IMG/VR virus record: IMGVR_UViG_3300029288_000085
Coordinates: 64,001 to 128,000 of that record
Length of the DNA: 64,000 nucleotides
Origin: a virus
Taxonomy: Duplodnaviria; Caudoviricetes
Reading direction: 5' to 3' (one strand)
Positions 1 through 64,000 of this stretch are shown here, one piece after another (position 1 is the stretch's first letter; every line of letters starts with the position of its first letter). The notes beneath the pieces were generated by a model. That model did not search any database. It was not told where the DNA came from and worked only from the letters and a program-made list of their open reading frames with translations. Both the position numbers and the translations under genes were made by a program.

Positions 1-828
1 AACTTTTACTTTACCAGCATTTGAAAGTATTACTGCATTCTTACTTAATTGTGAAGATGTAACATCCCATCCTGCTATTAACCCCTGATCTGCTCGTATA
101 CTACCAGTTTTAGTTACACTGAATGGAGCACTAGCAGGATTATCATGCCCTGACCATATTCTATATGTTGTATTCTGTGAATCAAGTCTTATTATATTAT
201 TTCCAGAACCTAGTTTTATCTTACCAGAACTACATATAATTGCATTATTTTTAGTCAGTTGTGTAGCAGTTAAATCCCATCCAGCAATTTGGTTTCTTGT
301 GTTGGAAAGTTCAAATATAGTAGCTGAATTGGCATCAAATCCTGACAGACCATATGTAGTTCCATAAAGATTGCCTATTTTTATTCTATCAATGCTTGAT
401 TTTGTAACTCTGATTAGAGGAGCATCAGAAAGTTGATCTGTGATATGAAGTTCACCAGTGATAATCTCATGAGCAGAAAATAGTGTAGATGGTCTCCATT
501 CATAAATTTTTACATTAGCACCAGTTTCAACATATAATCTTACATACTTAGCTTGAAAGATACCAGGTAGAATTCCTAATACTTTACCATTAGAATCTCT
601 AGTTGTTGTTAGGTAGTTAGTTTGAGCAGATATTTCACTTGTGCCATAATAAGACAATAGTTGTCCTGTAGCTAATGCATGACTTGCATTACCTGCCCAA
701 TAACTCCATTCATCATTAATATTTACCTTCATTCCAAAGTAGACATTACAATTCGTACTTATCCATAATATCTGTTTATGGAAGAAATGCGCTACTTGAA
801 ATTCGTAATCTATATGTGCATAGGCCAT
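1..828 (-). CDS. Tail fibre / tail-tip extension protein, runs off the window edge (not in the ORF track)
   Basis: Manual translation from ATG at 828 is open to position 1 (276 aa, MAYAHIDYEFQ...). It has repeated IAGWD(L/V)T..QL.KN beta-strand units typical of fibres and lies downstream of the tail spike. Confidence 0.75.
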   Translation of the reverse strand, partial: MAYAHIDYEFQVAHFFHKQILWISTNCNVYFGMKVNINDEWSYWAGNASHALATGQLLSYYGTSEISAQTNYLTTTRDSNGKVLGILPGIFQAKYVRLYVETGANVKIYEWRPSTLFSAHEIITGELHITDQLSDAPLIRVTKSSIDRIKIGNLYGTTYGLSGFDANSATIFELSNTRNQIAGWDLTATQLTKNNAIICSSGKIKLGSGNNIIRLDSQNTTYRIWSGHDNPASAPFSVTKTGSIRADQGLIAGWDVTSSQLSKNAVILSNAGKVKV

Positions 829-853
829 TTATGGTAATTTACTTCCTTTTCAT

Positions 854-3034
854 TTATCTCACATCTTGAGTTCTAGATATTTCTACCCATTTACCAACAC
901 TAGAATTATATATAAAGGTAATAACATCAACAGAACTGGCGGTTCCCGTCATGGTAAATGCATCTCCAGCAAGGAGATAATTATTACCAAATGCTACGGT
1001 GAATGGGCCACCAGCCGCAGCTTGCTGGATGATAAAACGTAGTTCTGTTCCAACTGCACTCCTGTTTGGATTTTTGATAGTCGTGTTTTCCGTTAAGAGG
1101 TGGTATATATTCCAACCACTTTCAACGGTGACGATAACTTGATTACTGACACTTAATGCAGCTTGTGTATAGTTGGCAATACCGGCATTGACACGCAATG
1201 CACCAACACCCATGCGATCAAATTCTACATCTGTTGCTGCTGCCCCAGATCCAAAAAGCTGAGTGCCATCCACTTTAAGAACAAAGCCATCATAAGAATC
1301 CAGTACGCCAGATGTACTTACTCTTGTTTGTAGAACATTTAATGCTGTCGAACTTCTAACAAGAAATAGAATCTTATTTTGATACATCCTTATATAGTCA
1401 TCTAATCCACCAACAAATTTAAAGTAGTCCATCCTATCGTCAATCCAAAGAGTCGTGGTACTACTGTCAGTAATGTTGGATGTAGAAATATTTCTGAAGT
1501 CATTTATGTAAGTTCCAGCAGTGATCTTCGTATAGAGGGTATTGGCATTTATTATGCCACCTCGCAGGCCACTATCTTGGCATGTGATAAACTCAACTGC
1601 ACTACATCTATCTAAATTGAATATTGCCCGCCTAACATCTACGTATCCATCCGCTTTAGAGTCAGGGTCAGCCCCGTCCGATAGTCTAACATAGACTGTG
1701 CTGTATCCAAGTGTATCATTATCCCCATAATCCCATTCACTGGCTGCAAGAGATCCCATAGTGCCAACAGTCATTTTTACGGCATTTTCGTAAACCATTG
1801 AAGGCTCAACTAGACTCGGGTCACCTCCTGCGGCCAGTTCTACATAATATTCATTCGTTCCAGATCCAGAGGCTGTCCATTTGTAGGTTCCAGCCAATAC
1901 GATATCTTTTGCATCGGTTGAAAAAACGCAATGGTCAAAAACAACATTTCTAGGATTCTCCCCGCCTTCGTTGTCAATTTTCACGGCATATGGCATGACA
2001 GTCGGGGTTATATACCCATCGTATCCTATTGATTCGAAGTGTGACCTGATAAATGAGTATCTCCCTCCAGCAGTTAGATGTATTCCGTAATGGCTACTAG
2101 CTTCAAAAACTCCTCCTAACACAAGTACGTCATATGGGCCACTGTTGACATCATCAAGTGCTTCTGTCAAATTCCCATCACAGTGAAATGCCGTTTTGCC
2201 AAAACGATAACTACCACCAACAATAGTAAGGGTTGTCCCATCACAGATATAGAGTTGATATTCTGTGTTGGAGTAACTATAGATGTTATTAAGCTCTGTC
2301 TCAAGGCATCGAGACAGTAATATTCCTGCATTAGTGAAACCCGTTACAACACAATCCTCTATCTTTCCATTGAGCGCAATCCCATGAAGATTGAATCCAT
2401 TTACACCTGTAGAATTTCCATCAAGATATAGATTTTTGAATGTGACTCCAAATGTCCAATATGTCGGTGTTTGGTCTAATGAGTAAGTGTTGAAAATGTC
2501 AACAGCAGCAGTTGCGATCAGCTTGCCTTTCCCGCCCATTCCCTCAAATGTCCAATCCAATCTTGTACTAGCGATCAATGTTGGAAGAGTTAATGCTGTT
2601 CCTATGCCATAACCAGATGAATTAGCATTAAATAAAAATCTACATGGTAATATTGGAGCAGAATTAATCATCTTCTGTAATGATGTTGAAACATCGGTTC
2701 CATCAGCAGTAGCGAACCATCCTGCACATATATCCCCACCAATAGTAAATGCAACACTACCAGTACCAGTGAAAATAACTTGGTTTGGTGATGCTATAAT
2801 ATGCCCTGGTGAATTTATTGTAAGAGTATTACCATTAGTATCAATCATTCCATCATAAACAAATATTAGGAATACATTAGCAGGACATGCTAAATCTGCT
2901 GATAAAGTTTGTAGTGTGTCTATAACTAGATGACTTTTATTTACTCCTACTTTAGTGATTGCTGTTTCTAATCCGCCACCTAAATAAGTTACATTCTTAC
3001 TTCCTGCATGTGCATATATCAACTTGTCAGTCAT
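854..3034 (-). CDS. Tail spike / receptor-binding protein with a pectin-lyase-like parallel beta-helix
   Basis: Beta-helix rung motifs (GVTFKNLYLDGN..., IEDCVVTGF..AGI, VVFDHCVF), position right after the tail-tip gene, and a C-terminal beta-sandwich-like domain. Confidence 0.75.
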   Translation of the reverse strand: MTDKLIYAHAGSKNVTYLGGGLETAITKVGVNKSHLVIDTLQTLSADLACPANVFLIFVYDGMIDTNGNTLTINSPGHIIASPNQVIFTGTGSVAFTIGGDICAGWFATADGTDVSTSLQKMINSAPILPCRFLFNANSSGYGIGTALTLPTLIASTRLDWTFEGMGGKGKLIATAAVDIFNTYSLDQTPTYWTFGVTFKNLYLDGNSTGVNGFNLHGIALNGKIEDCVVTGFTNAGILLSRCLETELNNIYSYSNTEYQLYICDGTTLTIVGGSYRFGKTAFHCDGNLTEALDDVNSGPYDVLVLGGVFEASSHYGIHLTAGGRYSFIRSHFESIGYDGYITPTVMPYAVKIDNEGGENPRNVVFDHCVFSTDAKDIVLAGTYKWTASGSGTNEYYVELAAGGDPSLVEPSMVYENAVKMTVGTMGSLAASEWDYGDNDTLGYSTVYVRLSDGADPDSKADGYVDVRRAIFNLDRCSAVEFITCQDSGLRGGIINANTLYTKITAGTYINDFRNISTSNITDSSTTTLWIDDRMDYFKFVGGLDDYIRMYQNKILFLVRSSTALNVLQTRVSTSGVLDSYDGFVLKVDGTQLFGSGAAATDVEFDRMGVGALRVNAGIANYTQAALSVSNQVIVTVESGWNIYHLLTENTTIKNPNRSAVGTELRFIIQQAAAGGPFTVAFGNNYLLAGDAFTMTGTASSVDVITFIYNSSVGKWVEISRTQDVR

Positions 3035-6000
3035 TAAGTTATTGTGATACCCCCACTACTAATATTACTATCATAGATACTGGCTGTATACCCACTTCCA
3101 CCAGATTGATATACTGCCATTTGGAATAGATCATCCACTATCTTATTTGAACTCGCTACTGCTTGTACATAAGTAGCTGATGATTGTTGATACCAATCAT
3201 AATCTCTTACTGCAATTTTAACACTAGGATTATTACCATAGGACATAACTTCAGAACTTGTAAGAATTCTAGTAAAATTATTCTCTCCTATATATGTAGG
3301 TGTTGACCACCCACCACTACCAATTTTAATCTTATATTCATAAGATTTATGATCTTTCTCTTCACTCTTATCCCAACTAAAATTAACTCCACCAACTACG
3401 CCAACAGCAACAACCCCCATAAGTTTTTCTGGAACTGAATTGTATGCATCAAATCTGAGATTTCCAACTGATGTCTGACCTTGTGTATTTTTAGAATAAA
3501 CTATAAAAATCAACGGGTTAGCTACAGTTCCATACATACTATTCTTTGCATCATCCATCATATTTTCAAATGTATATGTGAATGTTTCTCCACTTATAAA
3601 TTGAGTTCTTAGAAGATTGGAACCGGAGACTGATGTATGATATATTTCAATTACATACCCTTTTAATATCATTGGATTATTGGGTGGATTCCAAGCAATT
3701 GTAACGTCTTTACCATCATATGTGTGAGTACAGGGATATCCAACAAGATATATTCCGGTAGGTGGGTCAATAATATAAGCCATAGAGGAAAGATAACAAG
3801 ATAAATCTACAGGATCACTTACTTTATGTATAGTTCTAGACATAAATCTAAAATCATACGTCTTATCTAAGATGAGTGAGTTGTTAATATATTTTGCCCA
3901 TCTTCTATCAATTGGGATTGTAGCAATTGGTTGATACAGTGAAGAGTCTTGCCCATATTCTTTCATCTGAACTAAAATCTCTATCACATTAGGACTATCC
4001 AAAGGTGGATCAGCTTTTAAAATAAACCCTATCCCCTCTTGTGCGGGTAAAGGATTTACTTGTGCATTTATTGGTGGTTTAGGTTTTAATAGTGGGTTAG
4101 GTAATTGTGATGGTCTATCCTCTACTACACTAATTACAGGTTCTGTAGTATATAATTCAGATAGATGTTCTACTCCAGCAAGTTCTACTTCATTCTCTTC
4201 TGTTCTACTAACATTTATTAATCTAAATTTCTTAGAAAATGATCCTGTCTTCCCAAACACAAATACTGAATTACTTGTTGGGTATGCTGCTCCTGGAAAT
4301 CCATTCACTTTGATAGTTTGTGTCTTTTCATTATTTGAATGACTTGCAGTATTAACAGTAGCTACTACAAATGAATTCTCATTATTTTGATATCTAACAA
4401 TGTATGTAGCTGAAACTGTAGCAACTGTAACTGAGGCATTCAGAACTATTTTATTAGTTGTAGAATTGTAAGATAATACTCTTCCACCCTCACCCCATTG
4501 AGGAAGATCATCTTGGAGATATATAATATCTCCAGCAGTAGCATGAATATAATCCAACCCACATTTTACTGAGACAGTATGTGAGCAATTCGTTACTTTA
4601 TTCAGTTTCCACTTTAGTTCACGCTCTGCCTTTTTTCTATTAGTAATACCTTTTAGACCAACAGTATTTTCATTGAGTTTAGTTAATGTTGTAGATGTAG
4701 ATCTTGCTGCCAACGATCTCATATCATAATCTTCATCTTCATCAGTATATTGACCAATTAGTTTATGAGGTATTTCTGAAAGTGGGGCAAAAGATTGTGA
4801 AAATGAAGTTGTGTTACCTTTAGAAAGTGTATGTACGGGTGTATCATCAGTATCTGCAACGAAATTGATTTTACCATCATACCAAATAGGCCACGTTCTA
4901 AATGAATCACACATTTCAAGTAAAGCCGCAAGAGCGGATTGACCAGTTTCTAACACTCCATCCCAAGTATGATAATGCATCTTAGATACTGAACCAACAG
5001 ATGGTGCAGTTGCACTTCTATCTAATGATACATCTGAAATTGTCATTGTGAGGGTTGCCAACGAATCTGCATTATTTATCATTAGTCCTAACTTTGAGAA
5101 TCCACTATTTTTAGCTATAAAAGAATTAGTAACGTGTGTTCCACTACTCTTATTAGTAAGATCAGTAACAACCCCACTATTCCAACCGCTAACATTATCC
5201 CATAACCAAAATTTCAGATTGCAACTTGCATTAACACTTGCTAAAGTAACTCTTGCTCTATATGTTTCTCCTCTACTTAATGGACAATTAAAATCAAATG
5301 CTGCACCATAAAGATAGGCATTAGATAGATTAATTTTGCGAGCAGTACTATTAATACTTAATGTTTGATTCGTGAAGAATAATGGTGATATATGATTTCC
5401 AAATGTATCTTGAGGTCCATTGTCCCACCAATATAGTCTATCAATAGACGTTGGATAATATACTTTATGACATTCTTTTATAATTGTTGTAGTAGGATAA
5501 AGATCTGTAGTTTTAAAATAATCACCAATACCATATCGTGTGTTGAGTACCATATCTCTTACACATACCATAGCATTATTTGACCATTCAGTTCTCCAAC
5601 TAGCAGCATTATTCCAATACACTACACTATCGTCTATATTTTCCCATCTGTTGTCCCCATTATCCCAATAACAATTATCAAATCGTACATTAGTTCCAGC
5701 AGAGACCGCACTCTTTATAGCTGGAACCTGAACCTTTTCTCCCTTAATAACTGTTGTAACTTGTGGAGGAGCACCTGATATTTGTCCTGATGCTCTTATT
5801 CTAAATCCTAATAATGCTGTATCTGGATAGATGAACTTTCCTTGTACGATTTCTAAGACAGAATGCAACTCAATTGTATCGGCTATGCTTAATTGATTTG
5901 AAGCATCACCATAAGGACGGAATAATCTTATTTGATATACATCATTTCCACTACCATTAAGAATATTATTAAAATCTAAAGTTACGGAACTCCATACACC

Positions 6001-7527
6001 AGTCTTGGTTTTTCCTGATACATAATTATCATATGCAGAAGTTGGAATAGCAGATGTTATAGTATAAATATTATTTGTTGATATTAAGTTAGTTAACCCA
6101 ATGGTGTATTCTTTAAATGTAATATACCCAGGTACAAAATAAGTGGGGCCAGGATAGTATCCAACACTTTGATCGGGATAATAAATAGGATAGAAATCTC
6201 TTTGTATTAAGATATTTACATATCCAATTGTTGTAACACCACCAGCAGTTAAAGCTACTGTCACTGTATACCATTTAGTAGCAGTAAAATTATCTCCTAC
6301 TTCAAATTCAAATGTCGTATCTGGAGAAATTTGTAGAATCTGCATTGTGACATCACTTGGTTTTGTTGCAGTATGTATATTTTCTGGGTGAGTGTAAGAT
6401 ACATATATATGAGAAGACGGTGTGGTTATCACCGTTGGGGTAAATCCCCAAACTCCTGAAAGTGAAATAACCCAATCCCATCTAAATACATCATACCAAG
6501 TACTAGTACCGTTAACTCTAAATTGAATTCTATAATATGCTGTTTTATCTAATAAAGTACCAGAGCTGGAATCATAAAGTGCAGGAGCAAAAATTTGAAG
6601 TGTTACCATATCTACTTCTTTAGTTGTAGTATATGTTATCCCCGCTGCTGTTATTTCTCTCTCATCATCATATTGTACTTTAGCCCCATCAAAATATGGA
6701 ATCTTATTCTGATATCTAGGATCGTATATAGATTTAGTATAATTAGATGCATTTGCACCATTTCTATACCACCATTGTACATCTGAATAATCAGACAAAG
6801 GTTGTCCATCTAATTCTATAGCCGGTCTTGTATACGATGCTGACATTTGATTAGACGTAATACAAATTGAGGAATGATTGTTTTCTCTACAAACACCTTC
6901 TATTTCACCTTCACACAAAGCTAATAGCATATAGAGATAATCACTTTCACCGGATCTTTCAGTAAATAAAGAAATAACATTTCCACCAATTTTATGAGTT
7001 CCATAGACAACAGGGATAGGCATATCTTCTGATGCCATTGTCTTTACACCTGACCAATTATATGTCTGTGAATTTCCACCACCACCATAATTTAGGTTAG
7101 GAAGATCTGGCTTGAATAGAAAATAGGAAATGCCCCCTAGAGCCATTGCTGCTCCCATCATTGCAAGGGATACACCTGTCATTAGCTGTACACCACCTAT
7201 AGAAATGTACCCTTGTCCTGTGATAGCTCCTACTACAACAAGTGCAGCACCAACGACTATCTGAAAAATAGCTCCTACTTTTCCTCCTTCAAGTGGGGGA
7301 GTAATAACTACTTCATCATCTTTTTCTAATTTAGTAATAATCCAATCGTCAGGATGTATATATTTACTATTTATATGAACTACTACTTTTTCCTTAAGAG
7401 TATATTCATATAGTTCATCACTGGAGGTTCTAGCAAATTCATATACAGCAGGAATAAGATATTCTCTATCTATACTCCTAAATTCTGAATCTTCATCTAA
7501 AATATTTCTAAATGTTACTTTAGCCAT
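3034..7527 (-). CDS. Central tail tip / host specificity protein (lambda gpJ-like) with an N-terminal gpI-like tail assembly domain
   Basis: IPVVYG, LALCEGEIEG, YPDTALLG, TEWSNN..C.RD..LNTRYG.G and C-terminal FN3-like repeats. The N-terminal ubiquitin-like segment ends in P..EGG and is followed by a hydrophobic gpI-like stretch. Confidence 0.9.
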   Translation of the reverse strand: MAKVTFRNILDEDSEFRSIDREYLIPAVYEFARTSSDELYEYTLKEKVVVHINSKYIHPDDWIITKLEKDDEVVITPPLEGGKVGAIFQIVVGAALVVVGAITGQGYISIGGVQLMTGVSLAMMGAAMALGGISYFLFKPDLPNLNYGGGGNSQTYNWSGVKTMASEDMPIPVVYGTHKIGGNVISLFTERSGESDYLYMLLALCEGEIEGVCRENNHSSICITSNQMSASYTRPAIELDGQPLSDYSDVQWWYRNGANASNYTKSIYDPRYQNKIPYFDGAKVQYDDEREITAAGITYTTTKEVDMVTLQIFAPALYDSSSGTLLDKTAYYRIQFRVNGTSTWYDVFRWDWVISLSGVWGFTPTVITTPSSHIYVSYTHPENIHTATKPSDVTMQILQISPDTTFEFEVGDNFTATKWYTVTVALTAGGVTTIGYVNILIQRDFYPIYYPDQSVGYYPGPTYFVPGYITFKEYTIGLTNLISTNNIYTITSAIPTSAYDNYVSGKTKTGVWSSVTLDFNNILNGSGNDVYQIRLFRPYGDASNQLSIADTIELHSVLEIVQGKFIYPDTALLGFRIRASGQISGAPPQVTTVIKGEKVQVPAIKSAVSAGTNVRFDNCYWDNGDNRWENIDDSVVYWNNAASWRTEWSNNAMVCVRDMVLNTRYGIGDYFKTTDLYPTTTIIKECHKVYYPTSIDRLYWWDNGPQDTFGNHISPLFFTNQTLSINSTARKINLSNAYLYGAAFDFNCPLSRGETYRARVTLASVNASCNLKFWLWDNVSGWNSGVVTDLTNKSSGTHVTNSFIAKNSGFSKLGLMINNADSLATLTMTISDVSLDRSATAPSVGSVSKMHYHTWDGVLETGQSALAALLEMCDSFRTWPIWYDGKINFVADTDDTPVHTLSKGNTTSFSQSFAPLSEIPHKLIGQYTDEDEDYDMRSLAARSTSTTLTKLNENTVGLKGITNRKKAERELKWKLNKVTNCSHTVSVKCGLDYIHATAGDIIYLQDDLPQWGEGGRVLSYNSTTNKIVLNASVTVATVSATYIVRYQNNENSFVVATVNTASHSNNEKTQTIKVNGFPGAAYPTSNSVFVFGKTGSFSKKFRLINVSRTEENEVELAGVEHLSELYTTEPVISVVEDRPSQLPNPLLKPKPPINAQVNPLPAQEGIGFILKADPPLDSPNVIEILVQMKEYGQDSSLYQPIATIPIDRRWAKYINNSLILDKTYDFRFMSRTIHKVSDPVDLSCYLSSMAYIIDPPTGIYLVGYPCTHTYDGKDVTIAWNPPNNPMILKGYVIEIYHTSVSGSNLLRTQFISGETFTYTFENMMDDAKNSMYGTVANPLIFIVYSKNTQGQTSVGNLRFDAYNSVPEKLMGVVAVGVVGGVNFSWDKSEEKDHKSYEYKIKIGSGGWSTPTYIGENNFTRILTSSEVMSYGNNPSVKIAVRDYDWYQQSSATYVQAVASSNKIVDDLFQMAVYQSGGSGYTASIYDSNISSGGITIT

Positions 7528-7936
7528 TTATACCATCCTGCTTGTAGCGTAAAGCAGCATAAAATCTGCTTTGCCAATGAGGATTTAACCTCTCTATATG
7601 TGATGCCCATCCTTCTTTTGTATGAAGAAACTTCTCATCATATGTATACAACCCTATATGATTAGCGATTTTGCTTGTTGGTGATAAGTAGAAAATAATT
7701 AAATCAAATGGTTCCGATGGATATTTTAATCTAACCCATGTTTTCATATTTGGTAATTCGTTCTGAATAATAGTTTGATCTTTCTCATACCAATTTTCTT
7801 CATAGTTGTAGTCTGGTAGTACAATCCCTTTTTCATTCTTATATATAAGTTTTATAAGTCCATAACAATCTACACCATCAAAATCTCTTCCTAAATGCTT
7901 ATATTTTATATTGATATACTTAGAAAAATTATACAT
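7520..7936 (-). CDS. NlpC/P60 (C40) tail-associated protein, gpK-like; start probably ATG at 7936 rather than 8032
   Basis: GRD..GVDCYGL and HIGLY....FLH catalytic Cys/His motifs, located between gpL-like and gpJ-like genes. Confidence 0.85.
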   Translation of the reverse strand: MYNFSKYINIKYKHLGRDFDGVDCYGLIKLIYKNEKGIVLPDYNYEENWYEKDQTIIQNELPNMKTWVRLKYPSEPFDLIIFYLSPTSKIANHIGLYTYDEKFLHTKEGWASHIERLNPHWQSRFYAALRYKQDGING

Positions 7937-7937
7937 A

Positions 7938-8648
7938 TTATAATATGATGTAAGCATTACGAGGAATACTAGTAAATCCCCCATATCTAGCATCATTTCC
8001 CCTCTTCCTACAATTTTCCAATGTCCCATCACATGTAGGATAACTAGCTGTGTTTACTATGTTTTGTGGATCACATTCTGTAGCTGCATATTTATCATCT
8101 AATGCCCAAAAACATTCTCTCATATATTTCCTTCTAGGAATCACTATCTTCTTAATTGTAAACTTAGATTTGCAACTAAACGTTACTGCTTGTTCATTAG
8201 AACTAACTGCATCAATATACATCTTCTCTTTCATTATAGCATTTTTGTCAGGTTCTGTACCTAGATGTTTTTCAGTTGCCCCTGATGGCAGATTATATGC
8301 AAATAATGACATTGCATATATTTCTCTGCCACGAAGATATTGCTTATTTTGTATAATTGACTCAATCAATCTATCAGTATTAGGAATAGAAAGTGTAAGT
8401 TCACCTATTTCACCAGTATTATTACTACCTATTTCTCCCCTTTTAATTGGCAACCCTGTATAAATAGTTGCATTACTTGTAATTTCACCAGTAGCATTTA
8501 CCGAGAATCCATAAATATCTTGGTTGATATTGGCATAATATAAAGGTTCATAGCCAGATAGAGAAGCATTCACGCAATATAAATCTATTGGGTGATTTCC
8601 TTCTATTAGTACTTGTCTTTTGTGAAATGTTGCTGATACATCATACAT
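7938..8648 (-). CDS. Minor tail / hub protein, lambda gpL-like with a Cys cluster (likely Fe-S)
   Basis: C-terminal C.W....Y...EC...CD.TL..C...N..RYGGF motif and synteny. Confidence 0.8.
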   Translation of the reverse strand: MYDVSATFHKRQVLIEGNHPIDLYCVNASLSGYEPLYYANINQDIYGFSVNATGEITSNATIYTGLPIKRGEIGSNNTGEIGELTLSIPNTDRLIESIIQNKQYLRGREIYAMSLFAYNLPSGATEKHLGTEPDKNAIMKEKMYIDAVSSNEQAVTFSCKSKFTIKKIVIPRRKYMRECFWALDDKYAATECDPQNIVNTASYPTCDGTLENCRKRGNDARYGGFTSIPRNAYIIL

Positions 8649-8659
8649 AGTTATAATCC

Positions 8660-9346
8660 CTACACTGAATATTTAGATATAAATGAGACAATCCCACTTC
8701 TCATATATCCACCATTTTCAGTAACTCCCATATCTTCTCTCCAATATTCTGTAGGCTTAAATCCTGAGAGAACATTTGGTGATAAGTATGCTTCGTATAC
8801 AGGATATGCTACTACATCTATTGAAGTAGCTCTTGAATACTTTAGCCCACCTCTATGATAATTTGCCAAGCTAATTGTAATAGTAGCATTTGTAACAATA
8901 GTGCTAACATCCCCTAATTTCCAATGTGTAGTTCCATCCCAAACAAATATCTTATTTGCTTTTTGATTAGCAATCGTCGTATATAGTCTAGTATTATCAG
9001 TGCCTAAACTCCAAGCATTTGCAGCAGAAGCTATAGTATCCGGTGTGAATCCTTTACTGAAATCAACAATATAAAAAGAAGTCAGTGCTTCATCTACATA
9101 ATCAATAAAGTGTTCTATTTGTTGATACTCACGATGGAAAATATTATCATAGGTATAACTTATAATAAGATGTGGTAAAGCCTTCTTTCTAGTCTGCATC
9201 GTCTGATCTTGAAAAGGAGTGACTAAGACACTATAGCTAGGATAACTATGACAACCAGAATTAGGTTCATTCATACTATATGAAATACTATCTATAATTC
9301 CCGTCGAGAGTTTACTTGCTACTTTTCCTATAGGAAATAGATTCAT
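8660..9346 (-). CDS. Putative distal tail protein
   Basis: Lies immediately after the tape measure gene; size and position fit Dit/gpM. Confidence 0.55.
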   Translation of the reverse strand: MNLFPIGKVASKLSTGIIDSISYSMNEPNSGCHSYPSYSVLVTPFQDQTMQTRKKALPHLIISYTYDNIFHREYQQIEHFIDYVDEALTSFYIVDFSKGFTPDTIASAANAWSLGTDNTRLYTTIANQKANKIFVWDGTTHWKLGDVSTIVTNATITISLANYHRGGLKYSRATSIDVVAYPVYEAYLSPNVLSGFKPTEYWREDMGVTENGGYMRSGIVSFISKYSV

Positions 9347-9358
9347 TACTGCACATCC

Positions 9359-12300
9359 TTATACATTATAACTTCTAAAGGTAGATCCTTTATTCTGCAT
9401 ATCTCTACCAATCGTATTTACAATAACTCTTTTACCCATTGAAGTAGTCATTGCCCCTGCAATATCATCAGGAGTTACTATATTAAGAACTTGAATAGGA
9501 GTTTGTGAATCTCTCATATATCCAGACACACTATCTTCTCTTATATTCTCTTGGGGGATTACTAGTTCTCTACCGGACTTGTTATCACCTAATAATGCAA
9601 GAGTATTACCCCTTGTCAATCCACCTCTAGAGAATTTCTTAAAAGATTCTATGTGGGGTAGAATACCGCCTTGACCTTTTACTGTTTGTAAATATGGATT
9701 AATACCTTCAGCAGTCATCCCTGTTGATACAGTGTCACCGCCAAAATAACTTAATCCAGCCATTACAGCTTTCATTGCCAACCACTGAAGTATTGCTTTC
9801 CTTGTTGCATCTACTAAATCTTTAAAGAATACTCTAAACATTTCACCAATTTGAGTTATAGGATTTTTAAGATCGGATATTTCCTCATTTAATCTAGACA
9901 TCTCATTAGTAATATTCTTGACTTTTATAGCATCACCTTCTGCTATAGCTGCATCATAGTCAACTCTTAATTGTTGTAGTTCACCCTCAAGATTTATAAT
10001 TTCTTGTTCTTGTTCTTGAAATCCTCCAGTTATATCAAATGTTACTCCGGCTATTCCTTCAGCAAATTGTGTTGATGTCTCTGAAATTAACTTTGATAGA
10101 AACTGATTAGTACTTAATACTTGTTCTTTTATATTTTTATAAGCATCATAAACTGGGTCATTAGCACGTTTTATTCTTTCAGTTAATCCTAATTGTTCTA
10201 ATAAGATATTATTCATTTCTTTTAATGCATTAAGACGTTCATTATCATCTTTCATTTCATCTACTGCCACTTTATAAACCATTTCCCGTCTTAAATCCAA
10301 CATTTCCTGTTCAATAGCTAATCTTTCTGTTGGAGGAGCAACAGCCTGTTCTGCCTTTAATTGTTTAATTCTTAAATCAAGAGATACATTTTCTTCCTCA
10401 TAATTTTTATTGGTTATTTTTACTTCTCTTCCAATTTCTCTTTCTGCAACGAATCTTTTATTTCTCAATTGTTGTAAATCATTCTCAAGTTGTTCCTTTT
10501 CTTTCGTTTTCTTTTCATCTAAGCTGATAAATTTTAATGCCTCTTCTTTACCTGCTATCTGTGCATCAATAGTTTTCAATTCCATATTCAATCTATCTTC
10601 AAGAGTAGTATCTCCTACATACATACGTATACGTTGTGATTCTATGTCAAGAGTATCTTGTTCTGTCTTTCTTGCTATCTCCTGTAGTTTTGTACCTTCC
10701 CATTTTACTTGTACTCCTCTTTTTTGTTGATCATAACTTTCCTTTAGACCTTTTAGCTCATTCTTATATTTCCAATTATTTAATCTTGTCAACTCAGTAA
10801 TATCCTTTTTACCAGCATCGTCTTGTTGTCTAATGCTAAGATTAAGTGTAGCCAACTTTTTTTCCTTTTTGTAAATAGCTTCAATATTTTCTAGTTCACT
10901 TCTATAATTTTCATCTGTCATCTCTTCCTTTTTTTCCCTCTGAGATGCTAATTTAAGACTTTGTATTTCTTCTTTGGCTATCTCCGCTTCTGTTTTTAAT
11001 CTTTCCATACGTTCTTGCTGAGTTAATTCAATACCCTCTTTAAGTTTTTTGGGTGGTCTAATTTTGTCAAGATTTTCTTGTATTCCTTTTCTAAGTGTTG
11101 TGCCTGGAGTTACCTTTGGTTCTTTTAGTAGTAATTCTTCAATAGCAGGTGCATTCCTCTGTAATTGTTCCTTTTCCTCTTTTGTAAATGTATCCCATGA
11201 ATCTAGTATTCTTTTTTGAAACCCTGGATAAGCACTTACTATTTTCTTAAGTTCGTCCTTATTTATTACCCCCGCTAATTTAGCTATATCCATCATATCT
11301 TTAAATGAAATACTTAAATTCTCATTGGTCTCTTCTGTTATTATACCAAGAGCATTTACAGTCGTTTCTAGTTCACGTGAGGATTTACTGAGAGTATCAT
11401 AACCTTGTCCTAGTTCTTTCATTTTTTCAGTTGATTTATCATATACTGTGGCATAGGTGCTATTTATCATACTTATGAGTCTGTCATGTGCTTTAGTAGC
11501 ATCTATTGTAGCCTTTTGAATTGTGGCAAGTTGACCTTTAATCTTTTCTTCATGACGACCTTGAATAATTTTCTGTATAATTTCATCTTGCCCTTTATAT
11601 AATTCTAACTCTTCTTCAGTAATCTCTTCAGACTGCTTTGCTAAATTATATGCGTTTTTAAGAGCGGCCTCTGCTTCTTTGCCCTTCAATGTCTTACTAT
11701 ATAAAATAGCTTGTTCATACTCACGAAAACTATCCCTTAACCTATAATATCCTTCCTCTACTGTTTTTATATCATCTCTTAACTTCTTAAATACTAAAGC
11801 ATCATTACCAATTTTTTCAATTACATTATCCCCTTTATCAAGCCATCGTATTAACTCACCCCACCCACCAATAATTTGTGCAATTGGGGATAGTATCGCA
11901 CTAAGTACACTTGAAAGTGTTCTTACACCAGCCACCAATGCAATTAATGCTGGTTCTACGTCCCTCAATAATACATAAGTTCCTGATACTAAATCACTTG
12001 TAAATTGCTGCCATGCCGTACTTAATGTTTCAGTTTGTATTGCAGCAGTAGCTGATGCTCTATTGTGTTCATACATTGCATCAGCAGATTTACGTAAACC
12101 GTCAGAGGTTTGTACTAGAATAGTCATACCAGCAGCAGCACGCCTATCAAACGCTCTAAAAGAGTTTTCAACCCCCCAACCAGCTTTTTTCAATGTTTCA
12201 AGTATTGAAATGAAGTCATATACTTGTGGATCAACATCTCTTAGATTTAAACCCAGATTTGCTACTTCTCGTCTAAAAGCATCAGTAGGTTTTAACAGTT

Positions 12301-14662
12301 CAGACATTACTGCTCTAAGTGATGTACCAGCAATAGAAGCATCAACACCTCTGTCAACCATTGTTGCCAACAATGCTGTGGTTTCCTGCAAATTTACGTT
12401 CAATTGTGGTGCAACACCTGTTACATATTCTAATGATGTAGCTAATCCTGTCATATTGAGCTTAGACACATTTATACTTGTTGCTAAGATATCTGTTATT
12501 TTCTTTGTATCAGTAGCACTAAGATTCCATGCCTTCAAAATGGAAGTTACTAACTCAGAAGTTTTTGCAAAGTCAAATAACGTGGCTGTTGCTAATTTAG
12601 CAGTGTCTGTAATAACACTTAGAGTTTCATTTACGGTAAGACCAGCTTGTGCAAATACACCCATTCCTTTTGCTATTTCTAGTGAAGAAAATTTAGTAGT
12701 ACTACCTAATTCCATTGCAGTCTTAGCCAATCTAACTAAGTCTTGATCACTTGCTTGAGAAACAGCTTGTACATTCTTTAATTCTTGACTTAACTGAACA
12801 GCACCCTGTAAGGCATCCGAAAAACCACGATATAATGCCCATGCACCACGAAGTTGCAAGAACCATCTTCCTCTATTTACTAACCATTCTGGGCTTAAGA
12901 ATTTTTCTACTCCACCTCTTTGTGTTGCAGCATATTCTTTAGTCAATTTTCTCAATTCAATTTGCTGTCTTTGATCTAATTGGATACCCAAAGCTTTACG
13001 AGCATTTAATTGTTCCATTACAATTTGATTGTTCTTAAGAACATTGATTCCTAGTTCTCTTTCTGCTCTAGCTCTAGCTTCAACAACAATTGATTCACGG
13101 TATAACTTTGCTCTATTTCCAAGTATCAACGTCTCGTCTTTAGCAATTTTTAGTCTTTCATTCCATTCTTTATTTCCTACAGACACACTCTCTTTTTTTT
13201 GTTGCTCACTAAGTTGAATGCCCAAAGCCATCTTAGCATTTAAACTATCTCGAATAACAGCAGAATTCTTTTCTACATTAATACCAAGTTCTCTTTCTTT
13301 TCTAGCTCTTGCTTCTTTTAAAGTTAAGTCTTCCAGTAATTTATCTCTATCTTGTAATATCTTATTATCTTGAGTAGAATATGTTAATTTGTCTTGAAAA
13401 CTAAGACTAGATAATTTACCATACTCCATTGCTAACTTTCTTACTTCATCTGCTTCTTGTTGAGTAAGTTTTGCTCCCATCTTCATTCTTTCTTCTAATT
13501 CTTTAAGAATGAGGTTAGCATTCTTCTCTACATTAATACCTAATTCACGTTCTTTTCTTAATCCATCTAATCTGATTTCTTGTTCTGCAATGGCGGCATT
13601 ATATTTCTCAGTAGCTACAACTTCATCTGTTGCTACTTCTGTTCTTTTCTTGACTTCACCTGTAGAAACTCTAAATGCACTTTGCTTATCTATTGTTGTA
13701 GGTGGAAGTATTTTACCTTGTCTTATACCAGTTAAACTCACACCTTCCTGCAAAGCTTTATTATACTGTTGCCTGATAAGGATAGCATTTTTCTCTACAT
13801 TAATACCTAATTGCATTTCTTTCCTAGCTTGGGCTTCTTTTATTGCCATTTCTTGCAGTCTAGTATTACGTAGTTCTAGTATTCGTTCTTGGTTTCCAGC
13901 TTGAGATAGTTCTTCTTTAAATTCTAGTTGCTTTTGAGTTTCAAACGCAAGTCTTAACTTTTCACCTAGTGCTTCGTAGCTAACAATAGATTTTGGTCCT
14001 ACCCTGTCATAAAAGGTAGTTAAGATAGTGTTTAGTTTTGCTAATTTTTGTGCTGCTATATCACTTGACATTGCAACATTATTTCGAAGATCCTCTGATA
14101 GGCCAGTTAGAAATTTCTTATTTTTGGTATCAACTTGTGCTAATTTAGTTAATTCGCCTGAGAGATCAAATTGGGATAATTCTTGACGAGCTTTTCCAAT
14201 AGCCTTTCGTTCTACAGACATATCATCTGTTGGTTTAAAGTTTCTATCAAGTTCTTGTTGTTCCGATGAGGTAGTTAGTCTGTATTGTGATACCTGTTGT
14301 AGCATAGGTATCTTAGAAGCTAGACCTTTTAGAACTGACAGTTGTTGTGCTAATCGTTTATAATCTTCTGCTAGTTTATTAGCACTCCTGCCTGATTGTG
14401 CTGCAAACTTACTCATTGTACTATCAACTTCAGTTATATCATGTTTCCAACTATCAAATACTGAGTTGAGTTTGTTACGGGCACTATCCATATACTTCAA
14501 GGTTTTCTCGAATGGATCACCTTGAATAAGAGAGGCTAACTTAAGATTTTTGATGCCAACTTGAAAGGATTTTAGTGTCTGTTCAGCATTCTTTATACCA
14601 GCGTCAAGTTTGGATAAGTCTACACCAACAAAAATATTTACACCTGGACCAACAGTTGTCAT
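9359..14662 (-). CDS. Tail tape measure protein (1767 aa)
   Basis: TP901-type core (VQAVS...AMELGSTTKFS..EIA.G...AG...AGTSLRA), long coiled coils and hydrophobic segments; follows the chaperone genes. Confidence 0.95.
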   Translation of the reverse strand: MTTVGPGVNIFVGVDLSKLDAGIKNAEQTLKSFQVGIKNLKLASLIQGDPFEKTLKYMDSARNKLNSVFDSWKHDITEVDSTMSKFAAQSGRSANKLAEDYKRLAQQLSVLKGLASKIPMLQQVSQYRLTTSSEQQELDRNFKPTDDMSVERKAIGKARQELSQFDLSGELTKLAQVDTKNKKFLTGLSEDLRNNVAMSSDIAAQKLAKLNTILTTFYDRVGPKSIVSYEALGEKLRLAFETQKQLEFKEELSQAGNQERILELRNTRLQEMAIKEAQARKEMQLGINVEKNAILIRQQYNKALQEGVSLTGIRQGKILPPTTIDKQSAFRVSTGEVKKRTEVATDEVVATEKYNAAIAEQEIRLDGLRKERELGINVEKNANLILKELEERMKMGAKLTQQEADEVRKLAMEYGKLSSLSFQDKLTYSTQDNKILQDRDKLLEDLTLKEARARKERELGINVEKNSAVIRDSLNAKMALGIQLSEQQKKESVSVGNKEWNERLKIAKDETLILGNRAKLYRESIVVEARARAERELGINVLKNNQIVMEQLNARKALGIQLDQRQQIELRKLTKEYAATQRGGVEKFLSPEWLVNRGRWFLQLRGAWALYRGFSDALQGAVQLSQELKNVQAVSQASDQDLVRLAKTAMELGSTTKFSSLEIAKGMGVFAQAGLTVNETLSVITDTAKLATATLFDFAKTSELVTSILKAWNLSATDTKKITDILATSINVSKLNMTGLATSLEYVTGVAPQLNVNLQETTALLATMVDRGVDASIAGTSLRAVMSELLKPTDAFRREVANLGLNLRDVDPQVYDFISILETLKKAGWGVENSFRAFDRRAAAGMTILVQTSDGLRKSADAMYEHNRASATAAIQTETLSTAWQQFTSDLVSGTYVLLRDVEPALIALVAGVRTLSSVLSAILSPIAQIIGGWGELIRWLDKGDNVIEKIGNDALVFKKLRDDIKTVEEGYYRLRDSFREYEQAILYSKTLKGKEAEAALKNAYNLAKQSEEITEEELELYKGQDEIIQKIIQGRHEEKIKGQLATIQKATIDATKAHDRLISMINSTYATVYDKSTEKMKELGQGYDTLSKSSRELETTVNALGIITEETNENLSISFKDMMDIAKLAGVINKDELKKIVSAYPGFQKRILDSWDTFTKEEKEQLQRNAPAIEELLLKEPKVTPGTTLRKGIQENLDKIRPPKKLKEGIELTQQERMERLKTEAEIAKEEIQSLKLASQREKKEEMTDENYRSELENIEAIYKKEKKLATLNLSIRQQDDAGKKDITELTRLNNWKYKNELKGLKESYDQQKRGVQVKWEGTKLQEIARKTEQDTLDIESQRIRMYVGDTTLEDRLNMELKTIDAQIAGKEEALKFISLDEKKTKEKEQLENDLQQLRNKRFVAEREIGREVKITNKNYEEENVSLDLRIKQLKAEQAVAPPTERLAIEQEMLDLRREMVYKVAVDEMKDDNERLNALKEMNNILLEQLGLTERIKRANDPVYDAYKNIKEQVLSTNQFLSKLISETSTQFAEGIAGVTFDITGGFQEQEQEIINLEGELQQLRVDYDAAIAEGDAIKVKNITNEMSRLNEEISDLKNPITQIGEMFRVFFKDLVDATRKAILQWLAMKAVMAGLSYFGGDTVSTGMTAEGINPYLQTVKGQGGILPHIESFKKFSRGGLTRGNTLALLGDNKSGRELVIPQENIREDSVSGYMRDSQTPIQVLNIVTPDDIAGAMTTSMGKRVIVNTIGRDMQNKGSTFRSYNV
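12950..13880 (-). repeat. Four diverged internal protein repeats of about 80 aa in the tape measure protein
   Basis: The motif E(R/M)(E/Q)LGINV(E/L)KN...G..L(T/S/D) occurs four times. Confidence 0.8.
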
Positions 14663-15078
14663 TTCTTCTTATCATCATCCTTTTTACGTTTCACTGGTAC
14701 ACCAAGTGCGCCAAACATTTTCAGTAAGCCATCGGCAGTTTGTGTTGGATTATTTATTATTTTATCCCACTCAAATGAATTTATAAATCTCTTCCATGCT
14801 TGATTTTTTCTATTAGCTTCAGATCTATTTGAAGCTGGTGTAGCATAACTAAATGCTTGAGCAGATATGATAGCAAGCATTTTTTGGTCTTCTAATTCTT
14901 TCTTTACCTGTTTTTCATAAAAGAGATTCACTTGCTCTATTGTATAATTGTATTTCAAGTCATTGAATGAATGCCCACTTTTTAAAAGATTGTGAAATAC
15001 TTCTCCTAGTGATATTGGTTCAGATGCCCCCCTTTTCTTTTTCTTGTTTACTTTTTCGAGGGGCTGAGTGCGTTTTTT
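14659..15078 (-). CDS. Tail assembly chaperone GT extension, reached by -1 frameshift from the upstream G gene
   Basis: The -1 frame is open from the slippery site at 15072-15078 through the annotated TTG ORF 14659..14958. Confidence 0.85.
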   Translation of the reverse strand, partial: KKRTQPLEKVNKKKKRGASEPISLGEVFHNLLKSGHSFNDLKYNYTIEQVNLFYEKQVKKELEDQKMLAIISAQAFSYATPASNRSEANRKNQAWKRFINSFEWDKIINNPTQTADGLLKMFGALGVPVKRKKDDDKKK

Positions 15079-15461
15079 ATTGAATTAGTTATTGTTATCT
15101 TATTCTGCTTATAAATTATAAATGCTACTTTAAGTCCAGTTTCCATATCAAACGCCTTTACATCTTTTTCTTCTTTACCTAACGTTACAGCTATAACTTT
15201 TAAAACTTCAGAACTAGCAATCGTAAATAATCTTGCTAGCGTACTATAGGATAGGAAATTAGTATTTTTTTCAAACTCTTGAATCAATCCTTGCTTTTCC
15301 ATCTTGTTAAGAATAGACTCAAGAGAAGAAGAAATATCAAATAAAATACCAAAACTCCAAGGTTTGATTGTCACTTCCCCAACTTTTACTTCTGGAAAAA
15401 GGATTTCTTCTTCTGAAACTTTTACTTCTTCTACTTCTTCTTGCTTAACTTCATCCACCAT
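15048..15461 (-). CDS. Tail assembly chaperone G
   Basis: Acidic 137 aa protein between the tail tube and tape measure genes, ending with a slippery heptamer. Confidence 0.85.
   Translation of the reverse strand: MVDEVKQEEVEEVKVSEEEILFPEVKVGEVTIKPWSFGILFDISSSLESILNKMEKQGLIQEFEKNTNFLSYSTLARLFTIASSEVLKVIAVTLGKEEKDVKAFDMETGLKVAFIIYKQNKITITNSIKNALSPSKK
15072..15078 (-). promoter_or_regulatory. Programmed -1 ribosomal frameshift slippery site A AAA AAC
   Basis: Reads ATA AAA AAC in the G frame (X XXY YYZ). The -1 frame opens just upstream and joins the T ORF. Confidence 0.85.
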
Positions 15462-15478
15462 AAAAAATCTCCATTTTT

Positions 15479-15506
15479 AAAAAGGGGTGAGGTTGCCCCC
15501 ACCCCT
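15479..15506 (-). terminator. Rho-independent terminator after the tail tube gene
   Basis: AGGGGTGGGG-GCAA-CCTCACCCCT followed by a T tract on the minus strand. Confidence 0.8.
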
Positions 15507-15520
15507 GCTAAGAATCTTAT

Positions 15521-16096
15521 TTAAGGATTCATTGTTATTAAGCCGTATGGCTTAGAAGCCCACTCTCCAGTGTCATAGTAGAGCACTTCTAATACCATTG
15601 GTGCTGTCCACCAATCTTCTACGTTCAATGCCATTGCCCCATCAGGTCTGATGACTGCTTTAGGACAAGTATATGCAAATGTCCTACCAATCGCAGTTCT
15701 AAAGAGCAGAGATACAGAACCAGTTCTCAATGCTTCTTGCATGATAGCAATTTTAGTCTTGTTACCAGCTTGAATATTTGAACCTAAGAAAAATCGTTTA
15801 AGGTTTGTACCGTTAATTTCATCAAATGTAAAAGGAATGGTGATAGCTTTGTTATTTACCTGTGTCAAGTCCTTAGATCTTGACCCATTTTTTGAAATAT
15901 AGTGCTCAATATACGTAACGTCTGGTGAGAACTCCTGTGTAACTATATTACCCATATTCCTTTTTGCAACACGAAATGGAGAGCCAACAGTTTGTTGAGC
16001 TGTATTCGTAGCTAACAAAGAAGCATGTGCAACAGAAGTGTCAAAATAAATATCACATCCACCAATACGGTAGTTATTAGTCGTAATTGTAGCCAT
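15521..16096 (-). CDS. Major tail tube protein
   Basis: Position before the G/GT chaperones, followed by a terminator; tube-like motifs (MGNI..EFSP...EHY, FTFDEI...NL). Confidence 0.85.
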   Translation of the reverse strand: MATITTNNYRIGGCDIYFDTSVAHASLLATNTAQQTVGSPFRVAKRNMGNIVTQEFSPDVTYIEHYISKNGSRSKDLTQVNNKAITIPFTFDEINGTNLKRFFLGSNIQAGNKTKIAIMQEALRTGSVSLLFRTAIGRTFAYTCPKAVIRPDGAMALNVEDWWTAPMVLEVLYYDTGEWASKPYGLITMNP

Positions 16097-16167
16097 ATAT
16101 CAACTTCACCACCTATTTATTAAATAAGATCACAATAATCTTATATGAAAACTCCTCATGGTTATTT

Positions 16168-17352
16168 TTATGCTATATTATCTAGAATATCTTCCTCTCC
16201 ATACTCAAAGACATGTAATTTCTTAATATCTTCAGGCATAGACTTTCTAACAGGAAGATCAAGAACTTTAGCATACAGATTTTCCACTCTACAAATGAAA
16301 TTTTCCATCACAAGTTCTTTTCTTTTTTTATCTAAGTTATCCATAATTTCAAGGTATTTGCTTTCTAATTGAGTGCAATTTCCAATTTCCTCAAGATTAG
16401 TGAAAGTAAAACCTATATTATGTTTATTTATATATTTTTCAGTTTCTTTACACCAACAAGCTAAGGAAGGCAATCCTGCCTGGGCATACTCCATCATTTT
16501 ATTTGATAGAGTTAAATCAACTTGTTGATTCTTACCACTTTGATTATTCCAAATACATAAACCATATTTATATTGTTTTAAAGCCTTCATCATCTCATCA
16601 TAATGTGTAGGAGGAAACAAAACTGCTCCAGTACCATGATAAGTATCAAAAGCGGAAAGATTTCCACAGTACATTGCTGTTTCATTTCCCATTTCTACTA
16701 ACTTCTTGATGATTCCATAAAGATTACGATATGCATACATCTCACTTAATTCTTCATCGTCTGGTGGATTTGCTCCACCTTCGTAGACTAATCCTCTTCG
16801 TTTAAAGATATCGTTGCGGTCGTAATCATATTGCTTATTACTACTACAATAACTATAGATTACAACATTAGGTATATTTACCTTGTGTAATTCGTTAGTT
16901 ATCTTCTGTATAGGTTGAGAAGCATATATTAACCCATCTGCTGCATTAAACATCTTCTGTTCATCTAGTGGGATAAACTGTCTCCTAATTGAGTCAAGAT
17001 CGTGTAGGTCAGCAATGATAGGAACATTTGATCCCATATCAGTTACAACGTTTCTTGCCCAAATAACAGGAAAGTCAGGTTCATTAGAATAATCAATAAT
17101 ATCAATACCCTGACTTATGAATGTTCGTAAGGAGTTCTTAAATTGTTTTTCCCCCTTAAACAAAGCAAACATATCTAGTTCATTTGTACCATAACTATTC
17201 ATTTCTCCTAAACCAATAGTTGTATATCCTACTTTTCTTAATGCTTTTGCACGTTTATGAACTCGTATACACCAATGACATCCTGCCATCAATATTGTTA
17301 AAGGTTTTCCATTTTTATTAGTTAAAGGTTTATCAAAATCTATATAATCCAT
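16168..17352 (-). CDS. GT-B fold glycosyltransferase (GT4-like)
   Basis: SNKMMEYAQAGLP nucleotide-sugar binding motif, plus IADLHD and LVYEGG. Confidence 0.8.
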   Translation of the reverse strand: MDYIDFDKPLTNKNGKPLTILMAGCHWCIRVHKRAKALRKVGYTTIGLGEMNSYGTNELDMFALFKGEKQFKNSLRTFISQGIDIIDYSNEPDFPVIWARNVVTDMGSNVPIIADLHDLDSIRRQFIPLDEQKMFNAADGLIYASQPIQKITNELHKVNIPNVVIYSYCSSNKQYDYDRNDIFKRRGLVYEGGANPPDDEELSEMYAYRNLYGIIKKLVEMGNETAMYCGNLSAFDTYHGTGAVLFPPTHYDEMMKALKQYKYGLCIWNNQSGKNQQVDLTLSNKMMEYAQAGLPSLACWCKETEKYINKHNIGFTFTNLEEIGNCTQLESKYLEIMDNLDKKRKELVMENFICRVENLYAKVLDLPVRKSMPEDIKKLHVFEYGEEDILDNIA

Positions 17353-17380
17353 AATCTCCTCATTAAAGTTTTATATAAAA

Positions 17381-18319
17381 TCATTTACATTGCATATCAG
17401 ATAGTTTACATCCTTCTATGCTATGTACTTTTCTCTCACATTCTTTGCATAATGTTATTCCCATATCTACATCAGCACTTTCTATAGGATTCCATCTTAT
17501 GCCTTCTTTGTGATGAGCTATAAGATTTTCTGTTGAACCACATTTAGTACATTTATAACCATCACGCTCTTTTACCATTTCAGACCAGTCATGTTGATCT
17601 GGTCTTTCATTTTCATTCAGCCTAAACCCTTTAGGATATTTCTTTTGGTTAAATATAGAACAACTTTTCTTGCACTTGACAGAACAATAAAAATGGTTTT
17701 CACTAGTCGTAGTTCCATTAATTGATCTTAATCTATTTTCTACTGAGGTTCTAGTTGGTGTATACCATTTTTTGCAATTAGCACATCTTACTTGTAATAT
17801 ATTTTTTTCTTTTGGGTTTTCCCTAATTTCTTCACAAAAAGAAATTTGACTAGAATATGTATTAAACCATGCTAAATTTCTTTTAGATACACCATTTTTC
17901 CAATTAGGATGATTTTCTTCTCTGAATTTACCTATCATAATTTCACTTAATTTTTTTCGGGTTTCTCTAGATACAAACTTTCCCTTTTGGGCAATACTCA
18001 TCTTTACTTTGGTTTCTTTAGATGTTGGTTTAGTTCTAATTTTCTTTAGCCCTTTTTGTGCTAATCCCATCCGAATCTTAGTTTCCTCAGATCTGATTTT
18101 ACCTTTATTACCATAACTAATTTTTGCTTTAGATTCATCACTAAACCTTTTACATTTCAAGCTACAAAATCTTCCACAACTATTTCTTGGAGCTAAAAAC
18201 GGTTCTCTACAAGTTTCACAAGAATCAATATATGTATATCGGTTATTAGTAATTAAATCCTTCCAATATCCTTTTCTATAATATCTTAAATTTTCTATAT
18301 TTTCCCAAGTAATTTTCAT
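17381..18319 (-). mobile_element. Free-standing HNH homing endonuclease with NUMOD3-like repeats and Zn fingers
   Basis: S.ETK.KMS repeats, H.NWK.G, and a C-terminal VKERD.YKC..CG....L.AHH...G.TLC..C...H domain. Confidence 0.85.
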
Positions 18320-18328
18320 TATTTACCT

Positions 18329-18748
18329 TTATAATTTAATATGACGGCAACCAAAATTTGCTACAAAGATAAATATTTCCCCTCCTTCTTGGGTTTCTAA
18401 TAAAATAGGGGAACTCTGTACTGCATGAATAACACCATTTGCACTAGCCAAAATATTGTCATTATTGTCAAGTCTGTTAATAATTGATTGCGTTGTTCTG
18501 AATCCTTTTTCAGCATCTTTTATCTTTAATCTTATCTGAAAAGCTGATTCCTGCCTTTCACCTTTGTCATATGGTTTTCCTCCTGGATATGGCAATATGG
18601 TCAAACATTTAGTTGAAGTAGCATCCTCTATACCAATAAATAGGTTTGTCCCACCAGTAAATGCTACTCCAAACTGAGTAACTATTTCATGAGTTGCTGA
18701 CAAGTCATCAAAGTACTTTTTTATTTCATTTCCCAAGAAGTTAGCCAT
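18329..18748 (-). CDS. Tail terminator / minor capsid-family neck protein
   Basis: NLFIG...YPGG...FQIR...F.ANF pattern and position before the tail tube. Confidence 0.7.
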   Translation of the reverse strand: MANFLGNEIKKYFDDLSATHEIVTQFGVAFTGGTNLFIGIEDATSTKCLTILPYPGGKPYDKGERQESAFQIRLKIKDAEKGFRTTQSIINRLDNNDNILASANGVIHAVQSSPILLETQEGGEIFIFVANFGCRHIKL

Positions 18749-18752
18749 ATTA

Positions 18753-19520
18753 TTATACCTCAGCGGTTAGCCCGCCCCAATGCCCTTTGCTTCTAACATC
18801 CTCAAAACGGATATCTACAGTATCAACTTCGTAATGTGTTTTACTTTGTTTCTTAACCTTTATACCTTTAGCTATATCTTTTTCTACTGCTTTAATTGAA
18901 TTACGTATATAGCTGACTACTTCAGCTTTATGCTGCAACCAAGGTAATTCCAAGTATTTAGGACCAGTCCCTGGACTTCTAGCATACCATCCACTTCTTA
19001 TACCTTTAAATCTATCTTCATAAGGTTGTAAAGCCTCATGAGTCCACAAAGCAATATCAAGACCCGTTTCTTCACTTATTCTTTGATATGAAATATCCCC
19101 AGAAACTGTTTTATAATTTCTATCTGCAAATCGTGATGGAATCATTTTAGATAAATTTACTGAAACAGAGCCATCCTTATTACCAGTAGCAATTGTAATA
19201 TAATTGGTTTTATTCATATCTCCTAGATATATCCTAGCCGTGCCACTCTCTCTTAACTTTCCAGTAGATGGTTTTTGTAGTTTGCCGTCTACGTAACCAC
19301 CAGGAAAATATGGTACAATTGGTTGTACATACCCCATTATATACGCTAACCCTTCAGCAACAGCCCTAGCAGCATAATAAGTTACAATTGGCCCAATCTG
19401 TTTTATATTCTTGATAGCCTTATCAAATTCCACATCAGAAGTAGCAAAACTCACACCACCAGAATCAACTAGTGGTTTTGGTCCTTTTCCTAATTCTGGT
19501 ACTTTGATTTCCATTTTCAT
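18753..19520 (-). CDS. Neck / tail completion protein (HK97 gp10-like)
   Basis: VP...TGKLRESG and HE...PGTGPKYLE motifs. Confidence 0.75.
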   Translation of the reverse strand: MKMEIKVPELGKGPKPLVDSGGVSFATSDVEFDKAIKNIKQIGPIVTYYAARAVAEGLAYIMGYVQPIVPYFPGGYVDGKLQKPSTGKLRESGTARIYLGDMNKTNYITIATGNKDGSVSVNLSKMIPSRFADRNYKTVSGDISYQRISEETGLDIALWTHEALQPYEDRFKGIRSGWYARSPGTGPKYLELPWLQHKAEVVSYIRNSIKAVEKDIAKGIKVKKQSKTHYEVDTVDIRFEDVRSKGHWGGLTAEV

Positions 19521-19550
19521 ATAGTTATATCACTAACTTACTAATGATGA

Positions 19551-19868
19551 CTACTTTAAATATAAGACCACATGATCTATTTCACCTGCTAGATCTCTCG
19601 GTTTTCTTATTTTTACTATCTTATATTTCAGACTATCTTTCTCTATAACATAAGACTCTAGAATAGTATTGTATTCTGGAGAAAGATATACTCTTATATC
19701 ATAATCTAATGCTTCAGCTACATTTGAGAGATCTTTTAGTGTGCCTTCTTCCCACCGACATTGTACATCGTGATATACGGTGGTTGTAACTAATTTTCCA
19801 TATGCATTCTTAGTAGTTGAATATATATAGTCAATGCTATTATTCAATAAACCTGCTGTAATTGACAT
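19551..19868 (-). CDS. Head closure (stopper) protein
   Basis: 105 aa, with the N.YG.....V.CR.E and Y.I...PRD..G..DH..LYL pattern, and synteny. Confidence 0.75.
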   Translation of the reverse strand: MSITAGLLNNSIDYIYSTTKNAYGKLVTTTVYHDVQCRWEEGTLKDLSNVAEALDYDIRVYLSPEYNTILESYVIEKDSLKYKIVKIRKPRDLAGEIDHVVLYLK

Positions 19869-20057
19869 TTATTTACCTTTCTTTTTTCGCTTAAAGCCCT
19901 TGAGCGTCTTAGCAAGTGCTCACCTACGTTTGCTTGTAGATGAGAGGCTAGACTGAGCACAATATTCAGAAATTGACATCCCTCTACGATCTGCGGAGGC
20001 TATCAAACTTCCTTTTTTAGAAATAGCACTGGCGATCCAATTCTTTTTCTTAGCCAT
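19869..20057 (-). CDS. Small basic phage protein with an in-frame TGA at codon 46 (readthrough/Sec candidate or pseudogene; not in the ORF track)
   Basis: MAKKKNWIASAISKKGSLIASADRRGMSISEYCAQSSLSSTSKRR-TGA-ALAKTLKGFKRKKKGK-TAA, with the TAA abutting the next ATG. Confidence 0.65.
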
Positions 20058-20313
20058 CTAACTCATCACTTCCAATATCAGAATTCACAGTGTCTAAAAC
20101 TATGTCTGATTTACTTATCACTTTTCGTTTTATCTTAACTGGAGTCCATCTCATACGTTTTGATCTCTTCCGTGAAAAGGTATCACCGTTTGTCGATCTT
20201 AGAAGAACTCTGCCATTATTCAAAAACTTAACAAATTCAATCTTGTACCATTTATATCTTAATGAGTGTATTTCAACATACACCTTCTTTTGTTTTTTGA
20301 ATTGTTTTTTCAT
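20050..20313 (-). CDS. Basic hypothetical protein
   Basis: ORF track; overlaps its neighbours at start and stop. Confidence 0.6.
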   Translation of the reverse strand: MKKQFKKQKKVYVEIHSLRYKWYKIEFVKFLNNGRVLLRSTNGDTFSRKRSKRMRWTPVKIKRKVISKSDIVLDTVNSDIGSDELDG

Positions 20314-20477
20314 TATTTTCTTTTCCGTTTATTTCTCCTTGTTATTGGAGATTTTGATTTTCTTCTTTTTCTTTTATTCCACCCTTTTGCATGTCCATGT
20401 TCACTGACCCACTTTTTCCAAATATCTGGGTGGTTTATCATTAAAAAATACTCTTGGTCTATAGAGGCAAAAGGCAT
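20313..20477 (-). CDS. Small basic phage protein, 54 aa (MPF.S..Q..(Y/F)L..NHP.I..KW type; not in the ORF track)
   Basis: MPFASIDQEYFLMINHPDIWKKWVSEHGHAKGWNKRKRRK...; TAATG coupling at both ends and a GAGGTG RBS. Confidence 0.7.
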   Translation of the reverse strand: MPFASIDQEYFLMINHPDIWKKWVSEHGHAKGWNKRKRRKSKSPITRRNKRKRK

Positions 20478-20560
20478 TATTTAGGACACCTCATCTCATA
20501 ATATCTACATCCTTTTTGTTGGTGTACTTCTTTACACTCTTTACAAAAAGTAATTCTCAT
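20477..20560 (-). pseudogene. C-terminal remnant of an HNH endonuclease (27 codons)
   Basis: MRITFCKECKEVHQQKGCRYYEMRCPK aligns with the end of HNH 17381..18319 (GITLCKECERKVHSIEGCKLSDMQCK). Confidence 0.7.
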
Positions 20561-21586
20561 TTAACATCTTCCGATCCGAATATTCTTGCGTATATATCTA
20601 GACAATAATTTTTTGGCTAATGAACATATTGAAGTCTTTTCAGATGAAGATCCATCACCAAAACTTACAGCTACATCTCCTATTGCTACACTTCTAGCTC
20701 CTAAATCTTTGTATGTTGAAAGTGTTTCAATCTGTTGGTTTTCTGCAATGAAAAGAGTCTGTTCACTCTGTGCATCTTTTATATCTTTAGATAGTGGAAA
20801 AAATAACTTGAATTGAGAGTTAATTGTAGGAGACGCTGAAAACGATGATTCAAGTGTTATAGATCCGGTGGTTACATTTGATTTACTGATATTTCTTATT
20901 TCATAAAGTGGAGTACCAGTAGTTATATGTATAGTACCTTTTGCAAAAAAATTGGTTGGATATTCATTATAAGTAGATGATTTCAATGTGGAATTTCTAA
21001 AGGAACTAGTTGTAAATGGGGTTCCACAGTTACCAGTTTTTACTTCATGATCATCTCGTGGAAATTGTAATGCTTGTGAATCATAATATTTCTGACCAAT
21101 AAAACTAAATGAATCTATTTCTTTTGCTGATTCAATTAGTAGTCTTTTTTTACCTTCAACATCCAAAGTATCCCACTTATTATCATGCCCATACTTATTT
21201 CTGATATAATCATTTGCTTCCTTTAAAGTGATATATGAATTTGCACTCATATCACCTAAATTCGTATTTAATGTAACATTTCCAAACACTTCACAAGTTA
21301 TATATTTTATATATCTATCTCCAGTGCTAGTCTTTGCACGAATTTTAATCGAATAAGTTTCACCAGTTACTCCTCTATTGAGTCTAAATTTACCTGTTCT
21401 TGGAGAACTTGCAGAAACATTAGACATCATACTGGCATTTTTAGACACATTGTTGTTATCATAAATAGATGCCCAACAACTAGCAATAGTATCACCAGAG
21501 GGAAATTCGTTTGTAAAGTCGTACTTTACATTGAATATTTCTGCTGGATACTTATATAACCAAGAATTTTCATAGGTAAATTTCAT
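20561..21586 (-). CDS. Head-tail adaptor (DnaT-like domain) fused to an N-terminal fibre-adaptor-like domain
   Basis: ANSY.TL.EA..Y...W...L..A..ID..F.G.K...QALQFPR, IKDAQ.EQ and IGDVAVSF adaptor motifs. The N-terminal K.P.E....YDF....GDTI.S...G..G..Y.I..A.TS.G domain is an extra module. Confidence 0.75.
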   Translation of the reverse strand: MKFTYENSWLYKYPAEIFNVKYDFTNEFPSGDTIASCWASIYDNNNVSKNASMMSNVSASSPRTGKFRLNRGVTGETYSIKIRAKTSTGDRYIKYITCEVFGNVTLNTNLGDMSANSYITLKEANDYIRNKYGHDNKWDTLDVEGKKRLLIESAKEIDSFSFIGQKYYDSQALQFPRDDHEVKTGNCGTPFTTSSFRNSTLKSSTYNEYPTNFFAKGTIHITTGTPLYEIRNISKSNVTTGSITLESSFSASPTINSQFKLFFPLSKDIKDAQSEQTLFIAENQQIETLSTYKDLGARSVAIGDVAVSFGDGSSSEKTSICSLAKKLLSRYIRKNIRIGRC

Positions 21587-21599
21587 TTGACATACTTCC

Positions 21600-23810
21600 T
21601 TATTTAAATGTTGTTTTCCTTTTATTGGATATAAAGCTTCTAGATCTCGTTATAATTAGACTAGATGACTTTCTTATTTCTGCAAAATTTCTTGTTCTTT
21701 CTAAATCATTAAATTCATATCTGAATACATCATATGATGAACTTTGTGAACTAGAGCTAGAAGACTTTGAGCTAGATGATTTAGAACTAGAAGACTTAGA
21801 GCTAGAAGACTTTGAGCTAGACGACTTAGAACTACTGACAGAGCTAGAACTTTGTGAACTAGAGCTAGAAGACTTAGAACTAGACGACTTAGAACTACTA
21901 ACAGAACTAGAACTTTGTGAACTAGAACTAGAAGACTTAGAACTACTAACCGAACTAGAGCTAGAAGACTTAGAACTACTTTGTGAGCTAGAACTAGATG
22001 ATTTAGAACTAGACGACTTAGAACTACTAACCGAACTAGAGCTAGAAGACTTTGAGCTAGAAGACTTAGAACTACTTTGTGAGCTAGAACTAGATGATTT
22101 AGAACTACTTTGTGAGCTAGAACTAGAAGACTTAGAACTACTTTGTGAGCTAGAACTAGAAGACTTAGAACTACTTTGTGAGCTAGAACTAGATGATTTA
22201 GAACTACTTTGTGAGCTAGAACTAGATGATTTAGAACTACTAACCGAACTAGAGCTAGAAGACTTAGAACTACTAACAGAACTAGAACTTTGTGAACTAG
22301 AACTAGAAGACTTAGAACTACTAACCGAACTAGAGCTAGAAGACTTAGAGCTACTAACCGAACTAGAACTAGATGACTTAGAGCTACTAACCGAACTAGA
22401 ACTAGATGACTTAGAGCTACTTTGTGAGCTAGAACTCTGTGAACTAGAACTAGAAGACTTAGAACTAGATGATTTAGAACTACTAACAGAACTAGAGCTA
22501 GAAGACTTAGAACTACTAACAGAGCTAGAACTCTGTGAACTAGAACTAGAAGACTTAGAACTAGATGATTTAGAACTACTAACAGAACTAGAGCTAGAAG
22601 ACTTAGAACTACTTTGTGAACTAGAACTAGAAGACTTAGAACTAGATGATTTAGAACTACTAACCGAACTAGAACTTTGTGAACTAGAGCTAGAAGACTT
22701 AGAACTACTAACAGAACTAGAACTTTGTGAACTAGAACTAGATGATTTAGAACTACTCTGTGAACTAGAGCTAGAAGACTTAGAACTACTTTGTGAACTA
22801 GAACTAGAAGACTTAGAACTAGACGACTTAGAACTCGACGACTTAGAACTACTAACAGAACTAGAACTCTGTGAACTAGAACTAGAAGACTTAGAACTAG
22901 ATGATTTAGAACTACTGACAGAGCTAGAACTCTGTGAACTAGAACTAGACGACTTAGAACTACTAACCGAACTAGAGCTAGAAGACTTTGAGCTAGAAGA
23001 CTTAGAACTACTTTGTGAGCTAGAACTAGATGATTTAGAACTACTTTGTGAGCTAGAACTAGAAGACTTAGAACTACTAACCGAACTAGAGCTAGAAGAC
23101 TTAGAACTACTTTGTGAGCTAGAACTAGATGATTTAGAACTAGATCTACTTGAACTTATACTTGAAGAACTTTTACTAGAAGATGATTTACTTGAACTAG
23201 ACTTAGAACTAGATGATTTAGAACTACTTTGTGAGCTAGAACTAGAACTAACAAAAGTACCCCCGCCAAAATCATCAATTCTAAGATTAGTTCCATAACA
23301 ACATAGTCCGATATATCCAGCAGACCCATAAGTTGAATCTGTTGTGGATAATTTTTCAGTCCATGCTCCTCCTGTGTAATAATAAGCTTTTAAGGCTGTA
23401 CCTATCGCCGAAAGTCCAATTTTCTCCCCACTGGCTACATTCTGAGTCGTAGTTGCTAAGGTTGTCCATCCACCATTAAGCATCTCGTTGATGTCCCATG
23501 TGTCAGGAGAATCATTCAGATTTATATCTAAAATATATCCATCGCAAGTACCAATGTTTAAGGTTGTAGTTCTAATTGCAAGAGATACTTCATCATTAGT
23601 TACAGTGGATATAGTTGCAAAGACTTCGGAAGCAGCCCCAAATGTTGCAGTGTCCCAAGCTCCAACATTAAGGGCACCAGCAGTTCCTCCTGTACACGCA
23701 TTACTCTGAATCTTAAGTGTATTGAGCATATTCGTCCAATTCGCATTGGGCGGGGTGGTATTATTCGCACCCGTGAATGTTTCAATTACACCAGTAGTAG
23801 GAAATGCCAT
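21600..23810 (-). CDS. Serine-rich repeat protein: 187 aa lectin/ConA-like N-domain, 505 aa poly-Ser stalk, 44 aa C-terminal tail
   Basis: Direct translation. No signal peptide is visible. It is coupled to the upstream ORF by TAATG and runs in the same direction as all flanking genes. Confidence 0.85.
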   Translation of the reverse strand: MAFPTTGVIETFTGANNTTPPNANWTNMLNTLKIQSNACTGGTAGALNVGAWDTATFGAASEVFATISTVTNDEVSLAIRTTTLNIGTCDGYILDINLNDSPDTWDINEMLNGGWTTLATTTQNVASGEKIGLSAIGTALKAYYYTGGAWTEKLSTTDSTYGSAGYIGLCCYGTNLRIDDFGGGTFVSSSSSSQSSSKSSSSKSSSSKSSSSKSSSSISSSRSSSKSSSSSSQSSSKSSSSSSVSSSKSSSSSSQSSSKSSSSSSQSSSKSSSSKSSSSSSVSSSKSSSSSSQSSSSVSSSKSSSSKSSSSSSQSSSSVSSSKSSSSKSSSSKSSSSSSQSSSKSSSSSSQSSSKSSSSSSQSSSSVSSSKSSSSSSQSSSSVSSSKSSSSKSSSSSSQSSSKSSSSSSVSSSKSSSSKSSSSSSQSSSSVSSSKSSSSSSVSSSKSSSSKSSSSSSQSSSSQSSSKSSSSSSVSSSKSSSSSSVSSSKSSSSSSVSSSKSSSSSSQSSSSVSSSKSSSSSSVSSSKSSSSSSQSSSKSSSSSSQSSSKSSSSSSQSSSKSSSSSSQSSSKSSSSSSQSSSKSSSSKSSSSSSVSSSKSSSSKSSSSSSQSSSKSSSSSSVSSSKSSSSSSQSSSSVSSSKSSSSKSSSSSSQSSSSVSSSKSSSSKSSSSKSSSSKSSSSKSSSSSSQSSSYDVFRYEFNDLERTRNFAEIRKSSSLIITRSRSFISNKRKTTFK
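21735..23249 (-). repeat. Low-complexity coding tandem repeat (alternating TCT/AGY Ser codons punctuated by K, Q, V)
   Basis: Plus strand shows CTAGAA/CTAGAG hexamer runs over about 1.5 kb. Confidence 0.95.
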
Positions 23811-24319
23811 TAGCTGTTCGCTACCTCATCATCAGTTGCATCAATACTTTTTGTTGGTCGTGTATCACCATCAACTACTAATTCTCCACTTGTAGTATCT
23901 AATCTAGGAGTTAGTCTTCTTCTAGCAGCAAATCTTAAGACATCACCTAAAGTTTTTTCTCCAATATCACTTCCAATATTATCTCTAATCTCTTGTAGAG
24001 GATACCCCATATTTCTAAGTTTATTTACAATCGTACTTTTCTGTTGTGATGTGAGATCAGATAATGAATGTGACAACATATTCTTAGGTAATCGTATAAC
24101 TCCTGTTAATGCAGCTATAGCATTCAAAGTCTGATCAGATGCCCGTATTTTAGCAATTATTACATTTCCAAGAGCTTCAGATCCCGCCCAAGCTCCACCA
24201 TCTCCAAAAATCTGACTTGATAATTCTAAGAATTTTGGTCTTCTAGTCCATTTTGGAAATCCGTTTGGATCAGGATTAACCCATATAGTATAAGGTGCTA
24301 TAAACCATGCTACAGACAT
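23810..24319 (-). CDS. Hypothetical protein translationally coupled to the Ser-rich protein
   Basis: ORF track, TAATG overlap, AAGGGG RBS. Confidence 0.7.
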   Translation of the reverse strand: MSVAWFIAPYTIWVNPDPNGFPKWTRRPKFLELSSQIFGDGGAWAGSEALGNVIIAKIRASDQTLNAIAALTGVIRLPKNMLSHSLSDLTSQQKSTIVNKLRNMGYPLQEIRDNIGSDIGEKTLGDVLRFAARRRLTPRLDTTSGELVVDGDTRPTKSIDATDDEVANS

Positions 24320-24345
24320 TGTAGAATTCCCCCTTTTAAATATTA

Positions 24346-25047
24346 CTATGCTAAAATATAATATTTTCTCAACAAACTGTCGAGACGTTCTGATACTGAA
24401 ACAATACCAGTATTCTTTCTATTCAACCTATGAATTTCCCAAGCAATCCTACTAAGCGGATTCATATGAGAAACTAAGATAGGCTTTTCAGCTCTTTGTC
24501 CTCTTTCTTTATAACCAGAACATCCTACATTATAGGTAGAATTGATTATAGTTACTCTATCTCTAACTGTGGATGACTTTAGAATTTTATTAAGGGTTGG
24601 TTCTTCTTTATTCTCACCCTTTGAAATAATAGTTGTTATAATGTTTATTATATCTTTTGCTGCTGGATATCTCCAAAATACACTTCCACCATTTAATTTA
24701 GGATTACTGTATGTTGCAATTCCTACATCTTTTATTTCTGGTGGATCGAACTTATAATTTTGCCAACAATCTAGGTCTTGACTCCATATGATGTTATCAT
24801 TAATAAGATTTTCAAAAATCCACAGTAATGCAAACATCTTTGACCCAGTTAAACAATGTTTATTCAATTCTATATTATTTGCACTTACTCCCATAAATTC
24901 AAAATCAAAATTACTCACTAAGATAATATCCTTCTTATTCCATTCTAATTCAATCATGTTATCTATCTGTGCTTTTAAATTAGTGATTATATTTTCTTTT
25001 GAATAACGACCTTTTGATTGCACGTTTGCAACCATTAATCTTTTCAT
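24346..25047 (-). CDS. GT-A fold glycosyltransferase (nucleotide-diphospho-sugar transferase / GT8-like)
   Basis: DLD (DxD) motif, NGGSVF, and Y/N-V-G...H near the C-terminus. Confidence 0.65.
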   Translation of the reverse strand: MKRLMVANVQSKGRYSKENIITNLKAQIDNMIELEWNKKDIILVSNFDFEFMGVSANNIELNKHCLTGSKMFALLWIFENLINDNIIWSQDLDCWQNYKFDPPEIKDVGIATYSNPKLNGGSVFWRYPAAKDIINIITTIISKGENKEEPTLNKILKSSTVRDRVTIINSTYNVGCSGYKERGQRAEKPILVSHMNPLSRIAWEIHRLNRKNTGIVSVSERLDSLLRKYYILA

Positions 25048-25895
25048 ATATCTATCTCTTGCTCAAAATTCTTAATAAGATGTGCCTTACCCCAATGTTG
25101 ATTCATATTTGCTTTAAATTTTTTACAAGCAATATTACAAAGTGAAATTAAAGCATTTCTTCTCTGGGTATACTTCCAATCTTTATCAGGATAGTTATCA
25201 ATAAAATGACGTTTATGATGTTCTACTACTTGACAGAAATCACCAGTGAACTTTGTTATTGTAAATCCCAAATGGTATGCTCTACACAGAATATCCTCAT
25301 CATCAAATCCATAAGCAGAACCGAAGGATTCATCGTAGCCTCCTAAATCATCAATAAATCTACTTTTGAAAAATCCTAATCTTCCTCTATTTGTTTGCTT
25401 ACTCTTAATAAAGACTAGTTTGTCAGTATCAAACTGATTAGCTATTTCATTTATTCTTTTCGAAAATCCAAAAAGGGTTAAATGATCTGCATCAACATTA
25501 TTGACTATATCTCCTGATGCAATTTTGAAAGCTATGTTTCGTGAGTGTGTCATACTATAGAACTTTGGTTCTATTGTTTTATAGTAATTCAAATAACCTT
25601 CTTTAATATATTCTGACAACTCATGCTTAACAAAGTCATCCATATCATCATTACTGTTATAGTTCAATAATACAAACTCCGTATTTGGGTACGTTTCAAT
25701 ATTATCAATTAAATTAGTAACATATGTTTTTTTAAGATCATAAGTTCTTCCCATACACGTAGTGCAAATTGAAATCTTATATTCTTTTCTTATTGGATTT
25801 ATAAATTCTGGTAAAACATACTCAAGGTTGAAATACTTTTCCCACACGTCTTCATTAGTCAAACCTAATAAGAAATCATCTCTCATCCTCATCAT
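25044..25895 (-). CDS. GT2/GT7-like glycosyltransferase
   Basis: ISICTTCMGR, SRNIA, NVDAD, GGYDE.F...YGFDDED. Confidence 0.85.
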   Translation of the reverse strand: MMRMRDDFLLGLTNEDVWEKYFNLEYVLPEFINPIRKEYKISICTTCMGRTYDLKKTYVTNLIDNIETYPNTEFVLLNYNSNDDMDDFVKHELSEYIKEGYLNYYKTIEPKFYSMTHSRNIAFKIASGDIVNNVDADHLTLFGFSKRINEIANQFDTDKLVFIKSKQTNRGRLGFFKSRFIDDLGGYDESFGSAYGFDDEDILCRAYHLGFTITKFTGDFCQVVEHHKRHFIDNYPDKDWKYTQRRNALISLCNIACKKFKANMNQHWGKAHLIKNFEQEIDI

Positions 25896-26410
25896 AGTTT
25901 AGTTGCCCACACACAATCCTCTAACAGTGTAATATTGTTACCAAATAATCTATCTATCACTACAGCTACATCCTTATGTCTTCGAGAATTATAGTCATGC
26001 CCAGACAATATACCATCTTTTCTGATATGAGGAATCCAAGCAATGATATCCCGTTCTAATGCTGCCATGGAATGATCTGCGTCTATATAAACCATGTCAA
26101 AATATTCTAGTGGAAATATACTTGCTGCTTCAACAGATTCCATCCTTAAAACTTTCAAAGCAGAAAAATATCTCATTAAAGTACAGGCATATTTATATAG
26201 ACTATTCCAATCGTTTGGAGTAAGTCTAGACATACGACCTTTATCACTTCCAAAGAAGCACCACGAATCAATTGCCCAATATTCCTTCACTTGTTTAGTA
26301 TTCTTAAGTACATGTTTTACGGTTTTACTTTTCCATATTCCTACTTCTGCAATCCTTTTACACTTATTATCTAGTATAAGTTTTAATACTGATTCACTAT
26401 GAATTGGCAT
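25892..26410 (-). CDS. Class I SAM methyltransferase (Methyltransf_24-like)
   Basis: AEVG.W, DMVYIDADH, G.LSGHDY. Confidence 0.9.
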   Translation of the reverse strand: MPIHSESVLKLILDNKCKRIAEVGIWKSKTVKHVLKNTKQVKEYWAIDSWCFFGSDKGRMSRLTPNDWNSLYKYACTLMRYFSALKVLRMESVEAASIFPLEYFDMVYIDADHSMAALERDIIAWIPHIRKDGILSGHDYNSRRHKDVAVVIDRLFGNNITLLEDCVWATKL

Positions 26411-28925
26411 AAATATCTATAATTACCTCATTCCACTTTGCGGGGTCTAAATTAGCTTTTGCCCAATCTTTAGCATTTTGACCCAATGCTTGTCGAAATT
26501 TTTCTTTTCTTATTAATGTACTGAGATGAACTAAACATTCATCATAATGAGTAAAATAGTATCCTGTATCACCATGAATTATTCTATCTTTTGTACCATC
26601 TCTAGGTTCTGAGAGAATTGGCAATCCGGTAGCTAAAGCTTCTGCAATACAACGAGGATAGTTATCTCTCCACATATTACTTGTTCGATATAAATATATA
26701 TGTCCTTTGCTTAAAAATTCTTCTACTGGGATTTCATCCCATTTAAAGAACTTCATCCGTGGTTCATCCTTAAAGAATTCTGCAAGTTCTTTATGAGCTT
26801 CCATAAACCAAAATTGTGTATTCTTAGTATCTTTGAGAAGTCTCTGATAAAATTTAGTATCTAATTCCTTATCAAGATGTTTCTGCCATATATGTATTTT
26901 GCTTCCATTCTTCACAGATTCATTAGTAGTATATTTTCTATAATCTGGAGTACAATGTTTAAGTACTATGAGAGGTTCATCTTTTTCTCTTGGTTTTGTA
27001 CATACCTCGTAGAATTTATTCATATCTATAGCTCCAAATAATACTATCTTCTTCGTATTATCAAATCCAATAACTTGTCTTTCCCATTCCTGTTTCTTCT
27101 CTTCATTTTGAAATATAACTGCCTTCAACTTATTTGATTTGATAAGCCATTCTGAAATATCAGGATTCTTGAGATGACCAAACATATAATTAATGCCTAT
27201 TATAAGTATAGAACATTTATCAACTAATTTCTTACCAGCTTGTAAAAAATCATTTATATTATCGTTACCATAGAATAGTAACGGGGTATTTTCAATACAT
27301 TCAGATATACATCTTCCACCATCGGGCTTGAAACTATAGTTTGATAGGTGTACATTCTTAGATTTTATATCTTTATAATTTTCATGTACACTATCCCAAG
27401 GAAATAATTGGACATCCCACCCTGCATCACCTAATACATCAGCAATCTTAATCAGACTTTGTTCCCCACCACCATGACTACTGAGACTACCTAACAGATT
27501 TATAGATTTAGTTTTTTCAACAATTTCAAAGCTATTAGAAATTTTAATTGCATCATCAGTATTTACTTTATCGCATGCAACACACGTTGTACAATCATCA
27601 CTATCAGAAGCTATGCAATCTCTTCTGTTCATATATGTATAAATATCTCCTTCATAATATCGTTTTATTGCTCTTATGACATCGTCCGAAGTAATCACAT
27701 CCATACACTCTTGGATAGTTCTACCATCAGAAGAAGTTGTACTTTTACATAAATTCTTATTTTGCTTTGGATCTTTAGGTATAGGTATAATCCTAGATTT
27801 CCAACATCCACCATTATCACAACATGTAAATACTCCATTTGTATGAAGAATCTGATGATTACAGTATTCTGTCCACGCTTTTGACTCTCTACCACCTTCT
27901 ATAACTACACAGGGCTTTCTCCCTTTTTCAGTATACTTAGATGGAATTGCTGCTGCAAGATGCATTAACATACTGATACCGCTAATGCAACCATCAGCAT
28001 GATAGACTAGGGAAACTAGTGGTCTCATATTATCATTGAATTTATCAGTCAAATCAATGATATTATTCAACTTTTCTACTAAATGATCACTTCGTCCTAT
28101 AACTACAAATTTTATCTTTCCTTCAAAATGGTCTATGACTTCTTGGAATCTTCTCCAATCCCAAATCTTTGTAGTGGCATCCCGTTTTCCTCCAGGAGCT
28201 ATTAGCCAATACTTATTATATCCATATACCTTTTGTATAAGATCATGTTTCTTTTCATCTTCACTTAAATGAATATCCCCACGTTGTCTAGCAAATGACT
28301 TTCCAAAGTTCTTATATTGATTTACTAATGAGATGAATGGTTCATGAGAATTAGCATTCTTGTCTGGTTTACCAAGACAAGGATCTCCTACTTCACCATT
28401 TGCAAAAGCACTACAGAATTCTCCTAATGACACAGGAAGACTTTTATGTAAATCAGTGATAGCAATCATATCTAATAGAAATGCCATCGTGAAGTGTACG
28501 TATGTATTATTTGCCGACGCAATTGCTGGATATCCAACATCATAATATTCAACATCTTTGTCTTCTTTTTTCAAAGACCTATCTATATATGGATTATTTT
28601 CCCAAATCCAAGGTTGACTACTATCTACATTTATTCTTATATCTGGAAAGAGAAGTTTGAAATCTCTAACCCCTGCACTAAACATTAAGGCATCTCCTAC
28701 TGCTCGTTTATGTGCAAAGATTATTTTTCTATCATTATTATCTGATTCTGTTAAATTCTGAGCCACTTCTTTTTTGAATATTGTATCATCAGGAGTATGA
28801 AGATGTAGATGACCGTCATCAAACTTCAACCCGATCAATACTTGGCTTAAACTTTTATCACCAATTTCTTTTGTTTTGAGTATATCTTCTGCCTCATCTA
28901 GAAGTCTCTGTTTTATCTTATTCAC
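26397..28925 (-). CDS. Two-domain glycosyltransferase: GT9 (heptosyltransferase-like) plus GT4-like
   Basis: N-domain RAVGDALM, APGGK..T.K.W, LMHLAAA; C-domain GGGEQS, R.IAEALATGLP. Confidence 0.85.
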   Translation of the reverse strand: MNKIKQRLLDEAEDILKTKEIGDKSLSQVLIGLKFDDGHLHLHTPDDTIFKKEVAQNLTESDNNDRKIIFAHKRAVGDALMFSAGVRDFKLLFPDIRINVDSSQPWIWENNPYIDRSLKKEDKDVEYYDVGYPAIASANNTYVHFTMAFLLDMIAITDLHKSLPVSLGEFCSAFANGEVGDPCLGKPDKNANSHEPFISLVNQYKNFGKSFARQRGDIHLSEDEKKHDLIQKVYGYNKYWLIAPGGKRDATTKIWDWRRFQEVIDHFEGKIKFVVIGRSDHLVEKLNNIIDLTDKFNDNMRPLVSLVYHADGCISGISMLMHLAAAIPSKYTEKGRKPCVVIEGGRESKAWTEYCNHQILHTNGVFTCCDNGGCWKSRIIPIPKDPKQNKNLCKSTTSSDGRTIQECMDVITSDDVIRAIKRYYEGDIYTYMNRRDCIASDSDDCTTCVACDKVNTDDAIKISNSFEIVEKTKSINLLGSLSSHGGGEQSLIKIADVLGDAGWDVQLFPWDSVHENYKDIKSKNVHLSNYSFKPDGGRCISECIENTPLLFYGNDNINDFLQAGKKLVDKCSILIIGINYMFGHLKNPDISEWLIKSNKLKAVIFQNEEKKQEWERQVIGFDNTKKIVLFGAIDMNKFYEVCTKPREKDEPLIVLKHCTPDYRKYTTNESVKNGSKIHIWQKHLDKELDTKFYQRLLKDTKNTQFWFMEAHKELAEFFKDEPRMKFFKWDEIPVEEFLSKGHIYLYRTSNMWRDNYPRCIAEALATGLPILSEPRDGTKDRIIHGDTGYYFTHYDECLVHLSTLIRKEKFRQALGQNAKDWAKANLDPAKWNEVIIDIYANS

Positions 28926-29482
28926 TTCTTAACCTTATAAAAAAGTTCACGCCAAGTATCTAGAGGTAAATCCATAATCCCATTAACCCCAACCATTTGT
29001 TTACGCAATTCTGCTTTTCTGAATATGTTTTCTTCAGTCAAAACTACAGTCAATGAAATATTAAATTTAGAATAATCTGTAACACCATAAAGTAAATGTT
29101 CTACTTTTGTCTGATTACAAATTTTAGATAGGATAATGTTAAGCCAACCTACATCCATACTTAATACTCTTGAAATTCCACCTGTCAATAAATATAAAGA
29201 TAACTGCGTAGTCAACCTAACAATATCAACACTATCTCTCTCATATCCTAAATTGATAATCTTTTTAATATTTAGTTCTTTACCAATACGGAATAAATCA
29301 TCTGACCTTTGTTCATATACAGCAGATTTACAAATATCATCTCTACAAAAAAATATTGGTCTATCATCATCTTTATTTATAACTACTATATCATAAACAT
29401 CTTTAGGAACAGATAGGATAAGACCAGAACAATGTTTAACCCAATCATAAGAATTATTACTAACTATAAGCGACTTGGACAT
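28922..29482 (-). CDS. Hypothetical protein, possibly a degenerate LmbE/PIG-L deacetylase fold
   Basis: R..L...G.ELNI..I.NL.Y and K..L...M patterns; the metal-binding HxDD motif is absent. Confidence 0.35.
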   Translation of the reverse strand: MSKSLIVSNNSYDWVKHCSGLILSVPKDVYDIVVINKDDDRPIFFCRDDICKSAVYEQRSDDLFRIGKELNIKKIINLGYERDSVDIVRLTTQLSLYLLTGGISRVLSMDVGWLNIILSKICNQTKVEHLLYGVTDYSKFNISLTVVLTEENIFRKAELRKQMVGVNGIMDLPLDTWRELFYKVKK

Positions 29483-29485
29483 AAT

Positions 29486-30496
29486 TTACCTCAAATAGTT
29501 TTTATTATCTGTATAAATATTGCTTGAAATATCAACTTCTGACCACCAATTAGGGTTTTCTTTGTACCATTTGATAGTTTTCTGAATACTCCCTTTTAAG
29601 TTAGTTATTGGGGCAAAGTCTAACTCCTCTTTTATTTTAGAACTATTTATAGCATATTGTCTATCATTTCCTGGACGATTAAATACTTGTTCTATATAAC
29701 TACTCCATAACTCTATGTTATCCTCACCAGTTAATTCCTTCAGCAGTAGCATCAACATATACTTATTAGTACAACGGATTCCACTACCAACATTATAGAT
29801 TTGTCCTACTATCCCCCCATTGAGAACTTTCATAATCCCATTACAACAATCTTGTACATATATCCATTCTCTTTTCTCATTGCCTTCTCCATGTAAGAAC
29901 ATTTTTTCTCCTCGAAGAAATCTAAGTATATTAAAAGGAACTAATTTCTCTGGATATTGTCTTTCCCCCATATTATTTGAAGGGCGTACAATAATTAATG
30001 GAAGATTATATGTTTTATAATAAGACAACAATAAAAGATCAGCAGCAGCTTTACTAGCAGCATAAGGGCTATTTGGAATCATAGGAAATGATTCATCTGC
30101 TTCACCACTATAACTATCACCATATACCTCATCTGTTGAAATATGAATGAATCTTTCTATCCCAAGTTTAAGTGAACAATATGCTAAATTGAATACACCA
30201 AGTACGTCTGTCTTAACAAAATCCATAGGATTAGTAATAGATCTGTCAACGTGAGTCTGAGCAGCAAAATTAACTACAGTATCAATTTTGTGATATTTCA
30301 TAATATCTATTATAGTTGGATCTTCTATTCCAACATATAAAATCTTCTCAAAGTCTACATTCCTGACATTTTTTATATTACCAGCATAAGTCATTTTATC
30401 TAAGATTACCACATTAAACTTGTAGTTATTATATAACTGCTCAACAAAATGACTGCCCATAAAACCACAAGATCCGGTAACAAGTATATTTTTCAC
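29486..30496 (-). CDS. rfbB: dTDP-glucose 4,6-dehydratase
   Basis: GxxGxxG, DKMTYAGN, THVDRSI, STDEVYG, YAASK, QYPEKL.P, RPG.DR.Y. Confidence 0.92.
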   Translation of the reverse strand: MKNILVTGSCGFMGSHFVEQLYNNYKFNVVILDKMTYAGNIKNVRNVDFEKILYVGIEDPTIIDIMKYHKIDTVVNFAAQTHVDRSITNPMDFVKTDVLGVFNLAYCSLKLGIERFIHISTDEVYGDSYSGEADESFPMIPNSPYAASKAAADLLLLSYYKTYNLPLIIVRPSNNMGERQYPEKLVPFNILRFLRGEKMFLHGEGNEKREWIYVQDCCNGIMKVLNGGIVGQIYNVGSGIRCTNKYMLMLLLKELTGEDNIELWSSYIEQVFNRPGNDRQYAINSSKIKEELDFAPITNLKGSIQKTIKWYKENPNWWSEVDISSNIYTDNKNYLR

Positions 30497-31339
30497 CTAT
30501 TCAATACTTTCTCCTTCCTTTATAAATTGATGATATAATTCATAAAGTTGTTCTTTGGTAAAAAGACATCTACTACTTTTAATTAAGTTTTTTTCTGCTA
30601 ATATTAATCGTAAGTTTATTGGGGAAGCTATAATTTCGGATGGTATATTATTTTCAAAACCTTTGGCAACTGAATATATGTGATCTAAGACATATCCAGT
30701 ACTACCATTTCTAGATCTTTTTAAATTTTGTGAATTTATTAAATAGTAGTACTTTGAAAAATTTATATTAGATAATTTTCTTACTTCAGTTTGGTATACA
30801 CTTGCTTTTTCTAACTCTTCTTTTGAATATTTTTTTTGATTAAATATTGGACACTCATCCTTACATCTTTGAGAGCAGTAAAATCTTCTATCTCCCCTAC
30901 TTTTACCATTTATAACTGCAATTCTTCCTTGAACACTATACCAACTTGGTGTAAACCATTGTTTACATTTTAGACATTTGACTTGTAGTATATTATGATC
31001 TTCTGGATTTCTACGTGTTTCTTCACAGAAAGAAATTTGTGAAGCATATGTATCATACAACGGTAATTTTTTACTACGTACTCCCCCCTTCCAATTTCTA
31101 TTTTTATTTCCTAAAGAATCAATACTTCTTTTTTTTCTATCTTCTTTAGATATATCTTTTCTAGCACAGGAGTTTGAACAATATAAACCAAACGAATGAC
31201 CAGTTGATAAAAATGGTTCCCCACAAATTTTACAAAAGTCAACATACTTATATCTTTCTGACTTGTTTGATTTAGAATACCAATGCCCACTTTTACAGCT
31301 ATATCTCAAATTTTCTAGATTATCCCAACAAATTTTCAT
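30497..31339 (-). mobile_element. Free-standing HNH-type homing endonuclease, paralogue of 17381..18319
   Basis: Shares the MKI.W.N.ENLRY and QISFCEE.R.NP..ILQV.C..CK.W.TP...FYCS..CK..C.IFNQKKY blocks; has a different C-terminal LDHIYSV...NL...N..K nuclease. Confidence 0.8.
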
Positions 31340-32014
31340 CTATCTCTCATCCTTATAATTATAAACCTTCAACAGAGAAGAAAGTTTTTCAAATAAGTCA
31401 TTAATAGAAAAATCACACACATTAGTAAAGAACCCATTATATATAGTCTCCCAATTCTTGTATAAATCTATCTGAGAGGTATCCAAACCTCTAGGGTATC
31501 TTTCTTTTTGCCCTTCATGTCTAATTCTTTCCCAAGGTTTTAACATAATATCTTCAAAAGGTAATCCTAAAAACTTACACATTTTGTCAGTTTCTAATTT
31601 TATGTTAGTAATTACATCTTCAACCTTTATAGTTAATATATTTCCTGGAAAATTTTTATATAGTTCACAATATATAAAGGCAGCCCAAAACATATCTTTT
31701 ATGTTACCTTTAAAACTTGCATCATCTGCTCTTTTCCATCCTCTGAAGATTTTACTTGCTGCTTGATCAAATGGATGACGAGTAGTCCAAATAATCTTAC
31801 TATCAGGGTTATTTATAAAAAACCTACATACAACATTAAAATTAGGTATGTAGTTAGTATCACACTTTGTTAAATAGTTATGGATATATAATGTATCTCT
31901 CAAAAATAATTGTTTATCTTCGGGATAAGATGAGGGGATCAAAAAAGATGAACCCGAAATAATTTCAAGTATCAAATTTGTCCCAGAACGTCCATTACTT
32001 AAAACTACTACCAT
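31340..32014 (-). CDS. PAPS-dependent sulfotransferase
   Basis: GRSGTNL 5'-PSB loop, RHP.D..AS 3'-PB motif, (Y/V)ED...FLGLPFE. Confidence 0.8.
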   Translation of the reverse strand: MVVVLSNGRSGTNLILEIISGSSFLIPSSYPEDKQLFLRDTLYIHNYLTKCDTNYIPNFNVVCRFFINNPDSKIIWTTRHPFDQAASKIFRGWKRADDASFKGNIKDMFWAAFIYCELYKNFPGNILTIKVEDVITNIKLETDKMCKFLGLPFEDIMLKPWERIRHEGQKERYPRGLDTSQIDLYKNWETIYNGFFTNVCDFSINDLFEKLSSLLKVYNYKDER

Positions 32015-32023
32015 TTAAATCAC

Positions 32024-32671
32024 CTATTTTAATTCTATGAGTGAGCAATAACTTGCCCAAGGAGTTGAAACTATTCTCTTAGCAACTGCTTCATAATCCG
32101 TGAAAAAAACAATACTAGGTTTTCTATGACTAAGAGCTAGAAAACTAATGAAACCTTCTGGTCCTAAGAATCCTTCTGAGTTAATTACTATATCTATTAT
32201 ATCAATAATATTAGTTTTACTAATAAGATTAATACAACCTTTTATATCCTTATATTTTGAACTAGTACCCACTAATACACATCTATTTGTGTAACTCTTT
32301 ATAGTTTGTTCTACATATGATATTTCTAATTCCTTACAATTATATCCTTTGTCCTTTCCTGAATGTGGTTGAATTATGATATATGGTTTCCTAATTTTAT
32401 AATGAATCCGTGAAGTATCATATCTCAAATATGGAAAATACTCCATGTCTGGAGAATGTGAATCCGATGTAATTTCTTCTAGATCAGTTCTCGGATTTTC
32501 AACTGAAACCCATTTTACATTTGGTGCTAGTGAAAATACATTCTGTATTGACTCATTCCAATAGGAATGCTTAGTATGATGATAAACTATTATATTGTCT
32601 TTAATATTGAGTAGTTTACAAGTCTGAATGTATGCATCACCCAGTGAACCATTTACAGAAAGTTCTTTCAT
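32024..32671 (-). CDS. GT9-like glycosyltransferase
   Basis: GSLGD, IIQPHSG, NLISKT, FLG.EG..S..A. Confidence 0.7.
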   Translation of the reverse strand: MKELSVNGSLGDAYIQTCKLLNIKDNIIVYHHTKHSYWNESIQNVFSLAPNVKWVSVENPRTDLEEITSDSHSPDMEYFPYLRYDTSRIHYKIRKPYIIIQPHSGKDKGYNCKELEISYVEQTIKSYTNRCVLVGTSSKYKDIKGCINLISKTNIIDIIDIVINSEGFLGPEGFISFLALSHRKPSIVFFTDYEAVAKRIVSTPWASYCSLIELK

Positions 32672-33387
32672 ACTTGTCCATATTTTCGCATAGTTAGCAG
32701 ATCATCTTTCATTAAACCTACACGTTCCAAAATAGGGATAAAACCTCCCTGACCGGCATAGTGTGTCACAAAAGCATCTGCTCTAGATTTGCCACACCAA
32801 TTTTCTGTGAACATAGACATAAAGTTATATTCTATTGGAAGTTCATAAATTGGAATATTCATTTTATGAATTTGATATCCAAGATAAACATCATCGAAAC
32901 CTAGTCCCAACCAGAGATTTTCTTCTGATACTGGTTTAAATATTTCTCGTGATGACTTTGGAAACAACGCAAATCCAGTGTTTATATATCCTGTTTTCCA
33001 ACCAACATCACCAAACTGCTTCTGTACTAGAGTAATTCTTTTTCTTCTATCTTCCTGTCTACTACCTACATCCTCATAGATTGAGGCAATATGATTTTCA
33101 GGAACGACTTCAAATATATTAGGACACTTGTTTGAAATTAAGATATCAGTATCTACAGATAGAATAGAATCATACTCTTCAAACAAATCATAGAATTGCA
33201 TTATCCGATAATGTTTATGCAATCCTTTACAATCTTCAATAACTTTAAAATCAGCCCCACATCTCTCAGCATAGGATTTAAGTAAGGGATGCGTCAAAAT
33301 TGCCATATCAGTTTGTGTTTCATCGGATCTTGTTGCTATAAGTCTTTTCATTTTTCCCTCAAAAGTTATATAATTTCCTAAAATCAT
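32668..33387 (-). CDS. GT8-like glycosyltransferase
   Basis: DTD (DxD), YINTG, YNF, THYAG. Confidence 0.8.
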   Translation of the reverse strand: MILGNYITFEGKMKRLIATRSDETQTDMAILTHPLLKSYAERCGADFKVIEDCKGLHKHYRIMQFYDLFEEYDSILSVDTDILISNKCPNIFEVVPENHIASIYEDVGSRQEDRRKRITLVQKQFGDVGWKTGYINTGFALFPKSSREIFKPVSEENLWLGLGFDDVYLGYQIHKMNIPIYELPIEYNFMSMFTENWCGKSRADAFVTHYAGQGGFIPILERVGLMKDDLLTMRKYGQV

Positions 33388-34258
33388 TAATCTTTGTTAG
33401 ACCAGACTCCTCTATTAACTTATGATGTTGACCATTATAAACATGGAGATATCCATTAGAATTTGGGGTGAAATCTTTTGCATACCATGGAGATTTTAAT
33501 CCTGATAATTCTTGGTTCTTATTGACCCAATATTCCTCATCACCAAGATAATAACTTCTATATATCTTCATAAGCCAATCAGTTTTTAATTTCTGATTTG
33601 TTCCAGCATATTCTGATTGCCAAAAATCATATTTCATCCACGGATTTTGGAGCATAGAGTAGTGAAACATCAGATTCGTTGTCTTATATATCTTATTTAC
33701 TTTCTGATCCCATCTTTGTGTAGGAATAAATCTCTGATTCTCATTTTCTATTTTGAATAATCTAAAATGTGATCCAAAAAGATAATGTTGCATATTGATA
33801 TAAAAGAATCGTTCTGATAATTCTATCTTGTTGCAGTTGTCAAAATCTATAACCCTATAAATTTCTTCTACTAGTTCTTGGCTAAAAAATTCATCCACAT
33901 CTAGAGTAAATATCCAACTTCCTTTTTCAAAATACACAGAGTTATATTTCAGCATAGTATTGAAAATATTAGCTTTTTCAGTTGAATGTTTTCCATCACC
34001 AACTAAAGCACCTGATATAACTTCCATATGCTTGCATTTCCAGTTATTGATTTCTCGTTCAGTAATGAAATAGTCTTTAAACTCATTAGCCAAATTATAT
34101 GTATTATCTTCATATTTTGTCATGTCTGGAGAATGTGGAGCAACCCACACTAGCACTTCATCACAGATATCCACTGCTTGTTTAAGTGCTAATTCTACGA
34201 ATCCCTCAGATCCCCATGCTGCCATCAAACCAATTATTTTTCTAGTCTTATCCACCAA
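33359..34258 (-). CDS. GT2-like glycosyltransferase
   Basis: W.FTLDVDEF, RLFK, HYS. Confidence 0.75.
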   Translation of the reverse strand: MVDKTRKIIGLMAAWGSEGFVELALKQAVDICDEVLVWVAPHSPDMTKYEDNTYNLANEFKDYFITEREINNWKCKHMEVISGALVGDGKHSTEKANIFNTMLKYNSVYFEKGSWIFTLDVDEFFSQELVEEIYRVIDFDNCNKIELSERFFYINMQHYLFGSHFRLFKIENENQRFIPTQRWDQKVNKIYKTTNLMFHYSMLQNPWMKYDFWQSEYAGTNQKLKTDWLMKIYRSYYLGDEEYWVNKNQELSGLKSPWYAKDFTPNSNGYLHVYNGQHHKLIEESGLTKINDFRKLYNF

Positions 34259-34776
34259 TCTTCTCCTTCATGTTTTATCTTATCTAAACTACCAAAATAT
34301 TTTGATATGCCATCCTTGACATATTTACGAGTATAATCATGCCCTGCAATATATCCACCTTTCTTTACTTTGGGCATATATAATTCTACGTCCTTGCAAA
34401 CTATTTCAACCCTATGATCACCATCTATATAAACAAAATCTAATTCTTCATCTGGGATACGAGTATGAGCATTCCATGAATAATCTATTATCCATACTAT
34501 TTTAGACTGATAACTTTTCAGATATTCTTTAGCAAAATCAAGAGATTCAGGTGACTGTTTATTAGTAGAAAGTGTTCCATCTTTTGCAGAAGGGTATGGT
34601 TGATAAGAATCTATAAGATAAATAGTTTTAATATTCAATGTTGACAATATGCGTAATGCATTATACCCATATTGCACACCTACTTCTGCAACAATCATTT
34701 CACTTCTACTTCTCAAAGCTTCTAACTTCAAAAATGGTCTGTTCTTATTATTTTGTCTTTCAGGATTAGGTAGCAC
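34234..34776 (-). CDS. Class I SAM methyltransferase (Methyltransf_24-like)
   Basis: AEVGVQYG, DFVYIDGDH, GG.IAGHDY. Confidence 0.9.
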   Translation of the reverse strand: MLPNPERQNNKNRPFLKLEALRSRSEMIVAEVGVQYGYNALRILSTLNIKTIYLIDSYQPYPSAKDGTLSTNKQSPESLDFAKEYLKSYQSKIVWIIDYSWNAHTRIPDEELDFVYIDGDHRVEIVCKDVELYMPKVKKGGYIAGHDYTRKYVKDGISKYFGSLDKIKHEGEDWWIRLEK

Positions 34777-36016
34777 TTTTCTGTCCTAATAATATTTTCT
34801 GATGCCAAGGAATCTTATCCTTGAACATTTCTACAAACCATTTCTGTATTTCTTTCAATTGTTGATTTGTGAAATTGGGTGTAGACCATATATCATTTGC
34901 GTACTCATCTACTTTACTCCAATCTACATCTTTAAATCTTTTGTAATCATAAAACTCTGTCCCTGGATATGGAGCTAGAATTGTAAATCCAATAACATCA
35001 GGATCTATATCTTTAGCTAATTCCATCGTTTTCATTATTGAATCATTATCTTCTTCTGGTGTTCCTAATAGGAAGAATGCTCGTCTACTTAACCCATACT
35101 TTCTTCCCCATTCAAATACTTTCTTGATCTTATTTACAGTTACACCCTTATTTATACTGTTCAAGATTTTCTGAGAACCTGATTCTACTCCTACCATAAT
35201 CATATCACAATCTGCTTTTGTCATCATCTCCAAACTTTTTTCAGTTGCATAAGCAGCATGAACCATACAATCCCACTTGATATTATTTCTTCGCTTAATC
35301 TTCTCATTACAGAAGTTTAGTACTACGTTGTCAGATACTGCCCATGTAGGATCTACAAATTTGATTCTATTTATATTATATTCTTTCTGCAAATACTCTA
35401 TTTCATCCATCACATCGTTAGGATTTCTTATTCGCACATTTCCTTGTGTCATGCAGAATTCAGCACACATTTTACAATGACTCTTACACCCTCTTATACT
35501 CTGAACACTAGCAATCCTCTCCCCAAAATTCTTTTCACAATAGTCAAACTGTCTTTCTATCTTCATTGCTTTTCTATCTGGCCAATATCTAACGTAAGGA
35601 ATAAGAAAACCTTCAAAGATTCTAAGTGATAAATTCTTCAGAGATAATACAACAGGCAGAGTTACATCCCCCTCTCCTGCAATAATATAGTCAACAAATT
35701 TTGGGATTTCTAAAAAACCTGTTCTATAAGAAGCAGTTACATGCCATCCCCCCAATATAGTTTTTACATTAGGGTTGATCTTCTTTATCTCTTCCACAAA
35801 ATATAATGCACGAGAATACGTAGGGCTTGTAGCAGATAAACATACAAAATCAGCCTTTGAGGATTCCTTAATTATATCTTCAGATTTATCAAATGCTTCG
35901 TGAAAAAAAAGAATATCTATATTTTTTATTAATAACTTACATGCTTGAATAAGATATCCCGACCAAAGTGGTTCCCAAAAATTATGATAATATGGTTGTA
36001 TAAAACTTACTTTCAT
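34766..36016 (-). CDS. Cobalamin-binding radical SAM enzyme (class B methylase-like)
   Basis: N-terminal B12-like domain (GG.HVT, GEGD), RGCxxxCxxC, GVESGS, PYPGT. Confidence 0.9.
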   Translation of the reverse strand: MKVSFIQPYYHNFWEPLWSGYLIQACKLLIKNIDILFFHEAFDKSEDIIKESSKADFVCLSATSPTYSRALYFVEEIKKINPNVKTILGGWHVTASYRTGFLEIPKFVDYIIAGEGDVTLPVVLSLKNLSLRIFEGFLIPYVRYWPDRKAMKIERQFDYCEKNFGERIASVQSIRGCKSHCKMCAEFCMTQGNVRIRNPNDVMDEIEYLQKEYNINRIKFVDPTWAVSDNVVLNFCNEKIKRRNNIKWDCMVHAAYATEKSLEMMTKADCDMIMVGVESGSQKILNSINKGVTVNKIKKVFEWGRKYGLSRRAFFLLGTPEEDNDSIMKTMELAKDIDPDVIGFTILAPYPGTEFYDYKRFKDVDWSKVDEYANDIWSTPNFTNQQLKEIQKWFVEMFKDKIPWHQKILLGQKSAT

Positions 36017-36981
36017 TCTACTGCTCTCTTTATAACCTCACAAATAAATCCTACTTTATTTTCCATTCCTTTATATACTGGTAATGCTATTATCCTATTA
36101 TATATGTAGTCAGTGTTTGGAAGACCTTTTATTAAAGGTTCATAATAAATTTTTACTTCAATCCCATATTTATAAAAAGCGTTAGCAATTTTATCTCTAG
36201 TTTCTTTATCCTTTAATACAATTGCATATACACTTTGATTAGAACACTCTGGGATACTTTGTTCAGTATACTCTATATTATCAGATAGATATTTCCTATA
36301 ACTATCTATGATTCCAAATCTAAGACCTTGATTATTCCGAAAATGTTTTATAGACTCTAAAGCTACTCTAGCATTTATTTCAGTTAACTTAGAATAGTTA
36401 TTAACTAACTTGATACATTCATTTGCTAATGAACGATCTTTAGTAAGAATGACCCCGCCTTGCATACCACTAACAAGTTTAGTAAATGATAAAGATACTA
36501 CTTCTAAATATCCTCTTTGTCCAAGTTCAGGTAAACCAAAACCATGTGCGGCATCTACAATTAGATATTTACATCCAATATAATCACTGTTGAACTGATT
36601 ACCAAACGTATCTACCCCTATTCGAATATCACATGATACATTCCTCTCTTCAGATAACCAAGAATCTAACTTTACATCTTCAAAATATACATTTGCGTTA
36701 TTAGATTCTGCTGCATATAATGTGCTATACCAAGTAAAAGCTGGAAGTGAAATAATTGATTCATAAACTGATAATGATTTTATTGCTATGGCAAGCCCTG
36801 AAGTACAATTTGCACAAGAGATTGCAAACGCATTATGATGTTTCTCAAAATATTTTTCTAACTCTTTAATATAACTACCCTTTGCTACATTCCCACTTTT
36901 TAGAATATTAGCAACATCTTCAGCAATTGTATCTTCATTCTCTACTGAAAATCTATGGAATGGTACGATTACTTCACCCAC
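36013..36981 (-). CDS. DegT/DnrJ/EryC1/StrS sugar aminotransferase
   Basis: NCTSGL, PAFTW.ST, DAAH, S..FTK (PLP lysine), GG.I.T. Confidence 0.9.
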   Translation of the reverse strand: MGEVIVPFHRFSVENEDTIAEDVANILKSGNVAKGSYIKELEKYFEKHHNAFAISCANCTSGLAIAIKSLSVYESIISLPAFTWYSTLYAAESNNANVYFEDVKLDSWLSEERNVSCDIRIGVDTFGNQFNSDYIGCKYLIVDAAHGFGLPELGQRGYLEVVSLSFTKLVSGMQGGVILTKDRSLANECIKLVNNYSKLTEINARVALESIKHFRNNQGLRFGIIDSYRKYLSDNIEYTEQSIPECSNQSVYAIVLKDKETRDKIANAFYKYGIEVKIYYEPLIKGLPNTDYIYNRIIALPVYKGMENKVGFICEVIKRAVE

Positions 36982-37898
36982 TTTTTTACCTCCTTAACAA
37001 AAATATTTTCATTTGGTGTCCATTCAATATTATTTAATATAATATTTGAATTGTCACAATCACTTTTTTTATCTTTTCCAACATATAGACATGACACAAA
37101 TGCACCACTTCTTTCAAAGACTTTCATATATCGTTGTTTAAAGTGTCTATCTAATTCGGCAATAAAACCACCACTTCGAGTAGTACCCTTTTCGGGTAAT
37201 ATTGCACGACCAACAATAAATATTTTATCATCAGTTACTGAGAAATCTCTACACAGAAATCTGGAATCAAATTTTATCTGTGGGCCTTTGTTATTTATAA
37301 GCATATTTTTTCCTAAGATATAAGGTTCATCATCAATAAAATAAAAACAATCAGATTCAATATCAAATGATTCAGCAGATAGCATTTCAAACTTTTTATT
37401 CAAAGTAACTAAACCGCCAGTGTCTGAGTCATTTATTTTACTTAAATTTATATAAATTTTATCATTATGGACATCTATACTAGTGAATGTGTCAAAAAGA
37501 CTTGTGTATTCTTCACAGTTAAATTTTATCATATATACATCATAGCTCTTTTCAAGACTGAGGATTACAATTCCTTTTATCCCATTTGATGCAATAAATG
37601 TATTATCCCCTTGGGCTTTAGATTTTCCTAATGCTAGATCAATATTATTTCCATCTAAGTTATAAATTGTAAATATAGGATTACTCTTAGTATAAGTACA
37701 AATATTAAGATTAGTATTGATGATTATACTATTATTAGTTTCAGATATACCACAAAAGTGTTCATTGTCATTTTCTAATCTATATAAGACATTTAAATCT
37801 TTTGTGACATCATCAAATGTATATAGATTGCCATCGCCGGAACCTATCAATACTTTATTTTCTATCCCATTTATCTTCAATTGGTTTTCCATAAACAA
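36969..37898 (-). CDS. Hypothetical beta-propeller protein
   Basis: Repeating short beta-strand units (..I.V...KIY.., .RDFSVTDDKIFIVG). Confidence 0.5.
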   Translation of the reverse strand: MFMENQLKINGIENKVLIGSGDGNLYTFDDVTKDLNVLYRLENDNEHFCGISETNNSIIINTNLNICTYTKSNPIFTIYNLDGNNIDLALGKSKAQGDNTFIASNGIKGIVILSLEKSYDVYMIKFNCEEYTSLFDTFTSIDVHNDKIYINLSKINDSDTGGLVTLNKKFEMLSAESFDIESDCFYFIDDEPYILGKNMLINNKGPQIKFDSRFLCRDFSVTDDKIFIVGRAILPEKGTTRSGGFIAELDRHFKQRYMKVFERSGAFVSCLYVGKDKKSDCDNSNIILNNIEWTPNENIFVKEVKKWVK

Positions 37899-38844
37899 AA
37901 CTCTCTAATATTTGATATAATTCCTTTGCTCGTATTGAATCAGTATGATAGTTATTTATCATATTGATAGCATTAAAGGTCACTTCTTTCACTAAGTCTG
38001 CATCGTTCTGTATGATTCTTGATACTTTCAGTATATCACTACAATCCTGTTCATATTTAAAATAACATTGTTTTCCTGGAAATAAACTGTCACTACATAT
38101 GAAATCATTACTCAAAAGAGTAGCCCCAGTTGCCATAATCTCAAATGCCTTAGCAGGGGCCATATTAAGATAATATAGACTACAAGATAGACCACATCTA
38201 TATTGCTTTATAAGTTTGGGGTATGCTTCATACCCAACATTTCCATAATAGTCTAAACTACCATCTAATTCTAACATTCTTATAGCCAACTGTCTTGTTC
38301 TATACAACACATTTGTACTATATCTTCCACCACCCACATATAAGATTTTGTTATATTTACTACTCAAATAGTCTGTTGTTGGATCTGTAAGAAAATCCTC
38401 GTGTGCAGACCAGGGAAGATATACATTCCGTATGGGGAATAAATTTGCTGCATATGGGCCTCTACATATAATCAGGTCAATACCCTTCTCCTTATACCAA
38501 TTTTCATTGTTATCATTTAGATATGTGTAGTAATCTATTTCAAGTGAAACTTTAGGAATATTTTTAATTTGTTCAAAACCAGCTACTCTTGAAAGCATTA
38601 TCTTAGATATAATATACTCAGGCATAACAATTATATCCGGTTTTATTATATTAGCAACATCTTTTAAAGATAGTTTATGATTAAATTCTATAGGAGATAT
38701 TTCTTCACCATTTAACTCCTGTTCATCTTTTCCATAAATAAAGAAATCACAATGTTCTTTAAGACGTAACATGAATTCAGCTTGTAATCTTCTAGTATCT
38801 CGTCTACGTCCATCAAATAAATGCAAACAGCGCATTTTTAACAC
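37855..38844 (-). CDS. CgeB-like (Glyco_trans_1_2) glycosyltransferase
   Basis: YLPWS, R..AI..L, K.FEIMA.G, H...RA..L. Confidence 0.8.
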   Translation of the reverse strand: MLKMRCLHLFDGRRRDTRRLQAEFMLRLKEHCDFFIYGKDEQELNGEEISPIEFNHKLSLKDVANIIKPDIIVMPEYIISKIMLSRVAGFEQIKNIPKVSLEIDYYTYLNDNNENWYKEKGIDLIICRGPYAANLFPIRNVYLPWSAHEDFLTDPTTDYLSSKYNKILYVGGGRYSTNVLYRTRQLAIRMLELDGSLDYYGNVGYEAYPKLIKQYRCGLSCSLYYLNMAPAKAFEIMATGATLLSNDFICSDSLFPGKQCYFKYEQDCSDILKVSRIIQNDADLVKEVTFNAINMINNYHTDSIRAKELYQILESFVYGKPIEDKWDRK

Positions 38845-38900
38845 CTCATCTCATAATAATTACATCCTTTAACTTGATGTATTTTTTTATGCAATGTATG
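38841..38900 (-). pseudogene. Second HNH C-terminal remnant, overlapped by a 41-codon CxxC...CxxC mini-ORF (38846..38971)
   Basis: Encodes HKKIHQVKGCNYYEMRC; 28 of 30 nt are identical to 20486..20515. Confidence 0.6.
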
Positions 38901-38948
38901 CAAACCATACCCCATTCACGTTTATTAAATTCATTGTCTTTCCTATCC

Positions 38949-39683
38949 TCAAGACATTTTACACATTTCATTTATCTTAGCCTCAACAAAAATTTCGCAC
39001 CCATAATTTGGAAGTATAGAAGCCATATTATTTAAACCATCAACGATCTTACTGTCCACTAGACAAGTCATTTGAGTATCAGAAAATGGTTTAATTAGAT
39101 AAGATCCGCTTGTGATAATTTGGAATCCATTATCTTGCAAATGACGTTGCAATAACTTTTTATCAAAATGAAACTGATGATCAAACATAATATCATAATC
39201 TGAATTCAGCTCTAATCCCATACAAGACCCTAAAATCTTGTGTAAGGACTTGGAATTAGGAACATTTATATGAATCTTTGTATTTCTGTTGCAGATGGTA
39301 TGTATTTTGCTAAGAAAAATATCTATATTGTGTACAAGATGAAGTACACTACTTAATATTATAAGATCAAATTTCTGCCCTTCTGAATTCCAATTTTCTA
39401 ATTCTGTATGCTCTACAATAATATTACCATAATCATATATATTTCTTTGTGCTTCATCAACAAATCTTTTTTCTTTTTCTATAACTATATATTTATCAAA
39501 TGAAGCTTCATTTAAATCTGTAAAATAGAACTGTAATCCACAACCTACATCCAGAATTGTCCTATGTGGATATCTATTCATAAACTTTAGAACTTCAATT
39601 CTTCGATATTTTTCTACAAATGTCTCAAAGTGAATTGTGTTATGTTCTGCAATATAATCATTTACATAGTTGTGCATATCCAA
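38949..39683 (-). CDS. Class I SAM methyltransferase
   Basis: ILDVGCG, FDLI.LS.VLH, INVPN..SLH. Confidence 0.88.
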   Translation of the reverse strand: MDMHNYVNDYIAEHNTIHFETFVEKYRRIEVLKFMNRYPHRTILDVGCGLQFYFTDLNEASFDKYIVIEKEKRFVDEAQRNIYDYGNIIVEHTELENWNSEGQKFDLIILSSVLHLVHNIDIFLSKIHTICNRNTKIHINVPNSKSLHKILGSCMGLELNSDYDIMFDHQFHFDKKLLQRHLQDNGFQIITSGSYLIKPFSDTQMTCLVDSKIVDGLNNMASILPNYGCEIFVEAKINEMCKMS

Positions 39684-40572
39684 CTCCTGATTTTCCTAAT
39701 CCACTACCATTATAAAACATCAGCCTCTTATCTTCTACATCTACTACACACGAAAAACAGATTTGTTCTGAATCCCAACCAGTTTCAGATACATCTATGC
39801 CAACTTCACTATCTTTTCTTATCCACTTCACTCCATCTTTAGATTCTGCATATCCTATTCTATATCCTACATCAAATCTTCTTATAGAATACCACATTTT
39901 ATATATTCTATCCTCTTTGATGACCCAAGGACGAGCTAACCCAAACTCATGTTTAGATCTTGGTATATAACATGGAAATCCCATTTTAAACATTTCACCA
40001 TCCGTCGATGAAGCATAAGATATACTATAACGTTCAACATCTTTACCATTATATTTTGCTATAAACCCCGTTCTGCTTCCTGTATACCACATTTTATATC
40101 TATCGAAATCTTTTATGACACATGATGCTGATCTAGCAATAAATTCTATATTAGTTCTATCTAAAATAGGAATTTGGTATTTTCTAATAAATGTATCTCC
40201 ATTATCTACACTAGTAGCTAATCCAGTAAAAAGAATTTGTGGTGCTTCAGTAGTTTTCATAAAACCAAAGTAATATAAGTATTTTATCTTACCAAAATTT
40301 AATATACAGGAAGGAACTACGCCATGTTCATCAAATGTACCTTTTTCTCCTTGTATAAGACATGGTTCTTCTGATTCGTATAGTATTTTCTTTGGGTTGG
40401 ATTTATCAACATCAATATATCCAATACGACCAATCATATTTTCATCTAGTGAAGTAGTATATATACGGATACAATCATCCCTAATATCTACTGTAGGAAG
40501 ATATGCCCGTTCTCTAGCCCACCACTTTTTTCCATTAGGTTTCCAGATGAAACCACATTTCTGCCATTTCAT
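39658..40572 (-). CDS. Five-bladed beta-propeller glycoside hydrolase/phosphorylase-like protein
   Basis: G..G.FD..GV, LA.S.D.G..F, Y.MWY, YA.S.DG..W repeats. Confidence 0.75.
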   Translation of the reverse strand: MKWQKCGFIWKPNGKKWWARERAYLPTVDIRDDCIRIYTTSLDENMIGRIGYIDVDKSNPKKILYESEEPCLIQGEKGTFDEHGVVPSCILNFGKIKYLYYFGFMKTTEAPQILFTGLATSVDNGDTFIRKYQIPILDRTNIEFIARSASCVIKDFDRYKMWYTGSRTGFIAKYNGKDVERYSISYASSTDGEMFKMGFPCYIPRSKHEFGLARPWVIKEDRIYKMWYSIRRFDVGYRIGYAESKDGVKWIRKDSEVGIDVSETGWDSEQICFSCVVDVEDKRLMFYNGSGLGKSGVGYAQLCK

Positions 40573-41339
40573 TTAAGACAGTTTTCCTTTGCTTCTGATT
40601 CATCACTACATACATTACAATTTATACATTTAGAATAACCAGTCGTATAATCATCAAAATTTAGTATCCATTCATGTCCTAATATATCTCTATAATATGG
40701 TTTAGTAAGATTTAATCTATTGTCTTCTTTATCACGTTTCCAAGTATGTCCTTCTTTGTATAATGAATTAGCTTTAATAAATGTAGAATCTGGTACATTG
40801 ATATTATTTATAACTGTACTATTAACCCCAAAGAAACAATTGTTTCCTATAGTCACATGACCACAAATACAAACTTCTGAAGTGATAAGATTATGTGATC
40901 CAATAACCGAATGATGCCCAACATGTGAATTAGCCCAAATTGTCGTATTTTCTCCTATTTTTATAAAGGGTTGAATAGTATTACCTTCCATTATAAAACA
41001 ACCTTCACCAACTATTACATTATTCCATACTGATGCTTTGCTACTGATATAAGTTGCCATTTCATAACCTTTATCTCGTGCTTCATAAAACTTCTTTTCT
41101 CTTAATTTGAGATTATCCCCATAACCAACAGCAATAAACATCTTATGAAAGTTAGGATCATATATGTCTTCAACATATTCAAATTCCACAATAGGCAAAT
41201 TGAATTTTGATGTTTCTTTCATATGACTTTTATCTACTGTAAAAGCCACAACTTTAAGATTAGAATCATGAGTAAAATATTCATATGCTAGTTCTGCAAA
41301 AGATGAAGTACCAAAAATTACTATTTGCTTATTAACCAT
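40569..41339 (-). CDS. Sugar O/N-acetyltransferase (NeuD/PglD-like, hexapeptide repeat) with an extra C-terminal Cys/His tail
   Basis: IVIFG...FAE, F.AVGY...R, and (I/V)G....I hexapeptide repeats with GHH. Confidence 0.85.
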   Translation of the reverse strand: MVNKQIVIFGTSSFAELAYEYFTHDSNLKVVAFTVDKSHMKETSKFNLPIVEFEYVEDIYDPNFHKMFIAVGYGDNLKLREKKFYEARDKGYEMATYISSKASVWNNVIVGEGCFIMEGNTIQPFIKIGENTTIWANSHVGHHSVIGSHNLITSEVCICGHVTIGNNCFFGVNSTVINNINVPDSTFIKANSLYKEGHTWKRDKEDNRLNLTKPYYRDILGHEWILNFDDYTTGYSKCINCNVCSDESEAKENCLK

Positions 41340-41340
41340 A

Positions 41341-42285
41341 TTAATTTAACTCCTTACGATATGTCTTTCTTAATACTCCCCTACCACCAAACCCACTCTT
41401 AAATTTAAATAATCCCCAATTCACTTTTTCACCCTTATCTTCTGTCGATATTCCTAAGTTTGCATACTTATAACTATTATCTAACCCCCACCTCATTACT
41501 TTATATATCACAACATTGAGAGAACGAAGAATCTGAAATTCATAATTCTGAGCAATATAAAAGATCTCAAAAGCATTCTCATTACCTTTGAATATTACAA
41601 TTCCAGCAGTCATTATATCTTCGTTATATGCAGTTACTAAAATTATATCATATGGAAATAAATTCTTTAGTCTTGTTATCTCTTCAATTGTATGTGTGGG
41701 CGCAACAGAATGTCTCTGTTCTAGATTCTTAGTGAGAATTTCCCAATATTTTTGCCATTCAATACTGTCAAATTCAATTCTAATATCCTGTGCTTTTCTT
41801 ATTGAACGTTCTGTTGAATCATCAATAAGAAATAGATTGTCTAACCGTATTGTACAAGCAAGATCCTTTGCAGAAAGGTTATATCCATTTCTTAAAAGCA
41901 TATATTCTAATTCATCACTTGGAACCTTATTATAGATATAAGGTGTCAATCTTAACTCAATTGCTTTATAAGAGGGAAATGATAGTAAGTCAATTATTTC
42001 ACGGATATCATCAAGGTCAGTATGGTAAGATAATACTAAACCTCCAATAGAACTACCTGGATGGCTAAATATAATCTTCTTTCCATTTTCAGATTTTTCT
42101 GCTGCTGGAAGTACAGCTACAAGTTCATTTCTTTTATAAAACATTAAGGATTTGTCTATGAAGCGATTTTTGTGGTAGGATAAAAATTTACGCAGATGAA
42201 AGATAGTGCCATTCTTTGAATTTTTTAAAACAAATAGATCCCATGAATCGGCTAGTAAGTCATTATAGTTTACACAACTGATCAT
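41341..42285 (-). CDS. GNAT / FemAB-like acyltransferase
   Basis: WD.FV..S.NGT.FH.R.FL.YH, SHPG...GG, G.STE..G..N.GL..FK.GFG. Confidence 0.85.
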   Translation of the reverse strand: MISCVNYNDLLADSWDLFVLKNSKNGTIFHLRKFLSYHKNRFIDKSLMFYKRNELVAVLPAAEKSENGKKIIFSHPGSSIGGLVLSYHTDLDDIREIIDLLSFPSYKAIELRLTPYIYNKVPSDELEYMLLRNGYNLSAKDLACTIRLDNLFLIDDSTERSIRKAQDIRIEFDSIEWQKYWEILTKNLEQRHSVAPTHTIEEITRLKNLFPYDIILVTAYNEDIMTAGIVIFKGNENAFEIFYIAQNYEFQILRSLNVVIYKVMRWGLDNSYKYANLGISTEDKGEKVNWGLFKFKSGFGGRGVLRKTYRKELN

Positions 42286-43270
42286 CTTCCCATTTCCTTG
42301 GTATCTCTTCCCCTGACAGGAAAGCCTCTAAAATATTTTTAAATTCCAAAATTCGATGTCTATCTAAATGATATCTGTTGATGACCTGAACAGCGTTGTC
42401 AACTATAACTTGAGCCTCATCTAGATTTTCTCTTATGTATTTCACTACTTTTATTATGTCACTAAGATCATTCTTATACTCAAAGAAAAATTCTTCTTCA
42501 CCAAATAATTCTTTCTGTCCATAAAACCAAGGGGTTAATAATACTGTTCCACTTGCCATTATTTCAAACATCTTTCCCAGAGTACAATGTAAATCACCAC
42601 CAGCATCTGATAGTCCAATAGTATATTTTCTTAATTCTATTGGATATTCTTTAGCTGGAATTATTTCTCTGTTAACTATTAAATTATGTTGTGATAATTT
42701 ATCAATAGCATTTTTCCTAAGACTATATAACTTTTCAGCTTTACCTATATTACCTAAGAAGACTACATTATTTACTCTCTGATGTAATTTTTCCCCTTCA
42801 TTAAATTCATTTTCATTTACTGACAAAGGAAGCCAAACTTTAGGCATAGTTAGTGGATCATTTTTCTTCATATATGACCTATTTATCATAAGATCAAATC
42901 CCATGTTACTGTACCAGTTAAGATCTGTATCATACAGTACAGCATAATAATCACCCTCAAAAATTACAAATGGTATGGAACTTAACTTATTCTTTGCTGG
43001 CATCCAATTGTGTGTTAGATTATATGTGAATGCAATTATGATATCTGGTCTGAATATACTATATAAATCATCTAGTGTATACTTACTATTATATTCAACA
43101 GGTGACAAAATTTTATCATTTAGAGTTTGTTCTTTAGGGCCATAAATGTTTACTTGGTGAAATTGTATCATCTTCATCCAAAAATCAAAATGTAATCTAC
43201 TAACATATGATCTTACATCACCTATTGAGGAATCAAATAGATATAGTAGCTTCATTTTATAGCCCACCAA
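42263..43270 (-). CDS. CgeB-like glycosyltransferase
   Basis: WLP.SV, LRK.AI, K.FEIMASG; paralogous to 37855..38844. Confidence 0.8.
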   Translation of the reverse strand: MVGYKMKLLYLFDSSIGDVRSYVSRLHFDFWMKMIQFHQVNIYGPKEQTLNDKILSPVEYNSKYTLDDLYSIFRPDIIIAFTYNLTHNWMPAKNKLSSIPFVIFEGDYYAVLYDTDLNWYSNMGFDLMINRSYMKKNDPLTMPKVWLPLSVNENEFNEGEKLHQRVNNVVFLGNIGKAEKLYSLRKNAIDKLSQHNLIVNREIIPAKEYPIELRKYTIGLSDAGGDLHCTLGKMFEIMASGTVLLTPWFYGQKELFGEEEFFFEYKNDLSDIIKVVKYIRENLDEAQVIVDNAVQVINRYHLDRHRILEFKNILEAFLSGEEIPRKWEDDQLCKL

Positions 43271-43764
43271 TCAGCAGTATCTGTATCTTCACATTTAAAA
43301 CAATATAGTTGTACATCCATATGATCACAGAAGAACTCATCTACTGCTTTTGTTACATTCAAATCGGTAAAATCATGTCCAGCAAATAACCCATCTAATT
43401 TTACTTTTGGATAGTATAACTCTAAATCTAATTTTATGTTATCATATTTATGATCCCCATCTATATATACAAAATCTAAAGTCTCATCATTAAATAAATT
43501 AATTACCTTTGCAGAAAAGTTTTTAATCCAAACAATTTTAGCTATATATTTTGAATCTAATCGACTATGGGCCAAATTTTCCCATCTGTTAATATTTTCT
43601 TGTCTAAAATGCTCATATTCTATGTAGGGGTCAATCAAATATAATAAGGCTATGTCAAGATTTTCTAGAATATTAAGAGCATTTTCTCCAGAACTAACCC
43701 CAATCTCAACACCAGTAAGATTTTTTCTATTTTTTATTACTCTGAATGCTGGTCTACTTATCAC
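43252..43764 (-). CDS. Class I SAM methyltransferase (Methyltransf_24-like)
   Basis: GVEIGV..G.NA, LIDPY, DFVYIDGDH, AGHDF. Confidence 0.9.
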   Translation of the reverse strand: MISRPAFRVIKNRKNLTGVEIGVSSGENALNILENLDIALLYLIDPYIEYEHFRQENINRWENLAHSRLDSKYIAKIVWIKNFSAKVINLFNDETLDFVYIDGDHKYDNIKLDLELYYPKVKLDGLFAGHDFTDLNVTKAVDEFFCDHMDVQLYCFKCEDTDTADWWAIK

Positions 43765-45188
43765 GGCTTAAATATCCAAAAGTCATGAGATCTAGAATCA
43801 TTAGCATCAACCGCAGAAAAGATTTCTACACCTTTAGCTTTGAAAAAATCATATACTGCTCTTTTTACTTGATTACCATCATTCTCCTCATCAAAATCAT
43901 GCCCTGCAACAAGACCTCCTGATTTGACTTTAGGATAATATAATTCTAAATCTTTCATCACTGCATCATATTTATGATCCCCATCTATATATACAAAATC
44001 TAATAATCTATCAATCTTCTCATATGCCTTGTCTGATGGCTCATAAATCCATGTGATTTTACGCATAAAATTATGAAGTAATTTTATAGAATCATTCTTT
44101 GTTTCATCATCATTTATATATGGGTCTATAAGATACATGTGTTCAATACTTAGATTAGCAAATATATTAAAGGCATTCTGACCTCTAAAAACGCCAATCT
44201 CTGCACCAATCATATCTTTCTTATCTTCAAGATTCCTGATTGATGGTCTATCTATTTTTCTAACTATATTTACCATTCGAGCAAATACAGCTTCCCAAGT
44301 ATATTCATTTACAGCCCTTGTTCTACCATTTATTGCAACTTTATAAGCCATACTATCATCAACTGATTTCATTAACTTGAGTAAATCATTTTCATTTTTG
44401 AAATAGAAAAGGTCTTTCTTGTCTTCAAAATATTTATTGAGTGTGCCAGTTGAATCTAAATGAAATACACAAGAACCACAAGCAAGGTATCTTATCAGTC
44501 TATTACTAAAATATTCTGTATGGATATCATTATAAGTATTTAATGATAGCATAAATTTTGATGATGAACACACTGTTGCAAAATCTGATTCAACAACTTC
44601 TTGTGGACTGTAACCATTACCATAGAACTTCACATTATATCCGGCATCCTCAAGAACCTTTTTATACTTGTCACGTTCTGGAGTTTTAGAACCAATAAAC
44701 GATATATCTGCTATACAATTACTATTTGAGTCTGTTGGTCTAAAAATGCTTGCGTCAATACCTTGTATAATGTGATGACATTTTCTTACACCCTCTGATT
44801 CGAACCATTGAGCAATATCTAATCCTGTACAAGAACTGAAATTAGCATTTTTAGCATGTTGTATAACTTCAGGGCAAGATTCAATCGTCTTTTTAGGATC
44901 AGGATTAAATAGCCATGTTTGCGTATAAGCATTACTTTTAGTAATAAGATCTGAATTCATACCATTACATTTGAAAAATACAGTTAAATATGGTCTGTGC
45001 TTATCTAATGTATATAACAACATATCTTCAAAAAATTTATTTCCTTTACTAGATATAATTGTCCTATAATTTATAGGTAGTACTTCAAACCCTAACCTCA
45101 AAGCAGCTTTCGAAAAAGCAATATTTGTAGATCCTCGTTTGTCTAAAACGCCGACTATACAAATTGTTTTCTTATCATTATTATCCAT
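43761..45188 (-). CDS. CgeB-like glycosyltransferase fused to a Methyltransf_24-like methyltransferase
   Basis: DISFIGS..P.R and SNR...YLACG in the N-terminal part; GAEIGV..G.NA...IDGDH..AGHDF in the C-terminal part. Confidence 0.88.
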   Translation of the reverse strand: MDNNDKKTICIVGVLDKRGSTNIAFSKAALRLGFEVLPINYRTIISSKGNKFFEDMLLYTLDKHRPYLTVFFKCNGMNSDLITKSNAYTQTWLFNPDPKKTIESCPEVIQHAKNANFSSCTGLDIAQWFESEGVRKCHHIIQGIDASIFRPTDSNSNCIADISFIGSKTPERDKYKKVLEDAGYNVKFYGNGYSPQEVVESDFATVCSSSKFMLSLNTYNDIHTEYFSNRLIRYLACGSCVFHLDSTGTLNKYFEDKKDLFYFKNENDLLKLMKSVDDSMAYKVAINGRTRAVNEYTWEAVFARMVNIVRKIDRPSIRNLEDKKDMIGAEIGVFRGQNAFNIFANLSIEHMYLIDPYINDDETKNDSIKLLHNFMRKITWIYEPSDKAYEKIDRLLDFVYIDGDHKYDAVMKDLELYYPKVKSGGLVAGHDFDEENDGNQVKRAVYDFFKAKGVEIFSAVDANDSRSHDFWIFKP

Positions 45189-45609
45189 TTATCTTCTCCA
45201 TTATTCCTATAATAATATTATCATAAGTATCTGGTTTTCGATATACAATCACATCATCCTCTTCAGTTGGCTTTTCAAAGTATGAATCTTTCCACATATA
45301 CTCAGTTGTACCATCAACAAATATCTGAATAGGTTTGATAAACTTCCTCATACACTCCAACCTCACTTTTCTAATTGGAGCAACCATTGCTATAATTGGT
45401 AAAACACCTTGCTTCTCAAATCTAGCTGCTAGATTAGATAACATATGCATCCATTTTGTTCTATCCTCATCAGTAAATCCTTTATAATATAAATCTTCTC
45501 TCATCTCATCTGCATCAAGTAATATCGAATTACTAATACTACTATTAAGATATCTTCCTAACGTACTTTTTCCCATTTTTACATACCCAAAAATAATGAT
45601 TACTGCCAT
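45181..45609 (-). CDS. cysC: Adenylyl-sulfate (APS) kinase-like P-loop kinase
   Basis: GxxxxGKST, LDAD..R, GFT.EDR, VAP...R, FE.P. Confidence 0.75.
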   Translation of the reverse strand: MAVIIIFGYVKMGKSTLGRYLNSSISNSILLDADEMREDLYYKGFTDEDRTKWMHMLSNLAARFEKQGVLPIIAMVAPIRKVRLECMRKFIKPIQIFVDGTTEYMWKDSYFEKPTEEDDVIVYRKPDTYDNIIIGIMEKING

Positions 45610-46131
45610 TTATTTTTCCACACTCCAATCCCAATCTTCAACACGTATCATTTTTTGTAGTGGATAGAAATAATCATTTACAGCCTTTACTACTTGTAGC
45701 CTGTATATCTTTTTAAAATCGTGCCCTGCAATCAATCCACCTATCTTTATTTTAGGATAAAAAAGAGCAATATCTTGCAATACATAAGGGTATCGATGAT
45801 TACCATCAACATAAGCAAAATCCAATGGATCTCTGACATGAACAGCCATATTTTCTGATAATCCTCTTAACCACACTAGCTTATCTTCAAATGGGGCTAA
45901 TATCTTTTTAGCATATTCCATGCATTTCAGAGCAGTTTCACTATTAGAAATTACACCATGCCCTTGCATATGATCATAACACATCCAAGGATCTATTAAA
46001 TATAGTTTTTTAATATTAAGATAGGTAAGCATAGAGAGGGCATTTTCTCCTGAGTCAACTCCAACTTCACAGCCAACAAGATTTGATTTTTCAGATAGGA
46101 CTTTTAAGGAAGGTCTTAATTCTTGTATCAT
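45610..46131 (-). CDS. Class I SAM methyltransferase (Methyltransf_24-like)
   Basis: GCEVGV..G.NA, DFAYVDGNH, GGLIAGHDF. Confidence 0.9.
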   Translation of the reverse strand: MIQELRPSLKVLSEKSNLVGCEVGVDSGENALSMLTYLNIKKLYLIDPWMCYDHMQGHGVISNSETALKCMEYAKKILAPFEDKLVWLRGLSENMAVHVRDPLDFAYVDGNHRYPYVLQDIALFYPKIKIGGLIAGHDFKKIYRLQVVKAVNDYFYPLQKMIRVEDWDWSVEK

Positions 46132-46133
46132 TA

Positions 46134-47132
46134 TTATCCTCTTTGGATTATTTCATTTAACTTATTTATATCATCCCCTAATACACAATCAAATTCATTT
46201 ATACCAGAATTTTCTGGTATAATAGTAATTATTTTCTCCCTCATTAATGCATCAAGGAATACCGCAAGATCTTTTGCAACGGTGGTAGCATCTATAGCTC
46301 TATAATCATAAACATATCTAAAAGAGCATGGAGTTTCAAATCTATTTTCTGCGATACAATGTCTATCCTTCTCATGTCCTATAATTAAAGAAGGAGTTCC
46401 ACAAAGTAGTCCGACATGAGTAAGACCTGATTGACTACTCACACAAGCTACAGATTTACACATATAATCCATTACCTTTTCAAACTTATCATCACTTTTA
46501 TCAGGAATAAGATTAATTACATTCTCACCTTGGTAATCTGCAAGAAAGGAACCAGAGGGTGTTCCACATAATACTACATAGAAATCTTCTCTTAGTATAT
46601 CTACTAATTCTCTCCAAACATATTCAGGAACATTTCTAATTGCTGCACGAGAACGCCCACGAGGACATACACATACGTATGGTCTACCTCTTATAGTACG
46701 ATTACTATTTTCAGTGGAATAGCGGGCATACATGGAGGGTTTATGATTTGGCCAGAACTTATCCGTTCCACGTGGTGGCCAAAACTCAATAGCTTTAGAG
46801 GGGTTATAAAACTGTCTAAAATACTCTATTAATTTGGCGTAAACATCTGGGGGTGTAAGCGAACCTGGAGGACTTCCTGGTAATGGTGATTCAAAGCAAT
46901 CCTTCTCAAGTTGTAATTCCTTAAACCAATCTGGTAGGTCCACTGTGTAGGATGTAAAATCATGTACCAAGACATGAAACTGAGTATCCATCATTATGAT
47001 AAACTTCCTGTCTTGGTACATGTTATTTTTCATATATCTAAGTAATGATTGATAATATTGACATAGCCAACCGAGTTCCCCGCAAAAGAAACTAACAAAA
47101 CAAGGTTCATCCACATAAAGTTCTTGTTTCAC
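46134..47132 (-). CDS. GT9-like glycosyltransferase
   Basis: GELGW, PR.R....RN...W..L, SQSG.TH...LCG.P. Confidence 0.7.
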   Translation of the reverse strand: MKQELYVDEPCFVSFFCGELGWLCQYYQSLLRYMKNNMYQDRKFIIMMDTQFHVLVHDFTSYTVDLPDWFKELQLEKDCFESPLPGSPPGSLTPPDVYAKLIEYFRQFYNPSKAIEFWPPRGTDKFWPNHKPSMYARYSTENSNRTIRGRPYVCVCPRGRSRAAIRNVPEYVWRELVDILREDFYVVLCGTPSGSFLADYQGENVINLIPDKSDDKFEKVMDYMCKSVACVSSQSGLTHVGLLCGTPSLIIGHEKDRHCIAENRFETPCSFRYVYDYRAIDATTVAKDLAVFLDALMREKIITIIPENSGINEFDCVLGDDINKLNEIIQRG

Positions 47133-47141
47133 ATCATACTC

Positions 47142-47507
47142 CTATTTTTTATTAGTTTTTCGAATTTCATCTATAATTAATCTATTAAGTGAATCAAATT
47201 TGACATCTAATTTTTCTTCAAGACGCTCAAATTTATTTTCAAATTTTTTAGTAGTATCACACATTGTGGTGTCTAATCGGGATAGTTGACTATTAAATTC
47301 ATCCTTTCTTACATAATAAGAAAGACTACCTAATACATTATTAATGTCAGATTCAAGAGCCAGAGTTCTTACATGCATAGCAGAAGCTTCTTGCATACCT
47401 GTGACGATATTTGATAATCCCCATGTCCCTAGACCTAAAACTATTGTAATAAATGAACCAAGCGCTAGTTTAGTAATGTTGGATTTTATTATTTTAGTTA
47501 CCATCAT
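47142..47507 (-). CDS. Membrane protein with one TM helix and a coiled coil (holin-like)
   Basis: N-terminal hydrophobic helix and C-terminal heptads. Confidence 0.5.
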   Translation of the reverse strand: MMVTKIIKSNITKLALGSFITIVLGLGTWGLSNIVTGMQEASAMHVRTLALESDINNVLGSLSYYVRKDEFNSQLSRLDTTMCDTTKKFENKFERLEEKLDVKFDSLNRLIIDEIRKTNKK

Positions 47508-47516
47508 ATCACACTC

Positions 47517-47918
47517 CTATTTCACCTCCGTAACACAGATACCAGCATAAAACAGGCACGGACTCCCTAATGGTGAAGAAATTTGATCTTGTAGTTTTAC
47601 ACCTACACGATATGATTTAACTATTTCTGGGACTGAATAAAATGTATCTACATTTTGAGAACTAGCAATAACCTTAGTATAAATCGAGGCAGGTCTATCT
47701 ACTGCATCAAACTTTCCTTCTACTCTGAAAACTAAAGATTTACCAGAATTATAAGTAGCTACTCTACTCTGGATTATTATTTTATCAGCTTTAGCATCAA
47801 TCCAACCTGTATCGGAAGACACACCACCCGTAGAATCATAAACAAAATGTGACGCTTCTACATCATATTTAGTAAAAAACGCACGACCCCATTGTGATTG
47901 AATCGTCATTAAAATCAA
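47517..47918 (-). CDS. Hypothetical, probably virion-associated beta-sandwich protein
   Basis: Beta-rich, in the late operon, with A-S/T motifs. Confidence 0.55.
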   Translation of the reverse strand: MILMTIQSQWGRAFFTKYDVEASHFVYDSTGGVSSDTGWIDAKADKIIIQSRVATYNSGKSLVFRVEGKFDAVDRPASIYTKVIASSQNVDTFYSVPEIVKSYRVGVKLQDQISSPLGSPCLFYAGICVTEVK

Positions 47919-48011
47919 CTCCTAATTGCAAAATTACCTTCACTACTTCCATTTCCACTAAACTACCAACACACATTTTAGTAAAGGAGTTATATCTCAA
48001 TATTATATATT

Positions 48012-48050
48012 GATGACTATTGGTGGGTTATTCACCCACCAACATAATCA
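48012..48050 (-). terminator. Strong hairpin after 48051..48458 (terminator or processing site)
   Basis: TGATTATGTTGGTGGGT-GAAT-AACCCACCAATAGTCA; no clear U tract. Confidence 0.5.
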
Positions 48051-48458
48051 TTAGTCCAAATTAACTGGGGATGCAAGAACATCCGTTACGAAATAGAATA
48101 TTCTAGCCTTTGGTTTACGTCTGCTCAAATACACTGAGCCAATTAGTGGTGTAGCTTGAATTGCTGTTACTGATGCCACTATGGACGCAGCTACTCCCTT
48201 ATTTCCAAAGAAAATATACTGTTGGGTTCCTAATTTAAGATAACCTTTTGCTGCGGCAATTTGTATCTTAGTATTTGCCTTAACATAAGTAGCAGTCACT
48301 GTAGCACATTTAATTGTGTCTGCATTGATTGTTTTCTTAACATTAATCTTAGTAGCTGTTAATGTTCCACAAACTACCTCATCACCTTGAAATTTATCAA
48401 AACCAGTTATGGTTTCGTCCCCATCTTTTGCCGTTACACTTGATCTAAAACTTGACAT
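48051..48458 (-). CDS. Hypothetical, probably a head fibre/decoration protein
   Basis: Short beta-repeat N-terminus (TLTATKI..TIKCATVTAT); lies downstream of the capsid gene. Confidence 0.55.
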   Translation of the reverse strand: MSSFRSSVTAKDGDETITGFDKFQGDEVVCGTLTATKINVKKTINADTIKCATVTATYVKANTKIQIAAAKGYLKLGTQQYIFFGNKGVAASIVASVTAIQATPLIGSVYLSRRKPKARIFYFVTDVLASPVNLD

Positions 48459-48549
48459 ATTTCATCACTTCCTTTTAGAGTGAGTGGTATATAGACAATA
48501 TGTCAGTATCTATATCGCATCGTATACGGAAGAAATTATACGAATCTCA

Positions 48550-49071
48550 CTATTTTTTGACCAAAACCCAAGTTTTTGGCTTTACACCTTTAGCTGAAAC
48601 TACATCGGTACATTTAAATCCATAATCTTTTACCAATATTTCAGCAGCTTCAAGGTTTGATACTTCTACGTTACTTTCATCTTTATGTTGATCAGCAATA
48701 TCCCTACCAATTTCCATTTTTCTATTCAATCTTAACTTCAATGGTATAGTAGCTCCTGTCTTCCATTGCTTCATAACAGTAAAAAACTCTTCAGCAGTAA
48801 TTGCATATTCATCAATTACATCTTTGATTGTCTTGCTTAAATCATATTTTGATTGATCAACATTGAATATATTCTGAGTTTGTTGAACTTTACTAACTGT
48901 GTTAGAAGGTTCCACATCAGTACTTTCATCTCCAACTAATACTTCTGCATTCTTTGATTCAAGCAAATCATATTGTTCTCGTACCATGTTGTTCTTCTTG
49001 AGACATGCTGTCAAATGCATCTCTAAAGATTTAAAACTACCACCACAAATCCTACAAATTTTTTCATCCAT
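48550..49071 (-). CDS. Hypothetical protein with an N-terminal Zn finger
   Basis: CRICG..FKSL..HL..C. Confidence 0.6.
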   Translation of the reverse strand: MDEKICRICGGSFKSLEMHLTACLKKNNMVREQYDLLESKNAEVLVGDESTDVEPSNTVSKVQQTQNIFNVDQSKYDLSKTIKDVIDEYAITAEEFFTVMKQWKTGATIPLKLRLNRKMEIGRDIADQHKDESNVEVSNLEAAEILVKDYGFKCTDVVSAKGVKPKTWVLVKK

Positions 49072-49098
49072 TTTGAATACTTACCTCCATAAGTCATT

Positions 49099-49455
49099 CT
49101 ATTTACTTTGATCTTTTAATTGTTTGCTTAATGGTTTAGTTGTATCTATATAAAAATCTTGATAGCTATCCTGTTTACCATAAGCCTTATTGATGTCTCT
49201 TCGATAATTCTTCATGCCCACATGTTCCTCTGCATGAGTTCCATAAACTTCTTCACCGTGAATCCAAAGAAAAAGTTTATTCATATCCACACTGGTTCTA
49301 GGAACCTCATCTGATAATCTTTTAGTAGTACCAGTATCTCGTATACTGTAAGTTCCATCTGAATTGCGGGTTGCAGCCCTATCAGGATATATTGCATCCT
49401 TATCACTTACATCACTTCTTGGTATACTAGCTAAAGTATCGCTATCTATTGGCAT
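49099..49455 (-). CDS. Hypothetical protein
   Basis: ORF track, late-operon orientation. Confidence 0.6.
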   Translation of the reverse strand: MPIDSDTLASIPRSDVSDKDAIYPDRAATRNSDGTYSIRDTGTTKRLSDEVPRTSVDMNKLFLWIHGEEVYGTHAEEHVGMKNYRRDINKAYGKQDSYQDFYIDTTKPLSKQLKDQSK

Positions 49456-49478
49456 TACAAATCATCTCTTTTAGAATT

Positions 49479-49651
49479 TTCTCTACCTTATCTAAATTAG
49501 ATAAGGTAGAGAACTAATCTATGAATTGTGATTCATAGACGGTACTTAGATTCTATCTAAGTAGTAAAAACACAGGTTGGAATCAAAAAAACAGTGAATA
49601 TTCGTTTTTAGTCATCATACGCACAATGTATAAAATGGCTGTATCCAACCT
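49479..49651. other. Cluster of four inverted repeats, possibly a structured RNA
   Basis: 17 bp perfect inverted repeat at 49479-49513, hairpins at 49518-49539 and 49543-49563, and AGGTTGGA/TCCAACCT arms at 49574-49651. Confidence 0.6.
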
Positions 49652-49664
49652 TATTGAAAGACCT

Positions 49665-50417
49665 TTATACCAATCTAGTTCCACAATTAAAGCAGAACTT
49701 ATTTGACGACTTGTTTGTTCTTCCACAAGTCGTACAGTTGACTTTCATATTCACTGTTTGAGGTCTATCAACTTCAACTTTGTTACTATCTGTTCCTTTT
49801 AGCATAAGTGTTATTACATGAGAGGTATTCTCCAAAGTTCCAATATTACCGTATGTAAATCCTTGATTACAATCAGAACCTTTCACCGTTATACCATCCT
49901 CTGTTGATTCTTTCTGGAAATCATTACAACATCTTGCTTGCACACTAGTAGTATTTGATCCTATTGAATTATAATATGCTGTATTATAATATACTGTATC
50001 CCATACAGCTTTAGGTTCCTGATAATAATGGTTATAATGCCAAATTTGGGGTAACGGTTCCCAAATCTTTTCAAAAGTATACTCTACCCTAACTATCCCA
50101 TCATCTACCCTATCACCACGATGTTCAGATATCTCATCAGTTTTCTTGATAAATTTGAATCTATTCTTTACATTAAGACCTTCTTTTATGCCAAGAAGAT
50201 CAATTGATTCATTTGAATTGAGAATTATCCTACCATCTTTGGTTGCTGACTCACCATCAACTTCAACTGAAACTACTGCTTTTACCGAATTTAGATTCTT
50301 AATTAGAATTGAATACTCTGAACCAAAAGGTAGAGTGACTATATCATTGATTTCTCTAAGAATCTTACCCTGACACTTGATTGCTACTACAAACTTGTTT
50401 TGATGTACCATATACAT
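49665..50417 (-). CDS. Conserved phage hypothetical protein with a C-terminal zinc ribbon
   Basis: LPFGSEYSI..KNLN and CTTCG...KFC.NCG. Confidence 0.7.
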   Translation of the reverse strand: MYMVHQNKFVVAIKCQGKILREINDIVTLPFGSEYSILIKNLNSVKAVVSVEVDGESATKDGRIILNSNESIDLLGIKEGLNVKNRFKFIKKTDEISEHRGDRVDDGIVRVEYTFEKIWEPLPQIWHYNHYYQEPKAVWDTVYYNTAYYNSIGSNTTSVQARCCNDFQKESTEDGITVKGSDCNQGFTYGNIGTLENTSHVITLMLKGTDSNKVEVDRPQTVNMKVNCTTCGRTNKSSNKFCFNCGTRLV

Positions 50418-50500
50418 TCTCCCTCATAAAGGTTTTAGGCTAAAACCTTAAAATTTAAAGCCTATTAGGTTTCATTCAATACCCGATGATGACCTATAAT

Positions 50501-50528
50501 AAAAAAGGGGTGAAGTTTCCTCCACCCC
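50501..50528 (-). terminator. Rho-independent terminator after the major capsid gene
   Basis: GGGGTGGAG-GAAA-CTTCACCCC-TTTTTT. Confidence 0.85.
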
Positions 50529-50558
50529 ATATCTATAACAGTCCTAAGTTGTTATATT

Positions 50559-51521
50559 TTAAGTAGAAGTAATGTTACATGCGTAAGCATATCTCCAGTT
50601 AGTTACGGCCCCACCAAATCTACAAAAGATAGAAGCGAAGTAGTCTTTTGAAGTTTCATCCTGCCAAAAGTCTAATCCAACATCTTCTCTTTCAGTAGCC
50701 ATAAGGCCCTTTCCTCTGGAAATCATAAACCACCCATCTGCATCAGTAAGCTGACCCCATTCCATAGGATTGAGAATAGCTCTCATGACGTTAGTATCAT
50801 TATCCATTGACCCTGGAATCAAAGTTGATTCCAAAATAACAGCAGCAGTAAACTTTAATGCTGTGGGTAAAAGAAGAGTATCTGCTCGTAAACTGATCAA
50901 CTCATCCCTCTCATCCCTGTTATTGGTAGAATGGAATGTAAGCCACGTAGTCTGAAGATTATCAGAAGTTAATGATCTAGTTTCCGTATAGTTAGCATAT
51001 GTAGCACCTGTCCTACTTGCGTGAGTAGTGGAGAACCAAGGCTTTCCATCATATGCCACATTTCCGGTAGGATCATCGACTACACCAGTAATACTATTAT
51101 TAAAAACATCATTACCAGCAGTTTTTGCCCCATTAATCCAGAATTTAGCATAGAACTTATCCTTTGTTATAGGAACCATCCTACTCCATGATTGAACAGC
51201 AGATTGTAGCAAATTGCCACCTTTCTGAGCATCCTTTACAGTCTCATAAGTGAACCTTACAAGACGACCAAAAGATCTATTTTTACATACGATTGTATAA
51301 CTCTCCATTGGAGCGTCAGCTTGTAGGTCTTCTCCTTCAGGCTTTTCCATAAGTTCCCCAAGGCCAATAGCAGAATTGAATTTCTCATAAGCTGCATTAG
51401 ATTGAACTACGTCAAATAATTGCCCCCACACAGGAGCTACGTCATCATATGATTCCCAGTACCAATTATAAAGATCTTGTTTCATTGCTTCAGTAAATTG
51501 ATTTCTTGAAACACCAGCCAT
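50559..51521 (-). CDS. Major capsid protein (HK97 fold, Mu gpT-like family)
   Basis: S..AYE....G.G....K.EG, DGK..F.T.H, LL.P..L...A..IL.S..PG...ND.N, RF.....WR; strong RBS and a terminator. Confidence 0.9.
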   Translation of the reverse strand: MAGVSRNQFTEAMKQDLYNWYWESYDDVAPVWGQLFDVVQSNAAYEKFNSAIGLGELMEKPEGEDLQADAPMESYTIVCKNRSFGRLVRFTYETVKDAQKGGNLLQSAVQSWSRMVPITKDKFYAKFWINGAKTAGNDVFNNSITGVVDDPTGNVAYDGKPWFSTTHASRTGATYANYTETRSLTSDNLQTTWLTFHSTNNRDERDELISLRADTLLLPTALKFTAAVILESTLIPGSMDNDTNVMRAILNPMEWGQLTDADGWFMISRGKGLMATEREDVGLDFWQDETSKDYFASIFCRFGGAVTNWRYAYACNITST

Positions 51522-51540
51522 ACTATATTACACCTCCCCC

Positions 51541-52029
51541 TTATACACCTTGTCTCTTAGTCTGCTTTACTTTAACGTAAAGTATATTTTTATCTGCATC
51601 GACATCTACGACAAAGAGAGGAGATGCAGTTACAGCACCACATACTTGTGCTTTTTGAGTTAGTGCATATGTAGCTCCTACAATGCAAAGTCCTGCGCCT
51701 TTCCCTATCCAACTAGCTGCAATACTGGCGTTTACCTCTCTGCCAGGAATTGCAAACACGTTTTCAGGATCAGCATAAATAACAAATAACTTATCAGCAG
51801 CATTAGTTCCAGAACCTTTCCAAGCATTCTTACTGTCAGCTTGTTTTGGCGCAACAGCCCATCCAAATACTCTACCGACACCTGAAGCTACTAAACTAGC
51901 TTCTCCGGCGATTATTTGAACGAAGGCCCCACCCTGCCGATGAAAATACTGGTTGGCTTTTAAAGGAAGTTCCCGGCCTTTGCCTGGACCTTCTGCCAAC
52001 CCCATTCTTAATTCCGTTGGTGTTGCCAT
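51541..52029 (-). CDS. Capsid decoration/cement protein
   Basis: Small Gly/Ala-rich protein immediately upstream of the major capsid gene. Confidence 0.7.
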   Translation of the reverse strand: MATPTELRMGLAEGPGKGRELPLKANQYFHRQGGAFVQIIAGEASLVASGVGRVFGWAVAPKQADSKNAWKGSGTNAADKLFVIYADPENVFAIPGREVNASIAASWIGKGAGLCIVGATYALTQKAQVCGAVTASPLFVVDVDADKNILYVKVKQTKRQGV

Positions 52030-52075
52030 CTATATTTTCACCTTCCTATAAAATAGGATAAGGATCATATCCTTA

Positions 52076-52408
52076 TTATTCCTTTTTTTTGTGTAATTTT
52101 GAATCTCTCTTTACTGCAAGTGGAATCCAATCTGCTACATCAATCTGATGATATTCAGCTTCTTCAACAAGTTTTCTGATTTTCTCATCCCTAATTGATG
52201 CAAAAGTGATAAGTGCTTGATATCTATGACTTATAGTATCTAAACTATGTCTTACACTTTTTAAATCATCTATAAGTTTACTATTAGTTTTCTCTAAATC
52301 ATATATCGTTTTCTGATTAGATTCTTGTAAAATCCTATTTGATCTTGCAACAGATTCCAACAGTTCAGATAATTCTTTTTCTGTCTTATTGTGTTTTTTA
52401 AAAAACAT
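52076..52408 (-). CDS. Coiled-coil protein with a scaffold-like C-terminal tail
   Basis: The last ~30 aa are homologous to the scaffold C-terminus. Confidence 0.7.
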   Translation of the reverse strand: MFFKKHNKTEKELSELLESVARSNRILQESNQKTIYDLEKTNSKLIDDLKSVRHSLDTISHRYQALITFASIRDEKIRKLVEEAEYHQIDVADWIPLAVKRDSKLHKKKE

Positions 52409-52429
52409 AAATTAACCCCTCCAGGTCAT

Positions 52430-53377
52430 TTATTCCTTTTTCTTATGTAATTTGGCATCCTTTTTTTCTTTTATTTTTACCCACTGTTCAACTGGTATAC
52501 CATGAAATTCAGCTTCTTCTTTCAACTGTGGATCACTAAGATTATATTTCTTTCCTGATTCAGTAACAATTTCTTTTCTGTTCTTATCAGTGTTAGTCTC
52601 CCGACCACCACCTACTCCACCTTTTGCATCTACCACAACAAGATTTTCATTGTCTGGATCTTTAAGAAACTTTTCCACATACTCAGAAATAGTCATTTCA
52701 GTTAGTGGTTTACCTTTTGAATCTCTAGTATAAACAAAGAACTTATCAACATCTTTATCATATTCAAAATCATTCATGATTAATCTGGCAATTTGAGAAG
52801 GATTATATGCCTTCAATTTACCAGCTTGTTCTATGATTTCTCCCCTAAGCGTTGCCCTTCTCAGAGTGTCGATTTCTTTTTCTTTAGATTCAACAGTAGA
52901 TTTATATCTATCAGTGGTAGACTTTAATTCAGTAAACTGCTTTTCCATATCTTTCTTAAAGTCACTAAAGGTTCTTTCCAACCTAATCTTCTCTTTTTCA
53001 ACTTCTGATTTATTTTTTAATTCATTTTCCTCTTTAGCCTTTTCTGCTTCAGTCTTGAACTTTCTTAACTCGTCTAATTCTGTTTCTAAAGTCTTATACT
53101 TTTCAGGATCGGCAGTGGAGTCCAACTTTTTCTCTAAATCAGATATTTTAGTCTTCAAAGATCGTGTATCGGCAGAAACTCTATCCCTCTTATCAAAAGC
53201 CTTTTTAGCTTCTGCTTCCCAATAAGCCACTTTCTTCTTTACAGTATCTAAATCGTCAGTATCACTGACTTTTATTTTATTATCAATTTCTTTTTGAAGT
53301 GCTTCATCCGTCTGGATATCCTTCACTTCAATGCCTAATTCTTTAGCCTTTTCGACTAATTCTGTATTTAATCCCAT
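52430..53377 (-). CDS. Capsid scaffolding protein
   Basis: Highly charged coiled coil with A.NP.Q and L....GG.G motifs; lies between portal and capsid. Confidence 0.85.
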   Translation of the reverse strand: MGLNTELVEKAKELGIEVKDIQTDEALQKEIDNKIKVSDTDDLDTVKKKVAYWEAEAKKAFDKRDRVSADTRSLKTKISDLEKKLDSTADPEKYKTLETELDELRKFKTEAEKAKEENELKNKSEVEKEKIRLERTFSDFKKDMEKQFTELKSTTDRYKSTVESKEKEIDTLRRATLRGEIIEQAGKLKAYNPSQIARLIMNDFEYDKDVDKFFVYTRDSKGKPLTEMTISEYVEKFLKDPDNENLVVVDAKGGVGGGRETNTDKNRKEIVTESGKKYNLSDPQLKEEAEFHGIPVEQWVKIKEKKDAKLHKKKE

Positions 53378-53481
53378 ACTACCTCCGTAGTTTTTTGTTT
53401 ATATAAAGTCATCTAATCCAGATGAATGTTAATTGCCATTTTATGAGGTGTTTTCAATACAATATAATACTGATGACTAGA

Positions 53482-55053
53482 TTATTCTTTTTCTACTCTA
53501 TGTTCTATTTTTTCCTTCTCTACTGTAGTTTTAGTTCTAAATGTTTTACCTGCATTAGATTGATTGTTTCCACCAGCTTTATCCTCTGTTTTTCGTATGT
53601 TCTCATCTTCGGATGATGTATCCCCTCGTGCATTAACTGGTTCGACGATACCATCTCCTGATTCAATCTCATCTTCGATAGTCTTTCGTATACTATTAGG
53701 AGCTAATGGTAATGCTGCCCTAGCAATATTCTTCTGAATAGTCTTATTTAAAGTAGTAGAAAAGTTCCTTTCCATAACAGGAAAGGAAGATTTAACCATT
53801 TCATCAAGAGAAGTAATATCAAATGAATTTGGATATTTTACTTCTTCCATTTCGGAAGTGTTTTTTCCCATATAAGCATAAGCAATTCGAGATATATCAT
53901 TTTCAAACTTCTGATAACATCTTGACGTTTCAGCAAGAATAGAGTTGACACTTAAGAATCCAATTTGTCTAGCTCTACCGGAAGAACCAACATACATATC
54001 ATCTGAAGAACCTATCAAACCACCAATTCTAAATATTTCTTTTATGTGATCTACAATTATTTTCCAGATAGTTTGTATATTTTGGGTATCAGGAGAGATA
54101 AAAGCAGGAGCATGTCTTGCATCAGCATTAAATGTCCACACCGATGCAGTACCTACTTTACGAAGTGGGTCATCCCCACTTTCTTTTTGCTCACTCAGTG
54201 AACCATCATCTGGTATTACTAGTTGGGAGAATGTTTGTCTTTCAATCTGTTCATCTACACAGGAAGACCAATTAAGTATAGCCCTATTTATATAGACTAT
54301 ATCTTTTATCATTGATTCCCCAACTTTATCATTATCAATATCTTTATGATATACTGTTACAAGTGGAACTATACCTAATTCATTCGTACCTTTTACAGAT
54401 ACACCTTCCCCAAGATCAGCAGGAGCACCTTTCTCATCCTCAATTCGCCATTCTTTGGTGGTAATAAGATGATAGTGATTCTTTTCTTCTCTCTCAATAG
54501 CAGGATCTTCATCCGAATAATAAGTACTCTGAATAACAACCCATCTATAATTGCCATCTATATCTAAAGACCAATCAACTAACTGAGTTGGATAAACTAG
54601 TTTGCAATAAGGATATATTTTATTATCCTTCATAAATCTAGCTGTAACCCTTTCTTTATTTTTATCTGGCATATTAACTAAAACATGCATAACCCCAAAA
54701 ATCTTGGAGAAAAAGCCAATTTTAGCAACAAAATCAGAGATTGGAGTTCCTCTACCATCCGTACTTTTTCTGAAAACATCTAAAGTCTCATCGGGTGGAC
54801 GTTCAATATCCTCTTTGAAGATGAACGCATTGTATATGGATGGCAGAACAGAACAATAGTTAAGATAGTATGCTCTCTCAAGTCGTTCATCAAAATCTGT
54901 TGAATCTTCGAGCCTATGTGTGAAGAGATTGTCTTCATTTATAAAGTCGTCCCCCCCTTTTACAGCATCTTTATACAAATTCCAACTATCAATGTTATCC
55001 ATAAAAAGAGGATGTAACCGTTCTGATAGAAGTAGTTTTTTAGCTTTAGCCAT
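53482..55053 (-). CDS. Portal protein
   Basis: HP.....W....D...GG, E....F..RL.RA.Y.N, D..G..I..F, N.LG.VP.V; follows terL. Confidence 0.9.
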   Translation of the reverse strand: MAKAKKLLLSERLHPLFMDNIDSWNLYKDAVKGGDDFINEDNLFTHRLEDSTDFDERLERAYYLNYCSVLPSIYNAFIFKEDIERPPDETLDVFRKSTDGRGTPISDFVAKIGFFSKIFGVMHVLVNMPDKNKERVTARFMKDNKIYPYCKLVYPTQLVDWSLDIDGNYRWVVIQSTYYSDEDPAIEREEKNHYHLITTKEWRIEDEKGAPADLGEGVSVKGTNELGIVPLVTVYHKDIDNDKVGESMIKDIVYINRAILNWSSCVDEQIERQTFSQLVIPDDGSLSEQKESGDDPLRKVGTASVWTFNADARHAPAFISPDTQNIQTIWKIIVDHIKEIFRIGGLIGSSDDMYVGSSGRARQIGFLSVNSILAETSRCYQKFENDISRIAYAYMGKNTSEMEEVKYPNSFDITSLDEMVKSSFPVMERNFSTTLNKTIQKNIARAALPLAPNSIRKTIEDEIESGDGIVEPVNARGDTSSEDENIRKTEDKAGGNNQSNAGKTFRTKTTVEKEKIEHRVEKE

Positions 55054-55136
55054 TCCTTTTCACTACCTTTTATTAATTATGACATTGCATGTCATAGTAA
55101 GAGCCACCTTCAATGCTATACAAATCTTCATATTAG

Positions 55137-57044
55137 CTACCTTTTCTTATTTTCTAAGAAGGTCATCCGAAAACGAGGAGCTTGTGCTACTCTAAATGCC
55201 ATTTCAATAGCATCACAAGCATGATCTGCTGAATCATCCTCTCCCGTATAAGTTGTTATTTCTTCCACACATGTTCTATATGACGAATTATATGAATATT
55301 TATGTTTATCGAATACTAAAGTACCATCCTTTAAGAAAGGTACTATACCTTCAAATCTCAATTTCTTATCTTGATAATTATCAATACCCTGAACTGGTAT
55401 ATAAACACCTTGTTCTCTTGATTTCTTCTGGAGATCCTTCATAACTACAAATTGAAAGCAATTAGTCTCTACTACAAAAAGTTTATAGTGAAATTCACCA
55501 TGCTTCTTTAGAATCGCATCTATCTGATCATCCACACTTCTAACTTTTTCATCCATTTCTATAACAAAAATATAACCTGTTTCTGGATCTCTTATAAGTG
55601 TAACGATACAGGAAGGATCACCCTTTCTACTTTTTTTACCTAAGCTTAAATCTATTGCACCATAAATTAATCCTTTTTCTGCACCTCTTTGAATTGCATC
55701 TGCTATCTTCTTATTTTGTTGGAAATACTCAAAATGTAATTCGGCCTCACTAATATATATTTTTGAAGTATCTACTGGAGAATTTTGCTTTTCTGTGATA
55801 AAACCACTAGGATTCGAAGATTTATAAACCATATTAGCATAATATGTATCACCTTCTGGCCATAAAACCTCAATTCCTTTTAACATCTCTTCTTTATGTT
55901 GTTCAAAGAACGCTTTTGCATCATCTTGTCTTTTTGGATTGAACCTATCTTTAAATAGATTCTCCCACTCATTCCAAAGATCTATATTTTCAGCAAACTT
56001 CTCAACAGCCTTAAATCTTGTACTCTTCCACGCTGGATATTCTTGTGGGTTAAGTAATGAATTTAAAAGTGAATCTTTACCTAAAATTGTTCCTACTACA
56101 AAAAAATCTGTTGATGACCCTTCTTCACCACCTGCAAATAACACTTCTTTATTAAACCACTCATATCTAATCTTATGTCTCTCAACATCAGATTTAACCA
56201 TTGCATGATTTTCACAATCATCTAAGAGCAGAAGGTCGGGCCTATGAATACCATACTTTCTACCCCTCACTTTGCTACCTGTACCAAGAGTGAGTAGTTT
56301 AACACTATTATTTGTTATAATATCTTCAGTTCTCCATATTGGCCCCTCACCACAAGCTTCTGGAAAATCTCTTTGCAATTTTTCATTAAGAAGCAATTCT
56401 TGTTTTAAATCATAAAGAAAATCAGTAGCCTGACCTGCTGTATCTGATATCATTATTATAAACTTCTTTTTCTGATAACAGATACACCACAATGGCATGA
56501 TGCAACTTACAATTGAACTTTTGCTATTCGCCCTTGGCGCAGCAATTGCCCATTTTACACCATTAGGATATCGGTTGATGTCTCTTGAAAGTGTGTGATA
56601 TAAGAATTTATGGAATCTGCTACTTGGTTTCTTTAGGAAGTGGGGAAAGTATCTTATAGCAAAAAGATAAAGATCATTTTTACATAATAACTTCAGAACT
56701 TTCAAATCAGCAGGAGATAAATCATGTTCATCTGATTCAATTGCTCTAGGGGATTCTGGAAATACTCTTTCCATATCCCCAGGAGCATGTTTTGGAACTT
56801 TTATAATCTCAGATTCATTATTTTCCCAGAACTCTTTTTCCTGATCAGTTTTATATTTTATCCTCTCATCTTTAGTGTTTTGCCACTTATAAGAGGCTAT
56901 TTCTTTATAATGTTCAGTTTTGGCAGCTTCAAGTTCTTTCTCATCAAAATAGGTAACTAGATAATCCGGCAATCCACCTTCAAATTTCTTATCAAGTTCT
57001 ACCCGTTCGGATTTAATCTCCTCCACTGTCTTCTTTTGTGACAT
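55137..57044 (-). CDS. terL: Terminase large subunit
   Basis: APR..SKS Walker A, RG......RPDL.LLDD.E Walker B, VGT coupling motif, and an RNase H domain (GAIDLS.G, VETN.FQ, DH.CDA). Confidence 0.95.
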   Translation of the reverse strand: MSQKKTVEEIKSERVELDKKFEGGLPDYLVTYFDEKELEAAKTEHYKEIASYKWQNTKDERIKYKTDQEKEFWENNESEIIKVPKHAPGDMERVFPESPRAIESDEHDLSPADLKVLKLLCKNDLYLFAIRYFPHFLKKPSSRFHKFLYHTLSRDINRYPNGVKWAIAAPRANSKSSIVSCIMPLWCICYQKKKFIIMISDTAGQATDFLYDLKQELLLNEKLQRDFPEACGEGPIWRTEDIITNNSVKLLTLGTGSKVRGRKYGIHRPDLLLLDDCENHAMVKSDVERHKIRYEWFNKEVLFAGGEEGSSTDFFVVGTILGKDSLLNSLLNPQEYPAWKSTRFKAVEKFAENIDLWNEWENLFKDRFNPKRQDDAKAFFEQHKEEMLKGIEVLWPEGDTYYANMVYKSSNPSGFITEKQNSPVDTSKIYISEAELHFEYFQQNKKIADAIQRGAEKGLIYGAIDLSLGKKSRKGDPSCIVTLIRDPETGYIFVIEMDEKVRSVDDQIDAILKKHGEFHYKLFVVETNCFQFVVMKDLQKKSREQGVYIPVQGIDNYQDKKLRFEGIVPFLKDGTLVFDKHKYSYNSSYRTCVEEITTYTGEDDSADHACDAIEMAFRVAQAPRFRMTFLENKKR

Positions 57045-57525
57045 TTTTCAGTTTTGCCTCATGGCTTTTCTTTATTAAATCGGATAACTTCTTTCCAATT
57101 TCCGAATCTACCTTTTCAGGTTCATAGGTATTTATTTGCTGGTTGATTTGCGTTGTAGGTGTACTCCTAACGGAATCCAATCCATACAACTGCATTCTCA
57201 GTTTAAGAGAGTCCATCCAAGCTGCAAAAAACATCTTAGCTGATTGAGCCTTTTCTTCATCCCTAAACTTCATAAATTGTGTTCTTGCTTCATTGGATGC
57301 TTCCAAAGCCTCAAGGTATATTTCCTGTCGCTTTTCAGCTATTTCCTCTTTACTAATATCGGAGAGTGCTAATTCGGCAATGTACTTTTCATATCTTTGT
57401 ACTGTCCTGATAGGAATATCCAGTTCTTTTGATATCTCACTAGATTCTTTCCCTTCATCTAATAGATCTTTTACTTTTTTTAGTCTATCATACCGTTCAA
57501 CTAAAGTTACTGTTCCTGTTGCCAT
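57013..57525 (-). CDS. terS: Terminase small subunit (HTH)
   Basis: N-terminal HTH (EIS.EL.IP.RTVQRY), R..L.GLD motif, overlaps terL. Confidence 0.75.
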   Translation of the reverse strand: MATGTVTLVERYDRLKKVKDLLDEGKESSEISKELDIPIRTVQRYEKYIAELALSDISKEEIAEKRQEIYLEALEASNEARTQFMKFRDEEKAQSAKMFFAAWMDSLKLRMQLYGLDSVRSTPTTQINQQINTYEPEKVDSEIGKKLSDLIKKSHEAKLKNVTKEDSGGD

Positions 57526-57722
57526 AGTAACCCTTTTCCTTTTTCTACTGCAAATCTAGTTATCATTGCCAATGAGAAATCAGTCAGTACATGGATAATT
57601 ATATCCTTTGTTAAATCATCTGCTGTCTTAAACTGCTCATTATTCTGTACAACCAAACGAGCTATTCCCTCTATTTCATTTCTTATGCTCATAAAATACC
57701 ATCTCTCTATAAAACTAATCAT
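57507..57722 (-). CDS. Hypothetical protein
   Basis: ORF track. Confidence 0.5.
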   Translation of the reverse strand: MISFIERWYFMSIRNEIEGIARLVVQNNEQFKTADDLTKDIIIHVLTDFSLAMITRFAVEKGKGLLWQQEQ

Positions 57723-57734
57723 TCAGATGACTTG

Positions 57735-57977
57735 TCATCCTCTATACCATTCTTCATCAACAACTGTAATGCTCTTGAGAATAGTTATTGGAACGTAGGC
57801 TTTTAGAATAGTCTTTCTGCTAAAAAATGACTTAGGTTTATCACGGAACTCAATTCGTTGATACCCATTTAGTTCATCATTGAAAACTTCAACAAAGTCA
57901 GCAGTATACCATTCCTTACTTCCATCTGTGAGATTAACTTCCCAAACAATCATGGCTTGGCTTCTCCTCTTCCTCAC
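57735..57977 (-). CDS. Hypothetical protein
   Basis: ORF track. Confidence 0.5.
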   Translation of the reverse strand: MRKRRSQAMIVWEVNLTDGSKEWYTADFVEVFNDELNGYQRIEFRDKPKSFFSRKTILKAYVPITILKSITVVDEEWYRG

Positions 57978-58341
57978 AAAAACAGATTACCTTCTGTTTA
58001 AACTTCCTATTCCCAAATGCCCTTTTCAACCTGTCTTTGGCCCTACGCAAATGTGTCTGTACTGAACTTCGACTTATCCCCAACATTTTGGCTACTCTCT
58101 CTTGAGTCCTTCCTTGAAGATAAATGATTTCAACTATTTGCTTCTGCCTACCTGTCAAATGAGAAAGTAAATCTTCTAATCCGACTTCATCCAATTTAGC
58201 ATTATCATATGCATCTGCCATATTATAAGTTTCAGAGTCAAAAGTATCTACGTTGGTACAGATGTATTTCCTTGGTACATAATCCTGATTTACATATTCT
58301 TCTCTCTCACTAGGAGTTAAATCATCCCATGATGGTATCAT
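57934..58341 (-). CDS. Sigma70 region-4 HTH protein, a putative late transcription regulator
   Basis: L..LT.RQ..IV......G.T...VA..LGIS.SSV..HL.RA...L. Confidence 0.85.
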   Translation of the reverse strand: MIPSWDDLTPSEREEYVNQDYVPRKYICTNVDTFDSETYNMADAYDNAKLDEVGLEDLLSHLTGRQKQIVEIIYLQGRTQERVAKMLGISRSSVQTHLRRAKDRLKRAFGNRKFKQKVICFCEEEEKPSHDCLGS

Positions 58342-58997
58342 AACTTTTTACCCACCCTCCTATAGAGAATATCTAATTTGTTATCCATAATCACCTGATG
58401 AAATGCTATTCCTAAACTTTTCAACACACCATTATTATTATCTCTATGTGGTAATCTTAAATATGATGATACAGCCGCTACTAGATTATGAATAAGCAAA
58501 TATTTAAGGTATGGTGGTGAAAATATATCATCATATTTTCTTTTTGCTATTCTTATTTCACTTAAAGCTGTATTAAATGAAGATTGTAAAGAACCTTCCT
58601 TAAAATCATATGGGAATGTAACTTTCACATTGAATCCTATTATATTTAATCTAGGTGGAATAGATAATTGTCTATTTCTTAAATAAAGATCATTTTCAAA
58701 GAGAATTTGTGACATTCCTACTGCTAATCTATCTATATCATCTTCATAATTATCATAATTGCTTAAATGTCCATCACAATAGGTATAATCTATTGCATGA
58801 ACTATCTCATGCATTAAGGTGGCTAGAACTTCCCTTTCAGGAATTATTATATTTTCTGCTCTATCTTTACCTTCAATTTTTATTATATTTTCGTATTTGC
58901 CAAAACATCCTTCATAGTCTACGTCTATAAATCTGTATGGAAATATAACTTTAATGTCAAACCCACAGATTTTTATCTTTTTCGGTAGTTTTATCAC
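58338..58997 (-). CDS. Tandem-domain HExxH metallopeptidase-like protein
   Basis: LMHEIVHAI in repeat 1 and a degenerate LIHNLVAAV in repeat 2. Confidence 0.7.
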   Translation of the reverse strand: MIKLPKKIKICGFDIKVIFPYRFIDVDYEGCFGKYENIIKIEGKDRAENIIIPEREVLATLMHEIVHAIDYTYCDGHLSNYDNYEDDIDRLAVGMSQILFENDLYLRNRQLSIPPRLNIIGFNVKVTFPYDFKEGSLQSSFNTALSEIRIAKRKYDDIFSPPYLKYLLIHNLVAAVSSYLRLPHRDNNNGVLKSLGIAFHQVIMDNKLDILYRRVGKKL

Positions 58998-59001
58998 CCC
59001 A

Positions 59002-59103
59002 TTACCCCAATAGCTTTTCTACCCAGATAACAATTCTAGGCCATGCATATTTATAAAATGCAACTCCTACAGCAACTCCTACAATAAAAAGAAATCCTCC
59101 CAT
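59002..59103 (-). CDS. 33 aa single-TM protein (not in the ORF track)
   Basis: MGGFLFIVGVAVGVAFYKYAWPRIVIWVEKLLG, preceded by a GGAGGTGAT RBS. Confidence 0.55.
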   Translation of the reverse strand: MGGFLFIVGVAVGVAFYKYAWPRIVIWVEKLLG

Positions 59104-59166
59104 CACATAATCACCTCCAAAATTGCTGGAATATAAATAAGCATCCAGTGTGTATAACATAATAAT

Positions 59167-59349
59167 CTATTTATCATAAATTGCTGCCAATATAGTCATG
59201 GTTATGATAAATACTACTACGACTAACCCTATCCCAAAAGACACTATAGTGGGAAGAAGGACTAGAATCCAGGGCCAAGTGATAGTCCCCATCAACTTTG
59301 CAACGACGAATATAATCGTCAAAATGTTTAACACTCCAATTTTTAGCAT
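59167..59349 (-). CDS. Small membrane protein
   Basis: L.IIF.V.KL.G.I.W.W..VLLP pattern, common in phage membrane proteins; AGGAG RBS. Confidence 0.75.
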   Translation of the reverse strand: MLKIGVLNILTIIFVVAKLMGTITWPWILVLLPTIVSFGIGLVVVVFIITMTILAAIYDK

Positions 59350-59376
59350 ATGTTACTCCTGAATTAAATTTCTATC

Positions 59377-59410
59377 AATATAATCATTCATACAAATTTG
59401 TCAAGGGGTT
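59377..59410 (-). promoter_or_regulatory. Candidate leftward sigma70-type promoter
   Basis: AACCCC-TTGACA-16 nt-TATATT. Confidence 0.55.
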
Positions 59411-59690
59411 TGATAAAATAAATTACCACCCGTCACAACTACCTGGCACAATTTGTCACAATATGGACAATTCTGGAAGAGGTGGAATAATCACACAAGC
59501 CGTAAAATACCATCCGCAATCACACTGGATTGATAATCCACATCCTCAAGTCTTATTTTCCCAATCCTTATTATCACCATATTTTTCTTTTAGTTGTTTA
59601 AAATCCATATAATATCTCCTAATAATTCTAATGAACCATTGTGGATGACTGACGAGCAAGGGGTGAACTTTTTTTGAAAAAAGTGCTATC

Positions 59691-59725
59691 AACCCCTTGA
59701 CAAAGGGGGGTAGGATGATTAACTT
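59691..59725 (+). promoter_or_regulatory. Candidate rightward sigma70-type promoter
   Basis: AACCCC-TTGACA-17 nt-TAACTT; shares a 14 nt core with the leftward site. Confidence 0.5.
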
Positions 59726-59849
59726 AAAGGGAAAACACAGAGGATACAATGAGAAATAAAACTTGGTATTGGAAAATATGGTGGTGGTTTGGATATCATG
59801 GTTTGTACCAAATAAACTGGTGGTTAAGAAGAAAAGGATGGATTAAATA

Positions 59850-60221
59850 ATGAACAACATACCGTGGTCAGAATTTAAACATATACAAGGATCTGAAATA
59901 TGGCCTTCTCACAATCCAGCAGATTCACCGTTTGATAAATTTACGTGTATTCACTGTGGGGAAATCCTACATATCTTAATGTATGGGTCAAGATTTATAT
60001 GTGAATCTTCATTTGAACAGAAGGCGGAAAGAGAACTAATGAATCATTTAAATTGCTGTGGGGAATTTCAGTCAGTTAAAGACAGGAAGAAGTATTTTAA
60101 ACCAGACGGTTCTTGTACAAATATCTGTCCATGGGGATATGGTGTTGTAATATCTACTGAATTGTGCATTGCATTGCCAGAGTGTAAAAAGGAGTTTGGG
60201 GGTAAAAATGATCTGTATTGA
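59850..60221 (+). CDS. Cys-rich hypothetical protein
   Basis: ORF track; CxxC and further Cys residues. Confidence 0.6.
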   Translation: MNNIPWSEFKHIQGSEIWPSHNPADSPFDKFTCIHCGEILHILMYGSRFICESSFEQKAERELMNHLNCCGEFQSVKDRKKYFKPDGSCTNICPWGYGVVISTELCIALPECKKEFGGKNDLY

Positions 60222-60417
60222 CACAGAGGGAATTCAGCATAATATCTCTTTTGGAAAGAATCTAGCTGGAATAACCCCCAGATTCATAAGAATAGAAATT
60301 AATCCAAAGGATATATTAACATATAATCATTTTAAATATATGCTAGAACATGTGTTTAATGCATTAGCCCCAAATGGAGAATTAGTTATAAAAAGTGAGA
60401 GTATTAATAGCCTGTGA
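60169..60417 (+). CDS. Hypothetical protein (start probably ATG at 60208)
   Basis: ORF track. Confidence 0.5.
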   Translation: MHCQSVKRSLGVKMICIDTEGIQHNISFGKNLAGITPRFIRIEINPKDILTYNHFKYMLEHVFNALAPNGELVIKSESINSL

Positions 60418-60979
60418 ATTTTCAGGTATAGTAAGAGAGGCATTCAGAAAAAGAGGGCATGATGCATGGAGTTGTGACTATCTTCCTACGGAAATACCAG
60501 GAAATCATATTCAAGGGGATGTTCTATCTATTATAGATCAATCTTGGGATTTGATGATTGCCCACCCACCATGCATCCATTTGGCAGTATCCGGTGCAAG
60601 ATGGTTCAAAGAGAAGATGAAAGAACAGGAAGAGGCTTTAGACTTTGTCAGGCAACTTCTCAATTCCCCAATTCCTAGAATAGCACTAGAGAATCCGGTA
60701 AGCGTAATCTCAACCAGAATAAGAAAACCAGATCAGATTATCCAACCATGGCAATTTGGGCATGATGAAAGTAAGAAAACATGCTTATGGCTGAAGAATC
60801 TTCCATTATTGAAACCAACTAATATCATATTGAAAGACAGGTATTCAAATCAAACTCCATCAAAGCAAAATAAGCTAGGCCCATCACCAAACAGATGGAA
60901 GGAAAGAAGCAGGACATATACTGGAATAGCAGAAGCGATGGCTGAACAATGGGGGAGTAAATCACCAACCATCACCTAA
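60395..60979 (+). CDS. Short phage DNA cytosine-C5 methyltransferase-like protein
   Basis: VLIACE.SG.V..AF...GH.A.SCD, AHPPC (catalytic PC), ENP, RSRT..GIA.AMA.QW. Confidence 0.85.
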   Translation: MRVLIACEFSGIVREAFRKRGHDAWSCDYLPTEIPGNHIQGDVLSIIDQSWDLMIAHPPCIHLAVSGARWFKEKMKEQEEALDFVRQLLNSPIPRIALENPVSVISTRIRKPDQIIQPWQFGHDESKKTCLWLKNLPLLKPTNIILKDRYSNQTPSKQNKLGPSPNRWKERSRTYTGIAEAMAEQWGSKSPTIT

Positions 60980-61012
60980 AATAACCTAATTTGGCTGAAA
61001 GCTAGGAAAACT

Positions 61013-61207
61013 ATGAAAATAAGCACTTTTATAAGAGAAAAAATAGCCAATTTCCAAAAAACCATCTGGGAGAAAATTTCATTTTTAGCCCAGAATTGCA
61101 CAGATGAGCAGAAATTGCAACTACTGAAGAAAATGGAGGCATATGAAAAACGAAGCAAATTGAAGCAAATTGAAGATAGGAAAATTAGAATACCATTTCT
61201 ATTCTAA
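61013..61207 (+). CDS. Hypothetical protein
   Basis: ORF track; AGGA RBS. Confidence 0.5.
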   Translation: MKISTFIREKIANFQKTIWEKISFLAQNCTDEQKLQLLKKMEAYEKRSKLKQIEDRKIRIPFLF

Positions 61208-61239
61208 TAACCAAAAAGGAAATTTTCTAAGGAGGGATT

Positions 61240-61488
61240 ATGTTAAATTGGTTACGCAAACGACTTTTTCTCAGTGATCATGAATGGAAGAAGAAGAACT
61301 GTCCAACACTATACAACTACCTTTTTGAACTGAATGATGAAGAACGACATTCTGTTTTTGAGAAAATCGTGGAAAACAGTAAACAGAATAGAGTCTGTCC
61401 TACCTGTCATGGGATTTATTGGGATGAAACCTGTCCAGAGTGTTCAGGTAGACATTCTTGTGGAGGATATGAGATAAGGCTAAAGTAA
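61240..61488 (+). CDS. Hypothetical Zn-finger protein
   Basis: CPTC.G...CPEC.G; AGGAGG RBS. Confidence 0.65.
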   Translation: MLNWLRKRLFLSDHEWKKKNCPTLYNYLFELNDEERHSVFEKIVENSKQNRVCPTCHGIYWDETCPECSGRHSCGGYEIRLK

Positions 61489-61719
61489 ATTTTTTTGTGA
61501 AAATTTTTTGGGGGATGAGCCATGTATATAGAAGAGATAGGGGCTATTTTAGCAGAAATAGCAACTATTGTAGGAGAAATAGTAGTAATATTACTTATAG
61601 TAGGATTATGTATAGCAGGTATATTAGGGCTTATTAGACTATTTGAAAAGTGGTAGTTATAATTTTATATGAATATGGTTATGGGGGTAGGTTGCCCCTT
61701 TTCTCCCTTGCGAGTCAAC

Positions 61720-62284
61720 ATGCAAGTATCGTGCCAGGGCAAATTCTCTAGTGTTATCCACTATTTAGCTATTCACATATTCAAAATACTCAATTCCCTA
61801 ATCATATCAAGTGCTTGTGTCCATATGGCATAGTCTATGCATACATGCATAGGGTGTGCCAATGTAACTTGGTTGTTGCACTCACAAACAGTATGGCATA
61901 GTATATGCATAAAGCTTACTTTATATCCTAATAACAGATAGTTATATCCATACTAAGATCGTATGACTTACCTATCAATAAATATGACATATACCTGGAT
62001 ATGGTATGGTATATGCATAGTCAAGAACTATGCCATATCAAAACCATACCATATCACTAGGACTATTCCCTGTATGCATATACCATGCCAGTCTATTCCC
62101 TAGCTATATCCATCGGTTAAATCCATACTAAGATCGTATGACTTACCTATCAATAAATATGACATATACCTGGATATGGCATAGTTTTTGACTATGCATA
62201 GACTATGCCAAATAGACCTGGGCCATGCATAAGTCATGCCAATACTCGATTATGCCCTGGTGAGCATTGGCATAGTCCTTGATC
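61720..62284. promoter_or_regulatory. Array of 11 sigma54 (-24/-12)-like 17-mers in both orientations
   Basis: TGGCA-N6-(T/A)TGCAT type. 8 copies keep GG-N10-GC and 3 have GG-N10-GA; one is TGGCACGATACTTGCAT. Confidence 0.75.
61946..62179 (+). repeat. Perfect 59 bp direct repeat (61946-62004 and 62121-62179)
   Basis: ATCCATACTAAGATCGTATGACTTACCTATCAATAAATATGACATATACCTGGATATGG occurs twice. Confidence 0.95.
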
Positions 62285-62596
62285 CGTAGTCATATCAGCA
62301 AGTTACCTCATACAATATATGGTGGTTCAAAATGATCCTATACAAGGGCTTTCCTGTGTCAAGGGGTAAAAGCATAACAAAATTCGTCAATTGTACGATT
62401 TATTTTGACAAAATTGGGCATAGTTGACTAGTTTAGCTCAATCTAGCATGTATAACATACTATACTAAAAAGAGAGGGATTAAAAAGGCCTATGCTGAAT
62501 ACATAGAGTAGAGACACTGAGAAAAACTAATGACAGGCGAAATTAAATCACTTGCTAATCAAAGCAAAATAAATCTTACGAAAGGAAAAAAAGATT

Positions 62597-62797
62597 ATGA
62601 AAGCAAAAGCAACGAGGAAAGAAGAACTAGCTGCAAAGATAATCACTACACTGTCAAAACACTCAGCCTTTACTGTAGATAGCTTTGTTGCTGTAGCCGC
62701 AAAAAAGACTCTACTGTCTTTGCCAAGTTACCAAATTTCAAATCTCTATGCTATGATTGTACTTGGTGATATGGATAGAGTCATTGATCTAATGTAA
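62597..62797 (+). CDS. Small early hypothetical protein
   Basis: ORF track; AAGGA RBS. Confidence 0.65.
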   Translation: MKAKATRKEELAAKIITTLSKHSAFTVDSFVAVAAKKTLLSLPSYQISNLYAMIVLGDMDRVIDLM

Positions 62798-62816
62798 CTA
62801 AAAAGGGAGGATGAAA

Positions 62817-62990
62817 ATGGCTACAAGTAAATCATATGACGTATGGTTAAAGGAGCAATTAATTGCTGAAGAGAAAAGACACGGACATTTGATCCGATGG
62901 CTTAATAAGCATTACCAAACAGTGTGGAAAGAATATAACAACCATCTACTGTATGAATTAATCACTGGAAAGGAGGATGAAAATGGTTAA
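62817..62990 (+). CDS. Small early hypothetical protein, 57 aa (not in the ORF track)
   Basis: MATSKSYDVWLKEQL..., GGAGG RBS. Confidence 0.6.
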   Translation: MATSKSYDVWLKEQLIAEEKRHGHLIRWLNKHYQTVWKEYNNHLLYELITGKEDENG

Positions 62991-63126
62991 AATTTATATC
63001 TTAGGACGTTACAGTAAATCGATCATTTGGCAGTCTGTATATTTACCAAAAAGTCAGGCAATTGGCCTTTCAAAAGCTTACCGATTGCTAGTACCCAAAG
63101 AGTATGACGTTAAGGTCGGTTGGTAA
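62983..63126 (+). CDS. Small early hypothetical protein, 47 aa (not in the ORF track)
   Basis: MVKIYILGRYSK..., AGGAGG RBS. Confidence 0.6.
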   Translation: MVKIYILGRYSKSIIWQSVYLPKSQAIGLSKAYRLLVPKEYDVKVGW

Positions 63127-63341
63127 ACATGAAACCTCTATCCCTCAGCCTGCAATTATACCGAGAACATTATCTTTGTTCTCTTCACATTTATTGCAGG
63201 CTACTGGATATAGGTTTCAATCGTAAGACTGCGAAATGGATTGCCTTAGCAATCGGAAACGACCCTATTAAGAGGAGTAAAGAAAATGGACACATTGAAA
63301 GACCTTGTTATCAAAGAATTAGCCACACAACGACAGTTTAG
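63120..63341 (+). CDS. Small early hypothetical protein
   Basis: ORF track. Confidence 0.5.
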   Translation: MVNMKPLSLSLQLYREHYLCSLHIYCRLLDIGFNRKTAKWIALAIGNDPIKRSKENGHIERPCYQRISHTTTV

Positions 63342-63477
63342 ACGCACCTATCTAACTAATGGATTGTCTTGGCAGATTGCAGCACAAGATTGTGAAACCT
63401 TGCGCTATTTAGTAGCACAAGAAGCAAACAAACAAAACGTTGACAAGAGGATAGTCTATAACTTGAGGTTGTATTAG
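63286..63477 (+). CDS. Small early hypothetical protein
   Basis: ORF track; GAGGAG RBS. Confidence 0.6.
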   Translation: MDTLKDLVIKELATQRQFRRTYLTNGLSWQIAAQDCETLRYLVAQEANKQNVDKRIVYNLRLY

Positions 63478-63498
63478 TGACTAGTCAAGATTGCAGAT

Positions 63499-63558
63499 TA
63501 CTCTTAACAATAGGCCATAGACGCAATATTGTTATGTTATGGCCTATGATTAAGAGTA
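63499..63558 (+). other. Long imperfect intergenic hairpin (RNase III-type processing site candidate)
   Basis: TACTCTTAA/TTAAGAGTA and ATAGGCCATA/TATGGCCTAT stems separated by an internal loop. Confidence 0.6.
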
Positions 63559-63621
63559 CCTTGCTAAACGTAATCAGATTGCAGGATTTAATCATTCTAT
63601 GGCAATGGAGGGAAAAACATC

Positions 63622-63783
63622 ATGAAACCTAGCATACTAGAAAACGAAAAATGTCCTGCCTGTGGCAGAATAGAAACCATATCGCTTGCAATAGGAAATA
63701 CCCCTACAGTTATTTGGTGTTGTTGTGGCCAAATAACTGTATATATAAGCTTAGGACAAAAAGCAGAAATATGCAGAGCATAA
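63622..63783 (+). CDS. Small Zn-ribbon protein, 53 aa (not in the ORF track)
   Basis: CPACG...WCCCG; GGAGG RBS. Confidence 0.6.
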   Translation: MKPSILENEKCPACGRIETISLAIGNTPTVIWCCCGQITVYISLGQKAEICRA

Positions 63784-63802
63784 ATATGGAGGGAAAAACA
63801 TC

Positions 63803-63955
63803 ATGAAAATATGGTTATATAAACCTATACGTGCAAGGAAATGTTTTGGCAAGGTTTACACTGACTTTCATCCTTGCAAGGACAGACTTACTGTATACAT
63901 TTTCGGTCTTATACTTCAAATAGATTGGAGGAAAATGCATCATGAAACGATATGA
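63803..63955 (+). CDS. Small hypothetical protein, 50 aa (not in the ORF track)
   Basis: MKIWLYKPIRARK...; its leader is identical to that of 63622. Confidence 0.55.
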   Translation: MKIWLYKPIRARKCFGKVYTDFHPCKDRLTVYIFGLILQIDWRKMHHETI

Positions 63956-64000
63956 ATTGATTGATCGAAAACTAGCTAGACTAGAAAGCCTGTCTCGTAT

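Follow-up and report, generated by a model that had tools for sequence, protein, structure and literature searches.

The phage described here probably sugar-coats its own particle, a reading of its genes that we favour because a four-enzyme glycosyltransferase cassette adjoins genes for poly-Ser particle proteins in many unrelated phages. Two adjacent glycosylation units, which appear to be late-expressed and membrane-independent, occupy its head-to-neck interval, and we assign a probability of about 0.6 to the reading that virion proteins are O-glycosylated in the cytoplasm with poly-Ser as the acceptor of the cassette. Gene content, solubility, synteny and the co-occurrence of cassette and poly-Ser genes were observed directly. 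The literature searched yielded no earlier description of a poly-Ser/glycosyltransferase pairing in phages.

Genomic setting and enzyme complement

The source, an IMG/VR virus record of 144,334 bp that has direct terminal repeats, represents the complete genome (~144 kb) of an uncultured phage, here called G000, which is best explained as a lytic, siphovirus-type phage. The window is the stretch of 64,000 nucleotides that was analysed (G000:C1:64001-128000); coordinates refer to it unless prefixed with G000. Every gene over window positions 1 to 59,000 lies on the minus strand, and so do all genes listed below by window position; no sign of lysogeny was seen within the window. TerL (55137-57044) and the portal (53482-55053) are encoded in the flank. 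The upstream border of the head-to-neck interval is the major capsid protein (MCP; 50559-51521; phrog_371, E 7e-8), which has distant tblastn matches to annotated capsid genes and 60% identity with its homologue in the related phage G001, and in whose aligned sequence no S/T-rich tail was found. The downstream border is the head-tail adaptor Ad1 (20561-21586), which has an N-terminal Gp77-like domain (phrog_477, E 2e-16; PF20557; PF23148) and is 44-49% identical in G001, L022, L023 and L027; a second adaptor (19551-19868) and the tail genes come next. About 27 genes, co-oriented and for the most part overlapping, separate MCP from Ad1. The small head-proximal genes s118, s173, s135, s133 and s121 occupy 47142-49455 (BLASTP synteny, alignments). 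Island genes overlap or are separated by at most 26 nt, with a 104-nt gap as the single exception, and no composition break across the island was found within the structural operon. Soluble sugar-building enzymes inside this particle-building operon take up about one sixth of the phage genome.

Enzyme families were confirmed by Pfam/NCBIfam profiles. Together with the gene map, these bear out the first-pass annotation, made from the letters and their open reading frames, in its placement of co-oriented, overlapping glycan-enzyme genes between capsid and adaptor genes. The interval encodes 9-11 glycosyltransferases, six methyltransferase domains (five Methyltransf_24 and one Methyltransf_23), a B12-radical SAM enzyme, an RmlB-like and a DegT enzyme, two acyltransferases, an APS kinase and a sulfotransferase. 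Pfam supports eight glycosyltransferase genes with nine domains; adding P0003 (GT-A fold, DLD motif) and the weak candidates u215 and u299 therefore gives a total of 9-11 genes, close to the ten genes and eleven domains originally counted. No island protein contains a 19-residue hydrophobic stretch typical of membrane proteins, which agrees with the earlier remark that membrane parts are missing and supports a soluble pathway inside the late structural operon.

That the source is a phage is secure, also from its terminal repeats. A misassembled host locus was excluded: an independent 143,217-bp assembly (L003) is 99.5-99.7% identical to G000, so that two assemblies support each other, and the synteny extends to five related phages. 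Comparison splits the interval into a variable island (28.9-47.1 kb, unit B) and an insert specific to the G000 phage (21.6-28.9 kb, unit A).

The cassette and its poly-Ser neighbour

Unit A (21600-28925) was seen in G000 alone among its phage clade. Its first cassette gene encodes a two-domain GT9-GT4 glycosyltransferase of 842 aa (26397-28925; PF01075, E 4e-6; PF00534, E 2.5e-6) with 312 database relatives (E<=0.001), the best 120 of which show 48-68% identity; it was found at 27 IMG/VR loci and had zero matches in 50,697 GenBank phage records. It is accompanied by a Methyltransf_24 methyltransferase (MT24; 25892-26410; PF13578, E 2e-10) at 19/29 loci and by homologues (43-55% identity) of the GT2 (GT-A) glycosyltransferase (25044-25895; PF10111, E 1e-8) at 17/29. 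The last cassette enzyme, P0003 (24346-25047; 16/29 loci), is a GT-A-fold protein with an invariant DLD motif (alignment A7) and an AF2 model that is good over residues 1-170. Its top Foldseek matches, which are weak (E about 4e-4), are PBCV-1 A64R, the chlorovirus capsid glycosyltransferase, and GlyE of the pneumococcal serine-rich-repeat pathway, both protein-glycosylating GT-A enzymes. P0002 (23810-24319; 169 aa), for which Pfam, PHROG and NCBIfam gave no family match, is start/stop-coupled to the poly-Ser gene.

The poly-Ser protein (21600-23810; 736 aa in translation), our candidate mucin-like O-glycan acceptor, consists of a lectin-fold head of about 190 aa, a 505-residue Ser tract and a 44-aa basic tail. 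Serine makes up 411/505 residues (81%) of the tract in G000, the length of which is uncertain, with a twofold difference between assemblies: the L003 version of the protein differs in frame and has 359 aa. Both serine codon boxes are used in the tract, with five codons in all, and all poly-Ser tracts examined mix AGY and TCN codons, which argues for selection on the amino acid rather than on a repeat at DNA level. The head adopts a ConA/CBM66-like fold (AF2 pLDDT 96.6) and matched CBM66, galectin and actinophage tail/RBP domains in Foldseek; this carbohydrate-binding fold also occurs in phage tail and receptor-binding proteins, and homologues of the head are located in head modules of P22-like phages. 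The protein belongs to a family of 2,537 representatives.

The order GT9-GT4, MT24, GT2 and P0003 followed by poly-Ser recurs in phages with GC contents from 29% to 49%. After dereplication the cassette is present in 21 viral lineages, 10 of which carry a co-oriented poly-Ser gene no more than 10 kb away; about half have none within that distance, partly since contigs end. Eight lineages could be read past P0003, and in six of them a poly-Ser gene lies at most 2.5 kb downstream. In lineages L047 and L055 the flanking sequence covered lacks such a gene, and 290 kb of control phage loci contain none. Judged by their domains, some poly-Ser proteins beside the cassette elsewhere are recognisable tail (virion) proteins: one is a fusion with Phage_tail_L (tail protein L; E 1.8e-39). 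Another carrier has a DUF2460 domain, and yet another (>1,852 aa) joins several globular domains by four poly-Ser linkers. These data uphold the originally proposed link between glycosyltransferases and poly-Ser and suggest that the four genes are a portable cassette travelling with poly-Ser genes in unrelated phages.

The variable island

Unit B (28922-47132) occupies the same place in at least five related phages and differs in gene content from phage to phage. G001, L022-L025 and L027 share the order MCP, four small genes, island, (u186) and Ad1, and BLASTP places s118, s173, s135 and s133 in the same order ahead of the islands in G001, L023, L024, L025 and L027. A poly-Ser protein is absent from the unit B position in all of those at least five relatives, and the complete G001 genome (135.7 kb) encodes no poly-Ser or S/T-rich protein at all. 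The view of 23 kb as one unit ending at its acceptor thus had to be abandoned, with the 28.9-47.1 kb part being a clade-conserved, content-variable island that relatives, G001 included, keep without such a protein, an arrangement which the first-pass annotation had itself named as counting against its reading.

The first island gene encodes a GT9-like glycosyltransferase, GT9b (46134-47132; PF01075, weak at E 2e-4), which shares 44-57% identity with the genes that open the islands of G001 and L022-L027 and is fused to an MT24 domain in relatives. It is followed by a class I methyltransferase (Methyltransf_24; 45610-46131; PF13578, E 1.7e-12), an APS kinase that makes the sulfate donor PAPS (45181-45609; PF01583, E 3e-12; homologue in L027), for which no ATP sulfurylase was found in the G000 genome, and a fusion of a CgeB-like glycosyltransferase with Methyltransf_24 (43761-45188; PF13524, E 2.5e-13; PF13578, E 7e-13). 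Among its 168 database relatives (E<=0.001), the best 120 show 40-60% identity, and some are fused to sulfotransferases. Then come another Methyltransf_24 enzyme (43252-43764; PF13578, E 9e-13), CgeB-like glycosyltransferase 2 (42263-43270; PF13524, E 9e-8), a FemAB-like (GNAT-fold) aminoacyl/acyl transferase also present in L023 (41341-42285; TIGR03019, E 1.3e-8; PF02388 weak) and a hexapeptide-repeat, PglD-like amino-sugar acyltransferase (40569-41339; PF00132, E 3e-16; PF17836 weak). The gene at 39658-40572, initially read differently, encodes a GH130/beta-propeller-like protein of phosphorylase or transferase fold (NF052550, E 3e-11, partial match; 49% identity in L023).

Further downstream lie a class I methyltransferase (Methyltransf_23; 38949-39683; PF13489, E 4e-12), CgeB-like glycosyltransferase 1, a paralogue of the second (37855-38844; PF13524, E 1.4e-5), u309 (36969-37898), which has a homologue in the G001 island and no match in Pfam, PHROG or NCBIfam, and a DegT-family sugar aminotransferase (36013-36981; PF01041, E 1e-29). 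The B12-binding radical SAM enzyme (34766-36016; PF02310 and PF04055; 47% identity to its G001 homologue) is probably a C-methyltransferase or similar, its NCBIfam relatives being HpnJ, BchE and PhpK with scores below family cut-offs. Another Methyltransf_24 enzyme (34234-34776; PF13578, E 2.5e-12) precedes u299 (33359-34258), possibly GT2-like, with 37% identity to a G001 gene that has a weak PF00535 match, and a GT8-like glycosyltransferase (32668-33387; PF01501, weak at E 1.4e-4) with homologues of 49-55% identity in L022, L025 and L027. Next are u215 (32024-32671), kept in G001, L022 and L027, which resembles the C-terminal half of GT9 enzymes (TIGR02201, E 0.035), and a sulfotransferase (31340-32014; PF13469, E 3e-10; PF00685, E 4e-6; homologues in L022 and L027). 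An inserted HNH homing endonuclease (30497-31339), corrected from the first reading, is 37% identical to its paralogue at 17381-18319, which matches HNH PHROGs. The RmlB-like NDP-sugar 4,6-dehydratase (29486-30496; PF16363, E 4e-63) and u186 (28922-29482; synteny in G001, L022, L023 and L025) follow; u186 is the left edge of the core island in G000 and, in G001, L022 and L023, the last island gene, directly ahead of Ad1.

Proposed glycan and its acceptors

We infer from these genes all chemical steps, the acceptors and the presence of the proteins in the particle, as well as the glycan with its methylation and sulfation. In the host cytoplasm, the cassette would O-glycosylate the serine tract and, before or during particle assembly, methylate the sugar. 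The glycosylated tract would form an extended mucin-like stalk that keeps the lectin domain at a distance from the particle and is perhaps anchored there by the short, basic C-terminal tail. An arrangement in which the enzymes glycosylate capsid, decoration or tail proteins, and the serine tract is an unmodified flexible spacer that became a neighbour through a shared insertion hot spot, seems unlikely to us. It would fit the core island in five relatives without poly-Ser proteins, the frequent insertion of accessory genes into head-to-neck intervals and the many non-serine tails of lectin-domain homologues, whereas the cassette stands with poly-Ser genes in fixed order in at least 10 independent lineages as opposed to none in the control DNA, and serine is selected at the amino-acid level.

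Phage DNA has to be considered as an acceptor because of a divergent thymidylate-synthase-like gene elsewhere in the genome (G000:53301-54044), which matches only half of the family profile but retains the PPC motif as well as the Asn that marks dUMP-type enzymes. On this reading the enzyme would produce a hydroxylated pyrimidine, to which the island or its conserved core would add a complex glycan late in infection, for evasion of host nucleases. Thymidylate synthase homologues do initiate glycosyl-DNA pathways in which the group is transferred late, before packaging (PMC13326640), and among the enzymes that modify DNA are GT-A and GT-B relatives of LPS enzymes, some of the clusters adjoining structural genes (10.1101/2023.12.21.572611). 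Given the thymidylate-synthase-like gene, the first-pass dismissal of a DNA-modification locus was too strong. We nevertheless hold DNA to be a slightly more doubtful target than the spacer arrangement: the gene lies 34 kb from the island on the opposite strand, whereas the genes of known pathways usually lie together; G001 has a homologous island yet no thymidylate synthase, Tet/JBP or comparable match; no Tet/JBP or C5-methyltransferase was found in G000; known DNA glycans have 1-3 sugars, as against what about 10 transferases and a sulfation step would build; and the cassette/poly-Ser linkage would be left unexplained. We give least credence to a target outside the virion, such as a molecule of the host surface or cytoplasm (modified, for instance, to block superinfection), a soluble glycoside or a sulfated metabolite. 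Antibiotic and cell-surface glycan pathways likewise contain sets with B12-radical SAM enzymes, DegT, acyltransferases and methyltransferases, but the island encodes no membrane protein at all and neither a flippase nor a polymerase nor a lipid-carrier transferase, its genes sit in a late structural operon of a phage without signs of lysogeny in the window, and close relatives of the CgeB-like enzyme occur on viral contigs, with next to none (four short MAG contigs) in 185,579 cellular genomes. What stands of the earlier interpretation is the phage origin, the soluble late pathway and the poly-Ser link; the single unit and the exclusion of DNA modification do not.

If virion proteins are glycosylated as we propose, unit B would make modified nucleotide sugars by dehydration, amination, N-acyl or aminoacyl transfer and C- and O-methylation, transfer them by its GT9, GT8 and three CgeB-like enzymes, and sulfate the product through PAPS from the APS kinase and then the sulfotransferase. 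Unit B most likely acts on one or more virion proteins, and in the G000 phage it may lengthen the serine-tract glycan as well. A precedent is provided by mycobacteriophages, in which, according to PMC12363180, PMC11600133 and PMC12619734, all citing Freeman et al. 2023, 2-4 glycosyltransferases and an O-methyltransferase glycosylate capsid and tail tube.

Glycan genes within the particle operon

The window spans bases 64,001-128,000 of a 144,334-bp virus record that carries direct terminal repeats, and in the window the minus strand holds every gene from 59 kb down to position 1. Using PHROG and Pfam searches, we identified on this strand the genes for the large terminase (55137-57044), the portal (53482-55053), the major capsid protein (MCP, 50559-51521) and Ad1, a head-tail adaptor with a Gp77-like N-domain (20561-21586), which is followed in transcription order by a second adaptor, the tail terminator, tail tube-like proteins, the tape measure and distal tail genes. 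The glycan genes lie in the 29 kb that separate the capsid gene from the adaptor gene, which places them within the particle operon. Island genes overlap or are spaced by a few bases, with a single 104-nt gap, and GC content and skew show no break between island and flanks. A promoter and terminator scan gave no excess over shuffled sequences and was thus uninformative. With about 27 genes, the glycan stretch takes up approximately 16% of the 144-kb genome, a notable share to be given to glycan enzymes. The first-pass annotation had raised the prospect of a misassembled host O-antigen locus; we rejected this on the basis of the terminal repeats, an independent assembly that is 99.6% identical, five syntenic relatives and the continuous GC content and skew.

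Pfam and NCBIfam searches upheld nearly every enzyme that the first-pass annotation had listed. The stretch encodes one GT2 enzyme, an 842-aa fusion of GT9 and GT4 domains (GT9-GT4, 26397-28925), a GT8-like enzyme, a second GT9-like enzyme, three CgeB-like transferases, one of them fused to a methyltransferase, five Methyltransf_24 (MT24) domains and one Methyltransf_23 domain, a B12-binding radical SAM enzyme, a DegT aminotransferase, an RmlB-like dehydratase, two acyltransferases, one hexapeptide (PglD-like) and one FemAB-like, an APS kinase and a sulfotransferase; profile matching added one GH130-like protein. P0003 (24346-25047; 233 aa) had no family match, and its alignment and predicted structure indicate a GT-A fold with an invariant DLD motif. 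When this model was compared with known structures the matches were weak (E about 4e-4, TM 0.43-0.48), the top one being PBCV-1 A64R, with GlyE also among the best. The claim that membrane components are missing also held, as hydropathy detected no membrane-type hydrophobic segment in any island protein or in the poly-Ser protein, and no Pfam family for GtrA/B, Wzx, Wzy, an ABC transporter or a lipid-carrier transferase was matched. Since nucleotidyltransferase and ATP sulfurylase genes were not found anywhere in the genome, the pathway must draw sugar-1-phosphate activation and APS from the host.

A variable island and a cassette with a poly-Ser protein

Searching with the CgeB-like enzyme led us to G001, a related phage genome of 135,715 bp with terminal repeats, and to five more viral contigs; a single-protein portal search of viral contigs gave no match. 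G001 is 60% identical to this phage in the capsid protein, 52% in the portal, 46% in the terminase and 48% in the adaptor. G001 and the five contigs share a common plan, in which the capsid gene is followed by four conserved small genes, the glycan island and Ad1. In their islands a GT9-like gene comes first, in most cases as an MT24 fusion, a CgeB-like gene lies next to it or nearby, and u186 (28922-29482 here) is the final island gene before Ad1 in G001 and in the contigs L022 and L023. Island content varies by phage: a sulfotransferase, APS kinase or RmlB was found here and in L022 and L027, acyltransferases and a GH130-like gene here and in L023, and a SPASM radical SAM enzyme together with DUF7796 in G001.

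Between u186 and Ad1, this phage carries a 7.3-kb block (21600-28925) that is missing from the relatives and comprises the genes for GT9-GT4, the methyltransferase MT24a, GT2, P0003, P0002 (23810-24319) and the poly-Ser protein (21600-23810). At this locus the relatives have neither a poly-Ser gene nor a lectin-domain gene, and the complete G001 genome contains no lectin-domain homologue and no S/T-rich protein. The poly-Ser protein had been put forward as the acceptor for the whole glycan stretch. We rejected this for the core island (28922-47132), because relatives have islands without poly-Ser; what stands, by position, is its link to the cassette. An S/T-rich C-terminal tail of the mycobacteriophage type was not seen on MCP.

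The poly-Ser protein (736 aa) consists of an N-domain, a Ser tract and a basic tail. Residues 1 to about 190 are modelled with a pLDDT of 96.6 as a ConA/CBM66-type beta-sandwich, and actinophage tail-fibre and receptor-binding proteins have similar predicted folds. The tract of 505 residues contains 411 Ser, 50 Lys, 24 Gln and 18 Val, and the C-terminal end is a basic tail of 44 residues. Serine in the tract is encoded by a mixture of five codons (TCT, AGT, TCA, AGC and TCG), which shows that serine itself is under selection, not a DNA repeat. In the independent assembly (143,217 bp, 99.5-99.7% identical) the protein is 359 aa long (L003:10001-11080) and the difference is in frame; on these two sequences, the tract would either be truly variable in length or have been collapsed as a repeat in one short-read assembly. 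Given the mixed codons, the in-frame length variant and the flanking folded domains, we rejected the possibility that poly-Ser is an artefact of translating a DNA repeat.

At 50% clustering, 2,537 representatives make up the very large family of the N-domain, and most members are stand-alone phage proteins of 200 aa or carry other repetitive tails. No other protein among the best 150 N-domain matches contains poly-Ser, the lone Ser-rich match, P0004, being the phage's own shorter allele. In P22-like phages the N-domain homologues sit in the head module, and in one P22-like phage the genes next to the lectin-domain genes encode no homologue of P0002 or of the adaptor. Across this lectin-fold family (P0001:1-195, the N-domain of the poly-Ser protein; alignment A1; P0005-P0153) the domain starts with MAFPTT and ends with DDFGGGT, while the tails differ by member, some repeating an RLINKLTR-like motif and one having a glycoside hydrolase-like insert.

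Recurrence of the cassette beside Ser tracts

GT9-GT4 had 312 database relatives at E<=0.001, of which the best 120 were 48-68% identical and almost all metagenomic. Two long contigs of different sample origin, with GC contents of 37% and 49%, encode GT9-GT4, MT24, GT2 and a P0003 homologue (52-55% identical), and each also encodes poly-Ser proteins, with sizes of 369, 628 and 649 aa. A scan of IMG/VR added 27 further GT9-GT4 loci, giving 29, and 16 of the 29 contain at least one co-oriented ORF with a Ser-rich stretch of at least 60 residues. The recurrent gene order is GT9-GT4, MT24, GT2 and P0003, followed by poly-Ser. When the loci, this phage's own included, were collapsed at 85% enzyme identity, 21 lineages remained; poly-Ser genes lie within 10 kb in 10 of these 21, and in six of the eight lineages readable past P0003 a poly-Ser gene follows at most 2.5 kb downstream. 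Two lineages, L047 and L055, are exceptions, with no poly-Ser gene in the flank covered. These counts come from a small census with pattern-seeded searches, in which several loci stop at contig borders. The 16 control loci, drawn from related or unrelated phages that lack the cassette and totalling 290 kb, contained no poly-Ser gene, nor did the rest of this genome.

The poly-Ser carriers differ in architecture. In one, a Ser tract of 330 residues is fused to tail protein L (Pfam E 1.8e-39), another has a DUF2460 domain at its end, and in a carrier of more than 1,852 aa four Ser linkers join globular domains. The ORF at L053:5248-10002, directly upstream of a GT9-GT4 gene, encodes 1,585 aa of which 85% are Ser; its non-repeat ends measure about 20 residues at the N-terminus and about 10 at the C-terminus. 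All carriers use Ser codons from both boxes. In the loci L037, L038 and L058, and also in L050 and L053, an acidic motif of the approximate form FEDTGAV-x-W/F-x-DTD-x-V-x-FED flanks the poly-Ser blocks and may be a docking or recognition element.

Candidate acceptors and known systems

As judged from sequence and gene position, the cassette is linked to Ser tracts in many independent phages, and some of the carriers are plainly particle proteins. The simplest and most likely reading is that the cassette represents a dedicated O-glycosylation system for Ser tracts on virion proteins, which would operate in the cytoplasm and would not use a lipid carrier. For the core island, the case for virion glycans is built on its fixed place in the structural operon, the solubility of its products and its phage-to-phage variability, a pattern that resembles that of loci for exposed glycans. 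Taken further, we propose that many uncultivated phages bear mucin-like brushes, formed by the poly-Ser tracts of fibre, tail-tip or lectin proteins after O-glycosylation, methylation and, in some lineages, sulfation by phage-specific enzymes around a conserved GT9-GT4, and that this phage, with its 18-kb variable island, would have the most elaborate glycocalyx that any bacterial virus is known to make. We give this tentative proposal as a whole a probability of about 0.45. Under such a brush model, the variability of the island would mirror selection on the exposed virion surface, similar to bacterial O-antigens.

The main alternative is that the pathway glycosylates phage DNA, which can bear glycans on hydroxylated pyrimidines derived from thymidylate synthase homologues, with transfer taking place late (PMC13326640; 10.1101/2023.12.21.572611). 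Outside the window, this phage indeed has a divergent thymidylate synthase-like gene (G000:C1:53301-54044; L002:1126-1869), whose 247-aa product still has the PPC motif and the Asn of dUMP-type enzymes, matches the C-terminal half of the family profile only and could make a modified pyrimidine. However, the gene lies 34 kb away on the opposite strand and is not clustered with the transferases, Tet/JBP and C5-methyltransferase genes are absent from the record, and G001 has the island yet no match to thymidylate synthase or Tet/JBP. As DNA glycosylation would also leave the Ser linkage unexplained, we regard it as improbable and favour virion proteins as acceptors.

Gram-positive serine-rich repeat glycoproteins (GspB, Fap1 and PsrP, with GtfA/GtfB and GlyE) likewise combine a long Ser-rich tract with adjacent dedicated cytoplasmic glycosyltransferases (PMC7948813, PMC6973325). 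In contrast to these proteins and their SxSx dipeptide repeats, the tract described here is near-pure Ser with spaced K, Q and V, its carrier is a phage protein, and there is no signal peptide, wall anchor or accessory Sec system (SecA2/SecY2), with no secretion genes among the Pfam matches. A profile search of solved structures detected nothing for the GT9-like protein GT9b (46134-47132) and only generic GT4 enzymes (TreT, BshA-type) for GT9-GT4, matching neither GtfA/GtfB nor TibC; the likeness to this pathway at the level of structure is GlyE, among the weak best matches of P0003. The autotransporter heptosyltransferases TibC and AAH, which are of the GT9 type, attach O-linked sugars to many serines of their protein substrate in the cytoplasm (PMC4358343). 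The GT9 part of GT9-GT4 matches PF01075 (E 4e-6, covering part of the profile) and TibC is unmatched by sequence; seven cysteines (C313, C339, C368, C369, C374, C393 and C407), among which lies a CCDNGGCW motif, are invariant in 19 of 19 aligned sequences, suggesting a possible metal-binding insertion that resembles the TibC iron finger, albeit with a spacing unlike that of TibC Cys339/342/358/370 (PMC4358343). GT9-GT4 further differs from TibC and AAH in its fused GT4 domain and in its candidate acceptor, a disordered Ser tract instead of a beta-helix.

Chloroviruses and mimivirus have their own multi-enzyme pathways, independent of membrane machinery, which decorate capsid or fibril proteins with complex methylated glycans (PMC9614988, PMC5408694). 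These are eukaryotic giant viruses, and the resemblance seen here is one of fold and not of sequence: A64R, a capsid glycosyltransferase of PBCV-1, is the weak top match to the P0003 model. To our knowledge, their glycan systems involve neither sulfation nor poly-Ser acceptors. Based on analogy, the GtfA/B-Gly enzymes, the GT9-type autotransporter heptosyltransferases and the chlorovirus capsid glycosyltransferases are the nearest functional analogues and not relatives. Among phages, the precedent is set by the mycobacteriophages Che8, Corndog and Myrna, which glycosylate their own capsid and tail tube (Freeman et al. 2023, as cited in PMC12363180, PMC11600133 and PMC12619734). Phage-encoded soluble glycosyltransferases and an O-methyltransferase, a combination that Pfam and hydropathy also indicate here, there modify proteins of the phage's own particle within the cytoplasm of the host. 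That system has two to four enzymes and places glycans on the C-termini of capsid and tail-tube subunits; the present phage has about 27 genes, a candidate poly-Ser acceptor and a predicted chemistry that involves amino-sugar, acyl, C-methyl and sulfate groups. When the two enzymes GT9-GT4 and the CgeB-like transferase were searched by tblastn against 50,697 deposited phage genomes, neither had a match, and close relatives of the latter in 185,579 cellular genomes were confined to four short MAG contigs. In the papers searched, we found nothing on phage poly-serine proteins with dedicated glycosyltransferases.

It is established that giant algal and amoebal viruses make their own sugar coats, as do a few mycobacteriophages on a small scale. 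If our proposal is correct, natural phage particles could bear complex, possibly sulfated, mucin-like glycans, with effects on sticking to mucus, biofilms, particles and host envelopes, on recognition by grazers or immune systems and on particle stability. The GT9-GT4 cassette and the poly-Ser protein would then constitute an enzyme-substrate pair that is open to testing without phage culture, and the cassette might serve as a tool for glycosylating designed Ser tracts.

An HNH homing endonuclease gene inside the island (30497-31339) is a paralogue of a tail-region gene (17381-18319), the two being 37% identical, and the related contigs L024, L025 and L027 have similar HNH genes elsewhere within the same operon; these differing positions suggest that homing is active in this phage clade. 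In one further locus (L028:16919-19330), a TnpB/OrfB_IS605-type gene lies between a GT2 gene and a 98-aa GT2-like ORF and seems to have split the transferase gene. Some relatives of the CgeB-like transferase, among them P0165 and P0206, have sulfotransferase domains fused on, joining glycosyl transfer and sulfation in one protein.

Follow-up and report, generated by a model that had tools for sequence, protein, structure and literature searches.

A dense two-way array of sigma-54-type boxes in a gene-free gap of a phage genome as a possible docking platform for host polymerase

We have analysed a gene-free region in the genome of an uncultured phage and found eleven directional 17-mers, distributed over both strands within 565 bp (61720-62284), that show the form of sigma-54-type -24/-12 elements. 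The window, that is, the whole stretch of DNA analysed here, is 64,000 nucleotides long and comprises bases 64,001-128,000 of a 144,334-bp record with 32.7% G+C; positions refer to the window unless genome positions are given. Dense two-way arrays of this type proved to be common among viral contigs but were hardly ever met in bacterial genomes, and no description of them in phages was found in the literature searched. What is already known is the sigma-54 element itself and its use by one phage, YuA. Tentatively, as something quite possible though short of probable, we consider that the array presents docking sites for the host sigma-54 polymerase, which would fire leftward if an activator is present.

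The array lies in a gap of 940 bp (61657-62596) that was correctly predicted to be non-coding, as it holds no ORF of more than 54 aa. The gap separates the first early operon (59850-61656, plus strand), whose five genes encode a 123-aa protein, a DNA methyltransferase and three small proteins, from a long run of tiny plus-strand genes that starts at 62597. The structural genes, with a Mu-like TerL, portal and capsid gene, occupy the minus strand up to about 59,350. The plus-strand genes begin at 59,850 and extend round the circle, and the array stands 1.9 kb beyond this strand switch, not at it. The ends of the record overlap by 127 bp, and the assembly is accordingly circular. No genome end could be placed at the array, and its proposed location on the first-injected genome end found no support in the analysis; nor did a role as a protein-loading ratchet or shield. 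At the left side of the gap, a weak terminator-like hairpin with a T-rich tail (61683-61709, plus strand) ends the upstream operon 11 nt before the first box, which is directed back at it. This hairpin folds as RNA at -11.2 kcal/mol with a z-score of only -0.5, and the terminator scan did not call it. When the gap was compared at the DNA level with 50,697 phage records, no match was found, and the arrays of two further contigs (L159 and L139) likewise gave none. One strict IHF consensus match is present in the gap, compared with a genome average of 0.18 per kb; with so few sites, one match is no sign of a cluster.

All eleven 17-mers were confirmed in position and strand, and each was scored with an independent class matrix. 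Box A (TGGCACGATACTTGCAT, 61720-61736, minus) is the best sigma-54 match, and its score of 26.8 is the highest in the genome. Boxes B (61826-61842, plus, 17.8) and C (61845-61861, minus, 20.4) converge across a 2-bp gap, and box D (61894-61910, plus, 17.8) stands alone. Box E (62002-62018, plus, 14.8), a TGGTAT variant, abuts box F (62019-62035, minus, 14.4), a TTGACT variant without the C at -12. Box G (62074-62090, minus, 21.3) is followed by another abutting pair, formed by box H (62177-62193, plus, 12.8), again a TTGACT variant, and box I (62194-62210, minus, 20.5). The array is completed by box J (62225-62241, minus, 22.8) and by box K (62268-62284, plus, 13.4), a TTGATC variant that is the outermost box toward the downstream genes. 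The three convergent pairs of the original prediction (61826/61845, 62002/62019 and 62177/62194) are present. A repeat search of the gap revealed that two of them belong to a 98-bp unit on the plus strand, in which a 60-bp spacer element precedes pair E/F in the first copy (61941-62038) and pair H/I in the second (62116-62213). The copies show 87% identity at a spacing of 175 bp, and the central 12 bp of the second copy is inverted relative to the first. Owing to this duplication, the eleven boxes are not all independent but partly paralogous. A shortened box-like remnant, assigned with low confidence (TTGGGCATAGTTGACT, 62414-62429, plus), is the inverted-repeat partner of box I.

The face-to-face pairs could in principle act through nucleic acid structure, as cruciforms, single-strand hairpins or a structured non-coding RNA, and as single-stranded DNA the three pairs do form folds of -7 to -12 kcal/mol (z-scores -2.2 to -4.7). 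However, the spacers within the boxes do not pair, indicating selection on the boxes and not on stems. Moreover, five boxes are unpaired, the 60-bp spacer unit is unstructured, some tandem arrays elsewhere lack palindromes, and a Rfam scan of the gap returned no family at E < 0.1, only two sub-threshold chance matches. A structural role is accordingly very improbable.

In terms of the motif, the GG-N10-GC core that had been taken as invariant is kept in eight of the eleven boxes, but the other three show GA at -12; TGG...TG is in register in all of them. A relaxed box pattern gave 16 matches in the genome against 1.3 in shuffled controls, and half of the 16 fall inside the array. A matrix built from the eleven local copies found only two further sites of at least 18 bits in 144 kb, one in coding sequence and the other a solitary box at genome 128,934. 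When the matrix was built from the arrays of other viral contigs only, all eleven boxes ranked among the top 13 of about 288,000 genome positions, as did the solitary box. The boxes agree with the extended consensus TGGCAC(G)-N4-TTGCW and score 12.8-26.8 with the independent class matrix, which places them in the lower half of the class distribution, four of them near the 5th percentile. In five boxes, an A replaces the T/C directly 5' of TGG. The local copies also share more than the sigma-54 consensus, namely ATA-TGGCAT-AGT-N-T-ATGCAT-A, and this extra conservation (AGT, ATGCATA) may come from the recent duplication or from a different reader.

The strict spacing, the consensus at unforced positions, the fixed half-sites and the canonical single boxes in relatives support the original assignment of the 17-mers as sigma-54-type elements. 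We therefore regard them as -24/-12 elements of this type. This support for the sigma-54 reading is indirect, and physical binding of the boxes by sigma-54 is a prediction. Among the sites bound by sigma-54 in ChIP experiments in Salmonella are fdhF (TGGCAT-N5-ATGCAT), hycA and zraP, which carry ATGC, and STM0649.S, which carries TTGATT (PMC3844500); the local variants are thus within the bound range.

Pattern scans of IMG/VR placed the array in a wider class. Convergent TGGCAY-N5-WTGCAT pairs were found in 93 viral contigs and tandem box pairs in at least 120, where we estimate the chance expectation at below one. Overall, more than 150 viral contigs, ranging from 26-62% G+C, share this box and its geometry, and their arrays reach 16 boxes in 600 bp. 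The spacer is strict: 93 contigs carry convergent pairs with N5 and none with N4 or N6. It had been set out beforehand that homologous arrays should conserve the GG-N10-GC spacing if sigma-54 reads them; at the class level they do, which favours the sigma-54 reading. A logo of 663 boxes gave T-TGGCAY-G/A...TTGCAT, and its unforced positions are those of the sigma-54 consensus (T before TGG, G/A after TGGCAY, T at -15 and AT after GC). The preferred class spacings are 19 for convergent (abutting), 25 for divergent and 26-29 for tandem boxes; on this scale the local convergent pairs measure 19, 19 and 21, and 19 is the commonest class value. On the other hand, an abutting pair was found in only two cases among 185,579 bacterial and archaeal genomes, both of them in MAG contigs from MAGs that have rpoN. 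One viral contig (L178, 10.8 kb) carries tandem box pairs at 128-192 and 10569-10633 as mirror images, 127-128 bp from its ends; either inverted terminal repeats or an artefact of assembly could account for this.

In an alternative that we consider possible but rather doubtful, a phage-encoded or other non-sigma-54 protein reads the boxes, which would then resemble the RpoN box while serving as an operator, as an origin of the iteron type or for partition; the original prediction had already raised a phage repressor or initiator site. The units are directional 17-mers, as with iterons, conservation among the local copies goes beyond the sigma-54 consensus, three of them have no GC, and each box can be written as two GCATA half-sites 11 bp apart. 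Half-sites at this distance are one format that winged-helix tandem dimers use. In addition, the small proteins neighbouring the array gave no known family, and one distant relative (L034) carries different dense repeats, of the GATTRAG type, within its early arm, where they pack a 1.1-kb gap. However, the same box and geometry recur across the class without any shared neighbouring protein. The half-sites are also strictly asymmetric: in the swap test the first half-site was TG in 374 cases and TT in none, and the second was TT in 374 and TG in none. Because the half-sites never swap, a homodimer on direct repeats was ruled out for the wider class. Regarding an origin, iterons of RK2, P1 and lambda ori are likewise multiple directional units of 17-22 bp in non-coding DNA and in both orientations. 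Unlike the present box, which is common to unrelated phages of 26-62% G+C, iterons are lineage-specific and co-evolve with their initiator. Iteron origins also have an AT-rich unwinding element and an adjacent initiator, and the array has neither: the 50-bp windows across 61600-62600 have AT contents of 52-74%, compared with a genome value of 67%, and no initiator was recognised within 3 kb. About 30 kb separates the array from the genes for the primase-helicase and DNA polymerase A, and the turning point of the GC skew lies near 59,500, where the gene strand switches, and not at the array. As an origin marker, GC skew was set aside because it follows the gene strand and is uninformative.

The proteins next to the class arrays fall mainly into the families of a TerL, a probable small terminase and a portal, and none of these families has a homologue in this phage except for a distant TerL; the lack of a shared neighbouring family points to a host reader. 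It appears very unlikely that the array serves in packaging or as a terminus, as a pac or cos site or a piece of a terminal repeat that the small terminase reads. In the largest group of array-bearing contigs, a 129-aa protein family encoded immediately upstream of TerL does lie near the array (median distance 279 bp). Several arrays are at contig ends, but this location is expected anyway, since assemblies break at repeats. In this circular assembly, the 129-aa family has no homologue, and a distance of 4.2 kb, which takes in a divergent promoter region and the five-gene operon, separates the array from the terS-like gene. Near that gene, a 135-aa protein (57934-58341, minus) consists of essentially sigma-70 region 4 only; in all relatives it adjoins a 219-aa protein and the terS-like gene, which makes it a candidate late-transcription factor or, alternatively, a candidate DNA-binding partner of the terminase.

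Relatives of this phage were sought with its TerL, and homologues at 46-61% identity are common in metagenomes, although few of the contigs extend to the early arm. TerL and capsid searches of IMG/VR gave short contigs only, TerL-bearing contigs from Logan, ENA and JGI were mostly without the early arm, and the first early gene had no useful homologue among 5.8 billion proteins. A variant-specific pair pattern found two matches in metagenome contigs, both unrelated. Many of the TerL relatives (P0094, P0111, P0116 and others) are 900-1020 aa long through intein or homing-endonuclease insertions (Hint, Intein_splicing, LAGLIDADG), and the TerL of this phage is uninterrupted. For the 123-aa first early gene, a homologue in L030 (54-287) is co-oriented with TerL, and the two are opposed here; if the five-gene operon has been inverted, the array may mark an ancestral divergent control region.

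Single boxes of canonical form precede genes in three relatives. In L034 (18120-18215), a terminator hairpin is followed by a canonical box, TTGGCACAAGTATTGCA, and then by 35 nt to the ribosome-binding site of a 555-aa Mom-like gene; judged by its sequence, this part of a phage late region has the textbook layout of a sigma-54 promoter. A second box in L034 lies 120 nt ahead of an early gene. L036 (1686-1701) and L242 (63-78) share an identical TGGCACGAAAATTGCA upstream of a late operon, and this is the only conserved block in that region of the two contigs. In L036, two 50-nt repeats with the dyad TGTGGTA...TACCACA, 60 bp apart from start to start, precede TGGCACGAAAATTGCA and could be an activator site. 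The boxes of these three contigs indicate that the lineage uses such elements singly and in sense, like YuA. For this Pseudomonas phage, sigma-54-type promoters are reported in the passage of PMC10914365 that cites Ceyssens et al. 2008, and its record, NC_010116, annotates three promoter-trap fragments as 'high activity, -24/-12 consensus'. Our pattern scan of YuA for the annotated -24/-12 sites was uninformative, as the genome is GC-rich. The GATTRAG-type repeats of L034 have a period of 9-10 bp (2578-3261) and are interrupted by a scaffold gap. Because the genes flanking that non-coding gap are not homologous to those flanking the gap described here, the two gaps may not be equivalent in position. 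A second array in L034 (806-914) is made of 13-bp AAACATTTGTTTT repeats.

The orientation of the boxes is not that of ordinary promoters. Six of the eleven are directed away from every nearby gene, not in sense ahead of one, and the leftward boxes meet no sense-oriented gene for about 2 kb. All seven boxes scoring above 20 with the independent class matrix share the minus strand with the late genes (two-sided sign test, probability about 0.016). The five strong boxes of the array all point leftward, as does the solitary box, the sixth strongest, 2.7 kb away, and the plus-strand boxes of the array are all weaker (12.8-17.8). In each of the three convergent pairs, the predicted start falls within the partner box, so the two boxes of a pair are not usable simultaneously. 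In the wider class, 67 arrays had at least four boxes and scorable flanking genes; divergent gene junctions account for 38 of them and convergent junctions for 3. Where the flanking genes are co-oriented, the class boxes have no preference for the sense orientation (49:44 and 21:26), for which binding is a better fit than ordinary promoters.

No gene for the sigma factor or its activator was recognised in this phage. No sigma-54 DNA-binding domain or RpoN-box motif was found in any frame of the genome, and neither was the GAFTGA loop of an activator. The only PF00158 match was weak and was rejected as an activator, being a clamp-loader-like AAA protein without GAFTGA beside a RecA-like gene. 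No clear upstream activator site was identified near the array, and neither sigma-54 nor an activator was found in five large array-bearing viral records. Firing, if it occurs, would accordingly depend wholly on a host activator. Host inference from an RmlB-like gene was uninformative. Elsewhere in the genome, a box-like TGGCATAGACTATTAAT (genome 25,608-25,627, plus) that has no -12 GC lies 66 bp before a Ro60-like gene. The rsr operon of Salmonella is sigma-54 dependent (Table 3, PMC3844500), and the occurrence here could well be due to chance.

From these data, we infer that host sigma-54 reads the boxes and that they can fire, mainly leftward. In the docking reading, the eleven boxes would form a multi-site platform on which host sigma-54 RNA polymerase binds as a stable closed complex, the state in which the holoenzyme awaits its AAA+ activator (PMC4591121). 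When a host activator is present, the strong left-facing boxes would fire, and their transcripts would run antisense through the first early operon and on toward the late genes of that strand; the terminator scan predicted no minus-strand terminator between the array and these genes. The weaker rightward boxes would serve the downstream early block, and with no activator the sites would simply hold polymerase. On the other side stand the three boxes without the -12 C, the odd base before TGG, the mutually exclusive pairs and the different repeat in L034. Accordingly, we hold the docking reading with some reserve, at less than an even chance.

A narrower alternative is that the boxes bind host sigma-54 or its holoenzyme and were never meant to fire. 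In this case, the replicating array would soak up the small sigma-54 pool and mute its regulons, or the parked complexes would block read-through from one transcription unit into another. The original prediction had proposed a decoy of this type. The lack of strand bias in the class and the near absence of the pairs from bacterial genomes fit it, but the single boxes of relatives, in classic promoter positions, look like real promoters. On the one hand, the architecture is dense, near consensus and orientation-independent, the abutting convergent pairs are useless as promoters, and no activator was found in this phage or in the five large records. On the other hand, many other arrays are tandem and aimed at early genes (L010, L130, L163), four of the eleven local boxes are weak, and a benefit to a phage from sigma-54 depletion is not known. 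In terms of a roadblock, box A and the solitary box both stand directly past a plus-strand terminator and are directed back at it, although a roadblock would be of little use at divergent junctions, where most arrays are. We consider a pure decoy or roadblock unlikely. The solitary box (TGGCATAGGCTTTGCAT, genome 128,934-128,950, minus; L024:4934-4950) lies just outside the window in an inter-operon gap. The terminator that it points back at has 13 pairs, belongs to a 200-aa gene and lies 66 bp before it; on the other side of the box come a large inverted repeat and a sigma-70-like promoter.

Sigma-54 is regarded as a tightly regulated bacterial system with one promoter and one activator, and its use by phages is represented in the literature searched by a single studied case, YuA. 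The abundance of the arrays in viruses and their near absence in bacteria indicate that phages use sigma-54 in a manner unlike bacteria, with multi-copy poised promoters, antisense switches and a sponge as the candidate modes. As a general proposal, which is conceivable but doubtful, the arrays of many phage lineages, including that of the present phage, would capture host sigma-54 polymerase as inert closed complexes on a DNA sponge or parking platform. If true, such a platform would silence sigma-54 regulons, or store polymerase and redirect it at the phage control region. Because recognition of the box is conserved across bacteria, the 565-bp fragment is testable without first finding the host.

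The literature searched yielded no account of a DNA sponge for sigma-54. A partial likeness is 6S RNA, a nucleic-acid mimic that sequesters the sigma-70 holoenzyme and thus acts as a holoenzyme sponge. It differs in being an RNA that targets sigma-70, whereas the present array is DNA with sigma-54-type boxes. The early promoters A1, A2 and A3 of T7 resemble the array in packing several polymerase-binding sites at a phage control region, but they are of the sigma-70 type, unidirectional and more than 100 bp apart. Bacterial sigma-54 promoters (fdhF, hycA, pspA and glnAp2; PMC3844500) have the same TGGCAY-N5-(T/A)TGCAT with GG and GC 10 bp apart, and the two half-sites of fdhF are those of the local consensus. 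In bacteria each site stands alone, in sense and downstream of an activator site; in contrast, the eleven boxes here are spread over both strands within 565 bp, with three face-to-face pairs, most boxes without a downstream gene and no phage-encoded activator. Finally, YuA offers the likeness of a phage that relies on host sigma-54; its sites are single, in sense and in the late structural region, and it is the boxes of L034, L036 and L242 that resemble them, not the local array.
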